Notes under the pieces: model-generated | Seen by the model: the letters and a program-made list of their open reading frames with translations, nothing else | What the model was told of the DNA's origin: nothing | The model's database searches: none | Virus record (IMG/VR): IMGVR_UViG_3300012936_003490 | Span: 12,957-76,956 of that record | Length of the DNA stretch: 64,000 nucleotides | Source of the DNA: a virus | Reading direction: 5' to 3' (one strand) | Program-made: the position numbers and the translations under genes | Shown here: positions 1-64,000 of the stretch, in pieces | Numbering within the stretch: the first letter of the stretch is position 1 | How the letters are laid out: each line of letters starts with the position of its first letter

Positions 1-587
1 GGACCTTTCACATACAATTCATTTTGTATTACTTTGTAGTCAGTCCAAAATGTATCGCCTATGATATTATGATCGACTCTATCGCCCGGCGTGTATAATT
101 TATTAATTACACAAGGTCCAATTTCGCTCATGCCCCAATTTGCTAATACTGTTGCACCTTTATCAATAAATGCTTGAATATGATGTGCAGGTATAGGATC
201 ACTGCCCATTGCTACAAATTTACCCGTTAGATCCGCTCTTTTAAAGTCCTTAGTTTTAATAACTGCTTCACACATAGCAGGAGCAATAAACGTGTGTGTA
301 TGATGCTTAAAACGCTTTAAAAAGGTATATGCGTTAAATTTTTCAATAGTTATATCGCATCCTAATGTGTATGCAGGTAGACTCTGAAGAAGTAGCCCTC
401 CAGCATGTGTCATTCTTGTGCAGGTATAAATGCTACTGCTTGTAGTTATTTTTTGTGCTTCAATAGCAACTTCATTACAGGCTTTTAGATTATCAGGATC
501 TCTATAAATTTTCTTAGGTGTACCTGTAGTACCGCTAGAAGTTATTATACAACCTTCTTCTAATATTACATCAAAGTTCGGTTCCAT
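1..587 (-). CDS. ANL-family adenylate-forming enzyme (AMP-binding), partial at window edge
   Basis: Not in the ORF track; translated by hand from ATG at 587: MEPNFDVILEEGCIITSSGTTGTPK...THAGG...MGSDPIP...NWGMSEIGP...ELYVKGP. Has the ANL P-loop (TSSGTTGxPK), a (Y/W)GMSE motif and an ELxVKGP motif. Confidence 0.85.
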   Translation of the reverse strand, partial: MEPNFDVILEEGCIITSSGTTGTPKKIYRDPDNLKACNEVAIEAQKITTSSSIYTCTRMTHAGGLLLQSLPAYTLGCDITIEKFNAYTFLKRFKHHTHTFIAPAMCEAVIKTKDFKRADLTGKFVAMGSDPIPAHHIQAFIDKGATVLANWGMSEIGPCVINKLYTPGDRVDHNIIGDTFWTDYKVIQNELYVKG

Positions 588-1407
588 AAGTTACCTTTTT
601 ATCTTTATACTTAGATACTAATATGTTTGTAATTTCTCCAGTAACAGTAGTAGGTGTAACTCCGCCGCTTGAACTTGTAATAAAAATCTCGTCAGCAGAG
701 GCAAACATAGACTGTGTTATAGGCATCCTTTTAAATGTAATATTATTTTCATTAGCAATATCTTCAACCACACTCATAGTAATACCTTTTAGAACATTTT
801 TGTCTGCTGTTTTGATCACGCCGTCTTTAATAATTCCAACATTAAATCCTGGACCTTCTGTTACAAATCCGTCGACGTCAACTAGAACTGTAGTATCAAA
901 TCCAGCAGGTGTATTACGTTGGCTAAGTGTAAGATCTATCCAGGCCATGTTCTTGTATTCTTGTCCATAGTAATCATCATTGACCCTGTTTGTATTTTTA
1001 TCTAAGTATAATTTTACTATTGGTGTTTTTGCTATAGGATAACTTGGTTTAATATACATAGCAAAATTTACAGGACAATTTTCCAAGTCTCTTGGATTAC
1101 CACTAGGCGGAAATCCTCTCCAGATTATAAACCATACAAATGCATTATCAATTGGATTACGTTTTGCTAGTTCTTTTATAATTTCTAAAGGATCGACGTC
1201 TGGAATAATTAACCCATATCGTCCTGCACTATTCTTAAATCTTTGCAAGTGTCTTTCATAACAAAATGCTTTGCCGTTGTATACTGGCATAACATCATAT
1301 GTAGCATCACAGTGAATGAAGCCAAAGTCAAGTATACTTGGTCCGATTTCACCTAACGGCTTGTATTCACCGTTTTTATATGCTATTAAGTCTAATACGT
1401 TAGTCAT
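571..1407 (-). CDS. PLP fold-type IV aminotransferase, (R)-amine transaminase-like
   Basis: Motifs DFGFIHCDATYDV, HLQRFKNSA, KNMAW (catalytic Lys), TEGPGFN, VLKGIT and DEIFITSSSGG. ATG at 1407 preferred to TTG at 1410. Confidence 0.88.
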   Translation of the reverse strand: MTNVLDLIAYKNGEYKPLGEIGPSILDFGFIHCDATYDVMPVYNGKAFCYERHLQRFKNSAGRYGLIIPDVDPLEIIKELAKRNPIDNAFVWFIIWRGFPPSGNPRDLENCPVNFAMYIKPSYPIAKTPIVKLYLDKNTNRVNDDYYGQEYKNMAWIDLTLSQRNTPAGFDTTVLVDVDGFVTEGPGFNVGIIKDGVIKTADKNVLKGITMSVVEDIANENNITFKRMPITQSMFASADEIFITSSSGGVTPTTVTGEITNILVSKYKDKKVTYGTEL

Positions 1408-1657
1408 CAAAATGTACCTTCTTCAACTGTGGATCATCAGGCAATTTTTGCTTAAGAGTTTTTAACCGATTTATTCTCCATTCAAGAAGTTTAAAATCTA
1501 ACACCCAAGGAAAAATTGCGTGAATTAAACTGCCAATAGTTACACCTAATAAAAAGAAAAATTCACCTATTGCAAGTTTAAAATGCCACCAATATCCTGC
1601 ATTAGGCTTTCCGGCTTTTTGCTTTGCTTCTTGTAAATGTTTAAAATTATACCACAT
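1400..1657 (-). CDS. Small membrane-associated protein, DUF6356-like
   Basis: HL...YWWH...A...IHAIFPW pattern with one hydrophobic helix; overlaps both neighbours. Confidence 0.55.
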   Translation of the reverse strand: MWYNFKHLQEAKQKAGKPNAGYWWHFKLAIGEFFFLLGVTIGSLIHAIFPWVLDFKLLEWRINRLKTLKQKLPDDPQLKKVHFDD

Positions 1658-2198
1658 AGCGTCCTTTCAATTTGTTTCTGCGTCTTGTGTATTCTTCAAT
1701 ATTTAATTTCCAGACGGTCTGTTCTGTATAGTATAACATCATTTCACTATGCTTGTCAAGTATTCCCTGTCTATCAAGCAGACCCATTAGTTTGTGATTA
1801 CGAGCCGCTTTGCCATTTGAATGCTCGTGGTAGGTATTTGTGGTAATATATAGTTCATCTGTAGGACAGTATTCAATAAACTTGGGTATCATTTCTCGTT
1901 GTGTGATACTGTTCCAATCTCCTTTTCCTAATCCTCTAAATGTATCTTGCATAGGTAATTCGCAACCTCTAAATAATATACGCCAAGCATTGGAATTTAC
2001 TTCCGGTAAAGGATGACAACCTGCTACTGCTACAATTTCATTATCTTTGATAGCACAAAAATATTCACCCTGTTCTTTGCACCAATCAAACTTCATTGCT
2101 TTTAGACTACTGTTATTTTCATATTTCAATTGTTTTGCCTTTTTGCAAAACAGTTCTAAAGCAGGAACAAGCTCGTCTGTAATGATTTTTATTTGCAT
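1647..2198 (-). CDS. Putative GNAT-fold acyltransferase
   Basis: 183 aa; YFCAIKDNEIVAVAGCH...WRILFRG beta-strand pattern typical of GNATs, plus operon context. Confidence 0.5.
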   Translation of the reverse strand: MQIKIITDELVPALELFCKKAKQLKYENNSSLKAMKFDWCKEQGEYFCAIKDNEIVAVAGCHPLPEVNSNAWRILFRGCELPMQDTFRGLGKGDWNSITQREMIPKFIEYCPTDELYITTNTYHEHSNGKAARNHKLMGLLDRQGILDKHSEMMLYYTEQTVWKLNIEEYTRRRNKLKGRYVV

Positions 2199-2773
2199 TT
2201 TCCATTTACACCTGTATGTGTATCCTGCATTATTGTTGTAGATGTAATTCTCATTTCATTGCTCATTTCTACAATTTTTAAAATATTTTCTGCTAATTTA
2301 TAAATATCAATTAGCGGTTTTGTCAATCCTATATTGTGGTTAGAATTTGTCGGTCCTGGACGAATAAGTATAATTTGACAAGGATCATTTAAGTAATTTA
2401 ATCTTTTAGCAAGATGATCTAAAGCAATTTTACTTGAATCATATAGGTGTTTGTTTAATCTTTTTTCATTTTTATTCCTACTTTCAGGACTATTTCCTCC
2501 TATAATAACTATTTTTTTATATTGATACTGGTACTCGTCAAACAGTTCGGCTAACATATCGCACTGGCTAAATCTATTTTCTTTGCCATATGCTACAACA
2601 AATATTATATCGCAATCTTTTGATGCTGACACAACTCGTTTACGCTGTTCTTGGTTGTTAATATCTACTCCGTCTTCTCGCCCTATTCCGACAACGTCAA
2701 GTTTGTTTTCCTTACAAGTGTCATAAATTGCCTTGCCGATTCCTGAAGAATATCCAAATACTATAGCTTTCAT
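2189..2773 (-). CDS. Short-chain dehydrogenase/reductase (compact)
   Basis: N-terminal Rossmann motif VFGYSSGIG, catalytic YxxxK (YDSSK), IRPG motif. Confidence 0.8.
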   Translation of the reverse strand: MKAIVFGYSSGIGKAIYDTCKENKLDVVGIGREDGVDINNQEQRKRVVSASKDCDIIFVVAYGKENRFSQCDMLAELFDEYQYQYKKIVIIGGNSPESRNKNEKRLNKHLYDSSKIALDHLAKRLNYLNDPCQIILIRPGPTNSNHNIGLTKPLIDIYKLAENILKIVEMSNEMRITSTTIMQDTHTGVNGKCK

Positions 2774-3390
2774 ATATTCAAAAATTCTCCTGCTTTGTAC
2801 CTCTTTACCATATCTGCATAACTTTCGTGCGTAATTTTTATTCTAAGCACAGCACGTTCAGTACTAATAGGATTGACACTATGTAATACTTTGCCATTAA
2901 AAATAGTAGGATGCTTAAAACTATACTCTAATTCATACAATTTTTTATTTGTAGTATGCCTTTCTGCATCTGTGCCTTCCCAAAAGATAAGGTTGTTAAA
3001 GTTTTCTCTCGGCAACAATGGACACATCATAGTGTAATCTAAATTTCTATCAGTATGTTTTCTAAATTCGTACCCAGGTTCATTAATTTGAAAGCTAATA
3101 TCTGCATTACCTAGGGGTTTTAGGAAATTAAACTGGTTAACAAAATTTTGTATTACAGAATAATCTATCATTTGCTTACCTTCATACATAGGACTATATA
3201 TTGCTAGTAATCTACCATCAAATCCATCTACAAGTTTTTGTCTTTTATGAGTCAAATTTTTTTCAGCGGCTATTGCAGTTTTCCATTCGTTCCATTCTAA
3301 AGCACAATGTCGCATTTTCAAATACAGTTCAGTCAATGCTTCAATATCATAATAGATTTCTTCAAATATTATATGGTGGTCATATATCAT
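2770..3390 (-). CDS. Putative 2OG-Fe(II) oxygenase
   Basis: HxD (KHTD), distal His (FNGKVLHSV) and a downstream Arg (ERAVLRI). Confidence 0.7.
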   Translation of the reverse strand: MIYDHHIIFEEIYYDIEALTELYLKMRHCALEWNEWKTAIAAEKNLTHKRQKLVDGFDGRLLAIYSPMYEGKQMIDYSVIQNFVNQFNFLKPLGNADISFQINEPGYEFRKHTDRNLDYTMMCPLLPRENFNNLIFWEGTDAERHTTNKKLYELEYSFKHPTIFNGKVLHSVNPISTERAVLRIKITHESYADMVKRYKAGEFLNI

Positions 3391-4080
3391 CTAATCTCTC
3401 ATTGTAAATATACTTAATCCAATTTTTCGTTTTACACCTTGGTCAAGAAAATTACTAGCACAGTGTATTTGAAGGCTATCAAAAATTATTCCACTTCCTA
3501 TGGTCCAAGGAAAATAACTTTGGATAGACAATCCTTTTAGCCATTCATCTTTGAGATGACTAAGCAATTCTGATTTTAGATTTTGTGGAATATCAGTTTC
3601 ACTTAGGTTATCAACATTTGTGTATTCAGTCAATGGTTTGTTGTAATAAACTCTAGGGTCTTTTCTCCTGCCATTAAATAATTTTACTGGACCGTGATAA
3701 TAATACTGATCAAAGAATACCAGCTTTGGTATTCCGTTTCCTTCAATATGCAAAGGTATTGTTATTGCTTTATACGTGTCAGGATAATCTGAATCATCGT
3801 CATTATGAAGAACGTGCGGCGTAGTAACATCAAAAATCTGTGCGGATCTTACCTTAAAGTCGCCGATTATATTTTTTAAACTTTCAACAATATCATCTAT
3901 AACGCCTTGACCGTGTTTGACATTTAGAGTTTTAGGTCCTGTATTTTTTTCTATAACTTCATCACTGTTATAGTAATGTGACAGCAAAAATTTTACTTTG
4001 TCATCACTTATCAAGTTCCAGGCTTGTACTGGACGTGAATGTGTTTCACGTAGTTTTGCTATTTGCTCCTTGGTTCTCAT
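3391..4080 (-). CDS. Putative 2OG-Fe(II) oxygenase
   Basis: HxD (LHND), distal His (FDSLQIHCAS), basic residue in KIGLSIF. Confidence 0.7.
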   Translation of the reverse strand: MRTKEQIAKLRETHSRPVQAWNLISDDKVKFLLSHYYNSDEVIEKNTGPKTLNVKHGQGVIDDIVESLKNIIGDFKVRSAQIFDVTTPHVLHNDDDSDYPDTYKAITIPLHIEGNGIPKLVFFDQYYYHGPVKLFNGRRKDPRVYYNKPLTEYTNVDNLSETDIPQNLKSELLSHLKDEWLKGLSIQSYFPWTIGSGIIFDSLQIHCASNFLDQGVKRKIGLSIFTMRD

Positions 4081-4081
4081 T

Positions 4082-4843
4082 TTAATAATACTGTGTACAG
4101 CTCATTAATTTCATGACGTTTTCCCAAGTCTTAGGAACGTTTACAACTAAATGCACACTGTTATCTACCCATGCATGTGTTCTATGTGTTTTCCTAGTGT
4201 CAACATAATATGCACGACCTGGCACTATTGGCCATGTTTTTCCACCCATTTCCCATTCATAAGAATCTGTACCTGTTGCATTTGAAAGAAAAGCAACTAT
4301 TCTAAATGTTTCTCTAGTCAATTGCGGGTCATCTTTGTGAGGTGGAAACCAACCTCCTGCATTTACTTTTACAAGCATAGTACGCCCCAAAGGCATAAAA
4401 TATTCTAGCATAGGGTGCAATACAGGTAAGTCTTTGTACAGTTGGTTAGGTGTATTAAAATCAGTTTCTCTTAATCTCCGGCCATGTCTTTTTCTTGCCT
4501 CAGGCATACTTAGTCCGTCATTATAATCATCGCCAGCAATGCCAATTAATGATAATCCTTCCCTGTTATTAACAACTCCTTCTCGCCTTAGATAAGGAAC
4601 CCATTTATCGTTATATGGTTCAATCTGTTTCTTAAAATTATATAAGTCAAAGGTAAAATTTAATGGTTCCCAAATATCTAGTGCTTGTAGTTGTAATTCA
4701 CATTTTATATCTTCTTCGGTGGGTTCAAAGTTTTTTTTGTTAGAATGTAACCATTTTTGGTAGTAGTTTCCTTGAATTCTTTGATTTGCTTTTGGTTGTA
4801 ATTCTATAGGTTTTCCGTTTTTATCTACTAAATTTTCTTCCAT
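4082..4843 (-). CDS. 2OG-Fe(II) oxygenase, aspartyl/asparaginyl beta-hydroxylase-like
   Basis: GGWFPPHKD (HxD), VDTRKTH distal His, HLVVNV terminal strand. RBS AAGGA upstream. Confidence 0.75.
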   Translation of the reverse strand: MEENLVDKNGKPIELQPKANQRIQGNYYQKWLHSNKKNFEPTEEDIKCELQLQALDIWEPLNFTFDLYNFKKQIEPYNDKWVPYLRREGVVNNREGLSLIGIAGDDYNDGLSMPEARKRHGRRLRETDFNTPNQLYKDLPVLHPMLEYFMPLGRTMLVKVNAGGWFPPHKDDPQLTRETFRIVAFLSNATGTDSYEWEMGGKTWPIVPGRAYYVDTRKTHRTHAWVDNSVHLVVNVPKTWENVMKLMSCTQYY

Positions 4844-4872
4844 TTTTTTTCCTTAGTCATATAGCGTGTGTA

Positions 4873-4878
4873 TATTTA
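4873..4878 (-). promoter_or_regulatory. Putative late promoter core TAAATA
   Basis: TAAATA in the 78-bp intergenic gap upstream of the oxygenase genes; same motif as in front of the structural genes. Confidence 0.5.
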
Positions 4879-4902
4879 CTTTATATATACAGCCCTGTAA
4901 AA

Positions 4903-4924
4903 TAATTTGATGTGAGTCAAATTA
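4903..4924. promoter_or_regulatory. 8-bp inverted repeat (FNR/CRP-box-like site or weak terminator hairpin)
   Basis: TAATTTGA-tgtgag-TCAAATTA; the core TTGAT-N4-GTCAA is one mismatch from TTGAT-N4-ATCAA. Followed by TTTT on the minus strand. Confidence 0.35.
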
Positions 4925-6061
4925 AGTCTCAATTATATCTACAATACAATTGTCTAATATCTTGTAATTTTGATTTCTTTGCTTATCATAAAGTTTGGTC
5001 TTTCTTGCAAACTCTTTAAGCAAAAAACTATCTTTATATTCTTGTTTACATTTAGTAAGGTATTGTAATATTTGCTTATTGCTGTTTTTTTCAATTGCTA
5101 TATTAATAATGTCATCTGGTAAATTTTTTACATTCAATTCACTTTTTGCATATGGTTTTATATAGCAATCAATATGTAATTCTTTATCATATCCTATGCT
5201 TTTCAAGTACTTTTCAATATTGGGTATATCAAATATGTTGTAAATATTAAGCAACGTAGAAATATTTAAAGTAAAACTAGGACTAGTATGTTTCATTAAA
5301 TTACGTAAATTAATGTCCAAGTCTTTCCATTTGCCAGGATATCTGATATATTCATAAACTTTATCAAATCCATCAATACTAACATTTATTGTACATTGTT
5401 CAAAACTAAGTAACTTATCTATAACATTTTGATTAATTTGCAATCCATTAGTAGTAATTTTCATACCAAGTCTTTTGTTATAATTATTTTCAATACACCA
5501 GTCTAACAATTTTATAAAATGTTTTTGATAAAAAGGTTCACCTCCAGTTGTCTTAAATTCTTTAAGTCCCTTTTTTATAAGTTCTTTACAATATTCTAAT
5601 TTTTCATCTTCTTTATATTTTTGATTTTTAGTTGGAACATTGTGTATACGATCTTGTTGCGGAATATTTTTTAGTAAAGAATTTATTAAACTGCTACTTA
5701 AAGGACTGCACATTCTACATGCAAGGTTGCATGTATTATTAAATTTTACATCAGCTGTTAAAACTGTCGTAGGTTCTAAATTATAGTTGACGTCAGTATA
5801 TTTTTTAACAAACTTCTGCCTACTACTTTCTATACCTACATCTTCTTGCCGATAACAAACTTCGCAGACTTTTGGTCTTTTGTTGTCACGCATATATTGA
5901 CGAGTAAGAATATGATCTTTAGAAAAAATTCCGTTTTTTATATCGTTGCCAGACCAATTACCTATATCACTTCTAAGATCAGTTCTACAACAAGGTACAA
6001 CTTTAGAACTAACTTTTACACAAAAATGATTCCACAACAACGGACATGCTGTTTCCATCAC
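4922..6061 (-). CDS. Radical SAM enzyme with N-terminal twitch/SPASM-like Cys cluster (subfamily A)
   Basis: CPLLWNH...PCCR...CEVC precedes CNLACRMC; GGEP, TTNG, SIDG...YEYIRYP. Confidence 0.9.
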   Translation of the reverse strand: MMETACPLLWNHFCVKVSSKVVPCCRTDLRSDIGNWSGNDIKNGIFSKDHILTRQYMRDNKRPKVCEVCYRQEDVGIESSRQKFVKKYTDVNYNLEPTTVLTADVKFNNTCNLACRMCSPLSSSLINSLLKNIPQQDRIHNVPTKNQKYKEDEKLEYCKELIKKGLKEFKTTGGEPFYQKHFIKLLDWCIENNYNKRLGMKITTNGLQINQNVIDKLLSFEQCTINVSIDGFDKVYEYIRYPGKWKDLDINLRNLMKHTSPSFTLNISTLLNIYNIFDIPNIEKYLKSIGYDKELHIDCYIKPYAKSELNVKNLPDDIINIAIEKNSNKQILQYLTKCKQEYKDSFLLKEFARKTKLYDKQRNQNYKILDNCIVDIIET

Positions 6062-7170
6062 ATTTTCCTTTTTGGAATTTTGCTATCTGCTGAACTTACA
6101 CAACTTTGCGTGATACACATTTTTGGCTCTTTAAATAGATTAAAGCCTGTTTCGATGTTACCAAGGGGTGCATCATGACAAGAATAACTCCTTTTTACCG
6201 AACCGTCAGGCTCCCGTATTATTATTCCGCTAAAACCGGCGTTACATGCCCATCCTTCAAATTTATTGAAATTAAAGGCGTTAAAGCGTTCTGCTTGGTC
6301 CATATACCATTTGTTACCTTTGGAGTCTTGCATTTCTACTTGCATGTGCCAAGGAACACTGGCATCATTTGTACCATTTATTCCTTTAGGTATTTCAAAT
6401 GTTGGTTTAGGGCGACCCTCCCATTTTCTTTTAAATTCTGTGTATGCTCTTTGTGGCATACCGTTCCAGAGTCGTTCAAGTTGATCCTTAGTGTATCCAT
6501 CAACCACCCTTGACGCAGTCGGATCCGATTGAGGCTTGAGTGTGACATTAATTCCTTGTTCGTGGAAGAAGAGAGCGTTTTCCCAATCTCTTTCAAACCA
6601 TTCAGGAACCATAACTTGATTGATTGTAATTTGTACATCGTATTCTTGACACAGGATTAATTTGTCTGCAAACTCCTGCATCCTCTCCTTTGTGTTTACA
6701 TGTTCTGTGTGCAGACTTGCTGTAATACTTGCTCTATGGAACGGCTTTGCATACTCTACATAAGTTTCAAACCACTTCATTGGACGACTACAGTTGCTCG
6801 TCATGTGTATACTTGTATAGTTTGTATTTGCTACATCATCTGCTAGATGTTTTAGTATGTCCAAGTATCCAGGATGGAAAGTAGGTTCTCCTCCTGACAA
6901 GGAGAAGTGGAAAGAATTGAAGCCGTTGAGTCTAGCTTGACGTTTGATTTCATCCACTGTAAGCAAGCAGAGCTCGGTAGGACGGTGGTCTTTACGATCG
7001 CTTCTTGCGTAAGGCCAGCAGTAGGAGCATCTGTAGTTACAGAATCTTCCGAGTAACCAGGATACAGTAAATAGATCGCGATAAAGCAGAGTACGTTGAC
7101 CAACAGAGACAATGTCATCAAAAGGGATCTTAGTAAAGTCATAATTACTCCATTTTAAATCTTCACTCAT
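6058..7170 (-). CDS. Radical SAM enzyme with C-terminal Cys cluster (subfamily C)
   Basis: CNYRCSYC, SGGEPT, C-terminal GWACNAG...SC...CITQSC. Confidence 0.9.
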   Translation of the reverse strand: MSEDLKWSNYDFTKIPFDDIVSVGQRTLLYRDLFTVSWLLGRFCNYRCSYCWPYARSDRKDHRPTELCLLTVDEIKRQARLNGFNSFHFSLSGGEPTFHPGYLDILKHLADDVANTNYTSIHMTSNCSRPMKWFETYVEYAKPFHRASITASLHTEHVNTKERMQEFADKLILCQEYDVQITINQVMVPEWFERDWENALFFHEQGINVTLKPQSDPTASRVVDGYTKDQLERLWNGMPQRAYTEFKRKWEGRPKPTFEIPKGINGTNDASVPWHMQVEMQDSKGNKWYMDQAERFNAFNFNKFEGWACNAGFSGIIIREPDGSVKRSYSCHDAPLGNIETGFNLFKEPKMCITQSCVSSADSKIPKRKM

Positions 7171-7175
7171 GAATT

Positions 7176-7204
7176 ATTGTAGCACCTTTACATAAACTTG
7201 TCAA
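7176..7204 (-). promoter_or_regulatory. Sigma70-type promoter, probably leaderless transcript
   Basis: TTGACA (7204-7199), 17-nt spacer, TACAAT (7181-7176), then 5 nt to the ATG at 7170; no Shine-Dalgarno. Confidence 0.75.
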
Positions 7205-8146
7205 CTATAGTTTATCTTTAATAAATGTATCTCTTTTATTTTGTTTACATACTTTTTCGCAACGTGGAATTCTATTATCAGATGTCCAACTATTTTGTAT
7301 GTCTGTCCAAACTTTTCCATTTAGTGCTTGTTCTACACTTACATTTTTTAGATTTATGTCAAACATGTAATCATTATCAATTAAAATTTCTTCAAACCTG
7401 TCTTTTGTTTTTCCGCTTACTGGATATTCTAACATTTTTGCATTAAGATGACAACAGGGTATAACATTGCCCATGTGATTGACAAATATACGTTTTTGAT
7501 TTGCATATTTACAACTTATGCAAGTAGATTCTTCTACTTCTATTTTTTTATGTTTTACACCGCCGGTATCTTTTCTATGGCTAATTATAGTTTTGAATGC
7601 TTTAAATCCTTCATCTTTGGCCATTTGCCTTGCTATTTCAAGTTGGTGTTCGTTATGCTCAAAACTTATAAACTGCCAATTTGCTTTGCCGCCGGCGGCA
7701 ATAAATGCTCTAAAGTTTTGCTGTACTTTTTTGAATTTAGAACCTTCTCTATATACTTCAGATAATTCGTCGCTTCCGTCTATGCCCCAAGTAACTCTAT
7801 GACTCTTAGGCAATATTCCTGCAAGTTCAGTCCACCATTTTGTAGTACGCAAACTACCATTTGTTGCAACATTTATATGTACGTCCCAATCAGCAAAGTG
7901 TTTCACAATATCAAAAAATTGAGGATGACTACAAGGTTCGTCAACACTACCGCAAAAATTTATAATTTTCATATTAGGAAACATCTGCTTTTGAAACTTT
8001 TCTTTAATAGTTTCTATATCAAGATATGTTTTATTTAATATTTGATCGGCATATTTAGATTCAACACGAAAACATCCTTTGCATTTTATATTGCAAAAAC
8101 TTGTAAGTTCTATGTCGATCCATTCTAAGGTATCAGCTGTCCACAT
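7205..8146 (-). CDS. Radical SAM enzyme with C-terminal twitch domain (subfamily B)
   Basis: CNIKCKGC, GSVDEP, TNGS, IDG..YR, FEHNEHQ, C-terminal C...PCC...CEKVC. Confidence 0.9.
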   Translation of the reverse strand: MWTADTLEWIDIELTSFCNIKCKGCFRVESKYADQILNKTYLDIETIKEKFQKQMFPNMKIINFCGSVDEPCSHPQFFDIVKHFADWDVHINVATNGSLRTTKWWTELAGILPKSHRVTWGIDGSDELSEVYREGSKFKKVQQNFRAFIAAGGKANWQFISFEHNEHQLEIARQMAKDEGFKAFKTIISHRKDTGGVKHKKIEVEESTCISCKYANQKRIFVNHMGNVIPCCHLNAKMLEYPVSGKTKDRFEEILIDNDYMFDINLKNVSVEQALNGKVWTDIQNSWTSDNRIPRCEKVCKQNKRDTFIKDKL

Positions 8147-9545
8147 CTTTAAAAATATCTCTCATTTCCGGAAATGTATCTGCAAATTTTATTCCTCTTT
8201 GTTTGTCGCAAAGTTCTAAAAATTCTTTCATTTCAGGCAAACGTACACTCCAATCTTCGCTGTCCATAAAACTTAGAATACCTTCTAGTCGTTTTATACC
8301 ATATTCTGCTGTTCGCCATTTGTTGTAATCAACTTTACCTTTGTGCCATGTTGGAACACCTAACTGCCGATTCTTTTCCCACCACGGATACCATGACTCA
8401 TATTTTTTATGACATTCTTCTTTGAACCATTTAGGTAAAACTTTTACATTTAAATGGCCTGGCCAATATACAAAGTGTTGACTAATACCACCTGCACCAA
8501 ACGGCCACATGTTAACTTTACGAAAACCTTGTTCTAGTTTCCATTGTATTAGGTCTGGAAGATAATAAACGTTAAGAGCTTGAACAGCGCAAGCAATGGT
8601 TATTTCTACATTGTTTGTTGTTTCTTTATCCAGTCTATGAAATGTGTTTACTTGATTAGCCCATTCGCTAGGATAACGTATATAACTGTTCATTTCTTTG
8701 ATGCTGTCAATGCTGTAGTGAAATCTTACCAATTTAAAATGACTCCAAAGTTCAAATAAATCTTCACGCCATTCTACACCATTTGAATTGTAGCGTAGTT
8801 CTAGATCTTTCGCATATCCCATCTTAATAGCATGTTCGAGTATTTCGTAGTGTTCTTCAATAATAAGACTTTCACCGCCAGCAAAATAAATTTGTTGCAT
8901 ACTTGGCATCTGCTCATAAAACTGTTTCCAAAATGTTGGATTTTGTTTATGCCAATTGTAACTACTACCGTTAGTGCTACCTTTGTCTTTCCATTGCATA
9001 ATCTCTTTTAGTGATTCATTTTTTACAGCAGGAAAAATTGCTTTGTAATCTTTGATCCAACCAGAGCTGTCATGCGGACTACACATAACACATGCTAATT
9101 GACACTTAGTTCCAAAACGTAAATCAATGTATGCTAGATTAGGAGGAACGCTTCCGTCCGGATTTGTTTCTTCTAATATCTTGTTAATATCAACACGCTT
9201 ACTCCAATATCTAGTTTCCCATTGTCTTTTACTTTTATGGCCAGCCGCTTCTTCTTTGTAACACTTTAAACAACTTGGTGGTTGTTCGCCATTAAGCATT
9301 TGCAGACGAACATTCTTCATATATGTGCTATTCCATGCTGTTTCAAAATCACTTACATTTAAATTGTTGGGTTTGCCGTCATCAGTTTTCAGAATACCTA
9401 CTTGGCCGCCATGTTCTTTATCATTTGTAGGACCAACACTACTAGCATTTGCTGTACAGCATACACGCATACTGCCGTCTGGTCTTGTGCTAAGATGTAC
9501 CCAGGGTAATAAGCAAAAAGTGTCTGAGGGATATTTATCGTTCAT
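8133..9545 (-). CDS. Radical SAM enzyme with N-terminal twitch-like Cys cluster (subfamily A)
   Basis: FCLLPWVH...VCC...CLKC, then CQLACVMC, AGGES, NSNG, YIRYP. Confidence 0.9.
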   Translation of the reverse strand: MNDKYPSDTFCLLPWVHLSTRPDGSMRVCCTANASSVGPTNDKEHGGQVGILKTDDGKPNNLNVSDFETAWNSTYMKNVRLQMLNGEQPPSCLKCYKEEAAGHKSKRQWETRYWSKRVDINKILEETNPDGSVPPNLAYIDLRFGTKCQLACVMCSPHDSSGWIKDYKAIFPAVKNESLKEIMQWKDKGSTNGSSYNWHKQNPTFWKQFYEQMPSMQQIYFAGGESLIIEEHYEILEHAIKMGYAKDLELRYNSNGVEWREDLFELWSHFKLVRFHYSIDSIKEMNSYIRYPSEWANQVNTFHRLDKETTNNVEITIACAVQALNVYYLPDLIQWKLEQGFRKVNMWPFGAGGISQHFVYWPGHLNVKVLPKWFKEECHKKYESWYPWWEKNRQLGVPTWHKGKVDYNKWRTAEYGIKRLEGILSFMDSEDWSVRLPEMKEFLELCDKQRGIKFADTFPEMRDIFKDVDS

Positions 9546-9549
9546 ATTG

Positions 9550-9555
9550 TACTTA
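9550..9555 (-). promoter_or_regulatory. Putative late promoter variant TAAGTA, leaderless
   Basis: ATAAGTA-caat-ATG (9545) in a 14-nt intergenic gap with no RBS. Confidence 0.5.
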
Positions 9556-9559
9556 TTTC

Positions 9560-10789
9560 TTAAGATATGCTCTCTAATTGTTTATTGACTTGCATTAATT
9601 TTTCATCACGACTTCTTGTTTCCGATCCGCAATGCTTGCCACATCTTACTATTCGAGGAAATTTTTTATCAAAAGTTGTGTTGTCAAAACTTTTGTTTAG
9701 ATCATTCGTAAAAAACCTATGATCCATAATTGCAGATAAAGTATGGAACTTTACATTATTCCAATCATCTGCATACTGATTCTCATAGTGAGACAAACGT
9801 TCATAATCACGTCTATCGCTTATCCAATCGTATTCTTTTGATTCATGAGGTTGAATAGGATAATGATAAAATGTGCTAAAATAACAACACTGCCAAACTC
9901 TGCCTGTATAGTCTATACTTATTTGACGTTTGTTAAACCATTCGCACTCGATCTCAGTGCTGTTAATATTTTCTTTTACTGAACGTTTATACCAAGGTTT
10001 ATTAGGATATTCGCTTCCTATTTGTTTATCTTCTGGTATTACTAGTTCTGCATACTGAGAAATTGTTTTGATATCTTCTTTGTTTATATTTTTCTTTTTT
10101 TGACTCAAATTATCTATTTTTATTTTATTTGTGTTATGGCGCAATCTAGATCTTCTAATTTTAAATTTATGAAATCCTAGCTGTTTAGCCATTGCTTTTG
10201 CTTTTTCTATTTGATGTTCGTTATGCTCAAAGGCAATGAAACTCCATACACATCTGACGCCACTTGCTATACATGTTTTAGCATTTTCTATAACTTTATC
10301 AAAATTAACTCCTCGTCTATACAGTTGGTGTGTATCATCGTCTACACCATCTAGAGCAAAAACAATTACACTAGTTTTATCATATTTTTGTTTAATAATT
10401 TTGCACAGAGACGTCCACCATTTTTCGTCATGTAATCCTCCGTTTGTTTCACACATAAAACGTAATTTTTCTGTAAGTTTATTTTTTAATCTATATTGAG
10501 AAAACTTGTTTACATTATCAGCAATTTTATCTACTATTGTATGACAATCAGGATGAAGTATAAAATCTCCGTATGTTCCTGTAAAGTTTATGTAACGTGC
10601 ATTTTGTGATACAGTTGTATCAAAGATATTGTCTATAAACATTTTATCTAACAAACCTGCTGATCCAACTTCTATAAAAGGATTAATTTCATCTGTTCCC
10701 TGCACAAATCTTTGGCAGTCTAAACATCTGCTGTTACAATTGCTTGTAATTTCTAGATGTATTCCTTGGTCGTGCATATCAAATTGCAT
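9560..10789 (-). CDS. Radical SAM enzyme with C-terminal twitch domain (subfamily B)
   Basis: CNSRCLDC, GTYGD, TNGG, LDG..YRR, FEHNEHQ, C...QCC...CGKHC. Start placed at ATG 10789 (MQFD), overlapping the upstream gene. Confidence 0.88.
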   Translation of the reverse strand: MQFDMHDQGIHLEITSNCNSRCLDCQRFVQGTDEINPFIEVGSAGLLDKMFIDNIFDTTVSQNARYINFTGTYGDFILHPDCHTIVDKIADNVNKFSQYRLKNKLTEKLRFMCETNGGLHDEKWWTSLCKIIKQKYDKTSVIVFALDGVDDDTHQLYRRGVNFDKVIENAKTCIASGVRCVWSFIAFEHNEHQIEKAKAMAKQLGFHKFKIRRSRLRHNTNKIKIDNLSQKKKNINKEDIKTISQYAELVIPEDKQIGSEYPNKPWYKRSVKENINSTEIECEWFNKRQISIDYTGRVWQCCYFSTFYHYPIQPHESKEYDWISDRRDYERLSHYENQYADDWNNVKFHTLSAIMDHRFFTNDLNKSFDNTTFDKKFPRIVRCGKHCGSETRSRDEKLMQVNKQLESIS

Positions 10790-11984
10790 ACTCAACACCA
10801 GTAACATGATTAGACATTAAAGATTTAAAAGTTTGTGCATCACTGCTTTTTGTTGCACACAGGCCGCATCTACAAATCATATTAGGACAAATTATAGGTT
10901 CTAATGTTCCTGATGCAAGTTGCTTTTCTACACTGTCTGTAAATTTTTTGTAATCTGTAATAGATCCAACTGCTCCTCTTTGTTTTCCAATTTTAGCTTG
11001 ACATGTTTGATGATGAAAAATTTGATCAGTTTGACTTTCAAGATGTAAGAAAAACCAATTCACTCCACAATACCAATCTAAAAATCGTGTATCTGAAACA
11101 TATCTTTGTTGTTCTGTTGTGCCGCATTTCAAACCGCAACTAAGTTGATGGTTACTACAACAATGTCTACCTTCTATAGTATATGTTTTAGTTTTATCTG
11201 CCTGTAATTTTTTAAATGTTTCTCCTACATCTTTTTTCATTTTACGATGAAGTTTGACCTCTTTGTTAACATTTTCAACTTTTTTAGTTGTGGTTGTAGC
11301 AATTTTTGTTTTACTGCTTTTACTGTTCTTATTTTGCCAGTAGTTTTTTATCCAACTACTCTGCTCATAACTGTAGGGTAAACCGTTTATTACCCTCGGC
11401 ATATACTTGACATCATGTTCTTCCATTACATCTATAAAATCTAAACACTCTTTCCAATAATTATCATATGGATGCATCATTAAATTAACTTTAAAACTTT
11501 TTAATTCTTGCTTTAATAGAAGAGTATTTTCTCTCACTTTTTGTTTGATTTTTTCTTTGCTATCACAGTGGTAACTTAATGTTATACCTCTAAAATTTTT
11601 TGCAAGTAGCGGAATATGTTTTTGTGCAAAACTACCGTTAGTTGTAAGTATAGTGTACACATCATAATCAAAGTCTTGAAAACTTTCTTTGAGATAAGAA
11701 CTAAAGTCAACAAAACAAGGATTTGCTGTTGGCTCTCCACCTGTAAGACTTAAACTTGCTGTCTTTTCTGTTCTATATGGCATGATAATTTTTAAGTAAT
11801 CTTTAACTAAGTCCACACCCTTAACTAGTTCGTTAAAACTAGGAAAAGGACTTACAAGGTCGTGTCTATCATCTCCGCAGTAAGCACAATCAAAATTACA
11901 CCGTTTTCCTGTATCCCAAGTGATAATAAACTGATTTGTTTTTACAGGATCAATGCTGTTATATGTTCCGTTTTCTCTATCCAT
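10779..11984 (-). CDS. Radical SAM enzyme with C-terminal Cys-rich domain (subfamily C)
   Basis: CNFDCAYC, TGGEPT, TTNG; C-terminal GRHCC...WYCG...TC...CPNMICRCGLC. Confidence 0.9.
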   Translation of the reverse strand: MDRENGTYNSIDPVKTNQFIITWDTGKRCNFDCAYCGDDRHDLVSPFPSFNELVKGVDLVKDYLKIIMPYRTEKTASLSLTGGEPTANPCFVDFSSYLKESFQDFDYDVYTILTTNGSFAQKHIPLLAKNFRGITLSYHCDSKEKIKQKVRENTLLLKQELKSFKVNLMMHPYDNYWKECLDFIDVMEEHDVKYMPRVINGLPYSYEQSSWIKNYWQNKNSKSSKTKIATTTTKKVENVNKEVKLHRKMKKDVGETFKKLQADKTKTYTIEGRHCCSNHQLSCGLKCGTTEQQRYVSDTRFLDWYCGVNWFFLHLESQTDQIFHHQTCQAKIGKQRGAVGSITDYKKFTDSVEKQLASGTLEPIICPNMICRCGLCATKSSDAQTFKSLMSNHVTGVEYAI

Positions 11985-13218
11985 CTAAATATTTCCGATA
12001 TCTCTTGTTTAATTTATTCAAGTCTGTATTACGTAGTTTGTCTTGAAGTTTTGTATAACTTTTAAAATATTCAAATTCACCTGTGCGTAACTTTCTGTTT
12101 TTATCAAAACTTAAAATATTTTCAATCTCTTTGAGTACAAAAGGACTAGATGATAGAGTTTTTTTGACATACTTTCTATCTTTGTCTGTCAAAAACGCTG
12201 TAGACAGCCAGGATTGTTCTACCTGTGCATATAAAACTTTAATTCCTCCACATGATCTAAACCAGGCATCAAACTCTGCAATTTTTTTGACATTTAAAAT
12301 ATTATACATTTGCATTACAAAACTTGTTTGTATTTTAACATTTTCAAAACGTTCAGCTAAATGCAGAAACTTTTCAATGTTATTTTTTACAATATTCCAG
12401 TTGCCGTTAGATCTTACATATTCATAATCTTTTTCTGTACCATCTAAACTTATCATAATAATGCATTTTTTAAATTTAGATACAATTTTATCAAAATCTT
12501 TAGGATAAATCGTTCCATTGGTTGTAAAAACTAGTTCGCACTCTTGTACATTTACACTATTAGAAAATTTATCTATAGCCAACCAAGATTCATCATGTAA
12601 TAAAGGTTCTCCTCCTAATAACTTCATACGTTTAACATTTTCAAAAGGAACTTGTTCTACAAAATTATTTGTGTCTTTGTTTTTTTTGTAAAGATGTTGA
12701 TTAGCATCTTTGACTATTCTATCGCTTATTTTATCAGGATCGGCATCAATATATTCATTTTGATGTTTAACCATTTCTTTTGCAATTTGAGAACTGCTTC
12801 CAGGTTTACACATTCTACATTGTAAGTTACATAGATTACTTGCTCTAATATCAAGACCTAAAGGTGCATTAAATTCATTTCCTGTTTCAACTGATAGTTT
12901 AAGGCCTTTTCCTTTTGTTAACCGTCTGGCCATATGATAATAAATGCGTCTTGCATTATAGCCTAATTTTTTTTCAATGTTTAAACAACTCTTACAAAAC
13001 TCTGGAACTACACCATCAAGCATTTGTTGCCGCACATTTTTCATATAATCACTTGTCCAATAATCTTTATAATCTTTAAAAGTAAGATCTATTGTTTCTT
13101 TTGTATTGCGAGTCTCGCAACAGGGACGTAGTAAGGATTTTTTTGCATCTCCTTTATAAAATAAATGCATAAAAGGAGCGTAGCACAGGGGCTCAGACTG
13201 TTGGTTTTGGTTTTCCAT
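11977..13218 (-). CDS. Radical SAM enzyme with N-terminal twitch-like Cys cluster (subfamily A)
   Basis: LCYAPFMH...PCC...CKSC, CNLQCRMC, GGEP, TTNG, SLDG...YEYVR. Confidence 0.9.
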   Translation of the reverse strand: MENQNQQSEPLCYAPFMHLFYKGDAKKSLLRPCCETRNTKETIDLTFKDYKDYWTSDYMKNVRQQMLDGVVPEFCKSCLNIEKKLGYNARRIYYHMARRLTKGKGLKLSVETGNEFNAPLGLDIRASNLCNLQCRMCKPGSSSQIAKEMVKHQNEYIDADPDKISDRIVKDANQHLYKKNKDTNNFVEQVPFENVKRMKLLGGEPLLHDESWLAIDKFSNSVNVQECELVFTTNGTIYPKDFDKIVSKFKKCIIMISLDGTEKDYEYVRSNGNWNIVKNNIEKFLHLAERFENVKIQTSFVMQMYNILNVKKIAEFDAWFRSCGGIKVLYAQVEQSWLSTAFLTDKDRKYVKKTLSSSPFVLKEIENILSFDKNRKLRTGEFEYFKSYTKLQDKLRNTDLNKLNKRYRKYLDG

Positions 13219-14587
13219 CAAAGTGGGCTCCTGGTCTAGATCCTTCAGTTACATTTGTTGGATCATATCTGTCAAAATATCTTTGTAGCATTGGTTCAAT
13301 AGTAAGCGTATCAGTTCCTCTGATTTTATTCAACGCTAATTCTGCCCTCACAAAATCATTTGTATATCTTACTTTGCGCTCATGTGTTTGTGTTTTATCA
13401 AGTTCACTGTGTAGCAAATCAAACCATTGTTGTTCGTCCTTGTTCATATCAAACTCAACAATACACTCTTGAACTTGCTGTCTAATATAATCCTTGTGGT
13501 CATCGTCTAACCAACTTACACTTAGGTACCAAGGATCAACTATAGGATTAAATGTTACACCATTATGCTTGTTTGAATACTTACGTGATCCTTTAAGGAA
13601 CCATTCAACATTACGCTTTACTTGGAATGCACTTACAGGCTGGAATACATGCATAATACCTGCCCACTTTAGGTTAGGCAATGTAAATATTTTGTCAAAT
13701 ACTTTTTGTTTTTTATCCCATTTAGTACCGTCACGTAAAAATTCGTCTGTGGCTCCTACGCCATCTACACTAATGTTAAAGCTCACTTCTTTAAACTGAG
13801 CAAGTAAGTCATAAATCCTACTTGGTAAACTTGTGCAGTTTGTTATTTGATGCAGTCTTACATTGCGAGCTTCTCCGCTGTCTACAATCTTTTTCATAAT
13901 ATTGTAAACACGAGGATCAATAAGTGTTTCGCCTCCACTCATTTTCAAACGAAATACTTTACTAAAGTCTAAATTACTTACCACATCAAACTTAGGATCT
14001 GAATAATCTATTTGCTGTGCTTTACGCATTGCATTCTTACTTTGTGTAACCATATCCCAATGACTCCAACCCTGTATTTCTGGGTTAGCAAGCACTTCTT
14101 GCTCAATTTGGTTACTCCAAAGGCTATTACAACTGCGACATTTCAAGTTACACAGTTTACTAGGACGTAGATCAATATCCACAGGTTTTTCAAACTCAAG
14201 TGTACCCTTTTGAATATCCCAATGTATATCTGTAAAGCCTTCTTTAAGTTCTAGCTCGTAGCGTTTTATATAATCTAATCTGTCGCTTTTATGATAGATG
14301 CCTTCACTTTCCCAACGTCCGCACCACCATTCACAAGACTCTGGCATTTTACCATCAAGAAAACTTTGACGAATTTCTTGCATTGTCTCGCCTTTCCAAA
14401 ATTCTTCATGCTGATCTTTAAGACTAGATTCAGTATCCCATCGTCCAATCACATGACTCATACAACAAAGTTTATATCCTCTGTTGTTTGCATTTATGTA
14501 TGTGTGCATAAACGGTGCAGGACAGAATTTTTTGTTTGGAACGATGCTTTCTAAACGTTCTGCTTCTTTTTTATCTATTTTAGCCAT
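13193..14587 (-). CDS. Radical SAM enzyme with N-terminal twitch-like Cys cluster (subfamily A)
   Basis: FCPAPFMH...LCC...CEWWC, CNLKCRSC, SGGET, SVDG. Confidence 0.9.
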   Translation of the reverse strand: MAKIDKKEAERLESIVPNKKFCPAPFMHTYINANNRGYKLCCMSHVIGRWDTESSLKDQHEEFWKGETMQEIRQSFLDGKMPESCEWWCGRWESEGIYHKSDRLDYIKRYELELKEGFTDIHWDIQKGTLEFEKPVDIDLRPSKLCNLKCRSCNSLWSNQIEQEVLANPEIQGWSHWDMVTQSKNAMRKAQQIDYSDPKFDVVSNLDFSKVFRLKMSGGETLIDPRVYNIMKKIVDSGEARNVRLHQITNCTSLPSRIYDLLAQFKEVSFNISVDGVGATDEFLRDGTKWDKKQKVFDKIFTLPNLKWAGIMHVFQPVSAFQVKRNVEWFLKGSRKYSNKHNGVTFNPIVDPWYLSVSWLDDDHKDYIRQQVQECIVEFDMNKDEQQWFDLLHSELDKTQTHERKVRYTNDFVRAELALNKIRGTDTLTIEPMLQRYFDRYDPTNVTEGSRPGAHFDGKPKPTV

Positions 14588-15822
14588 TCAGTTAATTCCA
14601 CACATGATAAATCATCGAAAGATTGACTTCGTTGTTCATCAAGTGTTGTTGACATATATTTAAGCTGATCACGTTTTTTATATTTTACGTCTGGTTCAAT
14701 CTTTTTTGCCATCTCAACATAACGTTCAAATTCTTTAACTTGCCTACAGTCAGTATTTTGCCATTTTGTTAGAGTACATTCTAGTAAACTACTAGGTAAA
14801 AACTTTGCGGCAAGTTCACTGTCTTTAGGACGTAGATTTAAATTAAAGTCAATACGGGGTATGTAATTTTTCTTTAACAACCAAGGATACTTTTCTGTAT
14901 AGGATTTTAATGTAGTATACAGTTCTGGATTATTATGCCAATTATAGGCTGTTACTACTGTACTTGTTCTAACTCTAAAATGAGGATTTTCATACATTCT
15001 ATGTTCATCTGCAAAAGCAAGAAACTCCATAAATCTTTCTTGCCACTTACTCCACGTAAACGGATACCGAATATAGTCGTAGGTTTCATTGCATCCGTCA
15101 ACACTTACATTTAGGTCGACACCCTTAAAATGTTTTAACCTTTCTAACACCGCACGAACAAACTTGGTTCCATTTGTAGTTATTAACAATCTAATATTTT
15201 TAGCAAAGTCATTGTCAATTGCATAATCAAGAACATCAAGAAATTCTTTACTTATAAAAGGCTCACCACCTGTGACTTTTAGTACTTCAATTGTGTCTAA
15301 CAATTCAATCACATATTCTTTACGTTTTTGGCTTACAGTTGCAGTGTCTTTCTGCTTGTAGTTTGTAAAAGATTTCCAATGCTCAGGCATAGGCTTTTCA
15401 TTATCTCTGTACCAATCTATAGCTGAAACAAGTTGATTACTACTACTTGGGTCACACATTCTACAAGCAAGATTACAAGTGTTATCAAAACGCAAATCTA
15501 AATATTTAATTTTTTCATCTGCGTCAGGATTAACAAACTCTTTAAATTTATCTACAGTGTAGGTGTGTCTAAAACTTAGTCCGTCGTTGCGCTCTCTTGC
15601 ATAACAAACTTCGCAAGCAGGATGTTCTTTTCCTTGTTGCATGTATGCCCGTATCTCGTCCATGCTTGTGCTTTCAAATGCTTGTTTTATACTGTTAGCA
15701 TCATCTTTAAAATTAAAGTAACTTTCGCTGTTACAACAAGGACGATAACCTCCGCCTACACTTCCGTTTACGTGTATCCAAGGAAGTATGCAAAATGTTT
15801 TACTATTTGTTGGTTGCTTCAT
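14575..15822 (-). CDS. Radical SAM enzyme with N-terminal twitch-like Cys cluster (subfamily A)
   Basis: FCILPWIH...PCC...CEVC, CNLACRMC, TGGEP, TTNG, SVDG...YDYIRYP. Confidence 0.9.
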   Translation of the reverse strand: MKQPTNSKTFCILPWIHVNGSVGGGYRPCCNSESYFNFKDDANSIKQAFESTSMDEIRAYMQQGKEHPACEVCYARERNDGLSFRHTYTVDKFKEFVNPDADEKIKYLDLRFDNTCNLACRMCDPSSSNQLVSAIDWYRDNEKPMPEHWKSFTNYKQKDTATVSQKRKEYVIELLDTIEVLKVTGGEPFISKEFLDVLDYAIDNDFAKNIRLLITTNGTKFVRAVLERLKHFKGVDLNVSVDGCNETYDYIRYPFTWSKWQERFMEFLAFADEHRMYENPHFRVRTSTVVTAYNWHNNPELYTTLKSYTEKYPWLLKKNYIPRIDFNLNLRPKDSELAAKFLPSSLLECTLTKWQNTDCRQVKEFERYVEMAKKIEPDVKYKKRDQLKYMSTTLDEQRSQSFDDLSCVELTEWLK

Positions 15823-16859
15823 CTTATCTTCTCTAATGTTTTTTTGTATTTTTTTAACATTTTAAGAGCAGATAGGTCTTCATGCTCTAAGTGAAGTTGC
15901 AAATATCTTGTTACAAATTGATTTTTTATTTTCTTAATAAACTTTTCTTTCTTGTTTTTTGGCAATATTTGTATATCTAAATAATAAGGCTGTTGTAAAA
16001 TATCAAAACGTGTGGGAAAATACTTTCTACTAAATTCTAAATAATTATTAATATTATGTATATTTAAATTATGAACTACAAAATGAAAAGATATTTCAAT
16101 ATTAGTGTGTTTTGCTTTAAAATCTTTCCACCATTTTATATTTTCGATTACTTTTTTCCAATTAGTTCCATACCTTACAAATTCTGCGGTTTTGCCTTCT
16201 CCATCTAAACTTATATCTACATTTAATTTTTTGCATTTGACAAATATATTTTGCCATTCTTTATTAGGCTTTACACTACAATTTGTAACAATTTGTAAAT
16301 TTATATTTTCTAATAATAAACTTTGTAAAAATTTGATATTCCTTGGCTCCATAAAAGGTTCTCCTCCAAGAATTTTTACCATCTCTACTTTCTTTAATTC
16401 TTGGGGAACAAAATCAAAGTCTGTATATACAACTTGCTTTTTTGGTTTGGCTTTATTTGCTCCTATTGAATTTACAGCATCAATATCTTTCCACCAAGTG
16501 GTGCTGTATGCCGCATCACATGTAACACAGGCAAAATTGCAACTATTACTTAATCCAACTTCTATATATCTTATTTCAGGATTATTTTTGTTTATGTTAC
16601 TAAAGTCTTGATTAGCTGTTTGTCTATAACTTTTCCTACCTAACTTTTCATCTCTATAACATTTTTCACAACCTTTGATATATTCTCCTTTTAACATTTT
16701 ATTCCTTAGCTCTGTCATCTTAGAACCATAAAAATAATCACGAGGAGATATCTTATCTATATATTCTTTATCAGAAAACCTACAGCAAGGTTTGTTCCTG
16801 CCACCTACATTTGTACAACTGTGGATAAAAGGTAACGGACAATAAGTTTTGTTTACCAT
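15819..16859 (-). CDS. Radical SAM enzyme with N-terminal twitch-like Cys cluster (subfamily A)
   Basis: YCPLPFIH...PCC...CEKC, CNFACVTC, GGEP, SLDG. Confidence 0.9.
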   Translation of the reverse strand: MVNKTYCPLPFIHSCTNVGGRNKPCCRFSDKEYIDKISPRDYFYGSKMTELRNKMLKGEYIKGCEKCYRDEKLGRKSYRQTANQDFSNINKNNPEIRYIEVGLSNSCNFACVTCDAAYSTTWWKDIDAVNSIGANKAKPKKQVVYTDFDFVPQELKKVEMVKILGGEPFMEPRNIKFLQSLLLENINLQIVTNCSVKPNKEWQNIFVKCKKLNVDISLDGEGKTAEFVRYGTNWKKVIENIKWWKDFKAKHTNIEISFHFVVHNLNIHNINNYLEFSRKYFPTRFDILQQPYYLDIQILPKNKKEKFIKKIKNQFVTRYLQLHLEHEDLSALKMLKKYKKTLEKIR

Positions 16860-18067
16860 ACCATTTCCTCAACTGACTTTCCAAAGACTTTAGAAAAATT
16901 TTGATTTTTAATAGTGTCAATTCTATGTGTATAATATATAAATGCATCTACATCTTTTTTAGATTCTCTTGAATTTTGTAAAGCATGTATAATCATATCT
17001 GCCATTTTAATTGCACCTTGACGTTGTAAACTTTTCTCCTGCGAAAATAGTTTTTTCCTAATTTTTCCAACATGTTTTATAAGATTGTTTTTTTGATTGT
17101 ATAAAACATCTATGCCTAAATATGTAGGATACTGAACAAAACTATGATGCAGTCTGTCTACCGGTAATAATAACATATCGTTAATAATATTTTCTAAATC
17201 TAAAATTTGATAAGGTGTTATTGTGTTAGTAGCTTCTAAAATTGTTTTTTTGTTTTTTTTCTTAAACGTTTGAATATTTGTGATTATATTCTCATATATC
17301 CCGTTCCTAAAATAATTATAAAGATTACTACCTCCATCTACACTAATTTTTATTTGTGATCTACCAAAGTTATTCATATATTCGCTTAGTTTTTCATAAT
17401 CAACAGGAGTGTTAAAATTGCTAACAATATTCACCCAAATTTTATTTCTATTTGGGTGTGCTTGTATGCCTTCTAAAAATTGCCAAAATTGTTTTTGATA
17501 TAAAGGTTCGCCACCTCCAACATCTATTCTTTTAAGGTTAGGACAGTTTTGTATCAAATCAGTTACAAGATCATTTACTTGTTCTTTAGTCCATGATTGA
17601 TTAGGCCACTGCCTTACCAAATTCTTTATGTCATGTGTGTAATCATCTGGCACACGTTCTACTCGTTTTAAAATACTGTTCCATTTACTTGAATAATCAG
17701 GAGCACAGTGTCTACAACTAAGGTTACATGCATTACTAAATCTTATCTCTATGTATTCAATATTACGTTGTTTAATTTTATTTTGACGATTCAACTTCGT
17801 AACCATTTTTTGATTTTGATTACTTTTTTGTCTATAACTTTCTTGTCCCCTTGATTCTTGATCTTGACAACTTTTACAATGCTCTGGCCAGACACCTTTT
17901 GCAAGTGATTGTCTTATTGCTCTAAAATTATCATTATTGATAAATTTGCTAGGAGCTACACCTTCAGATATGTTTGCTAGAGAGCCTGTGCCTCTAGGAC
18001 ACATTGTAATTCTATCGTCAGGTTTAAAGTTTACGGCATGAAGTGCAAAATAACAAGGCAATTTCAT
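16853..18067 (-). CDS. Radical SAM enzyme with N-terminal twitch-like Cys cluster (subfamily A)
   Basis: PCYFALH...MCP...CKSC, CNLSCRHC, GGGEP, SVDG...YNYFR. Confidence 0.88.
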   Translation of the reverse strand: MKLPCYFALHAVNFKPDDRITMCPRGTGSLANISEGVAPSKFINNDNFRAIRQSLAKGVWPEHCKSCQDQESRGQESYRQKSNQNQKMVTKLNRQNKIKQRNIEYIEIRFSNACNLSCRHCAPDYSSKWNSILKRVERVPDDYTHDIKNLVRQWPNQSWTKEQVNDLVTDLIQNCPNLKRIDVGGGEPLYQKQFWQFLEGIQAHPNRNKIWVNIVSNFNTPVDYEKLSEYMNNFGRSQIKISVDGGSNLYNYFRNGIYENIITNIQTFKKKNKKTILEATNTITPYQILDLENIINDMLLLPVDRLHHSFVQYPTYLGIDVLYNQKNNLIKHVGKIRKKLFSQEKSLQRQGAIKMADMIIHALQNSRESKKDVDAFIYYTHRIDTIKNQNFSKVFGKSVEEMVW

Positions 18068-18819
18068 TTTATATTACCTATGTGATTATATAAAAATCTT
18101 GCTAGTTCAGTATGTCCTTCTTCTAACGGGTGGTTATCAGGGCCAATTGAGTAATTCTTATCTTGGCACCATTCTAAGATTCCTTGTTCTCCTAGTGGCC
18201 ATATATTTTTATTCAGATCAATACATCCGTATGTGTCTATTATTTCTTTTGTAATATGATTTGGATACCTTTTGTTCCTGCATTTTTCTATCGTGCGATT
18301 AATATCATCAAATGTATGATGGTTCATTGTTAACATAACGTAAGGAATATTGTAACTTTTCAATAACATTTGTGTATCTAATATATTATTCATAGTATAA
18401 AATGCACTGCAATGTTGAGAGAAATAAATTTGATGTTTGGCAAGATGTTTGGTACTATCATTAGGAAGTTCACTCATCCTTATATCTACCCATTTCGCCA
18501 TAGATTTTTCCTTCATAAACCTGGATGGCATAAGCGGAATATAGCCGGTATTATATTCGTTTGCTGGCCAATCTTTATTATATAATTCCCATCTACTAGT
18601 CGAACTCCATTGAATAACAGCTATCTTGACTTTGTCTTTATTTTTTATTATACTTCTAAGTGTAGTTCTTGCTATTCTTGCATTACTTGAACCTCCCATA
18701 GCATCGTTAAGATGACTAGGATATCCTAGAAGTTGTGTAAGGATATTACTATATCTACTCTGTCTTTTTTGTTGTAATTCATGTCCATCAGTATAACTGC
18801 ATCCGTTTGCGTATAACAT
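18064..18819 (-). CDS. SGNH/GDSL-like hydrolase or acyltransferase
   Basis: Start placed at MLYANGCSYTDG (TAATG overlap at 18819). GxS nucleophile motif, GGSSNARI block, C-terminal DNHP...GH. Confidence 0.65.
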   Translation of the reverse strand: MLYANGCSYTDGHELQQKRQSRYSNILTQLLGYPSHLNDAMGGSSNARIARTTLRSIIKNKDKVKIAVIQWSSTSRWELYNKDWPANEYNTGYIPLMPSRFMKEKSMAKWVDIRMSELPNDSTKHLAKHQIYFSQHCSAFYTMNNILDTQMLLKSYNIPYVMLTMNHHTFDDINRTIEKCRNKRYPNHITKEIIDTYGCIDLNKNIWPLGEQGILEWCQDKNYSIGPDNHPLEEGHTELARFLYNHIGNIK

Positions 18820-19877
18820 TATAATTCCTGCATTCCTATGTGCTTGCCTATAGGTATACTTTTCTTTGAGCATTGTTTTATACATGTAGACAAGCACCCA
18901 TTCTCAAAAGAATATTTTTCACTCCAACTATTGACTAAGGCATCTGAATAATATTCACCTGCTATTATATCATCTAAGTTGTATTTGTGAAGACTGTTAA
19001 AACCTACTCCGTATTTTAAAAAAACTTTATTTTGCATCTCAGTATAATAGGTGTATCCTCTTGTCAAAGGATTTGATACAAAGCAACACGGCCAAATTGC
19101 ACCGTTGTAATCTAAAAACATTTTCTTTTCTTGTCGGAAGTGACAATCTATATCAATTTCGTTACCGTAGCTTGCAACCAAATTATCAACACTAGATATA
19201 TCTAATCTTTTACTAGCTCTATTTGGTACAGTTTTAATTCTGTTACGAAAAGCCATTGCATTTACTATACCATTTTCACTGTATGTAGATCTATCTCTTC
19301 TAAGTACAAAACGTTTCATGCCTATTTTTTTTGCAATTTTTTTACAACGCTTAACATCTTTTTTGTTCCAAGGAAATTCTAACATTTGCCATAATGCAGA
19401 TCCTCCTGCTTTTATAAAAATTTCTGCATGACTTATTATATCATCCCAATTTTCTACACCACGATACAAAAAATGATTTTCTTGCATTCCGTCAATGCTA
19501 AATCTAACCATATGTTGCGGATGCCTACATAATTTCTCGGCAAGCTCAACGTAAAATTTATTACTACGCAAACTTCCGTTCGTGTGTATGCTTACAGTGC
19601 ATTGAGGATTGTATGTATAGATAGTGTCTAGTATATCTAAGAAATATTTATGAGCCAAGGGTTCATCTACTGTACCGCAAAATTCAATTTCTTTAATTTG
19701 TCTTCCTACATCTGTATCAAATATGTTTTTGAAAACGTCTGTAGGCAAAAATTTAGTTCCTTCTTGCTTGAATAAAAATTTTGCATTAGGTGCAACCCTT
19801 ACACAACCTTGACAATCTGCATTGCAAAAATTAGATATCTCTACCTGTAATACATCTATCTGTGTCAAATACTTCAT
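18819..19877 (-). CDS. Radical SAM enzyme with C-terminal twitch domain (subfamily B)
   Basis: CNADCQGC, GTVDEP, TNGS, SIDG...YR, FPWN, C...PCC...CIKQC. Confidence 0.9.
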   Translation of the reverse strand: MKYLTQIDVLQVEISNFCNADCQGCVRVAPNAKFLFKQEGTKFLPTDVFKNIFDTDVGRQIKEIEFCGTVDEPLAHKYFLDILDTIYTYNPQCTVSIHTNGSLRSNKFYVELAEKLCRHPQHMVRFSIDGMQENHFLYRGVENWDDIISHAEIFIKAGGSALWQMLEFPWNKKDVKRCKKIAKKIGMKRFVLRRDRSTYSENGIVNAMAFRNRIKTVPNRASKRLDISSVDNLVASYGNEIDIDCHFRQEKKMFLDYNGAIWPCCFVSNPLTRGYTYYTEMQNKVFLKYGVGFNSLHKYNLDDIIAGEYYSDALVNSWSEKYSFENGCLSTCIKQCSKKSIPIGKHIGMQEL

Positions 19878-20956
19878 GTAAATTGTTCTGCATATGGATC
19901 AAATTCGCTTCCGCATTTTTGAGCGCAAACTCCTAATTTTCCTTGGGCAATACTTTCTTTTTTCCAACTATCTGATATGCTGTTAATTAATTTTCCATTA
20001 ACAACTGTTTTAATATCATTATTGATAATATTTATACCCTGTTTTCCTCCTGCAAAATCTATATGATCCCAAATTTGTTCAACACGAGGATCATTATGCC
20101 ACCATTTATACATTCGTCCAGCTGTCCAACAACATGGCATCAAAAGTCCTTCGGCAGTTACAAAAATACTACCTTGTTTTGCTACCTTACAAGTTACACT
20201 ACATTTGTCTAGATAATTGGCCATACTACCGTAAGATTTTTCAATCTCTTTTTGTTTAAGCAATGCAAGATTTTGATTTTGTTCTTGTGTTGGTTTTTGT
20301 AGTTTTTGTGTATCTGACCCTTTGCGATTTACAGCTTGATGTTCATTTTTTGGTTTTATATCAGTTGTAATAAATCTGCCTGATTTCTTCTTTACAAACT
20401 TTTCACATCCCCATACTTTTGCAAGTGCTTCTGCTTGTTCAACTTGATGTTCGTTGTGCTGAAATATTAAATAATCCCATCGAGCTCTACCTCCGGCATC
20501 AATAAATGCTCGCATGTTGCGTTCTACATTGTCCCATACAACATTCTGCCTGTACAAATGATTAGTGTCCCTAAGGCCGTCCACGCTGAAAATAACAGCA
20601 CCCATCCTGCCAAAAACTTTGGCCAGTTCACGCCACCATGCTTCATCTTTTGCTCCTGCATTTGTATTCATACTAAGCCACATGTTAGGGTTATGTGTTC
20701 TAAAATAACGAAAAACTTCAAGTGTATCTCGCGCTATTATAGGGTCTCCTAGGTTACCACACATATACATTGTTTTTAATTGTTTTATAAAAGAAGGTTT
20801 AAATATCTTAACGCAATCTTCGTGAGACAATTCTGCATTTGTAATATGAGGGTTGTCTGCACCTCCATTCATATTGCGATCACACATAGGACATGCGGCT
20901 TGACAACGTTGGGTAATTTCTAAATGTACTTCTTTAATATCTTCGTATCTATACAT
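19874..20956 (-). CDS. Radical SAM enzyme with C-terminal twitch domain (subfamily B)
   Basis: CQAACPMC, GNLGDP, SVDG...YR, FQHNEHQ, C...PCC...CAQKC. Confidence 0.92.
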   Translation of the reverse strand: MYRYEDIKEVHLEITQRCQAACPMCDRNMNGGADNPHITNAELSHEDCVKIFKPSFIKQLKTMYMCGNLGDPIIARDTLEVFRYFRTHNPNMWLSMNTNAGAKDEAWWRELAKVFGRMGAVIFSVDGLRDTNHLYRQNVVWDNVERNMRAFIDAGGRARWDYLIFQHNEHQVEQAEALAKVWGCEKFVKKKSGRFITTDIKPKNEHQAVNRKGSDTQKLQKPTQEQNQNLALLKQKEIEKSYGSMANYLDKCSVTCKVAKQGSIFVTAEGLLMPCCWTAGRMYKWWHNDPRVEQIWDHIDFAGGKQGINIINNDIKTVVNGKLINSISDSWKKESIAQGKLGVCAQKCGSEFDPYAEQFT

Positions 20957-21656
20957 ATTTCATATCTCTAAGAATAACTGGCCACAATTCCTTCCAAGTT
21001 TCTTTAGTAAAATGAGATCCATCCATGCAAAGACTTTCGTGATGTTCTAAACCATGTTTTTTACATATATAATTTCGTAAATCAACCTTTAAAACAAATG
21101 ACATAGGTTTAGTCAACTTTTTGAAGTAAGGATAATTAAATACATTTCTGAAGCCGTTTACTGACACCCAATTTACTACATGCCCTTGGTTTTTTAAATA
21201 ACCGTCTATTATCGAGCACTTACATAGTATATCATCAAATTCTAATCTTTCATTTGAAAAAACTTTAACTTTGCTAAGTGTACGAATTGCATTAGCTCCT
21301 CCAATAACTTTCTTTTTTCCGCTCCTTAATTGATCATCTATTGCTAACCAGTTGCCCATATCCTGTGTTTTGCTGTAAAAAAAAGAATAATCTTTTAAAT
21401 CAAATTCTTTTTTGACAAAGTCTCCGTAATGATAATTATCTTCATTTATCCATTCATGATATCTACCATTGCAAGGTATTTCGATAAGCCAAGTGTATTT
21501 GGATTGTTTATGCCTACTTATAAATTTGGCTATTCTTAAAAAATATGTATCTATACCATATCCGCTTATTGAAATATTATGTTTAAAATATAAATGTGCT
21601 TGTGGGTTATATTTAGGGGTAAAATGACTTGTCCCTATAAGTACGTTAGTGTTCAT
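20949..21656 (-). CDS. Hypothetical protein, possibly SGNH-like
   Basis: N-terminal IGTSH and C-terminal DGSHF (DxxH) resemble SGNH blocks I and V; otherwise divergent. Confidence 0.45.
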   Translation of the reverse strand: MNTNVLIGTSHFTPKYNPQAHLYFKHNISISGYGIDTYFLRIAKFISRHKQSKYTWLIEIPCNGRYHEWINEDNYHYGDFVKKEFDLKDYSFFYSKTQDMGNWLAIDDQLRSGKKKVIGGANAIRTLSKVKVFSNERLEFDDILCKCSIIDGYLKNQGHVVNWVSVNGFRNVFNYPYFKKLTKPMSFVLKVDLRNYICKKHGLEHHESLCMDGSHFTKETWKELWPVILRDMKYV

Positions 21657-21874
21657 GGTAAAATCAACCTCACATCTTTTCCTGGGCCAGTTTTACTAGG
21701 CAAGTCACCGTATTTTCCCACATACCAGTCTATAACAGCAACATACCAGTTTTGACTGTTGTGATGTGCTTGTTTGTTAAATTGATATATGTTGTTATTA
21801 GTAGCTTGCATAGTGCTTAGAGCTCTAGCACTTTCTTGCTGTAACTGTCTTAGTGATAATTTATTTGTGTCCAA
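21653..21874 (-). CDS. Small hypothetical protein (73 aa)
   Basis: ORF overlaps both neighbours; RBS-like GAG upstream. Confidence 0.6.
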   Translation of the reverse strand: MDTNKLSLRQLQQESARALSTMQATNNNIYQFNKQAHHNSQNWYVAVIDWYVGKYGDLPSKTGPGKDVRLILP

Positions 21875-24482
21875 TTCTCATATACCTCGTATATTTTTCT
21901 AAAGGCAACTCACCTGCAAATTTAACTTCGCTTAATGGTGCCATTTGTTCAAAATGCGAACTATCTTTGACACAATTTACATGCTCTGGCAAATCAAAAT
22001 AATCATTACTTTGCAAAATTACTAATTTACCTTGTGGAATTTTTGCATACCACTCCTCAAAGTTTTCTATATGTTCGCAACTTGTGTTTATAATAGTATC
22101 CGGAACATCCTTTAATTCTTCTATTTGGCCGTTATTTTTTACTGTTTCATACACATGACGTTTATAATCAATATCTAATATGTTCTTTGTCTGTGCTTTA
22201 AATTTCCAATTGTCAAGCACTAGATCTTTGTTGAATATTTCTGCAATTTTCCACACATTTGGGTCAACATCAAAACTTCTAATTTTATCAAACTGAATAT
22301 TGCGTTCTTGGAATAGTTGCACAATAGTAGAATACCAACCTGCACAGATATATACAGTGCCTAAATGCCAGCCAGTTATGTTATCTGCTAGCCATAATTT
22401 ACTTTTTATCTGTCCTCTACTAAAACTATCTTTGTCGAAATCAATGTTTTCTTGTGCAATAGTTTTCAAAGCCTTAACATAAGGGCTTCCTGTGTATTCC
22501 TCTAACACTTTATACAATGAATGGATATCGTTTTCCAATATCTTAAATACATTTTCTAAATTAGGACACAGTCTTCTTAGGCTATACAAGTTTTTTTCTA
22601 AAACAGCTTTGCGTAGATCATCATCGCAGTTAACAAGTCTAAAAATGCTGTGTAGATTTTTTTCAACCACTGCTTTGCGTAGTTCTTCATTAGGATCTAA
22701 CTTAAATACACTACTAGGATCTCTGTCATTATAAAATCTGCGAACATGTTCTATCTTTCCTTGATATAATAATTCGAATCTATCAAGTAAATCTACAATT
22801 TCGTTATCAAGTGTAACTTGTGTTTCTTCTATAGGCACTAGTTCAGATGGCTTTAATGTTTTATTTTCATTAAATTGTTCTTTCAACCAATCAAAGTCGT
22901 TAATTAGCCGAAGATCAGACCCCCTAGAAAGGCCAAACTCCATACCAGCCCTAGCACCTCTAATGGCATGTTCACCAAACTTTCTATCGTGTCCCACGGT
23001 TGTCCAAGTTTCGAGTCTTTCATTTGTTTCTCCTGTTTTTTGTCTATCAATTACTTTACTACTTAATTTTGCACATTCTCTAAACGCACTTCTCCAAGTG
23101 CTGAATGGATCAGTATTAAATGCAGTAACATTACTTACAACCTTTATCGGTTTGAAATGCCTGCTAATACTTGTTGTCATATCTGGCTTTGTAGTGTCCA
23201 TATTTAAGGTTAGTGTCCGAGGGAACAATTTTACTCCGCCATATCCGTATTCTAAATCATTTACAGGATTTTTACTGCGCCAAACTTTTACATAATCCTT
23301 TTCATCATCTGGAGATATGTAATCAAAATTAAAATCATCTACAATTTTAGCGTCACCGTCAACTATCCATATCATTTCTGTTGTGCATAACTTAGCGGCT
23401 TCTATATGAGCTTGATGTATGCCCTTTACCCCATGAACACGTTTTGCTCTTGGAAATCTACTTTTTAAATCATTGTAATTTTGTTCAGCTTCTAATTCGT
23501 CATAGGTGATCATTACAATATCATACAATTCTTTTTCTTGAAAATTTTCTAACAAGAAATCTTGTCCGGTACGCACAGGCGGCGTATACATACTTTTGAA
23601 GAATTTACTTTGTTCTTGTTCGTAAGGATCTATAGGAATATCAAGTTCTAGTTGTTCTTTTAGTGTAATTCCCAATGCTTGAATTGCTTCTAATAACATT
23701 TCTTTAGGATCTGTATCTGCAAGTAGATTCATTTTATTCTTCCAGAGCTCATTCAAATATTCAAAATCTCTTACATTTACAAAATCCCAATCTGTGCAAT
23801 TTGTTAGATAACAACCTTCTCTTGCTCCATAAATGGCCCATAATCCGTTTTCAGTGTCAGCACCTACAGTCTGCCAGATTTTCAATCTTTGTAAATTTTT
23901 CTTGTGTACAGTTTTTTCGAATTTAGAAATACCGGAAATTTTTTCACCTTCATATAAACTCATCTTTACACCTTCGCGAAAACCTGCTCTCCAGGCTTGC
24001 CAAGGTGTTGCATTGTTATACACGTAACTATAGACTTTGTTAATTTGCAAATATTGTAAATCCCAGCAAAAATCTACCTGTGCTTGCGGATTATTAGGAT
24101 CGGCATTTTCATGTGTTTTCATATCTAACACAACTTGTTTAGGCCAGCATTTGATGCCTCCATTACCGTACGTCAACCCATTTACAATGTTGTATCCACT
24201 CCAGCTTATCACACACTTATCAAGATCAACATCATCTTTGAATACTAGTTCTTCTTCTACAAACTTAGCGTCTATTATGTTATCTCCATCTATTGTAATA
24301 AAACGTTCAGTTTCGCTAAGTTCAGCACATGCTTTATGTGCGGCATCTGACCCTTCTACACCATGAATGCGTTTTGCCCAAGGTACTTTTGTAAGAAGGT
24401 CAGCGTAATTTTTTTCAGCATTAGGTTCGTCATATGACAAATATATAATATCGTAATCCCGTACTTTAATAATTTGACCCAT
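21861..24482 (-). CDS. Fusion of two GT-A glycosyltransferase domains and a C-terminal SAM-methyltransferase-like domain
   Basis: Duplicated domain YDII..SYDE...AKRIHGVEG...AH...IDGD versus YDIV..TYDE...AKRVHGVKG...AH...VDGD, each with DxD and AWRxxFRE. C-terminal ICAGWY...IRSFDVD...IINTSCEH Rossmann-like motifs. Confidence 0.75.
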   Translation of the reverse strand: MGQIIKVRDYDIIYLSYDEPNAEKNYADLLTKVPWAKRIHGVEGSDAAHKACAELSETERFITIDGDNIIDAKFVEEELVFKDDVDLDKCVISWSGYNIVNGLTYGNGGIKCWPKQVVLDMKTHENADPNNPQAQVDFCWDLQYLQINKVYSYVYNNATPWQAWRAGFREGVKMSLYEGEKISGISKFEKTVHKKNLQRLKIWQTVGADTENGLWAIYGAREGCYLTNCTDWDFVNVRDFEYLNELWKNKMNLLADTDPKEMLLEAIQALGITLKEQLELDIPIDPYEQEQSKFFKSMYTPPVRTGQDFLLENFQEKELYDIVMITYDELEAEQNYNDLKSRFPRAKRVHGVKGIHQAHIEAAKLCTTEMIWIVDGDAKIVDDFNFDYISPDDEKDYVKVWRSKNPVNDLEYGYGGVKLFPRTLTLNMDTTKPDMTTSISRHFKPIKVVSNVTAFNTDPFSTWRSAFRECAKLSSKVIDRQKTGETNERLETWTTVGHDRKFGEHAIRGARAGMEFGLSRGSDLRLINDFDWLKEQFNENKTLKPSELVPIEETQVTLDNEIVDLLDRFELLYQGKIEHVRRFYNDRDPSSVFKLDPNEELRKAVVEKNLHSIFRLVNCDDDLRKAVLEKNLYSLRRLCPNLENVFKILENDIHSLYKVLEEYTGSPYVKALKTIAQENIDFDKDSFSRGQIKSKLWLADNITGWHLGTVYICAGWYSTIVQLFQERNIQFDKIRSFDVDPNVWKIAEIFNKDLVLDNWKFKAQTKNILDIDYKRHVYETVKNNGQIEELKDVPDTIINTSCEHIENFEEWYAKIPQGKLVILQSNDYFDLPEHVNCVKDSSHFEQMAPLSEVKFAGELPLEKYTRYMRIGHK
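22570..22690 (-). repeat. Tandem ~23-aa helical repeat in the GT-MT linker
   Basis: EELRKAVVEKNLHSIFRL and DDLRKAVLEKNLYSLRRL, with degenerate copies on either side. Confidence 0.7.
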
Positions 24483-24484
24483 AA

Positions 24485-24985
24485 CTACTCCTGTATATGT
24501 ATGTATTCTTCAAAGCTAGATCTGCAAGTTAACCTGACATGTGTGCTATTTGTATTTTTTGTGATACACAGATCATTGTCTAAACACTCTTTTACTGGAA
24601 TTGCAATTGTTTCATGTAATATATTGTGGTTTCCTTTATCTACAACATGTATTAATTTTGTATAACTTTCCATCGACTTTAGTGTTAACTTTGTGGTATC
24701 ATCTAGATTGTGGCTGATTTTCCAGCAGTCTTTTTTCTGTATAATATGTATAGTATTTGGTTTTTTACTGTTTGATAAAAATATTTTACCTGCTTCTTCT
24801 TGATCAAGTTGGACTTGTTTTTTTATAAGTTTATTTTCAACAACAATAAAATCATTAAAATTTAATTTGCCTTCATTAAGGTCAGTAAAGATTTCATAAG
24901 ATATTTCTATGTAGGCACCTACATCATTGTTGCTGTTAGTTACAGTTAATACAGATCCTGTCTCATCATAATATAGATAATACAT
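24485..24985 (-). CDS. Hypothetical protein
   Basis: 166-aa ORF in the operon, RBS GAGGAGG upstream. Confidence 0.7.
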   Translation of the reverse strand: MYYLYYDETGSVLTVTNSNNDVGAYIEISYEIFTDLNEGKLNFNDFIVVENKLIKKQVQLDQEEAGKIFLSNSKKPNTIHIIQKKDCWKISHNLDDTTKLTLKSMESYTKLIHVVDKGNHNILHETIAIPVKECLDNDLCITKNTNSTHVRLTCRSSFEEYIHIQE

Positions 24986-25700
24986 CAGAAAATTCCTCCT
25001 CTACATAATGAAATAATCCTTTTTGGATAAAATTACCTATGTATAAATTTTTATCATAACTAAAACTAAGTTTATTAGTCCATTTTTCTGGAATATATTG
25101 CCATTCTTGAATAGCCGGCTTCATATGAACAAATTCAAAATTATTATCATTTGTTAAACCTAATATTTTACAGGCGATCGCTGCCGCTACATCAATGCTG
25201 AACCATTTTTGTTTTTTATAAGGAGTATACATATCCCAGAAATATTGCCAATTTTTACAAATCGTTTCAAATAATTCAAAAAATTTTTTAGATTTGTCAG
25301 TTTTTGTAAAATAATAACAAGCAGAATATACATTAGGCAAATTATTTGCTACAAATGTTTTTCTATAATAATTATTTTTTACTAAATTGTTTCTATAGGT
25401 TTTTACTTTCGTGGTAAAACTAATGTCTTCAATACAATGAAAAAATTTGTCAATATTTGACACACATAACATGTCAGCATCTAACACAATTGTTTGATCA
25501 AACGGCGATAGTTCAAATGCTTTGTATCTATTTTCAATCTTCCATTTAGAATCTTTAGCTAAATCTTGGTCAAATTCACTCAATATAACAACATCTTTAT
25601 TTTCGCAATATTTTTCTATTGATTTTTTCAACAATTCTGCTTGTTTTACGTAATCAGTTTTGCTGTTGTTTTGAGCAAATATTACAAATCCTTTAGACAT
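24966..25700 (-). CDS. GT-A fold glycosyltransferase (GT8-like)
   Basis: SPFDQTIVLDADML (DxD), FVHMK. Start placed at MSKG (25700). Confidence 0.75.
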   Translation of the reverse strand: MSKGFVIFAQNNSKTDYVKQAELLKKSIEKYCENKDVVILSEFDQDLAKDSKWKIENRYKAFELSPFDQTIVLDADMLCVSNIDKFFHCIEDISFTTKVKTYRNNLVKNNYYRKTFVANNLPNVYSACYYFTKTDKSKKFFELFETICKNWQYFWDMYTPYKKQKWFSIDVAAAIACKILGLTNDNNFEFVHMKPAIQEWQYIPEKWTNKLSFSYDKNLYIGNFIQKGLFHYVEEEFSDVLSIL

Positions 25701-26478
25701 TATCAATTATCCTGTCTAAACTATATTTGTTCATTACATGTACATTACTATTTTTAAATTTGCATAGAGTATTATTTTCTAATAAAAATTTTAAATTATT
25801 GTTATTGTTTTCTAACAAAGTATCTCTATCTAATGTATAAAAAATTGTAGTAGGTAATTCACTTATATAACTTTTTGAAAAATTAGACATAGTATGAATA
25901 GCTATACTGAAAGCAAAATCATTTCTATAATTCTTATCTACTATATCATAATTAAATCTATAAAACTCCCAATTTTCTTTAATATGTTTTACTAGGTCAA
26001 AAAACTTTTTTGTTGCGGCTGTTTTATTAAAATAAAATACAGTAGCCCAGTACATATTAAGGCCAGTGTCACTTATTTTATGCATCGGTGTTCTTGTTGA
26101 TAATGCGTCAACATGATTTTTACTAATTTGTAAATCTTGTAGGTCGAAACATTTTAACAAATCGTTGTTTCCTAGTATTACATCTGTATCCATTACAATA
26201 GTTTTATCAAAAGGAGACAGATCATAGCAATCTGATCTACTGGCGTTGTTCCAATTCAAACGTTTTTTACGATAAGGTCCATCGTAAAAGGTTTTGCTTT
26301 GTTGTATATTCTGATTATCATGTATTACAATATCTATGAACCTATTATTTACATCTTGATTTGTAACCAATGCAACCGGAAGGTTAAGATGTTTTTTGAT
26401 ATGTTTAGCACAATAAACTGCTTGTTTCACATAATCTACTTCATTGTTATATGCAAAAAGTAATACGCCTTTAACCAT
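25693..26478 (-). CDS. GT-A fold glycosyltransferase (GT8-like), paralogue of the adjacent gene
   Basis: SPFDKTIVMDTDV (DxD), RNDFAFS, VHVMNK; shares the G..FA.N..DYVKQA N-terminus with 24966-25700. Confidence 0.75.
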   Translation of the reverse strand: MVKGVLLFAYNNEVDYVKQAVYCAKHIKKHLNLPVALVTNQDVNNRFIDIVIHDNQNIQQSKTFYDGPYRKKRLNWNNASRSDCYDLSPFDKTIVMDTDVILGNNDLLKCFDLQDLQISKNHVDALSTRTPMHKISDTGLNMYWATVFYFNKTAATKKFFDLVKHIKENWEFYRFNYDIVDKNYRNDFAFSIAIHTMSNFSKSYISELPTTIFYTLDRDTLLENNNNNLKFLLENNTLCKFKNSNVHVMNKYSLDRIIDNV

Positions 26479-26803
26479 CAATTAATCCTGCCACATCTTT
26501 CTTAGATGATAAATCTTTCAACTGTTTGTGGTAATTTACAACAGCATTATCGTACTGAGATTGAATAGTTTGATAAAAAGACTTTGTATCTTCTATTTCA
26601 ATAGGCACATTATTATCATCCATAATTACATCTGCATTACCTATATATGCATAAATGATCAAACTTCTATCAATAGTAAATTTGCCGCCGTTAAAGTAAA
26701 TTACACAAGCATCTAAGAATTGTGTTTTTAGGATTTGTTTTTGATTATTGTATGTTTCTAGATACTTAGAAAATTCTAGTGCTTTCTCAAGTCTTTCATC
26801 CAT
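26471..26803 (-). CDS. Hypothetical protein
   Basis: 110-aa ORF with RBS GAGGT and its own consensus promoter. Confidence 0.75.
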   Translation of the reverse strand: MDERLEKALEFSKYLETYNNQKQILKTQFLDACVIYFNGGKFTIDRSLIIYAYIGNADVIMDDNNVPIEIEDTKSFYQTIQSQYDNAVVNYHKQLKDLSSKKDVAGLIDG

Positions 26804-26827
26804 ATGAATACCTCATTTATAGAGTTA

Positions 26828-26856
26828 ATTATACTATAAAATCAACAAATTGTCAA
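26828..26856 (-). promoter_or_regulatory. Perfect sigma70 consensus promoter at the head of the modification cluster
   Basis: TTGACA (26856-26851), 17-nt spacer, TATAAT (26833-26828). Confidence 0.85.
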
Positions 26857-26859
26857 GAA

Positions 26860-27792
26860 TTAAAAGGTATTTGTTGAACCTAATGCAACCGATGGTGCAG
26901 TAACTTCTACGTTTACACCTGTTGCCCTACGATGATAAAGCGTAGTTGTTAGTGTACCTTGGACAGGTTCGTCTACTAATGGCCCAAATGGTGCTGGTGG
27001 ACTCGGATTTGGTCTGTCACCTTCATCGTCATCTCTAAAAAATATTCTTACTCTAATACCATTTGCAATATAACGTATGAAAATTTGATAATCGTTTTCT
27101 GAGTAAGGAGTTGCTCCTCCTCTTTGATAAATTTGTACCTCAGATCCATTAGTGTTTAGGTCATACATTCCTGTGTCTGTTATGGTGCCTCCAGAACCAC
27201 CGCCATCTGCAAAAGCACTTGTATAGTTAATTACAACATTCGGTGCATTGTCTATCATGTTTTTCCAGTCAAGAGTTTTTGCTTCACTTCCAGTATATGC
27301 TAAAGATGTTACAACTTTTAAAGATCCTCCTGCATTCCAAAATGCTTTGAAATCATTTGCACTTGCCCATGATAATTCAATATCATGTATTTGTACTCCG
27401 TTCCAATTAGTTTTTGTTTTATTAGATGCAGTTGCCAACGTGCTTTGGTCAGTAGCCAAAAGAAATCTATTTGTTGTCACTGTGCTTAGTGCAGATTCGT
27501 ATTCATCATGGATTACTTTTGTAATTCCAGTATCAGCATCTGTCAATGTAAGCGCAACTGCGTTACTACCACCTGCTTGGTGTGCAGACGCTTTTCTAAT
27601 ATCAGTTCTTAGTGCATTCCATTGGGTTGATGTGATAGTATCACCAACAGACACACTTGGAGCAGATATTGTTTGATTATATCCTGTTGAAGAATCTCCT
27701 GAACCTGCAGGAGTTCCCATTATAGTGTTTATTCCACTACGTAGTGCAGTATATTCTGCTTCTCCAATTGTTTGTCCTACATTGACCGGCAT
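26860..27792 (-). CDS. Putative virion structural protein
   Basis: Gly/Thr/Ser-rich, GYNQT...ITSTQWNALRTDI motif; has a late promoter and an AAAGGAG RBS; lies in the tail module. Confidence 0.6.
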   Translation of the reverse strand: MPVNVGQTIGEAEYTALRSGINTIMGTPAGSGDSSTGYNQTISAPSVSVGDTITSTQWNALRTDIRKASAHQAGGSNAVALTLTDADTGITKVIHDEYESALSTVTTNRFLLATDQSTLATASNKTKTNWNGVQIHDIELSWASANDFKAFWNAGGSLKVVTSLAYTGSEAKTLDWKNMIDNAPNVVINYTSAFADGGGSGGTITDTGMYDLNTNGSEVQIYQRGGATPYSENDYQIFIRYIANGIRVRIFFRDDDEGDRPNPSPPAPFGPLVDEPVQGTLTTTLYHRRATGVNVEVTAPSVALGSTNTF

Positions 27793-27816
27793 ACTATCTC
27801 CTTTTAACTACGCAGT

Positions 27817-27824
27817 TATTTATA
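27817..27824 (-). promoter_or_regulatory. T4-type late promoter TATAAATA
   Basis: Exact T4 gp55 consensus, overlapping the TAA stop of the upstream gene. Confidence 0.75.
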
Positions 27825-29352
27825 CCTTCAAAACACACTCTATCAATTTTTCGTCTTCTGAATCGCTTGCTTCTAAAGCAATGCCTACTAGTCCGCTTGT
27901 TGCAACAGTAGAACACACACCATCTGCCCATGCATAAACTGGATCTCCTTTTTTAACCATTCCTTTAACCCTTACAGGAACACGGCCTTTTAATCCAATT
28001 GCCTGGCCTTCTGATCCACTGTTCATTAGATAAGCAGGTTCAGCTGATATCACACCTATACACATGCAACTAGAAGCACATGCTGTAGTTTCAGCATCTC
28101 CTCCTACACACATTGCTGTGCCTACTGGATATTCTTTATCTGTTGTATACTTCTCAGCTAAGTCAGCATATCTTGCACTTGTAGCTAATCCTTGGAAAAG
28201 GACCGCATTTAGATTTCCTGCCGCATCTCTTACTGCAACTGTGTTTCCGCCTGCGGCGCTGTCTGATCCTACATCTGGATTTCTTGCTGTGCCGCTTACT
28301 ATTAATTGTTCTGCCTTTTGGGAAGTACCATAAAAATTATTTGCATATATGCTATTAAATCTTATAAAATCATCTGCACCTGGTGATGTTTCATCTTTAC
28401 CAATGTTAATTGATTTATAAACTGTTGGCCCTGTGCTTTGAATACCTGGTAAAATTTCTCCTGGACGAATATCTATTACATTGACACTTGCTCCACCAGT
28501 TTCTTTTACTCTAAATTTAATTTCGTCACCTTGCGAATTTTGAATCACACCTTCGTTGTCATTTTCAATAAACAATTTAAGATCAAGTCCTGCACCAATA
28601 GCAATACCTGCATCTGTCTGAAAGTTTGTTATTTCTGTGAATACTGTGGGTGCACCTGGATTAGCAGTGACATAATTACTTGCATCAACTCCATTAAGTT
28701 TCAATGCATTAGATGCAGTACCGTGGAATTGATGATCTGTGCTAGTGACACCGGCAGTTGCACTCTGTGTATTTTTAAGTGTAACACCTTGTCTTACAAC
28801 GTCAAATCCTGAAATGGCGTTTTCAGCATCTGCGCTGTCAATTGTAAACTCTACAGGGCTTATTATAAAAATTACTTCATCATTTACTGTAGCGGCAATA
28901 ACGCTTCTTGATATAGAACCAGTGTCTCTAACAGTTTTACTTTGCATTTGTGTGATGCCTGAACCAGCATCTTGGGGTCCTACTAATACAAAGTCTGTTC
29001 CGTTGTATGCATATAATTGTTGGTTAGTTGTATCCCACCAAAAATCACCAGTTGATAAACCTGCAGGAGCAGTAGCACTTATTTCTGCACCGCCTGTTGT
29101 ACGCCATTTACCACCGTCATAAAACTTTAATTTGCTGTTTGCACTATCAAACCAGATTTGACCTCTTATAGCCCTCGGTGGTTGATTAGCACCTGCAAAA
29201 TTTTCTAGTAAAAATACAAAGTTTTCGTTTTGTATTTCGCCATACCCTGCATAATTTTTACCAACAAGTTTTATGTCGGTAGTTTGGTCAATAGTACCGT
29301 CTTGAACTACTGTAAGCTGGGTAGTATCATATTTGTTAATTGTATACGCCAT
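27820..29352 (-). CDS. Tail fibre/baseplate appendage protein with C-terminal peptidase G2-like intramolecular chaperone
   Basis: Shared N-terminal module (LVGKNYAGYGE...LLENFA...GQIW); C-terminal ARYADLAEKY...GRVPVRV...KGD. Confidence 0.65.
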   Translation of the reverse strand: MAYTINKYDTTQLTVVQDGTIDQTTDIKLVGKNYAGYGEIQNENFVFLLENFAGANQPPRAIRGQIWFDSANSKLKFYDGGKWRTTGGAEISATAPAGLSTGDFWWDTTNQQLYAYNGTDFVLVGPQDAGSGITQMQSKTVRDTGSISRSVIAATVNDEVIFIISPVEFTIDSADAENAISGFDVVRQGVTLKNTQSATAGVTSTDHQFHGTASNALKLNGVDASNYVTANPGAPTVFTEITNFQTDAGIAIGAGLDLKLFIENDNEGVIQNSQGDEIKFRVKETGGASVNVIDIRPGEILPGIQSTGPTVYKSINIGKDETSPGADDFIRFNSIYANNFYGTSQKAEQLIVSGTARNPDVGSDSAAGGNTVAVRDAAGNLNAVLFQGLATSARYADLAEKYTTDKEYPVGTAMCVGGDAETTACASSCMCIGVISAEPAYLMNSGSEGQAIGLKGRVPVRVKGMVKKGDPVYAWADGVCSTVATSGLVGIALEASDSEDEKLIECVLKV

Positions 29353-29373
29353 TTATAAACCCCTTGTTGCAAG

Positions 29374-29381
29374 TATTTATC
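29374..29381 (-). promoter_or_regulatory. Late promoter GATAAATA
   Basis: TAAATA core in the intergenic gap, 21 nt before ATG 29352. Confidence 0.65.
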
Positions 29382-29387
29382 ATATCC

Positions 29388-31310
29388 TTACGGATATGTT
29401 ACTGTGCTATTGTGCGTCCACACGCCCCCTGTTATTGTAAATGTCATTGTATACCTTGCTGGTGTCAATGACACAGTTCCTGATGCAGTATTTGTAGCAG
29501 TAATATCTTGTATCACTGTTTGGTTTTGCGTTCCTGCACTATCTACTGCAATGCTTGATTTTTGTAGTGTCTTTGTTGCATCTGGTGATGTTCCTACAGA
29601 CACATTTATTCCACTAACTGTAGCAGAAGCATATGATGTACAATGTATTTTTGCAACTTTACCGTTGGATGCTCCGGATGCAGTGTATATGCTGTTCAAC
29701 ACACTTCTTACATCAGTAATCGGTCCACTTGCTGTTCCTGCTGGATCAGGTGTTGAAAAACCTGTAATATCAAGAGAAAACGCAATATTTTCTGTTGTAA
29801 CAGTATTATCAACATATCCTTTGTTTGCAACATCAACAGCAACAGTAGGATCAGCTACGCCTGTTATTTTTTGTGAATTAATTGTAATATCGCCAGTTGA
29901 AGTAATATTCAACGCACCTGGGGAACTTATACTTCCCACCGCGGCATTTCCTGAAACAGTCAAACTGCTTAATGTACCAACACTTGTAAGTGAACTATTT
30001 ACAACCCCGCTTCCAAGTGTTGTTGCCGTCAAAACATTATTGTTGTTGATTCTAAAAGACTTACCTAATTCAAGATCAATATTCTGATTGCTTGTAAAGT
30101 TTCCTGTTGCATTACGCCATACAAAATCTTTACTACCGTTTAAACTATTAACAACAAAGCCGCCGCCATCAACTTGTGCGTCTGTCAATTCAGTAGAATC
30201 TTCAGATACACCTAAATTAATTTGCGGATCTTGGATACGCATTTGTTCTGTATCAACTGCAAAAGTAGTACCAGTAATAATTAGGTTTCCTGCAACTGTA
30301 AGATCTCCTGTAAATCTGCCACTGCCGGTAATGTCTAATTCAACTGTAGGTGTTGTTTGAAAAAGTCCAAATCTACTATTACTTGCATCAAAATGTAAAG
30401 CAGGAATCTGATCGTTTCCGACTAATCTTCGTAATTGGAAGTCTTGGTTTTGCTCTAATAAATCAATCACTGTAGTTGTATCATTATCAAGCACTTTGAA
30501 AACACCGTATTGTGTGTCCCCTACACCAACTTTAAGTCCGGTGATTCCTTTTACAAACAGTCCACCTTCCATAGTCTGGTCAACAATTAAATTTTGATTA
30601 TCACGTTCATTTGTTCTAACAAAATCTGTAGAACTATAATTTACACCATTTGAATCAACAAGGTTTTCAGCTGTTGATGCTATACCATTCCAACGATATG
30701 CAACATTATCTCCATTGTCAATTTCATATAAAGGATTGAATCCTACCTTTATCAATCTACCGCTTGCATACGGTAATAATGTATCATCTGCTCTAGGTGT
30801 AAATTGCACATGGCTGTGTATACCTACAAGATTACCTTGTATATACTGTGCAAGCACCGCTCTAATCCTACCAGCAGTGTCAATCATTGTAATCGCTTCT
30901 AAAGAAGTTTTTCCTTGTGCAGAGCTATATGGCGGACCTACTAGAACTAAATCTGTACCATCATAAAAATAAAGTTTGTTTTCTTCATTGTTTATCCACA
31001 AATCACCTGCTATCATATTTGGTTGAGTTGCGCTTACAATCGGCCCACCCGCAATTCTAAAAGTATCTCCGTTATATACTTTTAAGCGTTCAGTGCTTTT
31101 GTCATACCATAGTTGTCCTGCTAATGGATTTGACGGCGTAGATGTAGAAGCAAAATTTTCTAAAAGTTTTATGTAATTTTCATTAAGGAATTCTCCAAAA
31201 CCTTTGTAATTTCGTCCAACTAGTATTAAATCTGAGCTAGTATTATCAATTATACCGTCTTGTAATTCAACAAGTAAAGTGCCGTCTGTTTTATTAAGTT
31301 TATAACTCAT
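29388..31310 (-). CDS. Tail fibre/baseplate protein (paralogue)
   Basis: Same N-terminal module (LVGRNYKGFGE...LLENFA...GQLW...GDLW); fibre-like repeats SSLTSVGTLSSL and DVANKGYVD. Confidence 0.65.
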   Translation of the reverse strand: MSYKLNKTDGTLLVELQDGIIDNTSSDLILVGRNYKGFGEFLNENYIKLLENFASTSTPSNPLAGQLWYDKSTERLKVYNGDTFRIAGGPIVSATQPNMIAGDLWINNEENKLYFYDGTDLVLVGPPYSSAQGKTSLEAITMIDTAGRIRAVLAQYIQGNLVGIHSHVQFTPRADDTLLPYASGRLIKVGFNPLYEIDNGDNVAYRWNGIASTAENLVDSNGVNYSSTDFVRTNERDNQNLIVDQTMEGGLFVKGITGLKVGVGDTQYGVFKVLDNDTTTVIDLLEQNQDFQLRRLVGNDQIPALHFDASNSRFGLFQTTPTVELDITGSGRFTGDLTVAGNLIITGTTFAVDTEQMRIQDPQINLGVSEDSTELTDAQVDGGGFVVNSLNGSKDFVWRNATGNFTSNQNIDLELGKSFRINNNNVLTATTLGSGVVNSSLTSVGTLSSLTVSGNAAVGSISSPGALNITSTGDITINSQKITGVADPTVAVDVANKGYVDNTVTTENIAFSLDITGFSTPDPAGTASGPITDVRSVLNSIYTASGASNGKVAKIHCTSYASATVSGINVSVGTSPDATKTLQKSSIAVDSAGTQNQTVIQDITATNTASGTVSLTPARYTMTFTITGGVWTHNSTVTYP

Positions 31311-33418
31311 GCTACTACTCCAGTATAAATCAAGTAATTAATTGTTTGGTAGGGATTCATAACATTTAACGGATCACTTGCTGAGTTAGTCCTATCAACA
31401 CCACCACTCTTTTCAATAGTTTGTGATGGAGTATCATTAGGAGTCTCAGTGACTTCAATCCTGCTAAGATCAGCATCTCCTGGTTTATCTCCTTGTGTTC
31501 CATCAATCGCTCTAACAAGATTGAACTGTGTTCCGTTTTCACTAGTCAAATCATGTTCGTGTTCTGGTAAATTTTCTAATTCAATTGAACGTGTAGGTAA
31601 TCCGTCTACAGATCCTATTGTTTGAGCATTAAGTTCTCTATTCCTGTTATCAGGATCTGGATCTGGTGGTATAGGTGGATTAGTTCCGCCCATGTACACA
31701 TTACCTAATGGAAATCTACCTCTCAAATCAGGCAATATAAAGTTTCCTGTTGTAGGCTCAGCACCGTAACTAAATCCAATTAACTGGAAAAGGCTGTTGT
31801 ATGTGCCTTGACTTAATTCTTGTCCATTGCAAAATTTCCAACCCGGTGGTTCAATATTTCCTGCATATGGCATAACACTACCTACAGGCGCTAGTCCAGC
31901 AATATTAGAAAACAAAGTTTGTCGTGATATTCTTCTTAAGCCTGTGCTTTGACCGCTTATCCTATCTATTAAAAATTCATCATTTGATAAACTGTCGTTT
32001 ACTTGATCTTTACTTGAAATAATTGTATTTTTAATTGAAAGATCAAAGGTTTTTAGTGTACCACCAGTGGTGCCGTCAAACACCTGTTCTGAGGTTTCTA
32101 CATCTCCTGTAATTCTAAATGTTGTAGGAGTATTAAGTTTTTCTGCACTTCCTGCTGTTCCAGAAGCATTACCTAATAATGTTCCTTCAAGAGTTCCGAA
32201 GAATGTTGTTGCATGTATTTCGCGCCATTTGTTAGAATCACTACCTATGTTACGCGAATTGTTAATATCAGGCATTATAAGTTCACTTTCAGGTGTATCA
32301 ACAATTAAGTTGTTGTTACCTAATGTAATGCCTTTTTGTATAATAATATTTTCACCTACATTTAAAGTTTTAGCAATACCAGCGCCACCTTTGACTACAA
32401 GACTGCCTGTACTAATATTTGTACTTTCAGTCACATCATTCAATTTTATTTTTCCGCTAGTTTGTAAATTTCCTGTAATATCAAGTGCTTCGTCAGGCGC
32501 TTCATTATTGATGCCTACTCGCAGACTACTATCTACACGCAATACTGTATTGCTAGATCCTGAATTACGAACACGCATATCAATATTAGATCCTTCGATA
32601 TTGTGTTGTATAACTCCTGCACTACCTTCAATACCTATACCTAATTCACCGTTTATACCGTAAGATATACCTGCGTTGTTTTGAATATTTAATGGGACTG
32701 TTGCTGTAGATTCAACATCTCCACGTAAAAAGTTAGAAGATGGAACTGCAAGATCATTAACAATTAAGTTTTCAGCTCTTTCTGCAATTCCATAAAATTT
32801 AACATTATTGATACCGTCACCGTCTGTATCTCTGCTTGCTAAATTAATTCCAGGTTTAACTACTGTAAACCCAGGAATAGTTGCTTTAGGTGTAAATTCA
32901 TCAAATGCAATAAGTGCAACAATGTTTGCATTTACTTCAACTTGTATTACTTTATGATCAATATTATCTTGTCCAACAATAGTTGCTGGTGATGTTCCTG
33001 TCGTTAATCCGTCACTAAATTCTGGACCTACAAGTATCCAACCCGATCCACTAAACAAATATAACTGTTGCGTTTCGGAATTTGCCCATAAATCGCCTGC
33101 TGTGGCTTCGGTTCCGTCTGGTTGGCTAGCACTTTTGATTAGTCCTCCTGCTGGCTTAAAGCGTGTGCCATCATATACTAACAATTCATTTCTTGTAGCC
33201 GAATCATTAAACCATAGTTGTCCTTTAGTTGGGTTGTCTGGTTCTGTTGCATTTGAAAAATTTTCAAGTAAGTGAAGTAAAGATTCTGCAATAACTTGTC
33301 CGTATCCTGAACTGCCCTTGCCAGGAATACCTATACTTGTGCTACGGTTAATAGTACCGTCTTCAACTATAACAGGGTCTTTGTCAGCACTATTTGTAAA
33401 TTGTATTGTATATGCCAT
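31307..33418 (-). CDS. Tail fibre protein with phage tail-collar domain (gp12/gp10-like)
   Basis: Same N-terminal module; tail-collar motif PVGSVMPYAG...GWKFCNGQ...LF..IG..YG...F.LPDLRGRFPLG; ends NPYQTINYLIYTG. Confidence 0.75.
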   Translation of the reverse strand: MAYTIQFTNSADKDPVIVEDGTINRSTSIGIPGKGSSGYGQVIAESLLHLLENFSNATEPDNPTKGQLWFNDSATRNELLVYDGTRFKPAGGLIKSASQPDGTEATAGDLWANSETQQLYLFSGSGWILVGPEFSDGLTTGTSPATIVGQDNIDHKVIQVEVNANIVALIAFDEFTPKATIPGFTVVKPGINLASRDTDGDGINNVKFYGIAERAENLIVNDLAVPSSNFLRGDVESTATVPLNIQNNAGISYGINGELGIGIEGSAGVIQHNIEGSNIDMRVRNSGSSNTVLRVDSSLRVGINNEAPDEALDITGNLQTSGKIKLNDVTESTNISTGSLVVKGGAGIAKTLNVGENIIIQKGITLGNNNLIVDTPESELIMPDINNSRNIGSDSNKWREIHATTFFGTLEGTLLGNASGTAGSAEKLNTPTTFRITGDVETSEQVFDGTTGGTLKTFDLSIKNTIISSKDQVNDSLSNDEFLIDRISGQSTGLRRISRQTLFSNIAGLAPVGSVMPYAGNIEPPGWKFCNGQELSQGTYNSLFQLIGFSYGAEPTTGNFILPDLRGRFPLGNVYMGGTNPPIPPDPDPDNRNRELNAQTIGSVDGLPTRSIELENLPEHEHDLTSENGTQFNLVRAIDGTQGDKPGDADLSRIEVTETPNDTPSQTIEKSGGVDRTNSASDPLNVMNPYQTINYLIYTGVVA

Positions 33419-33422
33419 CTAC

Positions 33423-34037
33423 TTACCCCTCGTTAAATCCAGTTAAACTTTGTACTCTTACTGTGTAATCTATTTGAATCAATCTATTCAAGGATTTTTG
33501 TACAGGATGAAAAATGACATGTGTAAGTAATCTTCCACTACCTGATGCGCTGTATGCCTTCAATCCTAATTCGTCAAAAACATATAAACTATTATTATCT
33601 GTTGCTGTATCAAAGGCATCTTGTCCTGACGGCTCACCGTAGTCTAAAAGACAAGTTACAATTATATCAGTATAATTAGTTCCACTTACATGACGTGTTT
33701 CAATTTTATTTCTAGCAGGATCTAAATTGTTAACACTTCTGTCATCTACAACTTTTGTAAACGTTTCATTATACAAACTTGCATTTGTACCAGTAGAGTT
33801 TGGCGTAAGGTATGTTATAATTCCTGTAGGGTCAACACTTGTACCACCGTTTCCAAATCCCATTTCATAAATCCAACCTGTTCCACCGTTTCCTAAACTT
33901 TCTGCAAGGCTTATACTCATATTTTCATAATGAATAGCATTGCGTTTATCGACTAGAACTTCGCCAGATTCTGGATTATGTATCTTAATGTGTCCTTGTA
34001 TTAACACACCACTTTTTTCGTTTATTTTATCTGTCAT
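33423..34037 (-). CDS. Virion structural (baseplate/tail) protein
   Basis: Position between the fibre genes and the giant baseplate gene; late promoter; beta-rich sequence (FDELGL, VIFHPVQKSLNR). Confidence 0.6.
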   Translation of the reverse strand: MTDKINEKSGVLIQGHIKIHNPESGEVLVDKRNAIHYENMSISLAESLGNGGTGWIYEMGFGNGGTSVDPTGIITYLTPNSTGTNASLYNETFTKVVDDRSVNNLDPARNKIETRHVSGTNYTDIIVTCLLDYGEPSGQDAFDTATDNNSLYVFDELGLKAYSASGSGRLLTHVIFHPVQKSLNRLIQIDYTVRVQSLTGFNEG

Positions 34038-34059
34038 AGTTTATACCATCCTGCTGTTG

Positions 34060-34067
34060 TATTTATC
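34060..34067 (-). promoter_or_regulatory. Late promoter GATAAATA
   Basis: TAAATA core overlapping the stop codon of the 4981-aa gene. Confidence 0.65.
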
Positions 34068-37000
34068 GCGGTAAGTCAACTGTTGCGGCACGTAAGAATT
34101 TAGCAATGTTAGAATCACTATCTCCTAACGATATTCCGGGATCTGTCCATAATTTTCCTTGTCGTCTTACAACTATTATTTTTGTGTTTAAAATAGGAGG
34201 AGTAGATAACACTAAATCATTGCCATTTATAGTAAATTCTGGCGCTAATGTTTCATCTCCTTCTGGACTATCTTGTGCTATAGGATCTCCCCCAAACACA
34301 TAACTGCTTATACTATTTTTCCTCAAACGTTTTCCTGCAACAAATACTTCAAATTCGTTGACATTGTTGGGTGTAAAATCTAATGGATATTGTGTAGATG
34401 TACCATCAGCTGTAAGTATAGTTGTTAATGTTTCATCTTTGTATGGCATCACAGAATCTGGTCCTGAATCAAATACTTTTGTACCTTTGGCATACACATC
34501 TGCAACACCAGTACCTAATGTTCCTCTTCTAAACTGACTAATAACATTTCCGTTTCTTACAAAATATTCAATACGTTCTTTGTCAATAAAGATTACTGCT
34601 GGAATTCTAGCGCCTGCCTCTGGTGCAGGTAAATTGTCTCCGTTTATTACAGTTATACTCTGATCATATTGATGAAGATCTACAGCAAGAGTAACGTTGT
34701 CTTCATCTGAAATACGCTTGTATGCAGTTTTATTCATCATATCTTTAAATTGTGACCATCCATATCTATTTCTTGTTAAGGGTGCCGCAAAATGTATTAC
34801 TTGAACTACATCATTTTGATTAATTTCTGACTCTATTTTGACATATAACTTGTTATCTGTAACATAGTAATTTACACTCGGAGTAAGTAATTCGCCGTTG
34901 ATTGTTACCCATACATACTGAGCATCAACTGCTGGTTTATTAAGTTTTATTAATCCGTTTTGCAGATGTAAATATTTTTGATATGCATCTGTTCCTGGCG
35001 TCAATGTAATCCTATCAATAACATCGTATTCTATACGCTGAATATCTTGGTAATCATGATTTGTAAATTGATATATTTTGATATCTGTATTTTCTGCAAA
35101 CGTTGTATCAAAATGTATTTGGCTAGGAGTTTCTATAAAATCATTATTGTTTGGATCAAAATATCCAAATCTGTATTCTCCGGTATCCATAACAAATATA
35201 TCTAAATTATCTCCATCTTTTTGATCTACATCTGTTCTTAAGCGTAGTAATGTTTTACTTCCAACAGTCAAACTGTATTGATCACTGGTAAGTCTGTTTC
35301 CGTTTAGGTATACCTGCATCTTCTTTGCGCTAAGTGTACCTGGAGGGAACTGCCAAGTCTCCATTTCATATTCAATTTTTGTTTCTATTGCAGAAATGCG
35401 TAGTGAATATCCTGCATTTAATATCTGATTGCCAGCTTTCACAATTGTTTTGTATGATCCTGGTTGTTGTGTCCCTGGTGTTTGTGTTAAACTGTAAATA
35501 GTTGTACTTCCGTCAGCAATAATATTTTGTATGTTAACTTCACTGTAATTTTTTATATCTTCATCTGCATCAAATATTGCAAAGCGTATCACATCACCAA
35601 CCACAGGAGGTTGAGCAAAACGTATTACAACGTTTCCGGCAATACCATCTTTATCAATAGTACTTTCTTCAAACGAATTATCTATTGTATTTCCATTTAG
35701 ACTTACTATATTTTGTAGTTCGTCTTTATATCTTACATTTGTAACAAATCTTGCTGTACTGCCATCTGCAATTATAGTATCTATGTCTAATATTTCTGCG
35801 CCACTTACATCTAGTGTTACAATGTTTAATATTTTATTTGCAGTAGGTGCGGTAGAAAACACTATTTCATTTGTAGAGTAATCTACAGTATAATTAGTAA
35901 CTATGATATTATCTATTTTTACAAATACATTTATATTTGCTATTGGTGTTGTGCCGATTGCAAAATTAGTTGTTGTACCATCTGTCTCATAAACACAAGA
36001 CACTATATTGCTTGCACCTCCTCTAGGCTTTTCATAAACTTTTATATCCACTGTATCAAGAACTTGGCCTGGTATTTGTTCTTCTGGTCCGGCACTTGTT
36101 GTAGGCGTTACAAATCCGTCGCCGTCAATAGTAATATCCCCACTTGCAATACCTGTTGCTGTTGAATAATTTAAGTTTCCACCTTGTAGAATACTATCAT
36201 AAGTTTGTTCGTTTGGTAAGAATGTACCATCACTTGTAGACTTACGAATAATTAGTACATCACCATCACCAACCTGTATTACTGCACCAGTATTGTTACC
36301 TAAAGGATCGTAAGTTTGTACTTTAAAATCATCTAAGAACATTGTTTGTGTTATGCCGTCACCTATAAGGCTTGTCATAATAGCATTTGGATTAGTAGTA
36401 ACAGTGCTACCATCGTAATTAGGATCATCCAATCTTACATTATTTTTATATACGTGATATTCTACACCTTGTTCCAAAGGTTTATTTAATTGTATTTCGA
36501 CAGTGCTTCCATCAAATTCAAATATTTCATCCTCAAATGTATTATCATAAGTGTCCCAAGTTGATTCAAAGTAATTATCTGTGTCCCAACCTTGTGATTG
36601 TTCAAAACCAAAACTCTTAACCTCAACTCCACCATAGTCTATACCGGTCATAAGTTGACCTAGTGATTTACCTAATTGTCCTTTTTGAGGATTATATAGT
36701 TTTTCGATCCTGTCAGGTGCATGGAACAGCTCTGCAGATATCTTATATGTTATTACAATAGTTTCTTCTTTGTTAGGTTTTTCAACAAATTCTATTCTAC
36801 CAAAATATCTCTCATATGTAGCGTCTTTATCTAATATATTTTCGTATGTGTATTCGTTACTTAATAGTTCAATATTATTTTTTGTTACGATAACATTAGT
36901 GATATCTAAATCTATAGGCCATTTAAGATCAAACTGGAATTCGCTTCCAGATGCTGTAAATGTCTCAGTTTTATCAATATTTGTATAAACATAAGTTCCT

Positions 37001-40000
37001 GAGGTTCTATCAAATTTTACTGTTGTTTTGATTCCTCTGACAGGACTATTTCCTATCTGTACACTAAATGTTGCCGGACGTCCGCCATCTAAAATATTTC
37101 CATTCACAACAACTCTTGGAACACTATAGTATCCAGAACCAGGAGCCAAAACATCAACACCTGTGACATTACCTTTAGTTCCAATGTAACTTTTTAGAAC
37201 AGTACCAGATCCGCCGCCGCCTTCTAATGTAATTTGCGGTGGATTTGTATAACCTGCTCCTTGATCTACTGGTGTAACCTTGACAACATTGTATGTGCTA
37301 TTATCTAACCAGTTTTTATTAGGATATGTTTCTAAATCTGTGTTTGTTCCAACAAGTGTATCTTGGATTACTTTTACATCTTGTGGTATTATTTTACCTG
37401 CTATTTCATTATAAGACGCAGGTAAATCAAAATCAGTTGTAACTGTTTGTGTAGGATCCAAGCCTTCATATGCACTCAAATATTCTCTAATTTTAGTGCT
37501 AAAAGGTTTTACTTCTTTTACATATGCTTCGTAACTAGGTAAATTGTCATTATTAAAAGTAATATCTTCTCTAAGTTGTCCAACATTATGCTTGGCCTTA
37601 ATGAAACTAGTTTTAAATGCCCAATCAACGTATGTCTGTTCTGCAAACACATATCTTATGCCTGCAAAAAATGCTTTGTTAAATTCTACAAGTAATTCGT
37701 CTACAAATAAATCATCTCGTATAGCTTCTAAAATAATTCTAAGCTCTGTTGTAGGCTCACTATCAAATATTTTCGTATCAAAACTAATGCTGTCGTATCC
37801 TGTAAAGCCTGCTGTAACATCATATAAATTATTTTTAAATTTTACAGTTCCGTTTTGTCTACCTATTGTTTTATAATTAATGCTGTAATCTTCTGTATCG
37901 AAATCAAATTCTTTTTCTATTAATAGCCAACCGCCTGTGCCAATATTAGCAATCTTAACAACTGAACCAATAGGATTATCTAGTGCAGTAAGCTCATAAC
38001 TAAAATCAATAAGATAATCTATATCTGTGCTTTCATTGTAGCCTTTTGCATACCAGTCAATATAATCCCAATACAGTGTTGTATTAAATGCTTGACTTTG
38101 CAATCTATTCCATTTTTTATCTTCAATTAAGCGTTCATAAAGGCTCCATTTACCTTGTAAAGTCTCATCATTAGTTACAAGAACTGCAAAGTTTCTCGCT
38201 GTAGCGATAGACGAATCACTGTAATTACTACCTGATTCTAAAATTTCCACTTCTATTATTTTTCCTTGCGAGTCAATCACTGCTTGCAATTCTGCGCCGC
38301 TACCTGTACCGGATACAGTAATTTTAGGTGCATATCTATAACCATAACCTTGATTGATTACTTCAACTCTGATTATTTTTCCGTTTTCAATAATAGGTTG
38401 CAAGATAGGTTTTTGTAATAAGTTAGTACCAATTGTTTCAATATCTGATAATGTAGCAATTTCAACATCGTACAATCCGCTTGTTGTTGTAGGTATAGGT
38501 TGCTTGCGGTTCAATTCACTTATGTTTTTGTCGTCAACAATAATATTATCTTTAAGAACTAGATTTACCCTTTCAATAAATTGTTTTAACGCTTCATTTT
38601 TATTTTTGAACCATCCTTGTCTTGGTCTATACAATGTTCCGTATTTTTCTTTTTCGCTGAGTGTAGGATCAGGAACAATTCTGCCTTGTGCGTCATATCC
38701 TATCAAACTATCAAACCATTTTTTTACAATGTCTGGATTTGGTTGACTTGTTTCTAAACCTTCACTAACAATTTGATACTGATTATGAATATTTTGCTGT
38801 TGATTTTCTATAGTCCAAAATTGCACGTTTAGCGCAACATCTGTGCCTTTAATAAGATTATCACAATTGTTAATTACAAATTTTTCTGGACTTATGAAAG
38901 AAATAAATTTATGTCCTTTTATAAACGGATCTTCTATATATTCTCTGACTTCTTTAATACTAATATTTCTAAATTCTAAATCAGGTGCTATAGTCTTTTC
39001 TGTTACCCAGAAATAATAATTAGTTTTGAAAGTCTTAGCTACTTCATCGTACACTTTTCTAGTCGAATATGCATTGTCACCATAAAGACTCTGGCCACTA
39101 TAACCTTTGTTGAATCCTGCTTCTGTATCTGCTTGAGCGTCCCATTCACTAGGCACAACATCAGACTCTACCCATTCATAAATGTCAATAGTGTTTCCTT
39201 GAAATACCCTATTCCAATTGTTTGTTGCATATTCAATAGTCCCTTGATAAGGATTATAAAATTTTGCATTTGTAAGGTTCCACCAAACTTCGCCAACTCT
39301 TTCTGGCCCCCAAGATGCACTGGTATCTCTTGTAGCTCTTGAGTCACGACTCGCTGTATACACAGCAGGATCATAATAGGTTTTGTAGGTTAGTTCTTGT
39401 TCGGCAGGGCCTGCAACTTTTCCTTGGATAGGATCAATATAGTCTAGATATGTAAGTAGCTCATTATTTTCTGTATCATATAAAAATACTTTTTTAATCT
39501 TTTCTATGTTAACAGTTTCATTTGACTTTCTATGTGTAATCCACATATCTGTGTTTTCCAACATGCTAAAATCAATTAATTGACCTTCTTTGCCTGAAAT
39601 TATTTTATTAGGTAAGCCTACATATAAATGGTTATTGTTGGCATATATGTTTCTTCCAAAAGTGTTTACATCACTGTCAGGAATTTGAATAGTTTGAGCA
39701 TACAACATACCCTGTGCAGTCTTTTCGTAAACGTAAATTACACCTGTATCGTTTTGGTATTCTACAAATTCTGTAAATGATCCGTCAAAAACTGTTTGTG
39801 GAATAGTGTTACCTGCTTCGGTGCCGTCAAATGTTGTTTTTTGTATACTATCTGCATTTCTTGATGTAATATGTAGTTTATTATCGCTGTATTGTAAGCG
39901 CCAGCCGAATTTTTCTGCTCTCTCATCATTAGGACTACGTAGTTCTTGTAACAAAGTAAATACGCCAGCTACTTGGCTGTAAATAAACACTTTACCTTGA

Positions 40001-43000
40001 TCTTGTTTATAATCATCATTAAATGGCGCACTAATTGCAATATACATACCGTCATCTGAAATAGCAATGTCATGTCCAAATCCGCTTGTACTATCCGGTG
40101 CTTGAATTTCTTGGCTTCTCTCGTAGAATCCGTTATTCAATCTATATACTACAATTTGGTTAGGTTTAGTATTATCATAAATTGCGCTGGCAATTAATAC
40201 TTCGCCGTTTTTATTTTTATCAAATTGCTCACCAAAAGCAGATAATAATTGTTGATCTAAAACAGTGCTTCCATCAGTACTATCGTTAACTACACTTGTG
40301 CCTGAATCGTTAGGAATATATCCTACATAATCTATTAAATCATCTGTGCTAGTCCAGTCATTAAAATCAAAAATGCCTGGCGCAAGATTAGTTTTTGCTG
40401 TATATAAAACACCAGTGCCGACTGCCGCTGGATTCTCTCTATAAACAATATCACCTGTCAAATAGGTAATTGTTTCATCAAAAGATCCTTTGAATTTTTT
40501 ATTTTTTGCGTATTCCCATGTATACGTAATACCATTCTCTTCGCCATTTTTTATAAAGTAAATTCTTCCAGGATTTGACTGCGTTTGTGTGCCTTTGGCA
40601 TGTACAAATAATCTATACAAATTATTATTTTTTGTAAAGTTTACGTCATTGCCTAATAAGAAATTACTTTGCTTTTCAGGTACAGTATATGAACCTATAG
40701 GGTCATATCTTCCTGGCGCTGATCTACTGTAAATATTGTACAATCCTTCATTAGTAAGTCCACTAGGAGTACCAGTTACGTCTGTTGGAATTTTGTAAAC
40801 ACCTTCCCATTCATTATTTGAACTACTAGGTATATTTGCAGTTCTAGGAATACCTAAAACGTTTCCTTCTTGATACATCCAATATTCAATATCAATTAAT
40901 TCTTCTTCAGCAGACAATGAAATATTTGCTGGTGCTTCAAACACTAATAATTTACCTATGTCTCCTGGTGCATATCCCAAAGAAACTGATTGTATATCAC
41001 CCATCACACGATCAACTTGGTAGGTTACGTCTGGATCTGACGGAGTGCCTATAAATTCAATTTGAGCATTTTGTCCGTATACGTTACCAACACTAAAATC
41101 ACCAACAAGATTTTTTACAAAAATGGTTGCATCTAAAGAATTACGTTGATAGAATATAACCGATGCTGTTGCACCTGTGTTAACATCTCTTACAGTATCT
41201 CCAACCCTAGGTTCAAATGGTTCTCCGTTTACATCAAATGCAGTAAATTGGAAATTAATATATCCATCCCACAAATCGTAAACTTGTCTTGAAGTATTTG
41301 TAACTGCTGTTGTCAATCCTATAGTAGTCAGATCTAAAAAGTTGCCAGTTGTGTATTGAGGTAATTGATTTACATACACACTTACAGTATCTCCAGGAGA
41401 TAATGTGTCTGATAACGTTTTTGGTGCTCTCATAACGTATAGGTTGCTAGAGAATGTATCATTACTACCCCCTGCACCTGGAAGACCTCTATACGTAAGT
41501 GTTCTTATTATGCTATTTTGGACATTCAAACTACTGATGTCAGTTGTTGCAGTATCTAAACTATTAAAGTAGTATCTACCGGTAGGAGTGCTATCACTAA
41601 TAACATCATAGTAAACAATGCCTAAACCTTTATCTAAATTTTGAGTCAAATCTGTAGGAGTATATGACGGTGTGTCAATGTACCAAAATCCTCCCCAAAC
41701 ATCGTTTGTGTCTACAGTATCTATAGGTGCTTGTTTTATAAAAGATCCTATAAAGTCTCCGTCTGACCTAAAAATACTATCAGTAGTATTGAAAGATCCA
41801 TTTACGTTGCTCATGTATAAAACTGCTTTTGCTCCTGATGATCCAACATAGTCAACAGTACCTGTAGCAGTTCCTGTTGATAATTGGTCTCCTACATTTG
41901 GGGTGTTCACAATCTCAGGTAAAAACAATACAACATCAACTTTCTTTTGTATGGTATGTTCTAAAGTTAAAAATGCGTCTGTTATAGGAGTATGATCGCC
42001 TCCAAATGGAGCTCTTGCTTCGAGTGCATTTAGATCTTGGTTTGCGTATGTCTTTGTATTCCAGGCAATTTTGATTTGATCATTAATACCACTACCTTCG
42101 TATTGTACTTTTGGAGCACGTATTAATATATGATCCGTTGCCACACCATTGAACGCATATTGATTTGATACCGTGTCAATTGAATAATTACCTACCAGAA
42201 CAACAGGTATATTATAAGTACCAGTTGTTGCATTTTCTAGTCCTAGTTCAAATATGGTTTGAGTAACAGAATTAAAACTACTAAATTGAATGTTGTCTAC
42301 AGCACCTGATATGTCAACTACTGCCCTCCATAACTGTCCGTCTTTTTGAACTATACTGCTTTTACTGTAATTTACAGTATCTACAAATGCTCCAGCATAT
42401 TTTGTTTTAACATTACTTGCATTAGGAGAACCAATTACAGCATAAGCTCCATCAGGACTAATTGCAACACTTTTTCCAAATTTTTCGCCTGCATCTCCCC
42501 AACCACTTGGTTCTAATACTTGACTTAGTGTGTATGATAGTCTATTTGTAGGCCTAAAGTAAACATATACTTTACCATCTCCTTGGTCCGGGGCACCTAT
42601 CATCAGTGTTGTATTTCTGTCATCGGACGAAATTGATGTTCCAAAATTTATTTCAGTGCCGCTTTCAAGATTTGCTATACGCATTTGTTCTGAGAAGTTA
42701 TTCTTATTCTTTAATACTCCCCATTCTTTATTATCATTAAGTTCGTCAATCCAAATTAAATCTTCGCCTACAAGATTATTCTGTGCAATACTATTTGCTT
42801 CATCTACATTAAGGGCTCTTACTTGTAAAAATTCTGTCAAGCTACCTAGACATTTTTCAATATCATCTTCAATAGGAGCAGAAGTAGCAAGTGTTAGTAT
42901 ATTTCTTGAAATATCTAAAATTTTATAAAAGTCACTGAACGGATACTTATTTGTTACTACACCTTCAACAGTGCTGTCTTCAAATCCTTCTATTACATCA

Positions 43001-46000
43001 TACACACTATGCATGCCAATTATTTGTCCTTTAGACAAGGTATTAGCATTTGTGTTCAAATGTATTTTAAATTGTGTTTCACCTTTTTCAATTTTTTCAA
43101 CAGTGTATACTGAATCAACGTGTTTGTATACGTTCCAATTTTTATCTTCGTTACCTACCCATATATAACTATTTTTATCTATATCTGAAAAATTAAAATC
43201 TAATATATTATCATAATTAGTTACTATACCTCTAACGTCTTGTTGATTGACATAACCTGCATTTTTTGTGTAAGAGTCAAAGACATATTTGCCTGGAAAA
43301 GGTGAATGATCATAATCTTTTGATTTTTGATATACTTCAAATGGTCTAATTCTATATATTAAATCAGTTTCTTCACCAGTAATAGTATTAACAAGTTCGA
43401 CAGGTTGTGGTGTTAATTTAAATTTAGATTCATCTAACTTAAAGATGACATCGTCAAATCCTTCACTTGCACCGTACTGGCCATCCTTGATTGCCCATTC
43501 TTCGTAAAATTCTAAACTGTCTTTGTCGTCACTTGCAAGTGCATCAAATAATTTAGTCAATGCATTTTTAGATCCTTTATCTTGGATCATACCTTGATAA
43601 AACTTATATTGACTTACATCGTCATTTACAATATTTTCTAAGTATTGACGTTTTTGATATCCTATTAAATGTTGAGCCAGGCGCTGTTGTTCAACATCAA
43701 AGTTATCTGAATCTAAATCATAAAAGTCTGCAAATTGATTTGTTTTATATTCAAAATTAGCAAATAATCCACCTTCGGGTTTTCCTGAAAGTATATTCCA
43801 GTCCTTGGCATCAAATATTTCAGTACCTGGTATCTTTACAGGAGCACTGTAATAAAATTCTTTGTTTTTAACAACAGTGCCAATGTCATAATCAGTGTAA
43901 GATTCCCAATCTCTTACATCTGCATCATCATATATAAAACCAGGAATATTTAAACTTCCATCCCATTCGGTGGTTCTATATCCTAAAACTTTTATACGTT
44001 CTTGTCTATAACCAGGTTGTTGATCAAAAATTACATCATTAAACACAGTATTGTTGTCAATAATCACCACATGCTCTTTTTGAACCAAAGGTAAACTTAT
44101 ATAGTAAACGCCATCTGCTGTGTTTTTTGGACGTAAAACAAACTCATTAGAATCTCTACCTAAACCTGTAAACTCCTCATTTAATTTTTGTCCATCTGCT
44201 TTGTATAATCCATATCCATAAAAGCCGTCAAATATGTTGTCTACCATAGTATATTCTGAATTAAATCTTATTTCTTGTGCAGAAGGACTTAAAGTAATGA
44301 CGCTTCCTTCTGCCCATTTTTGTGTTGTCCAGAATAAAAATTCGTTGACTGCATGACGCCAATTAAGAACTGTTTTTTGCTGGCCTTCAAAATAATTAAA
44401 TGTAAATCCTTGTGTTTCTAAATATGCACCATAACCTAATAAGAAATCAACAACATCCTGTATTTCAGTATACAATGTTCCGTATTCTATTTCATCAGTA
44501 AAAGCACTGTTAAATTGCTTTCTTATAAAAGCAGATCGTCCACCAATTAATGGTAACGCTGGTAACTTACTAAATTTAGAGTCATCAAAACTTTCAGTGC
44601 TTTGATGTTGTGTTTTAGTTCTATAGTAAGCACCTTGATACTGAACATTTTGTCCAGCAATATAAGTTTTACCGCTGTCCCATTCTACATAAGGTTCACT
44701 CACTCCACCTATGTTAATACTCGGATCAGTCTGACTTGGTACTGCTCTCAAATATTTGAATGTTGTAGAACTAGGACTGTATCCTTTTACAACATATCCA
44801 TCTGTACGTCTTTCTACAATTACACCACTATAGTCTATAGTTTTTACAGGTGAACTTGTGTTTAGAAAGATCTTATAATTTTCGTCTGGTACAAATACGT
44901 TTCCTTCGTTTAAAGGAGTTCTGCTGTCTAATATTAATTTAAATTTTTCTTTGTCGGTATAACCAGCTAATTTAAATCCTAATTGATTATCTATTGTCCT
45001 TAAATTATTTTTATATTCATTATAATTTTTTGCAACGTCACTTGCCATATAAGAGGCTACGTAATTCACAAGACCGCTTGTAAAAGTTTGTGTATCTTCT
45101 TCAATTGTACTAGGAAAAACAATGTCATTTAATGTAATTCTTTTACTGGTTGGCTTATATACAATGCTACCTGCACTATTTCTAATTTGATTGATTCTAT
45201 CAAAACCAGTACTAAACATCAAAGAAGGTTTATTTATTGTAAATGATTTAATTAACGAGAACGGATAATCAGAACTATTTCTCCAAGCACTTTCTACCGG
45301 AGCTCCGTCTCCAAATCTAAAACTAAAATCTATAGTATCTGGTTGAAAGTTTTTTACAATACCTGCATCTAATGGCGGTAATAGGTGACCTGCACTGTCA
45401 ACTGGTATATAATTAAGCAGGCCAGGACGTTTATAATTATTAAGTATTTGATATTTTTTGTTTGGTTCTCTGACAATACCGTTTTGAATGTCAGTCCACA
45501 TTAAAAGATTATCTCTTGTATAGGGTGCTGACCCGTATTGATCATCCCACCATTTAGGTTTAATTGTAAATCCTAAAATTTCCCAAGGATGTGTATGAGG
45601 CCTATCTGTGTCAAATAGTCGTATGTAAATTTGACGCCAAAAGCCAGGCATATCATTATTACTATCAAAATTTGAATTATTATAGTTAAACGTAAATCTA
45701 TTGGTTCTTTCAAAGAAATTATGTAATGTATAATCTTGATTTATAAATTTTGTCCACTCAATAAATCCACTCAACATAGATCTGTTAATATCTTTGATGG
45801 CTAAACCTGTTGATCTAAATTCGCCAGGCATAAAATTATGTATATCGAACATATTTTTATCATAATTTACTTTTATATTATTGTAGATTCTTTTTTCTAA
45901 TTCTAAAAGCAAATCATCTCTATAATCACCAAACGCTACAAATCTACTTCCGTCATGCCCTTGTATTATATTTTGCGCTGTTATATATGTGTCATCTAAA

Positions 46001-49000
46001 TAGGCTTGTGGTTCATATTTTGGATACAGACCTAATTTTGTAGGTGTAGGTGGAATATAACTTCCGTTAGTTGTTTCGTATTCATAAATATCAATCCTAT
46101 CATCAACTGCTTTGCTTGCAGTAATCACAGCAAACCCATCTTCATTAAAAGTATAATCTTTACCATACACCAATTGAACATCATTATTATAAACATAAAT
46201 TGCTTTTTTGCTTGGTTGGGAAATATCAAACACTGCTGACAATGCAAAGAATTGTTCATCACTATCAATTACAATATGTTCTATCTTTTTAAATGCGCCT
46301 AATCCTGCCATATCACTAAAGTAGAATGCACCGGTTTTTTGTTTGTCAATGTTTATGCTTCTTAAAATTTCATCAACTCTATCTCTTACAGAACCTTGAA
46401 ATTCTGTTTCTTCTGCTTTTTGTAAAAATACACGTTTGAAACGATTGTATTCTTTTCTTGCATAGTCAATACTTTTTATTATGTTTGAATCTTTATCTGT
46501 AATATGGTACAAACTTAAATTTAAAGGCGCACTATGCTGAAGGAATCTTCTACCTTTTTCAGACAACGAACTTATATCGCGTAAATTACTTACTCCTGGA
46601 TATATGCCTTCAAAGTTGTCTAGATTTTCTACAATAGTTGCGACATGATCATTAACTTCGCCTAATGTAAATTCAAATAGATTTTCATTTTTTGGATTAC
46701 GTTCAAGGTTAGTTGGTAGTTCATAATACCCATTTTCATTTTTTGTTTTTTGAGACTTTGTTTTTATAATAATCACATCGCCTAAAGTCAAGTCATTAAC
46801 AAATGTTATGATTGCATTATTATTCACATCATTACTAATAGTAAAATCTTTATTTTCCATTTGTAACTTATTGTTAAGATACACTCTGGTCCATAAATCA
46901 ACTAATAAGCCACTTTGGTCATATACATCTATTGCAAAATTTGTTTGAGTATTGTCAAAAACGTATTGTCTTATTACAGGTTGATCACTATATGTGTCAA
47001 CTTTTTTCCACCCACTTACAACCTCATAATCACTTAGACTTGAAAACTTGTGCAAAAATCCTATATCTGTGTTAAGGCTAATTAATTCGTTTTCAATAGT
47101 GTATGTCATAGAACCTTGTTGGATATCATAAGTAAACACAATATCACCTACGTTATTGATACTCCTATAACTTAATGGGAATCCTAATTCAGTATCATTT
47201 GTACCTTGACCCATTTTATAACTGAAAATTTTGTTTCCGGTAAAATTAGTTGCTTCATATTTTATGCTATCTGAATAACTTGTTCCTGTATCATCAAAAA
47301 TGTCAAATAACGGTTGTTGGTTTCTTTGTGTTTTTTCTTGTGTTAAACTCCAAGAACCATTTTGATAATAAAACATTTTGCCTTTGAATTCGTTACCATT
47401 CAAAACAAGTAATACTTCGTTTTCTTGAGGTATTCCATCTGTAACTTCTTTGAGTGTTATTTGATTTTGTACACCTCCACCTCTTGCAAATTTTATAATA
47501 TCAACTTCAAAAATCCTACCCTTTACAAGTATATCTTTATCGGCGGTAAAAAGTATACGCATGCCTTTAACAATATCAATACCATCAATATTATAACCTA
47601 TGCTACCTTCAATTGTGCTAAAGACATCTGTTGTAAAATTATCAACTAGATCTACATCTAATTTTGATTTTGTGCCAAAGTTGTGCAATTTAATATTAGG
47701 TTCGAACTCAATTATAGGACGCTTTGCTCTCTGTTCCTGATCAAGTTCTACAGGTTGATTATTTTGAACTGCACTTTGAGTGATTACATCTTTATGAAAC
47801 CATCTATTATACCTTGACCACAAATTGCCGTCTTGTGATGCACGATTGATCACAATGTAATCTTTTTCTTTTGGAAAACCAATTGCTTTTCCGTAAGGCA
47901 ACCTGTCAAAGCCGTTAGCATCAAATTCTACTTCTACGTCATCAGTAAACTCGGTAGGTACATTAAGCTCTGTCTCAGCAATGAGTTTAATTTTATCTCC
48001 TACTCCTTCTACATAAAACGCACCTTCTGCATACTTTGCAGGTTCAACTTCTCCTGTAAAATAAATTTTCATACCGTTTGATAGTTCAACGCCATTGCTT
48101 GCTTTATAGTTTTTCTTTCCGATAATTTCTTTTTCAACATCTATAAATGTTGCTTCTGTAATATCTTTTACAACAATTGTGCCGCTGGCTTGTAAATCGT
48201 TTGATGCAGTGTAATATAACACGTCTGGCGTATCTGTTCCAAGTTGGAGTGTGCTAACTCCTTTTTCTAAACCTTGTACATCAACTCCTTCTAGCACAAT
48301 TATACTAGAACTATCTAAATCAAATCCTTCATCTAATGTTCTTTTTGTTTTAATAGTAAAAGGAAGATTAGGGGTGTCGATATCAAATCGATATGTTATA
48401 CCTCTATAAAGTGTTATTGTCGGATTGTTAGTTAAACCGTCTGGTGAGAAAATATAAGTGTTATTGTCTACATTGTCGCCAATACGAACAGTATACGTGC
48501 TTTCAACTTCTATCGTATTTCCAGGTAAACCAAAACTTTGAGGTCCATTAGGCAACCAATAATATTCTCTAAAATTAGTGATTTTATCCCAATCAATATG
48601 CGGATCCCAGGCATAGTATTCTTGCTGGTTGAACACACTGTGATCCATAATGCCTTTGTTAAAATAATCTAACTGATTTACATAATCATTATAGTCTTTA
48701 TAAAAAGTTATATTTCCTAAATTATCTTTGACTATTGATGCAGGTTCTAATTGATAATTTTCTCTAGATGGTGATACATCGTTAACATAATTATCACTAG
48801 CCGAAAATGCTTTTGCAGACTTTCTTCCTATGTAACCGTTTAATTTTTCTACTACTCCTGGTTGTATAAGTTGGTCAACAGTAGAGGATAAAAACTTTTT
48901 ATTTGCCGGTGTTCTAAAATATTTAGGAAGATGATTTTCACTTTTTCTTTTAGAGCTTCCATCGCTATTTGGAAGTGGCTGTTCTGCTTGATCATTAGTG

Positions 49001-49008
49001 TAAGCCAT
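34063..49008 (-). CDS. Giant (4981 aa) virion/baseplate protein, gp7-like position, with FG-GAP-like, CBM-like and beta-sandwich repeats
   Basis: Uninterrupted 14.9-kb ORF coupled by a TAATG overlap to the gp6-like gene. Repeats FG.S.AIS.DG...IGAP, W....Y..G..V......Y.A, G.GY...P.I...G.G.G and DG.T..F. Confidence 0.75.
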   Translation of the reverse strand: MAYTNDQAEQPLPNSDGSSKRKSENHLPKYFRTPANKKFLSSTVDQLIQPGVVEKLNGYIGRKSAKAFSASDNYVNDVSPSRENYQLEPASIVKDNLGNITFYKDYNDYVNQLDYFNKGIMDHSVFNQQEYYAWDPHIDWDKITNFREYYWLPNGPQSFGLPGNTIEVESTYTVRIGDNVDNNTYIFSPDGLTNNPTITLYRGITYRFDIDTPNLPFTIKTKRTLDEGFDLDSSSIIVLEGVDVQGLEKGVSTLQLGTDTPDVLYYTASNDLQASGTIVVKDITEATFIDVEKEIIGKKNYKASNGVELSNGMKIYFTGEVEPAKYAEGAFYVEGVGDKIKLIAETELNVPTEFTDDVEVEFDANGFDRLPYGKAIGFPKEKDYIVINRASQDGNLWSRYNRWFHKDVITQSAVQNNQPVELDQEQRAKRPIIEFEPNIKLHNFGTKSKLDVDLVDNFTTDVFSTIEGSIGYNIDGIDIVKGMRILFTADKDILVKGRIFEVDIIKFARGGGVQNQITLKEVTDGIPQENEVLLVLNGNEFKGKMFYYQNGSWSLTQEKTQRNQQPLFDIFDDTGTSYSDSIKYEATNFTGNKIFSYKMGQGTNDTELGFPLSYRSINNVGDIVFTYDIQQGSMTYTIENELISLNTDIGFLHKFSSLSDYEVVSGWKKVDTYSDQPVIRQYVFDNTQTNFAIDVYDQSGLLVDLWTRVYLNNKLQMENKDFTISNDVNNNAIITFVNDLTLGDVIIIKTKSQKTKNENGYYELPTNLERNPKNENLFEFTLGEVNDHVATIVENLDNFEGIYPGVSNLRDISSLSEKGRRFLQHSAPLNLSLYHITDKDSNIIKSIDYARKEYNRFKRVFLQKAEETEFQGSVRDRVDEILRSINIDKQKTGAFYFSDMAGLGAFKKIEHIVIDSDEQFFALSAVFDISQPSKKAIYVYNNDVQLVYGKDYTFNEDGFAVITASKAVDDRIDIYEYETTNGSYIPPTPTKLGLYPKYEPQAYLDDTYITAQNIIQGHDGSRFVAFGDYRDDLLLELEKRIYNNIKVNYDKNMFDIHNFMPGEFRSTGLAIKDINRSMLSGFIEWTKFINQDYTLHNFFERTNRFTFNYNNSNFDSNNDMPGFWRQIYIRLFDTDRPHTHPWEILGFTIKPKWWDDQYGSAPYTRDNLLMWTDIQNGIVREPNKKYQILNNYKRPGLLNYIPVDSAGHLLPPLDAGIVKNFQPDTIDFSFRFGDGAPVESAWRNSSDYPFSLIKSFTINKPSLMFSTGFDRINQIRNSAGSIVYKPTSKRITLNDIVFPSTIEEDTQTFTSGLVNYVASYMASDVAKNYNEYKNNLRTIDNQLGFKLAGYTDKEKFKLILDSRTPLNEGNVFVPDENYKIFLNTSSPVKTIDYSGVIVERRTDGYVVKGYSPSSTTFKYLRAVPSQTDPSINIGGVSEPYVEWDSGKTYIAGQNVQYQGAYYRTKTQHQSTESFDDSKFSKLPALPLIGGRSAFIRKQFNSAFTDEIEYGTLYTEIQDVVDFLLGYGAYLETQGFTFNYFEGQQKTVLNWRHAVNEFLFWTTQKWAEGSVITLSPSAQEIRFNSEYTMVDNIFDGFYGYGLYKADGQKLNEEFTGLGRDSNEFVLRPKNTADGVYYISLPLVQKEHVVIIDNNTVFNDVIFDQQPGYRQERIKVLGYRTTEWDGSLNIPGFIYDDADVRDWESYTDYDIGTVVKNKEFYYSAPVKIPGTEIFDAKDWNILSGKPEGGLFANFEYKTNQFADFYDLDSDNFDVEQQRLAQHLIGYQKRQYLENIVNDDVSQYKFYQGMIQDKGSKNALTKLFDALASDDKDSLEFYEEWAIKDGQYGASEGFDDVIFKLDESKFKLTPQPVELVNTITGEETDLIYRIRPFEVYQKSKDYDHSPFPGKYVFDSYTKNAGYVNQQDVRGIVTNYDNILDFNFSDIDKNSYIWVGNEDKNWNVYKHVDSVYTVEKIEKGETQFKIHLNTNANTLSKGQIIGMHSVYDVIEGFEDSTVEGVVTNKYPFSDFYKILDISRNILTLATSAPIEDDIEKCLGSLTEFLQVRALNVDEANSIAQNNLVGEDLIWIDELNDNKEWGVLKNKNNFSEQMRIANLESGTEINFGTSISSDDRNTTLMIGAPDQGDGKVYVYFRPTNRLSYTLSQVLEPSGWGDAGEKFGKSVAISPDGAYAVIGSPNASNVKTKYAGAFVDTVNYSKSSIVQKDGQLWRAVVDISGAVDNIQFSSFNSVTQTIFELGLENATTGTYNIPVVLVGNYSIDTVSNQYAFNGVATDHILIRAPKVQYEGSGINDQIKIAWNTKTYANQDLNALEARAPFGGDHTPITDAFLTLEHTIQKKVDVVLFLPEIVNTPNVGDQLSTGTATGTVDYVGSSGAKAVLYMSNVNGSFNTTDSIFRSDGDFIGSFIKQAPIDTVDTNDVWGGFWYIDTPSYTPTDLTQNLDKGLGIVYYDVISDSTPTGRYYFNSLDTATTDISSLNVQNSIIRTLTYRGLPGAGGSNDTFSSNLYVMRAPKTLSDTLSPGDTVSVYVNQLPQYTTGNFLDLTTIGLTTAVTNTSRQVYDLWDGYINFQFTAFDVNGEPFEPRVGDTVRDVNTGATASVIFYQRNSLDATIFVKNLVGDFSVGNVYGQNAQIEFIGTPSDPDVTYQVDRVMGDIQSVSLGYAPGDIGKLLVFEAPANISLSAEEELIDIEYWMYQEGNVLGIPRTANIPSSSNNEWEGVYKIPTDVTGTPSGLTNEGLYNIYSRSAPGRYDPIGSYTVPEKQSNFLLGNDVNFTKNNNLYRLFVHAKGTQTQSNPGRIYFIKNGEENGITYTWEYAKNKKFKGSFDETITYLTGDIVYRENPAAVGTGVLYTAKTNLAPGIFDFNDWTSTDDLIDYVGYIPNDSGTSVVNDSTDGSTVLDQQLLSAFGEQFDKNKNGEVLIASAIYDNTKPNQIVVYRLNNGFYERSQEIQAPDSTSGFGHDIAISDDGMYIAISAPFNDDYKQDQGKVFIYSQVAGVFTLLQELRSPNDERAEKFGWRLQYSDNKLHITSRNADSIQKTTFDGTEAGNTIPQTVFDGSFTEFVEYQNDTGVIYVYEKTAQGMLYAQTIQIPDSDVNTFGRNIYANNNHLYVGLPNKIISGKEGQLIDFSMLENTDMWITHRKSNETVNIEKIKKVFLYDTENNELLTYLDYIDPIQGKVAGPAEQELTYKTYYDPAVYTASRDSRATRDTSASWGPERVGEVWWNLTNAKFYNPYQGTIEYATNNWNRVFQGNTIDIYEWVESDVVPSEWDAQADTEAGFNKGYSGQSLYGDNAYSTRKVYDEVAKTFKTNYYFWVTEKTIAPDLEFRNISIKEVREYIEDPFIKGHKFISFISPEKFVINNCDNLIKGTDVALNVQFWTIENQQQNIHNQYQIVSEGLETSQPNPDIVKKWFDSLIGYDAQGRIVPDPTLSEKEKYGTLYRPRQGWFKNKNEALKQFIERVNLVLKDNIIVDDKNISELNRKQPIPTTTSGLYDVEIATLSDIETIGTNLLQKPILQPIIENGKIIRVEVINQGYGYRYAPKITVSGTGSGAELQAVIDSQGKIIEVEILESGSNYSDSSIATARNFAVLVTNDETLQGKWSLYERLIEDKKWNRLQSQAFNTTLYWDYIDWYAKGYNESTDIDYLIDFSYELTALDNPIGSVVKIANIGTGGWLLIEKEFDFDTEDYSINYKTIGRQNGTVKFKNNLYDVTAGFTGYDSISFDTKIFDSEPTTELRIILEAIRDDLFVDELLVEFNKAFFAGIRYVFAEQTYVDWAFKTSFIKAKHNVGQLREDITFNNDNLPSYEAYVKEVKPFSTKIREYLSAYEGLDPTQTVTTDFDLPASYNEIAGKIIPQDVKVIQDTLVGTNTDLETYPNKNWLDNSTYNVVKVTPVDQGAGYTNPPQITLEGGGGSGTVLKSYIGTKGNVTGVDVLAPGSGYYSVPRVVVNGNILDGGRPATFSVQIGNSPVRGIKTTVKFDRTSGTYVYTNIDKTETFTASGSEFQFDLKWPIDLDITNVIVTKNNIELLSNEYTYENILDKDATYERYFGRIEFVEKPNKEETIVITYKISAELFHAPDRIEKLYNPQKGQLGKSLGQLMTGIDYGGVEVKSFGFEQSQGWDTDNYFESTWDTYDNTFEDEIFEFDGSTVEIQLNKPLEQGVEYHVYKNNVRLDDPNYDGSTVTTNPNAIMTSLIGDGITQTMFLDDFKVQTYDPLGNNTGAVIQVGDGDVLIIRKSTSDGTFLPNEQTYDSILQGGNLNYSTATGIASGDITIDGDGFVTPTTSAGPEEQIPGQVLDTVDIKVYEKPRGGASNIVSCVYETDGTTTNFAIGTTPIANINVFVKIDNIIVTNYTVDYSTNEIVFSTAPTANKILNIVTLDVSGAEILDIDTIIADGSTARFVTNVRYKDELQNIVSLNGNTIDNSFEESTIDKDGIAGNVVIRFAQPPVVGDVIRFAIFDADEDIKNYSEVNIQNIIADGSTTIYSLTQTPGTQQPGSYKTIVKAGNQILNAGYSLRISAIETKIEYEMETWQFPPGTLSAKKMQVYLNGNRLTSDQYSLTVGSKTLLRLRTDVDQKDGDNLDIFVMDTGEYRFGYFDPNNNDFIETPSQIHFDTTFAENTDIKIYQFTNHDYQDIQRIEYDVIDRITLTPGTDAYQKYLHLQNGLIKLNKPAVDAQYVWVTINGELLTPSVNYYVTDNKLYVKIESEINQNDVVQVIHFAAPLTRNRYGWSQFKDMMNKTAYKRISDEDNVTLAVDLHQYDQSITVINGDNLPAPEAGARIPAVIFIDKERIEYFVRNGNVISQFRRGTLGTGVADVYAKGTKVFDSGPDSVMPYKDETLTTILTADGTSTQYPLDFTPNNVNEFEVFVAGKRLRKNSISSYVFGGDPIAQDSPEGDETLAPEFTINGNDLVLSTPPILNTKIIVVRRQGKLWTDPGISLGDSDSNIAKFLRAATVDLPR

Positions 49009-52000
49009 TAGTAACTATATCCTCCGCCGCCTGATGAGCCGCCGCCTCCTGATGAGCCACCGCCTCCATTACTTGAACTAGATGAACTTGAAGTGCTTGA
49101 AGTTGAATTGTAAGTAGTAGTTGTGGCAGAACTTGTTGTTGTAGTGCTAGAACTACTTGTGCTTGTAATGCCAGTGTTAGTGCTTGCTACTGTAGTAGTG
49201 ATTGCACCGTCTGCTTTTAGTCGTGACGCTGTAATATTATCAATTATAGATATGTCTGCTACTGTAGCTCCAGATATAAAAATTTCGTCTGATTCGGATT
49301 TTACTTCAAACAAACTACCAAATGCTTGGTTTTGTTGTTTCGGTACAACAACAAATGTAACAATGTTAGGTGCTAATTTTTGCATCACAAATGCACTTAA
49401 CTCTGAGAAGTAAAATGTTTCACCAAATTCCCAATTATCTAAAGCAAAAAATTCATTCACTGCTGATATGACTTTTGATTTTACATCATTATCATTTATG
49501 ACAATGTCCGGGTTTTTCACAATTTTAAAATTAGCTTGCAACTCTGCCTCTGCTTTATCACCAAATAATATTTTATACTTAACTGGATGATAAATTATTT
49601 CATCACTAAGCGATTTAATATTGTTTAAAGCTGTACCATAATTTAAAAATAATTGATCACTACTAGGAGATAACGGCTTAGTTGAGGTTGTGCCTTCAAG
49701 GTATTGTCTAAACGAATTATCATACGCCCTAGTCAACATGTAAGTGTCGATTACATTGCTTACACTTGGATCAATGCGTGTGCTTTCATCTGCCGCATGA
49801 ACATAATGGAACTTAATTTTATCCCTACCAACTCTTGCTCTATAAATGTTACTAATATTTGTAGATCCAGTTGCTTTATCTAAGACTTCAAAAACATCTT
49901 CATCTGCAAAATAAAATATTTGTCCATCATCATAAGCAGATAACGCACCTAGCACACTTTTATTTTGAAAAGTTAAAATATTTAGGATACTGTTAGGCTT
50001 ATAATACCATTCTTCGACACCATCTATACTAGTTATTTTTTCAGAAAATACAAATTTTTGTAATGGGTTATTTGTTTCGTTTACAATTTCATTAAACAAT
50101 TCAGGATCATCAACTACACCGTCATCGTCTTCATCAAAGAAACTAACTTGAACTTTTTTGCTATTAACATATCCTTCAGTATCTCTAAAATCTTCTGTGA
50201 TTTCCCAATCATAATCAACTGTAAATGGAGAAGTATTATTTGTTGGATCTTTTACATTAATGCTTAAAACACTTATCTTGTCTTTAATAATTTTTCCTGT
50301 TCTATTATTATATACTTTGTCACTATTGTCAAAATAGAATCTTACTTCTTGGTCGCTTTCAAATAGATATCTACCACCTCTATAAGTAATATTGTAAGTT
50401 TCTCCGTCTGTATTGAAAATTAAAAGCCAACTACTATCTAATTGTTGATTAGTATTGTCTCCTGTTTTACCAATACTAAATTCACTTGCACTATCAAGGT
50501 TTGTTGATGTAACGATTCGCCATTCGCCTATATTGACATCGAAACGTAATCCAAAGGTCCTAAATGCAAATATTTGTTCTATCAATTGTGTTGATACTGC
50601 ACTTTGTAATAATCCAGCTATTCTCGGAATAACTTGTGCTAATTTGCTTCCTGCAGGAATAATGTCATTTATAGATACAGGGCCATCGCCTGTATCTGCA
50701 TTTACAACTGTACCATCACCTGTAACACTTATTACTTTTACCCACTTGTATTCAACACTATTAGGATGATCAGCTGGGCCGTCCATAAGTCCATGTTCAT
50801 TATTTTTCATGAAATGCTTACCTGTAGGAGGTATAAATTTAAGCAAGGTTCCTGGTTTGATAAGTTTCAATGTGCTTGCTGTAAATGTTCCTAATTGCGC
50901 TCTTACTCCTGAAGTATTTGTAAAGTATCCAGTATTTAAATTTGTATCTTTGGTACTACTATTCCATGTCAAGTTTAAATCGCCAACTAATGTTTTTGGA
51001 AATTTAGTAAGATAATAATTTTTTAGTTTTCTATCTTGTAATATTGGTTCAATTATATTAGCAATTACCCCTTCAATATCTGTCTTAGTTACAAAACTAA
51101 ATCCTACTTTTGTATCAAGATATTCTCTTGTCAATATTCCGTCTTGTGCATATAAATTGGTTTTGCTATATCTTCCTGATGGATCAATTAAATCTAAATA
51201 ACGACTTATTCCGCTTGCAGTCCTATTAACACTTTTTACTTTAATAATTTCTTGATTACTTGTCAATGGTGCAATCTGATAGTCTTCAGCAGTAACCATT
51301 CTATTTTGTGTATAGAAGTTTGCTGGTGCATTTCTTTTGATGCTTGCATTTGTTTCACTTACAGAAGAATTATCTACAGTATATTTCAAAACAAATACCA
51401 TAGTCAATGTCTCAGGTTTTCCAGCCCTGCTTACATATGGTACATTTATACTAACTCCGCGCATATCATTAGGTTCAATAATCAAACGTTCATTTTTACT
51501 TGATCTATAGTAAACCTTAAAATTTCCTTGTGGTAGGTTTCCAAATGTACCATCAGAAAAAATTAAACTTATTCTGTTACTTGCCCTTGTCAATACGCTG
51601 TATATGTTTCTAATACTTTTACTTAGGCTATTGTAGATAACATTATTACCTTCTACTGCTTCTACTTTAGTCCATAGATCCTGCTCTAAACCAAATTCAT
51701 CTACACTGTATAACCAAACGTCTGTATTGTTTACATCAGTTGCGTCTATGCTAACAACCTGATTAGTGCTAGGTGCGCCTACTGAAAAAGAACCGTTATC
51801 TAAAGTACCTTGTCTAAAATGAGCAAAATATCCAGTGTTTGAACTACTAGGACCTTTACCATCATTTCTATACAAAAATGCAAAGTTGTTGCCAGGAAAT
51901 GGAGCTTCTTCTATAATTGATCCGTTATCAATGTCCGTGCTTACAATCTCAAATCTACTTGTGATTCCGCTAACTGTTTTGTTAAAGCCAAATGCAGGTA

Positions 52001-52586
52001 CTGTGCTATTTGTGCTGTTTAATCTATATTGTTCTGTTGCAATGTTGTTAACTGTGTCCTTTTTGACAGGTCTACCAATGGTACCATTTACAGGAAGAGC
52101 GGAATTTAAAACTTTTGTAAATTGTTCTTGCCAATTAGAGTTGCTTGGATCATTCCAAACAATAGTTTGATTTTCTAAATTTAAATTATTTGAATCTCTG
52201 ACAGATTCAGTAGTTGATACGCTTTCAATTTTCAACAATCCATTTGCGGCAATATTACGCTTTGGATTATAACTTAATGTACGTGCAAGACGTAACACAC
52301 TTTCTCTACGTTCTGCTAATTCTAAAAAGTTTTCCCTAGCATTAAGGTCTGAACGGAAAGCAAAGTTTTGACCTAAAAATGCAATGAGATCGATTAGAGC
52401 AAGATATTCTGATGATTCAATATAATCATTAAAATCTTCTGGATAATTCTGGCGTAGATAATTTATCATTGTTCTACGCAAATTGTCAAAATCGTAAGAT
52501 TTGAAGTCTGCATTTCTATAACTTTGATAGATGCGCTTCCAATCTTCTGCTACTAATAATCTATTTTGTCTGTCAGTTGCGGACAT
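49008..52586 (-). CDS. gp6: Baseplate wedge subunit (T4 gp6-like)
   Basis: N-terminal DFDNLR..MINYL....F.DY..SS....LID..A.......ENFL..A..RESV..LA..L.Y.P motif; FSDG.FG..P; APxNFxTQNRMVTAEDY. Confidence 0.8.
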   Translation of the reverse strand: MSATDRQNRLLVAEDWKRIYQSYRNADFKSYDFDNLRRTMINYLRQNYPEDFNDYIESSEYLALIDLIAFLGQNFAFRSDLNARENFLELAERRESVLRLARTLSYNPKRNIAANGLLKIESVSTTESVRDSNNLNLENQTIVWNDPSNSNWQEQFTKVLNSALPVNGTIGRPVKKDTVNNIATEQYRLNSTNSTVPAFGFNKTVSGITSRFEIVSTDIDNGSIIEEAPFPGNNFAFLYRNDGKGPSSSNTGYFAHFRQGTLDNGSFSVGAPSTNQVVSIDATDVNNTDVWLYSVDEFGLEQDLWTKVEAVEGNNVIYNSLSKSIRNIYSVLTRASNRISLIFSDGTFGNLPQGNFKVYYRSSKNERLIIEPNDMRGVSINVPYVSRAGKPETLTMVFVLKYTVDNSSVSETNASIKRNAPANFYTQNRMVTAEDYQIAPLTSNQEIIKVKSVNRTASGISRYLDLIDPSGRYSKTNLYAQDGILTREYLDTKVGFSFVTKTDIEGVIANIIEPILQDRKLKNYYLTKFPKTLVGDLNLTWNSSTKDTNLNTGYFTNTSGVRAQLGTFTASTLKLIKPGTLLKFIPPTGKHFMKNNEHGLMDGPADHPNSVEYKWVKVISVTGDGTVVNADTGDGPVSINDIIPAGSKLAQVIPRIAGLLQSAVSTQLIEQIFAFRTFGLRFDVNIGEWRIVTSTNLDSASEFSIGKTGDNTNQQLDSSWLLIFNTDGETYNITYRGGRYLFESDQEVRFYFDNSDKVYNNRTGKIIKDKISVLSINVKDPTNNTSPFTVDYDWEITEDFRDTEGYVNSKKVQVSFFDEDDDGVVDDPELFNEIVNETNNPLQKFVFSEKITSIDGVEEWYYKPNSILNILTFQNKSVLGALSAYDDGQIFYFADEDVFEVLDKATGSTNISNIYRARVGRDKIKFHYVHAADESTRIDPSVSNVIDTYMLTRAYDNSFRQYLEGTTSTKPLSPSSDQLFLNYGTALNNIKSLSDEIIYHPVKYKILFGDKAEAELQANFKIVKNPDIVINDNDVKSKVISAVNEFFALDNWEFGETFYFSELSAFVMQKLAPNIVTFVVVPKQQNQAFGSLFEVKSESDEIFISGATVADISIIDNITASRLKADGAITTTVASTNTGITSTSSSSTTTTSSATTTTYNSTSSTSSSSSSSNGGGGSSGGGGSSGGGGYSY
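49011..49200 (-). repeat. Ser/Thr-rich and (GGGGSS)n low-complexity C-terminal tail of the gp6-like protein
   Basis: TSTSSSSTTTTSSATTTTYNSTSSTSSSSSSSNGGGGSSGGGGSSGGGGYSY. Confidence 0.85.
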
Positions 52587-52611
52587 ATTGCTTTCCTTTT
52601 TTATACAACAA

Positions 52612-52619
52612 TATTTATT
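52612..52619 (-). promoter_or_regulatory. Late promoter AATAAATA
   Basis: TAAATA core in the intergenic gap before the AAAGGA RBS and ATG 52586. Confidence 0.6.
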
Positions 52620-52645
52620 GTTTTTTGTAAAGTGCGTATATAATT

Positions 52646-53095
52646 TTACCCACTAAACAAACCGTTGTTTTGATCAAAAGTAAAACGCATTTGCTCAACA
52701 ATGTTATATGGTAGGAACACAAGTTCTGCTTCTATTTGTATGCCATTTTCGTACTGATCAACTGTGACAGATCTTGCATTTACCCTAGGGTCATAATTTA
52801 CAATTTCTGTAACATTTTCTACAATAATTTGTTTTAATCTTTCTGTCATAGGTTCATATAATATATCCCATATGATTGTACCAAAATCAGGATTACTTAA
52901 AAGTTCGCCTTGCCTAATATGAAAATGATTTATAATATCTTGTTTGATGATTTGAAAATCGTAAAGTTGAAATCCTGTTTGGTCAGGATCAACAGTTGAA
53001 AAACCTTTATAGGTTTTACTGCCAATTCCATAATCAGGTTTGGCACTCGATTTTACTTGGATATCTTGATATAAACGTTTTTCTTGTGTGCTCAT
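52646..53095 (-). CDS. gp25: Baseplate wedge protein (gp25-like)
   Basis: YKGFST...IKQDIINHF..RQGE...P.FGT.IWD.LYEP...YDPRV, the GPW/gp25 signature. Confidence 0.85.
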   Translation of the reverse strand: MSTQEKRLYQDIQVKSSAKPDYGIGSKTYKGFSTVDPDQTGFQLYDFQIIKQDIINHFHIRQGELLSNPDFGTIIWDILYEPMTERLKQIIVENVTEIVNYDPRVNARSVTVDQYENGIQIEAELVFLPYNIVEQMRFTFDQNNGLFSG

Positions 53096-53099
53096 GCTG

Positions 53100-53105
53100 T
53101 ATTTA
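53100..53105 (-). promoter_or_regulatory. Late promoter TAAATA, leaderless
   Basis: GGTAAATA-cagc-ATG (53095); no RBS. Confidence 0.6.
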
Positions 53106-53106
53106 C

Positions 53107-55083
53107 CTAGGTGTTAAGGTACTCATCTGTGAGTCCTGCATATGGATCATCATCATCAAATTCAGCTTCAAATGCCGCTGTTTCGGCATCAATTGCAGAT
53201 TGTTCTTCAGCAGTTACCGGCACTGGTGTAGTATCAAATTTGTCTGCGCTGTATTTAGGCTTTACGATATCTTTTCCTGTTTTTGGATCTACTGCGATTC
53301 TTCTAGTTTCTGTATATGCAAATCCGTCTTCATCTACACCTTCTATTTCTACTGTTCTTGATGTTATTTGTCCGTCTGCATTTTTACTAACAGCTATCTG
53401 TTTAGGTTCAGTTGCTTCGGGAATAACTTTTCCGTCATTTCCTACAAGCACTGCTTTTCCGCCGCTTGTTATTGACTCTGTAGTAGTAGTGGTTGAAGTT
53501 GTAGTTGTTGTGGTTGTACCGTCTTCAGTAGTTGAAGTTGTGGTTGTAGATGCAGGCTGTGTTTGTCCATTTTCTGACAATGTTGCATTTGGTGTTTCTT
53601 CTGTGCTATCTGCCACAGGATCATCATCTACTATACTTTCTTCCTCTACCGGAGCACATTGCTTAAATGTATCATCTGGTGTTTTTTCTTTGTTTTTATC
53701 GTCGCTGTTTCCGTTAGCTGTGCCTTCTTTAATTTTTACAGGATCACTATCGCTTTTTTCTTGAATATGTTCTAAAGGATTTTTGTTTTCATGTCCTGTC
53801 CACGATCCTTTTTTAGGTACTCTTGTAGGCGCAGGTGCACTACCCGCTTTAGGTGCTACCGGGCCATTCATGTCAATACGTGTTGCTGTCTCTCTATGAG
53901 AAGCAGAATTGATGCTACTCATTCCCCCGCAGGTTAATTTGCCGTCAGCTCCTACTTTTACTTCCCAATTTGCCGCTGTTTCGGTCATCATTTGATTGCC
54001 TGCTTTGATATTAATATTTCGCCCTGCTTCAATATTGATGTCTCTATCTGCTTTGAAATTAAAGTCATTTTCTGTATGAATACTTACGCTGTCTTTTGCA
54101 TAGATATCTATTTTACCATTAGCTGTCATTTCAATCCAACTATCACCACTTCCGTGTGCAATGTAAATTAAATCTTCAGAATTATGTAATAATATTTGAT
54201 GACCTGTGCGTGTACGTATTCTAAAAAGTTCATTGAAAGGAATGGTAGGATCACCACCTTTGTCTAATGTAGTATATTCCATAGGCACAGCGTTTTCACC
54301 TCTAGCAGGCCCTTTTCTAAATAATGTAGGATCACCGTCATCCATAACAAGTGTTGTACCCATTAATCTAGAACTTTTTACATTTATCTGCTTGCCCTTT
54401 TCACCTGTTGGTACTGTAGGCTTTCCATCTCGTCTATCTAACGGTCCTGGCGAACTCCATCCAAAAACCATACTAGGCAGATCTCGTCTTGCACTAGATG
54501 TTGTTGTTCCTCTAACTACATCGTCTGCTAATCCTGCACGATCTAAAACTGCACATGCATCAGGATTACATGGCTTTAAATATTGGGTCGAATTGTTACC
54601 TATTGCTTCTTCTGTTTTTTTGTTGTATTCACCTACAGGTCTAGGTTTAGTTTGATCTTCTGAATTATAAGTTGTGCTTGCATTTCCTGGAACCATAAAG
54701 TTCATGTTTTGATCTTGTACGCAACCTATCCAATATCCTCTGCCTCTATTGCCTTCTGCAAATATCACTAAAACTTTTGTACCTATATCAGGCGGAACTG
54801 CCCAAAATCCGTAGCTTTTTTGTGTGTAGTCATAGCCTTCATTTTCGCTTGTAGCATTGAATGGTGTGACACCATAAAACGGACTTAAATAACTTACAGG
54901 AACAACTTCTCCTGTTGCATCTGATGTGTTACCTTCACTGTTTGTTTTTAATAATTCAACTTCTATTGATCCCATATATTCTGAATCAAGGTGATTTCTT
55001 ACTATGGCAAGAAATGGTCCAGGACCTTCTACTTTTTTAGGTAGGTCTTTTACGTGAGGACTTCTTGTTGTAGTATTAGACAT
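53107..55083 (-). CDS. gp5: Baseplate hub/central spike protein (gp5/VgrG-like), no evident lysozyme domain
   Basis: N-terminal OB-fold motifs (GP..A.V...D...MG...V, YGFW..PPD.GT.V.V.F.EG....YW.GC); beta-helix repeats (TRTGHQI, IEM..NG.IDI.A, NIEAGRNINIKAG); acidic, Thr-rich C-terminus. Confidence 0.75.
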   Translation of the reverse strand: MSNTTTRSPHVKDLPKKVEGPGPFLAIVRNHLDSEYMGSIEVELLKTNSEGNTSDATGEVVPVSYLSPFYGVTPFNATSENEGYDYTQKSYGFWAVPPDIGTKVLVIFAEGNRGRGYWIGCVQDQNMNFMVPGNASTTYNSEDQTKPRPVGEYNKKTEEAIGNNSTQYLKPCNPDACAVLDRAGLADDVVRGTTTSSARRDLPSMVFGWSSPGPLDRRDGKPTVPTGEKGKQINVKSSRLMGTTLVMDDGDPTLFRKGPARGENAVPMEYTTLDKGGDPTIPFNELFRIRTRTGHQILLHNSEDLIYIAHGSGDSWIEMTANGKIDIYAKDSVSIHTENDFNFKADRDINIEAGRNINIKAGNQMMTETAANWEVKVGADGKLTCGGMSSINSASHRETATRIDMNGPVAPKAGSAPAPTRVPKKGSWTGHENKNPLEHIQEKSDSDPVKIKEGTANGNSDDKNKEKTPDDTFKQCAPVEEESIVDDDPVADSTEETPNATLSENGQTQPASTTTTSTTEDGTTTTTTTSTTTTTESITSGGKAVLVGNDGKVIPEATEPKQIAVSKNADGQITSRTVEIEGVDEDGFAYTETRRIAVDPKTGKDIVKPKYSADKFDTTPVPVTAEEQSAIDAETAAFEAEFDDDDPYAGLTDEYLNT

Positions 55084-55104
55084 CAAAATTCTCCAACTGT
55101 GAAA

Positions 55105-57660
55105 TTAAGTGCTTGCATTTTCTGTTTTTCCGCCTTCTGCATTTGTTTCAGTTGTTTCTAATTGCTTCTCTGGATCATCTGAACTGACTGCTCCTGTTTG
55201 TGCTGTTGGTGTTTGCTTAGTGTCACTATCTTGTTTAGGTCTTCTAATTGTTTGAAGATCTTGGGTAAATTGTCCGTTATTAAATTTATTATTCACAAAT
55301 AAAACTTGATAAACTCCGCTAAACTGCCCTACAGCCGCAAATCCTCCACCTGGAAATTCCATATAACTTCCAGCATAATCTATTGGTGTCCTAAAATTAA
55401 TATCGATATCAACTTCTCCATTTTGGTAATTCATTGTGCCGTCTGTTGTCATATTAAAAGTTGCAGGCGCGGCAGAATAATTTCCCATTCCACTATCTGC
55501 AATATAAAAAGGATCGCCCCAAATTGTAAAATCAATGCCTATTAAATCTGCAGGACTATTTACTAGTGCTTCATTAAAGTTTCTAGCAACAACACTTTCT
55601 GGATGGACCATAGGTCCTCCAGCATCTTTAGTGTTTCCTGCATTAGGTGAAGCGCCTACCGGATCTGCATTTACAGTATTAGTGTCTTCTTGGCTAGATC
55701 CTAAAACAGCAGGTTTATTTCCTGCGCTTTTGCTTGTACTAGCTGAGGTTTTTGCATCACCTGTTTTTTGTCCATAATCTCCGTTAATAGCAGTAAAGAA
55801 AGCCGCATTAAAATTGATGTCAAAATTTATTATGTCTGTATTTTGTCCTGTATAGATGTAATTATATTCTCTTGCAGATATGTTTTTTAATTGCTGAATG
55901 CCTTTGCTAGGTTCAGTTGAAGATCTAAATTTGCTGTGATGAACTTTATATGGTACAACCCTATAAACATTAATCCTAGCTGGTTTTCCTGTTTTATCTA
56001 TATTTGAATCATCAGTAACTTGATATACATTTGTTTCTACTCTAAACCAATCTACCATACCATTGCTGTCGGGCTCAGCATCAACAATCTTTCTGCCATA
56101 TTCACTTAATATAACAACTTCTTCAATAATATCCTCAATTTTTTTGCCTGAACTAACTGTCATTATTCTTGCATCTTCTGAAGGTTGTACTTTACATCTT
56201 GCAATTTTTCCTGGAGTATCTTCGTCTTCACAGTCACCTGCTTTGCCCATTGGTTTTTTGCCGGCATCTAATCTTGATTTTACAATAGGACTCATGCCTA
56301 TTGCATTAATATTTTCTTCAGTGTCTGCGTATGTCCTGATTGTTTCACCTAGATCAGATCTTTTTACACTAATACCTAAATCACTTTCTAGTTTTTTTAA
56401 TTCAGCTTCAAATTCTGCAGTGGTTTTTCCACCATTCAAAACACCATTTGCACTTTCATACAGTCTTTGTAATTCTTCTTCTGTAAATTCTCTAATTTGT
56501 AATTCATTAGGATTACCATTGCCGGCTGTAGTAGCACTGCCGCCTCCTTCTTCTTGCTTTGCAAAAGCGGCCGCTTCTTCTGCACTAGATTGTGAGGTAG
56601 GAAATAAGATAACGTATTGATCAGCTTTTGCTTTGTTTTTTGCTTTTACCTGTTCAAGTTCTTTGTTGTTAAGATTTGCAGTTAAACTTTGGAATCCCCA
56701 TTGTAGCATTTCAGAAACAGTCCTACCATGAAATGTAGCGTCATTCCTTGTGGTTTGTGCTTGATCAGCTAGTGCAACTTCGTGGAATGGAATTGCCTCT
56801 ACAGAATATTGGCTTCCTCCTTCAGTTACTTCAAATTCAACATTCACTAGTTTTAATGGAAATATTCTTCTTGCATTAGTCATGTTCATTTGACGTCCTG
56901 CACTATCAAATCCTTTAAAGTCAACACTTAAAACAAAAGGTGCTTCTATGTAGTTTTTATGTCCTGCACTTAATGCCGCTATTTGTAGAGCTTGTAAAAA
57001 CAATCCCATACTGTATGGTTCTGTCACTTGAAATGATATGCTCACAGCATTTGTTTGTCTAGTTTTGGGATTAGGGGCAACAATAGTTTCTATTTCAACA
57101 TTATCAATGAAATATTCAGTCTTGCCGTTTCTTTCAAAAACAGTTCTACTTCCGCGTAATGGACCACCTCCACTTCTAAGGATAGTTATTAACGGATCTC
57201 TATATCTATATGTCAAGTCAGGAAAATTTAATTCAAAGTTTGTAAGGCATCCTAGTGTAAAAACATAATTGTAAGTTGCAAAACTTTCAAGGATATTTCT
57301 TTTTCCAAAACCCCCTCCAAATTGAAATCCTTGGAAGCCTCCACCTATTGCACTTACTAAACTTCCTCCTCCCATTAACGGAGGCATTTTGTAATCTAAA
57401 ACTTGGTTAAGGCCGCCATATGCTAAATCTAATTGTCCTAGTGCAGGACCAGTAATGCCGTTAACTGTTTTAGTCATATCAAGTGTGGCTCCTTTGACTT
57501 GATCTAAAGCACCTTCAACTGCACTTGCAACTCCGCCTACACTGATTTTACCAGATTCAGTAAATTTACTTGCAACTGTAGAGGCGGCATTTTCTGTTGC
57601 TTCTGCAATGTCTTTGCCTTTTGCTTTGAGCCTTGCACCTATATTCTGTGGTATTGGCAT
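55105..57660 (-). CDS. Baseplate hub protein (gp27/late-control-D-like)
   Basis: C-terminal I.GDP...FSG.Y.V..V.N.F..GQFTQ.L..IR motif; position next to the gp5- and gp53-like genes. Confidence 0.6.
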   Translation of the reverse strand: MPIPQNIGARLKAKGKDIAEATENAASTVASKFTESGKISVGGVASAVEGALDQVKGATLDMTKTVNGITGPALGQLDLAYGGLNQVLDYKMPPLMGGGSLVSAIGGGFQGFQFGGGFGKRNILESFATYNYVFTLGCLTNFELNFPDLTYRYRDPLITILRSGGGPLRGSRTVFERNGKTEYFIDNVEIETIVAPNPKTRQTNAVSISFQVTEPYSMGLFLQALQIAALSAGHKNYIEAPFVLSVDFKGFDSAGRQMNMTNARRIFPLKLVNVEFEVTEGGSQYSVEAIPFHEVALADQAQTTRNDATFHGRTVSEMLQWGFQSLTANLNNKELEQVKAKNKAKADQYVILFPTSQSSAEEAAAFAKQEEGGGSATTAGNGNPNELQIREFTEEELQRLYESANGVLNGGKTTAEFEAELKKLESDLGISVKRSDLGETIRTYADTEENINAIGMSPIVKSRLDAGKKPMGKAGDCEDEDTPGKIARCKVQPSEDARIMTVSSGKKIEDIIEEVVILSEYGRKIVDAEPDSNGMVDWFRVETNVYQVTDDSNIDKTGKPARINVYRVVPYKVHHSKFRSSTEPSKGIQQLKNISAREYNYIYTGQNTDIINFDINFNAAFFTAINGDYGQKTGDAKTSASTSKSAGNKPAVLGSSQEDTNTVNADPVGASPNAGNTKDAGGPMVHPESVVARNFNEALVNSPADLIGIDFTIWGDPFYIADSGMGNYSAAPATFNMTTDGTMNYQNGEVDIDINFRTPIDYAGSYMEFPGGGFAAVGQFSGVYQVLFVNNKFNNGQFTQDLQTIRRPKQDSDTKQTPTAQTGAVSSDDPEKQLETTETNAEGGKTENAST

Positions 57661-57661
57661 T

Positions 57662-57958
57662 TTATAATCCTAATAATCGTTTTAACGCAGGACCTTTTGG
57701 AACAAGTATTTCTGTTCCTGAAATAAAATCATAAATTGGATCTTTTAATTTTTCGATATTACGTTGTGAAAACACCCACCATAGATTTTTATCTCCGTAC
57801 ATATCAAATGCAAGTAGATCAGGTCTATATGTATACTGAGGTTCAATAGTATAAAGGACATCGTCAGGTTCTGCAGGAATAGGACGTATTTGTAATAAGT
57901 CTAAGTATTGGCCATTTACAACTTTTGTTTTGTAATAAGGGCTAGTAGAAGCATACAT
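57662..57958 (-). CDS. gp53: Baseplate wedge LysM-like protein (gp53-like)
   Basis: YRPDLLAFDMYGDKNLWWVF...N...DP..DF..G..I.VP. Confidence 0.75.
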   Translation of the reverse strand: MYASTSPYYKTKVVNGQYLDLLQIRPIPAEPDDVLYTIEPQYTYRPDLLAFDMYGDKNLWWVFSQRNIEKLKDPIYDFISGTEILVPKGPALKRLLGL

Positions 57959-58869
57959 TAAATAAATCCTCCTCTACCCTTTGCATATCCGCCTTTTACA
58001 AATGTATCTAAACTAAATCCTTGTACTTCTCGTCTTGAGTATGTTGGTATAGCAACAACTGTTATTGTGCTTCTTGTAGGTGCATAAGTGTTCACACTTG
58101 GAACATAAATGTAATCAACATCTGGCGGTAAATCTACCGAAAAATTTGTTACCACAATAGGAACGTTTTTGAATACATAATCACCATAACCATTAATATT
58201 AACAATAGGTGGAGGAGTTCCTGCATTTTGTGTTTGGCCGTATGCCATTTTTGTAATAGTTCTTAGATAATGCACACAAGCTACCCAATATGCTCCTTCA
58301 TCATCTCCTTCCACATAAAATTCGCCTGTAATTTGTAAATTGTCAGGTTGGCTGTTCTGGTAGATGGGAAATGGATAATTACTATGTGTAGGTTTTATCT
58401 GGCTGTATGAAGCACTATGGGCAAATATAATTGAAGGAGTATAAGGAAAGATCATTCCGTTAGTTTCGTTGAGCTTGCTTTGTAGCAACGGCTCTAAACT
58501 CATACCTGCAGGTATTGATAGTTTGACTCTCCAATCTTCGTCATCGTTTCTTGCCCAACTAGCACCGTTAAAGCCGCCACCAAATAGACTACTTAAACCG
58601 TTAACTGGAATGCCTTTGCCACGTAACATGCTCATTAGCCCAGATGCGCCATTTGAAAACACATCTTCAACAGTTTGTTTGAAGCCGTTTTGCACAACGC
58701 TCTGTCCAAAACTTAAATTACTACCAGCTAAATCACTCATCGCTTGCGATGGTGTTTTGCTATTTCTGCTTTGGCTTGCTTGTGTTGGATTTTGTGAACC
58801 AACAGGGACGTTTACTCCCTGGTTTACTCCACCTTTTGAAATGATTCCATCTTTAAATACTGTCGGCAT
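57958..58869 (-). CDS. Baseplate/tail-tube initiator (gp48/gp54-like)
   Basis: FPYTPSI...HSNY...PPP....GYG...F..VP..V..FSVDLP.DVDY motif; first gene of the late tail operon. Confidence 0.6.
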   Translation of the reverse strand: MPTVFKDGIISKGGVNQGVNVPVGSQNPTQASQSRNSKTPSQAMSDLAGSNLSFGQSVVQNGFKQTVEDVFSNGASGLMSMLRGKGIPVNGLSSLFGGGFNGASWARNDDEDWRVKLSIPAGMSLEPLLQSKLNETNGMIFPYTPSIIFAHSASYSQIKPTHSNYPFPIYQNSQPDNLQITGEFYVEGDDEGAYWVACVHYLRTITKMAYGQTQNAGTPPPIVNINGYGDYVFKNVPIVVTNFSVDLPPDVDYIYVPSVNTYAPTRSTITVVAIPTYSRREVQGFSLDTFVKGGYAKGRGGFI

Positions 58870-58885
58870 ATCTACTCCTATACAT

Positions 58886-58891
58886 TATTTA
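58886..58891 (-). promoter_or_regulatory. Late promoter TAAATA heading the tail/baseplate operon
   Basis: CTAAATA, then the AGGAG RBS and ATG 58869. Confidence 0.65.
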
Positions 58892-58892
58892 G

Positions 58893-58921
58893 TTGACTTT
58901 TTAATGTACGTATATTATAAT
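58893..58921 (+). promoter_or_regulatory. Sigma70-type promoter for the late sigma factor gene
   Basis: TTGACT (58893-58898), 17-nt spacer, TATAAT (58916-58921); GGAG RBS. Confidence 0.8.
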
Positions 58922-58943
58922 ATGTTATAAATTTGGAGCAAAA

Positions 58944-59777
58944 ATGAAAAGAGTAAACTATCTAAACAACAAAGATATACTTAAAGAAATACACAAATCA
59001 AAAAGCACATTCTGTAGCTATGTAGACACAAATTATCATCAATTTGATATAATTTTACCTGACATTGAAAAAATCAACATTAGAACAATAGCAGAAGCCA
59101 AAAGAAACAGAGCAAAAAGACTTCAACATGCCGATTTTGATGCTAGAAAAGCCGCAGGTGAAAAAATTAAACTTGCACAGTGTGAAATAGACTATAGAAA
59201 AATGGAAAAAACTGATTTAATTTTTAGAATAATGACGTTTGATCATATACCTGACGAACCTGGAAGGAAAAAAACACCAAAAACTGTTGCTGACAGAAAA
59301 GTAAAGTTAAATTTTCCGCCTTTCCAACACTATAAGTTTGATGACAACGACAATCTAGTGTGTGTAGGCAAATCACATTGGCAAGGTGGTATGGAAAACG
59401 GTTATTTTAGTTTAGACCATGGCAAAGCAACAAACAAACTTGCTATGATGTGGATGAAACTTTGTGATAGGTATGCTACTAGAGGAAATGTACGTGGATA
59501 CACATACAATGACGAAATGCGCGGTCAAGCAATACTACAATTAGCACAAATAGGGTTACAGTTTGACGAATCTAAGTCACAAAACCCATTTGCATATTAT
59601 ACTGCGGCTGTAACAAACTCATTTGTACGTGTTATCAACATAGAAAAACGTAATCAGAACATTAGAGACGATATTTTAGAAATGAACGACATGAATCCTA
59701 GTTATACAAGACAAGCGGCCGGAGATTGGGACAATCAGATGAAAAGAGAGACAGCAAACCAAGAAAATGCAAAATAA
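58944..59777 (+). CDS. gp55: Late-transcription sigma factor (T4 gp55-like)
   Basis: YLNNKD N-terminus, N.RGYTYNDEM, FDE.KS.NPFAYYT...NSF....EK; directly upstream of gp47/gp46 as in T4-like phages. Confidence 0.8.
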   Translation: MKRVNYLNNKDILKEIHKSKSTFCSYVDTNYHQFDIILPDIEKINIRTIAEAKRNRAKRLQHADFDARKAAGEKIKLAQCEIDYRKMEKTDLIFRIMTFDHIPDEPGRKKTPKTVADRKVKLNFPPFQHYKFDDNDNLVCVGKSHWQGGMENGYFSLDHGKATNKLAMMWMKLCDRYATRGNVRGYTYNDEMRGQAILQLAQIGLQFDESKSQNPFAYYTAAVTNSFVRVINIEKRNQNIRDDILEMNDMNPSYTRQAAGDWDNQMKRETANQENAK

Positions 59778-59781
59778 ACAG

Positions 59782-59810
59782 TTGACAACGCAGTGTTAAG
59801 AAACTATACT
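59782..59810 (+). promoter_or_regulatory. Sigma70-type promoter
   Basis: TTGACA (59782-59787), 17-nt spacer, TATACT (59805-59810). Confidence 0.75.
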
Positions 59811-59842
59811 TATATAGACTATGAACTCGGAAGGTTATTAAT

Positions 59843-60853
59843 TTGTTTAAAAAAGCGGCTGTCTTTACAGATATCCATTTTGGACTGAAAGGCAATTCAA
59901 AAATACACAATCAAGATTGTGAGAACTTTATTGACTGGTATATCGATCAGGCAAAAGAAAATAATTGTGAAACTGGTATCTTCTGTGGCGATTGGCACCA
60001 CAACAGAAACAGTTTAAATCTAACAACAATGGATAGTACTATCCGTTGCATGGAAAAACTAGGTGAATCATTTGAAAAGTTTTACTTTTTTGATGGTAAT
60101 CACGATTTGTACTACAAAGACAAACGTGATGTAAACTCAACTGCATTTGCAAAGCATATTCCAGGCATTACTTTTGTGGATTCTGTGTACGAAGAAGATG
60201 ATGTGGCGCTTGTTCCTTGGCTTGTAGGTGAGGAATGGAAGAAAATCAACAAAATAAAATCCAAATATATGTTTGGACACTTCGAACTACCAAGTTTTTA
60301 TATGAATGCTATGGTGCAGATGCCAGATCACGGCGAACTACGTGCTGAACACTTTGAACATCAAGAGTATGTGTTTAGCGGACACTTCCACAAGCGGCAA
60401 AAACAAGGCAAAATACACTACATTGGCAATGCTTTTCCACACAACTATGCAGATGCATGGGATGACGAGCGTGGAATGATGATACTTGACAAAGAAAATG
60501 GTGCAGAACCAGTGTACATCAACTGGCCAGACTGCCCTAAGTATAGAACTGTTAAGTTATCGCAACTAATTGACGAACAATCTACACTTATAAAACCTAA
60601 TATGTATCTGCGTGTAAATTTGGACTTGCCAATATCATATGAAGAAGCAAGTTTTGTAAAAGAAACGTTTATTAACAACTATGGTTGCAGAGAAATTAGT
60701 CTTATTCCGCAGAAGCAACTAGAAGAAATCAACACAGAGCTTGACATCCAGCAATTTGAAAGTGTTGATCAAATCGTAGCAGGTGAAATTGCCGCTATTG
60801 ACTCAGATAACTTCAATAAGAAAATGCTATTGGACATTTATAACGAACTATGA
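59843..60853 (+). CDS. gp47: Recombination endonuclease subunit (gp47/SbcD/Mre11 metallophosphoesterase)
   Basis: DIHFG, GDWHH, GNHD, FGHFE and SGHFH motifs; TTG start. Confidence 0.92.
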   Translation: MFKKAAVFTDIHFGLKGNSKIHNQDCENFIDWYIDQAKENNCETGIFCGDWHHNRNSLNLTTMDSTIRCMEKLGESFEKFYFFDGNHDLYYKDKRDVNSTAFAKHIPGITFVDSVYEEDDVALVPWLVGEEWKKINKIKSKYMFGHFELPSFYMNAMVQMPDHGELRAEHFEHQEYVFSGHFHKRQKQGKIHYIGNAFPHNYADAWDDERGMMILDKENGAEPVYINWPDCPKYRTVKLSQLIDEQSTLIKPNMYLRVNLDLPISYEEASFVKETFINNYGCREISLIPQKQLEEINTELDIQQFESVDQIVAGEIAAIDSDNFNKKMLLDIYNEL

Positions 60854-62622
60854 TACAGATTAAAGACCTAACAGTAAAAAACTTTATGAGTGTGGGCAAT
60901 CAGACCCAGGCTGTAAATTTTAATCGTGAGCAACTAACACTTGTGCTTGGAGAAAACCTAGATCAAGGCGGTGATGACAGTGGATCACGTAATGGTACTG
61001 GTAAAACTACAATAATTAATGCACTTTCTTATGCATTATACGGACAAGCACTTACAAATATCAAACGCAACAATTTGATAAACAAAACTAACAGCAAAGG
61101 CATGTTGGTTACACTACATTTTGAAAAGAATGGCGTAGATTATCGTATCGAACGCGGTCGTAGTCCTAATGTTCTTAAGTTTTTTATTGATGAACATGAA
61201 CAAGAAATGACTGACGAGTCACAAGGCGACAGTCGTAAAACACAAGAATCAATTAATGACTTGTTAGACATGAGTCACGACATGTTCAAGCATATTGTTG
61301 CTCTAAATACATATACCGAGCCGTTTTTAAGTATGCGTACTAATGATCAACGTGCTATTATTGAGCAGTTACTTGGTATAACTATACTTTCTGAAAAAGC
61401 CGAAGCACTAAAAGAACAAACACGTATTACAAAAGACGCAATAACAGAAGAAACTGCAAAAATCAATGCAATACAAACAGCCAATAGTAAAATTGAAGGT
61501 ACTATAGACAGTTTACGCAGTACGCAACGTGCATGGTTAGCTAAAAAACAGCAAGATTGTGATAAACTAACCAAAGCAATCGACGAATTAGAGCATTTAG
61601 ACATTGAAGTTGAGCTAGAATCTCATGAAAAATTGCAAAATTGGAATGAACATAACAATGCTATTTTGGCTCTTAAAAAGGAACAAAGCACTCTCGAGCC
61701 TGCACTACAACGTGCCAATAAGTCTTTGTTAAAAGTCACTAAAGACATCGCAGAATTAGAAGATGCTGTGTGTTATACATGCGGACAGGCACTACACGAA
61801 GACAAAAAAGCTGAGATTGCTGAGAGAAAACAAAAAGAATTAGAAGATGCACAATCATATCTAGACGAAATAAGCGATAAACTACAAGGTATCTTCCACG
61901 ACTTACAAGAAATTGGTGACATCAACGGACGTCCTACTACATTTTATGAAACTGCTAAGGAAGCATATGAGCATAGACAAAATGTTGACAGTTTAAAACA
62001 ATCTCTAAAAGCAAAACAAGATGAAGTAGATCCATATCAATCGCAAATTGATGAATTAAACGCAACAGCAGTGCAAGAAATTGATTGGACTCCTGTAAAC
62101 GACCTAACAACATTCAAAGAACATCAAGATTTCTTGTTTAAACTGCTGACAAACAAAGATAGTTTTATACGTAAGAAGATTATTGATCAAAACCTAGCAT
62201 ATCTAAACAACAGACTGACATATTATCTTGACAAACTTGGATTGCCGCATAGTGTTGTGTTCCAAAACGACCTTGCTGTTGAAATTACACAGCTAGGACA
62301 GGATTTAGACTTTGATAACTTGTCAAGAGGAGAACGTAATAGACTAATACTTGGTATGAGCTTTGCATTCCGTGATGTTTGGGAAAGCCTATATCAAAAA
62401 ATTAATCTATTGTTTATTGATGAGCTTATCGATAGTGGTATGGACACGGCTGGTGTAGAAAATTCACTAGGTGTTCTTAAGAAAATGGGTAGAGAAGGAG
62501 ACAAAAATGTGTATCTTATCTCGCACAAAGATGAATTAGTAGGAAGGGTCAATTATGTGATGCGAGTTATCAAAGAAAATGGCTTTACATCATATGAGAA
62601 TGATATTGACATAGTAGAATGA
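60850..62622 (+). CDS. gp46: Recombination ATPase subunit (gp46/SbcC/Rad50)
   Basis: Walker A ...NGTGKT, coiled coil with CYTC zinc hook, signature LSRGE, Walker B LLFIDE, ISH switch. Confidence 0.93.
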   Translation: MIQIKDLTVKNFMSVGNQTQAVNFNREQLTLVLGENLDQGGDDSGSRNGTGKTTIINALSYALYGQALTNIKRNNLINKTNSKGMLVTLHFEKNGVDYRIERGRSPNVLKFFIDEHEQEMTDESQGDSRKTQESINDLLDMSHDMFKHIVALNTYTEPFLSMRTNDQRAIIEQLLGITILSEKAEALKEQTRITKDAITEETAKINAIQTANSKIEGTIDSLRSTQRAWLAKKQQDCDKLTKAIDELEHLDIEVELESHEKLQNWNEHNNAILALKKEQSTLEPALQRANKSLLKVTKDIAELEDAVCYTCGQALHEDKKAEIAERKQKELEDAQSYLDEISDKLQGIFHDLQEIGDINGRPTTFYETAKEAYEHRQNVDSLKQSLKAKQDEVDPYQSQIDELNATAVQEIDWTPVNDLTTFKEHQDFLFKLLTNKDSFIRKKIIDQNLAYLNNRLTYYLDKLGLPHSVVFQNDLAVEITQLGQDLDFDNLSRGERNRLILGMSFAFRDVWESLYQKINLLFIDELIDSGMDTAGVENSLGVLKKMGREGDKNVYLISHKDELVGRVNYVMRVIKENGFTSYENDIDIVE

Positions 62623-63362
62623 AACTGAGAATTGGTACAAGAGGAAGTAAACTAGCACTTGCGTATGCAAGACAAGCATGTGATGCCTTGTCTTGTGAAA
62701 CAGAAATTGTAGAAATACAAACACAAGGCGATATAGATACTGAAACTCCTATATATGAAATGGGAGGTAAAGGTGTATTTTGTAGTGCAATAGAAAAAGA
62801 ACTGTTGGATGGTAACATTGATGTTGCTGTACATAGTCTTAAAGATATGCCAGGCTTAGAAACATCTGGCACACAAATTACAGCAATGCTTAAACGTAAT
62901 AGTCCTCACGATGTCATACTTGGAAAAGTAGGTTATGGTTGTACAATTGGTACTAGCAGTCCTCGACGCACTGCACAATTAACAGATTTGTATAAAAATT
63001 TAGATATTAAAATTAAACCCATAAGAGGAAATATAGATACAAGAATTAAAAAACTTGACAACGGCGAATATGATGCTATAGTATTAGCTGAAGCTGGACT
63101 AAAAGCACTTGATATTACTAGAACAACTATCAAGATACCTATTATTCCGGCTGTAGGACAAGGTATTATAGCATTACAAACAAGATGCAATGATGAACAA
63201 ACAATTGACATAGTAAAAAAGGCAAACGACAAGAAAACATATGCACAGGCAAAGATAGAAAGAGCATTACTGAAAGGATTAGGCGGAGATTGTCATACAA
63301 AACTAGCGGCACATGCTACTGGTTCTAATCCTATAACACTCAAGGCAATGTATTATGATTGA
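62619..63362 (+). CDS. hemC: Porphobilinogen deaminase (hydroxymethylbilane synthase), C-terminally shortened
   Basis: IGTRGSKLAL, GGKGVF, AVHSLKDMP, GTSSPRR, IRGNIDTR, YDAIVLA, PAVGQG, ERA...GGDC (cofactor Cys). Confidence 0.92.
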   Translation: MKLRIGTRGSKLALAYARQACDALSCETEIVEIQTQGDIDTETPIYEMGGKGVFCSAIEKELLDGNIDVAVHSLKDMPGLETSGTQITAMLKRNSPHDVILGKVGYGCTIGTSSPRRTAQLTDLYKNLDIKIKPIRGNIDTRIKKLDNGEYDAIVLAEAGLKALDITRTTIKIPIIPAVGQGIIALQTRCNDEQTIDIVKKANDKKTYAQAKIERALLKGLGGDCHTKLAAHATGSNPITLKAMYYD

Positions 63363-63558
63363 AGATGATGTACATGACGAACTTGTAAAGGCTTATTTGG
63401 AATATTTCAAAGCAAACGAAAATTTTGAACAGCGTGTAAGTTACAGAACACATCGTGCAAGCAGAAGATGGTTGCGTGAAATAAGAAAACTTTGTAAATT
63501 ACGTGCTGAAGAAATACATGATAAGTTTCAAACCAAGATCGAGGCAAATAAAAAATAG
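63355..63558 (+). CDS. Small basic helical protein, Hc1/histone H1-like
   Basis: 67 aa; Y...NE.F......RA.RR.L.EI.KL.K.R..EI pattern. Confidence 0.45.
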   Translation: MIEDDVHDELVKAYLEYFKANENFEQRVSYRTHRASRRWLREIRKLCKLRAEEIHDKFQTKIEANKK

Positions 63559-63565
63559 GCTACGG

Positions 63566-63571
63566 TAAGTA
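63566..63571 (+). promoter_or_regulatory. Putative late promoter variant TAAGTA, leaderless
   Basis: GGTAAGTA-tgttc-ATG (63577). Confidence 0.45.
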
Positions 63572-63576
63572 TGTTC

Positions 63577-64000
63577 ATGCAATGGACGTACGAAGGTAAA
63601 GAAATAACTGAGATTCCTGACGGTGTGGAAGGATTTGTTTATCTTATCACCAATCTAACAAATAATAAAAAGTACGTAGGCAAAAAATTAGCTAAGTTTA
63701 AGACCACAAAGCCACCCCTTAAAGGCAAGAAAAACAAAAGACGTGGAACAAAAGAAAGTGACTGGAGAGACTATTGGGGATCTTCAGAGCATTTACTTCA
63801 GGACGTTGAAGAATTAGGCCCAGAAAACTTTACTAGAGAAATATTATATATGTGTCCAACCAGAGGCATTATGAGTTATCTAGAGGCAAAGGAACAGTTT
63901 GACCGTAGAGTATTAGAGACAGATGAGTATTATAACGGAATTATTAATGTAAGGGTCGGCGGTTCCAAAGTTCTTAAAGAACACTTAGGCAAATTAAGCA
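63577..64000 (+). CDS. denA: GIY-YIG endonuclease, T4 endonuclease II-like; no stop codon before the window end
   Basis: Hand translation: MQWTYEG...GFVYLITNLTNNKKYVGKK...ESDWRDYWGSS...FTREIL...SYLEAKEQF...YYNGII. Confidence 0.8.
   Translation, partial: MQWTYEGKEITEIPDGVEGFVYLITNLTNNKKYVGKKLAKFKTTKPPLKGKKNKRRGTKESDWRDYWGSSEHLLQDVEELGPENFTREILYMCPTRGIMSYLEAKEQFDRRVLETDEYYNGIINVRVGGSKVLKEHLGKLS

Follow-up and report, generated by a model that had tools for sequence, protein, structure and literature searches.

Our results demonstrate that an uncultured marine jumbo phage, with a genome of about 350-380 kb, encodes 13 intact radical SAM (rSAM) enzymes in one operon on the minus strand. The window, that is, the whole stretch of DNA analysed, is a 64,000-nt part of this genome (positions 12,957-76,956 of the IMG/VR record IMGVR_UViG_3300012936_003490). 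A six-frame search of the full 76,956-bp contig recovered exactly these 13 rSAMs and no others, all at the coordinates given in a first-pass annotation, which had described a tandem array; the array is not pure, as a non-rSAM gene lies inside it. We hold, with roughly even confidence, that the array carries out radical tailoring in the cytoplasm, acting on a glycan or sugar-derived product made by the phage. The published literature contains only a passing remark on such rSAM arrays.

The three interleaved subfamilies proposed in that annotation were reproduced by all-against-all BLAST, with seven members in A, four in B, and two in C. Scores were 45-152 bits within A and 96-116 bits within B, and only 44 bits between C1 and C2, a weak link made secure only through the C-type clusters of relatives. 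Pfam Radical_SAM (PF04055, cut-off 29.5 bits) gave 30-60 bits in 12 of the 13 proteins, and the NCBIfam N-terminal twitch family NF033640 (cut-off 170 bits) was passed by all seven A proteins, with 234-425 bits. Identity with viperin or with MoaA, QueE, and NrdG, the housekeeping families raised beforehand as contrary assignments, was rejected, none of the 13 reaching the respective cut-offs.

As annotated, the CxxxCxxC motif is intact, occurring exactly once in each of the 13 proteins. The auxiliary cysteines are likewise conserved in A, B, and C, except that in A7 the CC pair of the A alignment is missing its second Cys. Alignments identified four invariant N-terminal Cys in subfamily A (C11, C29, C92, and C95 in A2 numbering), five invariant Cys in a twitch-like module at the C-terminus of subfamily B, and, among 13 C-type clusters, four invariant and one near-invariant C-terminal Cys in subfamily C. 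A C-terminal twitch domain had been ascribed to every B enzyme; the five Cys agree with this, but Pfam SPASM (cut-off 21.5 bits) exceeded its threshold only in B1, at the C-terminus, and in A2, at the N-terminus. For the other members the label twitch is putative and rests on the Cys pattern. The sequence F[EQ]HNEHQ occurs in B1, B2, and B4, the three of four B genes expected, and B3 has FPWNKKD there.

A search of IMG/VR yielded 451 pattern-matched stretches, 446 of which encode a relative of A2. Eighty of these loci, with A2 80-92% identical, were kept, and clusters were counted over 81 loci. B4, A2, and C1 are conserved anchors in the 80 loci (dN/dS about 0.06-0.14), and the other rSAM cassettes vary: 616 rSAM ORFs in the relatives' loci fall into 141 clusters, and the 40 loci with all three anchors display 27 architectures. 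The copy-number comparison that the annotation had suggested gave 7-19 rSAM genes per whole record of the relatives. This retention of anchors and swapping of other cassettes bears out the exchange it had inferred. Orthologue dN/dS is 0.05-0.23 overall, indicating purifying selection and not the relaxed selection mentioned there as a contrary outcome.

The array paralogues share only 20-30% identity, in line with the high divergence noted earlier, and are therefore ancient paralogues, not recent duplicates. Orthologues in other phages share 44-94% identity with them, and those of the anchors in bacteria 46-66%. The diversification is therefore older than the phage lineage, and repeated duplication in this phage, as proposed, is not supported. 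The enzymes may differ from one another in the position or substrate on which they act. The same A, B, and C set is arrayed in Bdellovibrionota genomes, each with 13-18 NF033640 copies. Neighbours of the cellular arrays include GT2 glycosyltransferases (three clusters), a carbamoyltransferase, and Asp/Asn-hydroxylase-family, B12-rSAM, ABC ATPase, SDR, and GDSL proteins; GT-like and methyltransferase genes are also common to phage islands and cellular genomes.

In the window, the 13 genes would constitute the rSAM part of a same-strand biosynthetic or tailoring operon of about 27 kb between the tail-fibre genes that flank the island on both sides. All features located below are on the minus strand. 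Neighbouring genes overlap by 1-79 nt, with just two gaps across 4922-24482. The operon would open with a tandem GT-A-like and methyltransferase protein followed by the 73-aa c2. As judged from alignments, the former, an 873-aa left-border protein (21861..24482) that is two separate genes in many relatives, combines a pair of GT-A-like repeats (SYDEPNA...DGD) and helical repeats with a class I SAM methyltransferase at its C-terminus. In its model (pLDDT 84.8), the methyltransferase domain matched NodS (Z 15.7, rmsd 2.9 over 168 residues). Foldseek matched the two N-terminal repeats to K4CP, a chondroitin polymerase with two GT-A domains (E 3.8e-6), and to Mimivirus R699; the GT-A assignment rests on these matches, which have low TM-scores, and profile-profile comparison with GT2 was not significant (probability 1.6%). 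The conserved c2 (21656..21874; 64 of 81 loci, 67-82% identity, dN/dS ~0.09) precedes the array and gave no family match and no PqqD-like match among solved structures. A 235-aa protein between c2 and B4 (20949..21656) is a singleton cluster with no match in Pfam or NCBIfam.

The first rSAM of the operon is the anchor B4 (19874..20956; PF04055 33.5 bits), with orthologues of 60-85% identity in 74 of 81 loci and a dN/dS of ~0.14. It is followed by the cassette B3 (18819..19877; PF04055 35.3 bits), which lacks FxHNEHQ and scores 20.0 bits for SPASM, under the cut-off, and by the non-rSAM gene (18064..18897), possibly SGNH/DUF6071-like (DUF6071 25.8 bits, cut-off 27). GDSL-type genes recur next to cellular arrays. 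Five N-terminal-twitch cassettes come next: A7 (16853..18067; NF033640 233.6 bits), with one Cys in place of the CC pair, A6 (15819..16859; 257.7 bits), A5 (14575..15822; 261.7 bits), A4 (13193..14587; 240.2 bits, with PF04055 below cut-off at 18.2 bits), and A3 (11977..13221; 241.1 bits). A4 and its orthologue in the related loci L029 and L041 share 88% identity (dN/dS ~0.05). The variable cassettes C2 (10779..11984; PF04055 35.2 bits), whose Cys-rich C-terminus carries the conserved C-type Cys columns, and B2 (9560..10807; PF04055 44.9 bits), which keeps its five C-terminal Cys and clusters only with L029 and L041 members (three in all, with the window), precede the N-terminal-twitch anchor A2 (8133..9545; NF033640 424.8 bits; SPASM 24.2 bits over residues 11-96; dN/dS ~0.065). 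B1 (7205..8146; PF04055 33.7 bits, SPASM 24.3 bits), a C-terminal SPASM/twitch protein, is a common cassette (22 of 81 loci; dN/dS ~0.09). The subfamily C anchor C1 (6058..7170; PF04055 54 bits) combines CNYRCSYC with C-terminal Cys 309, 331, 352, and 357; its orthologues, 80-94% identical, occur in 47 of 81 loci (dN/dS ~0.06), all of its 4,840 homologue clusters are generically named, and no NCBIfam family reached its cut-off. Outside C1 lies the variable cassette A1 (4922..6061; NF033640 247.7 bits), in which CNLACRMC starts at residue 111 and which is a singleton at 50% identity over the 81 loci.

Two genes 3' of the array (3391..4843) encode 229 and 253 aa and have counterparts behind C1 in relatives; their clusters, c12 and c24, cover 10 and 7 loci, respectively. 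To the eye, the proteins resemble cupin/2OG-oxygenases (HxD...H), a putative assignment; they had no match in Pfam or NCBIfam. Asp_Arg_Hydrox genes recur next to cellular arrays. A class IV aminotransferase (571..1410; PF01063 113.8 bits) lies in the same-strand cluster, at its distal end. A sigma-70-type site (TTGACA-17-TATAAT, 26828..26856) matches 12 of 12 consensus positions and sits in a 56-nt gap before the gene at 26471-26803, ahead of the modification operon; it is a lead only, because the number of promoter-like sites overall is at chance level. A second sigma-70-like site (7176..7204; 11 of 12, a consensus match only), just upstream of C1, occupies the only sizeable gap of the array.

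For glycan or sugar tailoring, we propose that the anchors probably carry out invariant steps and that strain-specific A-, B-, and C-type cassettes are placed between and after them. Each [4Fe-4S]/SAM site would generate a 5'-deoxyadenosyl radical that abstracts a hydrogen atom from a carbon of the sugar, and the twitch-type auxiliary cluster would provide a redox step, with epimerisation, oxidation, deoxygenation, decarboxylation, or cross-linking as possible outcomes. We infer that the array most likely acts on an oligo- or polysaccharide made by the phage, or on some other product derived from sugars, which may be destined for the virion (fibres) or the infected-cell surface. If so, cassette exchange would diversify this structure between phage strains.

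The link to sugars in the phage islands is supported by the NodS-like methyltransferase, the K4CP and R699 matches, a UDP-glucose/GDP-mannose dehydrogenase cassette in seven loci, and a carbamoyltransferase homologue in some relatives, as well as by GT2, carbamoyltransferase, and other neighbours of the cellular arrays. In the B and C enzymes CxxxCxxC begins at residues 18-51, leaving no space for an N-terminal peptide-recognition domain, which also favours a glycan. The AlphaFold model of A5 (pLDDT 94.5) matched solved structures in the rSAM core alone (residues ~100-375), and the sugar-acting DesII (Z 13.8) and BlsE (Z 11.8) were among the tied best matches; sugar-acting rSAMs also appear among the profile matches. 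Against a glycan stand the low TM-scores and non-significant GT2 comparison of the GT-A call, the lack of any detected canonical glycosyltransferase family in the window's island, and an aminotransferase of the amino-acid type instead of a DegT-type sugar aminotransferase. Targets of the Asp/Asn hydroxylase family include proteins as well as lipid A, which likewise weighs against it.

The peptide maturases SkfB, CteB, and anSME tie with the sugar enzymes, and with SuiB and EpeE they rank among the top structural and profile matches. Auxiliary clusters of the SPASM/twitch type are typically found in peptide maturases, and rSAMs bearing them more often modify peptides. It is possible, though rather unlikely, that the array modifies a ribosomal product, by cross-linking, epimerisation, or otherwise, either a RiPP-like peptide (possibly c2, placed directly ahead of the array) or tail-fibre/virion proteins, in which case the variability of the cassettes would correspond to that of the fibres. 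The tail-fibre genes on both sides of the island agree with this reading. The co-occurring B12-rSAM, methyltransferase, Asp/Asn-hydroxylase-family, and PP-loop-like genes recall proteusin-type clusters. However, the searches run found no RRE or PqqD-like domain, the B and C enzymes lack an N-terminal extension, c2 is strongly conserved while the enzyme set varies and has no Cys-rich or hypervariable core, the tight overlaps leave no room for small ORFs, and the GT2, carbamoyltransferase, and UDP-sugar dehydrogenase neighbours suggest sugars.

Less probable still is that infection yields a small molecule independent of sugars, either a secondary metabolite or a cofactor-like compound (for example, amino-acid-derived), with the rSAM cassettes tailoring it. 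The class IV aminotransferase, a weak SDR match, PP-loop/QueC-like cassettes, a TctA transporter gene elsewhere on the contig, and the mix-and-match behaviour of the cluster agree with this, but no enzyme that would build a core scaffold (NRPS, PKS, terpene synthase) was seen, conservation outside the rSAMs is confined to the GT-like/methyltransferase protein and c2, and GT2 genes recur in cellular loci.

DNA hypermodification is common and strain-variable in jumbo and T4-like phages, and thymidine hypermodification pathways include rSAM steps. That the island builds and diversifies a base modification against host restriction, through glycosyl, methyl, and radical steps, nevertheless appears very improbable. 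The weak QueC-like cassette occurs in seven loci and the perfect sigma-70 site suggests early expression, but the island lacks signatures of QueE (models at 16-21 bits, cut-offs 206-260), DpdA, and base hydroxymethylases, the same system is found in bacterial chromosomes beside GT2, ABC-transporter, and carbamoyltransferase genes, and 13 rSAMs are, to our knowledge, far above any known DNA-modification pathway. Housekeeping copies (MoaA, QueE, NrdG, or PFL-activase-like) boosting host cofactor or nucleotide metabolism appear effectively refuted by profile cut-offs: despite generic similarity to MoaA, NrdG, and QueE models (E 1e-3 to 1e-10) and the public name 'organic radical activating enzyme' for relatives, such models stay at 16-40 bits, whereas their curated cut-offs lie at 126-325, NF033640 is family-specific at its far higher scores, and 13 paralogues with cassette turnover fit poorly.

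The array may place a large Fe-S demand on the host, as the first-pass annotation had suggested. A flavodoxin gene was searched for and none was found. Indirect support comes from an A-type Fe-S carrier gene, as remarked in PMC5332604, which is present in one complete relative and in another relative.

The minus-strand stretch from 4922 to 20956 contains 14 tightly packed ORFs, 13 of which encode radical SAM (rSAM) enzymes, so that about 16 kb of the window is occupied by these 13 enzymes. Searching all six frames of the 76,956-bp contig for the family recovered exactly the same 13 genes and none further. The Pfam model PF04055 was matched by 12 of the 13 proteins with 30.3-59.7 bits, above its gathering threshold of 29.5 bits; the remaining protein, A4 (13193-14587), reached 18.2 bits with this model, below the threshold, and 240 bits with the family model NF033640. 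Each of the 13 proteins carries exactly one CxxxCxxC motif. The single non-rSAM ORF inside the array (18064-18897) gave a weak match to DUF6071 and showed no detectable relatedness to the non-rSAM gene at 20949-21656. Neighbouring array genes overlap by 1-79 nt, gaps being found only at 7171-7204 (34 nt) and 4844-4921 (78 nt), and because of this arrangement the array looks like one translationally coupled operon. The gap that precedes the operon holds a perfect TTGACA-17-TATAAT site (26828-26856, minus strand), and a sigma-70-like site with 11 of 12 consensus positions lies just before gene C1 (7176-7204, minus strand); as counts of sigma-70-like and terminator-like sites are at chance level, both are leads only. 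The T4 late-promoter motif TATAAATA is depleted rather than enriched in the window, with three sites where 12 were expected.

The three subfamilies proposed in the first-pass annotation, A with seven genes, B with four and C with two, were reproduced by all-against-all BLAST. Scores within A were 45-152 bits and within B 96-116 bits; C1 (6058-7170) and C2 scored just 44 bits against each other and are united through the C-type clusters of relatives, in which four C-terminal Cys columns are invariant across 13 and a fifth is kept in 11 of these 13. Identity inside each group is only 20-30%. The motif FEHNEHQ or FQHNEHQ, previously noted in subfamily B, was indeed found in three of its four members, and five aligned C-terminal Cys residues, in the pattern Cx18CC...CxxxC, are invariant in all four. 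The CxxxCxxC motif of the B and C proteins starts at residues 18-51. With the Pfam SPASM model PF13186 (threshold 21.5 bits), B1 scored 24.3 bits and B3 20.0 bits, the latter below threshold, and B2 and B4 gave no match; neither did subfamily C, whose Cys-rich C-terminus is seen by alignment. In A2 (8133-9545), the SPASM match falls at residues 11-96, that is, N-terminal to the rSAM core. Four N-terminal Cys, at C11, C29, C92 and C95 in A2 numbering, are kept without exception by the seven A proteins and are invariant or nearly so across 82 relatives.

All seven A proteins passed the cut-off of 170 bits of NF033640 (N_Twi_rSAM, full 398-position model), with 247.7 bits for A1, 424.8 for A2, 241.1 for A3, 240.2 for A4, 261.7 for A5, 257.7 for A6 and 233.6 for A7, and they share with this family an N-terminal four-Cys module, a CNLxCRMC motif and a GGEP motif. 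The B and C proteins scored 39-54 bits with the same model and are thus not members; they reached no curated family, their best models (such as tungsten-cofactor maturase, MoaA and viperin) giving 35-66 bits against cut-offs of 180-380. For C1, a large protein collection yielded 4,840 homologue clusters at 90% identity, with generic names throughout, and a search of its sequence against solved structures gave no match. Two candidate assignments were rejected. With the viperin models NF038283 and TIGR04278 (cut-offs 180 and 450 bits), the best score was 38.9 bits, for C1, and with the BlsE-type cytosylglucuronate decarboxylase model TIGR04466 (cut-off 400 bits), scores were 17-22 bits; the resemblance to BlsE is seen in the core fold only.

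Subfamily A is therefore a family already catalogued. The NF033640 entry gives no function, and the literature searched yielded neither an assay of any member nor a functional study of NF033640, of the N-terminal twitch module or of rSAM enzymes in jumbo marine phages. Also absent from that literature, and added here, are the association of A with B and C enzymes in arrays, the architecture of three anchors with exchangeable cassettes, and the sharing of the system with predatory bacteria.

A pattern search of IMG/VR returned 451 stretches, 446 of them encoding a relative of A2; the lineage is abundant and globally recurring in the sea. We kept 80 of these loci, with 80-92% identity to A2, and genes were called in them as simple longest ORFs and clustered at 50% identity or more. 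In transcription order, a constant frame emerged: a left-border protein, a small protein that we call c2, B4 (19874-20956), variable genes, A2, variable genes, and C1. The left-border protein, 873 aa in the window (21861-24482, minus strand), is split into two separate genes in many relatives. Among the 81 loci, A2 is present in all, B4 in 74 (60-85% identity) and C1 in 47 (80-94% identity), the last count being limited by the 10-kb flank. From B4 to C1 there are 5-12 rSAM genes (median 8), and the 40 loci that hold all three anchor genes show 27 different architectures. The window stands at the top of this range, with 12 rSAM genes from B4 to C1 and A1 outside, and whole related records hold 7-19 rSAM matches. 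In total, the related loci contain 616 rSAM ORFs of at least 250 aa, of which 608 keep CxxxCxxC; they fall into 141 clusters (105 of type A, 22 of type B and 14 of type C; 56 are singletons). The pool of cassettes, as we call the rSAM genes varying between phages, comprises at least 141 types in 81 loci. Further cassettes in the variable slots encode B12-binding rSAMs, a UDP-glucose/GDP-mannose dehydrogenase and QueC/PP-loop-like proteins, the last standing alone in seven loci. In five loci (for example L054, 12553-15042, plus strand), the first ~285 residues of an 830-aa protein form an A-type rSAM, and a weak PP-loop ATPase-like match lies around residues 601-636.

Comparison of the window genes with their orthologues by the Nei-Gojobori method gave dN/dS values that are rough, synonymous sites being near saturation, and that all lie far below 1: among the anchors 0.065 for A2, 0.057 for C1 and 0.14 for B4, and among the cassettes 0.09 for B1, 0.05 for A4, 0.065 for A5, 0.23 for A6, 0.23 for B2 and 0.10 for C2. 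Relaxed selection, which would have spoken against specialised enzymes, is not borne out. The repeated duplication put forward earlier also found no support: with within-group identities of 20-30% and dN/dS values this low, the paralogues are, on the evidence of their sequences, apparently old, functional and exchanged, and not recent tandem duplicates. Cassette exchange under purifying selection suggests that a wealth of reactions is still to be tapped, and that phage strains differ, beside their host-recognition genes, in a way that has so far gone unrecognised. This matters because rSAM enzymes carry out C-H chemistry that is among the most difficult in biology, and to our knowledge most of their subfamilies have never been assayed. 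In one marine metagenome (run X7), contigs at least 90% alike gave summed depths of 130-680x on the anchors (regions 5656-7647, 8312-8975 and 19600-20927) and 5-30x on the cassettes; such depths are unsuited to ranking genes, and the contrast would fit many co-occurring relatives with just the anchors in common. Contig joints were considered as a sign of cassette loss and were not trusted, as the sides of the joints were only 20-32 letters long.

The genes around the array were also characterized. The 873-aa left-border protein consists of two 'YDI..SYDEPNA...DGD' repeats, helical repeats and a C-terminal domain that also occurs in relatives as a separate gene, c5. In its structural model (pLDDT 84.8), the C-terminal domain is predicted to be a class I SAM methyltransferase, with the best match to the Nod-factor N-methyltransferase NodS (Z 15.7, rmsd 2.9 over 168 residues). 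For the N-terminal half, Foldseek retrieved the chondroitin polymerase K4CP, which has two GT-A domains (E 3.8e-6 over 613 columns), as well as Mimivirus R699 (E 7e-6), and in both repeats the DGD motif follows a beta strand. The repeats gave no Pfam match, and hhalign against a verified GT2 profile returned a probability of 1.6%; in view of the K4CP match on one side and these results on the other, we name the modelled repeats GT-A-like provisionally. Neither the profile of the 873-aa protein nor that of its split form gave a meaningful match in PDB sequences. An Atlas look-up placed the 873-aa protein with viral hypothetical clusters only and pointed weakly (0.77-0.80) towards GT2 and methyltransferase. 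The canonical GT2 family PF00535 was absent from the island in five related records and was found elsewhere only in the complete relative G001. The c2 protein (73 aa; 21656-21874, minus strand), missed at a cut-off of 80 aa, lies directly ahead of the array and recurs in 64 of the 81 loci at 67-82% identity. It gave no family match and no usable Atlas match, nor did its profile retrieve a PqqD from solved structures. A weak resemblance to armadillo-type repeats is seen in its N-terminus and likewise in the helical repeats of the 873-aa neighbour. Two proteins without a family match lie downstream of the array and are found again behind C1 in relatives; further on, on the same strand (571-1410, minus strand), follows a class IV aminotransferase (113.8 bits).

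The same system was found in cellular genomes. A scan for an A-family motif, with one genome per species, gave 323 confirmed stretches, with Bdellovibrionota dominating the top of the list, although the motif used biases which taxa appear. A locus search of genome contigs with the single homologue P0020 found nothing, and none of 14 model organisms had an NF033640 match above the cut-off. The 76 cellular loci that were fetched again contain A-type arrays, with up to nine genes in 20 kb (196 genes in 72 loci), accompanied by B-like and C-like rSAMs. Genes of several kinds recur beside these arrays: GT2 glycosyltransferases (three clusters), members of the Asp/Asn-hydroxylase family (two clusters), a carbamoyltransferase, an ABC ATPase, a B12-rSAM, and SDR- and GDSL-like proteins. 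Phage and bacterial loci have in common the GT-like, methyltransferase, carbamoyltransferase, B12-rSAM, SDR-like and PP-loop-like families. Anchor orthologues in the cellular loci show 64-66% identity to C1, 55-59% to A2 and 46% to B4. Five Bdellovibrionota genomes of 1.9-4.0 Mb (G006-G010; loci L151, L152, L143, L087 and L123) contain 13-18 NF033640 matches each, spread over several arrays, with 16 on the one complete 1.9-Mb chromosome among them; the phage baseplate protein had no match in the five genomes. Culturable Bdellovibrio and Halobacteriovorax strains also carry the system (loci L105 and L128), so that standard genetic methods could be used to test its function, although no host of the phage is in culture. 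Anchor orthologues with 68-87% identity were also seen on contigs of bacterial MAGs labelled Crocinitomicaceae (L083, JBDNIA010000282.1), Gammaproteobacteria MED685 (L125/L108, NZGL01000008.1) and Neisseriaceae (L119, CANEUJ010000032.1). Several proteins of L083 are 100% identical to those of the viral locus L028, and these contigs are probably misbinned members of the phage lineage.

The AlphaFold model of A5 (14575-15822), built from an alignment of 82 sequences, had a pLDDT of 94.5, and its matches in Foldseek and VIA-align were restricted to the rSAM core (residues ~100-375). VIA-align Z scores were 13.8 for DesII, 12.5 for SkfB, 12.1 each for MoaA and anSME, 12.0 for CteB, 11.9 for viperin and 11.8 for BlsE (rmsd 3.5 over 208 residues), and query-normalised Foldseek TM-scores did not exceed 0.36. 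Since sugar-, peptide- and nucleotide-acting enzymes are effectively tied, the predicted fold does not discriminate between substrates. Solved structures offered no full-length counterpart for the twitch module at the N-terminus or for the helical part at the C-terminus. With the sugar-acting enzymes (BlsE, DesII and BtrN-type dehydrogenases), the array enzymes share the core fold, an auxiliary cluster and a sugar-type gene neighbourhood, and BlsE is a profile match for both A and B; the auxiliary module of these enzymes is, however, C-terminal, whereas that of subfamily A is N-terminal.

The reading best supported by these results, to which we give about an even chance, is that the array enzymes tailor, by radical chemistry, a glycan or sugar-derived product made by the phage. 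It draws on an association with sugar-type genes that is conserved in both phages and bacteria, on the GT-like, methyltransferase and UDP-sugar dehydrogenase genes inside the phage islands, on the absence from our searches of a peptide-recognition domain or plausible variable precursor, and on a layout of anchors and variable tailoring genes that is O-antigen-like. Strain-variable glycan gene clusters are familiar from bacterial O-antigen and capsule loci and from the clade-specific glycosylation clusters of giant viruses. The island resembles these in its conserved flanks or anchors, its mix-and-match tailoring genes and the host-recognition (fibre) genes adjacent to it, and it resembles the K4 chondroitin capsule loci in having a putative two-domain GT-A-like polymerase and a UDP-sugar dehydrogenase. 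A uronic-acid-containing polymer would fit the K4CP-like polymerase, the dehydrogenase and the resemblances to BlsE and DesII. The island differs in that its variable tailoring enzymes are overwhelmingly rSAMs, 5-12 between the anchors, a feature that we do not know from any O-antigen or capsule locus.

Modification of a peptide or protein is rather unlikely, although several observations speak for it. The array shares CxxxCxxC and a Cys-rich auxiliary module with peptide maturases (anSME, SkfB, CteB, SuiB, EpeE and PoyD-type epimerases), whose fold scores against A5 (Z 11-12.5) are tied with those of the sugar enzymes; the SPASM/twitch habit favours it; several tailoring rSAMs in one cluster are also seen in proteusin pathways; tail-fibre genes flank the island; and the conserved c2 protein is the only candidate for a RiPP precursor. 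Yet c2 is conserved over its whole length, lacks Cys and varies only in its last 5-10 residues, and no precursor with a variable core was recognised. No RRE or PqqD-like domain, fused or stand-alone, was matched by Pfam in the array searches, no family cut-off of a peptide maturase was reached, and the neighbours are of sugar type. Action on a small molecule made independently of sugars appears improbable, and hypermodification of DNA is a slight prospect. Housekeeping roles, named in the first-pass annotation as the assignment that would count against specialised enzymes, are essentially excluded, the best scores with the models for MoaA (TIGR02666), QueE (TIGR03365 and TIGR03963) and NrdG (TIGR02491 and TIGR02495) being 16-40 bits, far from the equivalog cut-offs of 126-325.

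Going beyond glycan tailoring as such, we tentatively suggest, as a possibility well short of even chances, that the combined A, B and C set is a mobile diversifier of surface chemistry. The anchors would build a fixed, radical-modified glycan or glycopeptide scaffold, and the cassettes would rewrite C-H positions on it, giving strain-specific decoration for prey contact in jumbo phages and predatory Bdellovibrionota alike. If so, the system would be a previously unrecognised one, and its paralogues would hold several never-described types of radical reaction on carbohydrates.

The parent contig was rated 21% complete by CheckV. In its baseplate wedge protein it shares 34-38% identity with the jumbo phages SCTP-2, Atu_ph07 and PA5oct, and tail-fibre-type genes lie on both sides of the cluster. 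One relative's contig of 381,886 bp was rated 100% complete, so the genome size is probably ~350-380 kb. A search of the 16-kb array for near-identical DNA in 50,697 phage records gave no match, and a search of phages with the A2 protein gave three weak matches only, at 22% identity, with no cultured relative; marine metagenomes of the study years 2014, 2017 and 2025 do contain near-identical DNA (0-2 differences per contig).

That so many rSAM enzymes would place a large Fe-S demand on the host, as suggested earlier, is plausible. An A-type Fe-S cluster carrier (PF01521, 57 bits) is encoded in the complete 382-kb relative (G001:C1:336710-337012) and in a second related record (G003:C1:98206-98508); five related records searched for flavodoxin (PF00258) gave no match. 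A marine T4-like environmental viral genome of 183 kb with 12 rSAM genes and an A-type carrier has been described (Nishimura et al. 2017, PMC5332604), in which the rSAM genes were only counted as Fe-S-related auxiliary metabolic genes, without subfamilies, architecture or function; in the literature searched, no other relevant mention was found. That genome and the present lineage, in which the carrier is seen in the relative G001, are both rSAM-rich and marine; they differ in size (183 kb against ~350-380 kb).

Two further observations concern this contig. A single ORF of 4,981 aa (34063-49008, minus strand), situated between tail-fibre genes and the gene for the baseplate wedge, presumably encodes a giant virion or fibre protein. 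In the contig bases upstream of the window (L001, 9265-10701), a full-length TctA, the membrane subunit of a tripartite tricarboxylate transporter, was detected with 318.6 bits; on a phage contig this is an unusual auxiliary gene and possibly a clue to the host.
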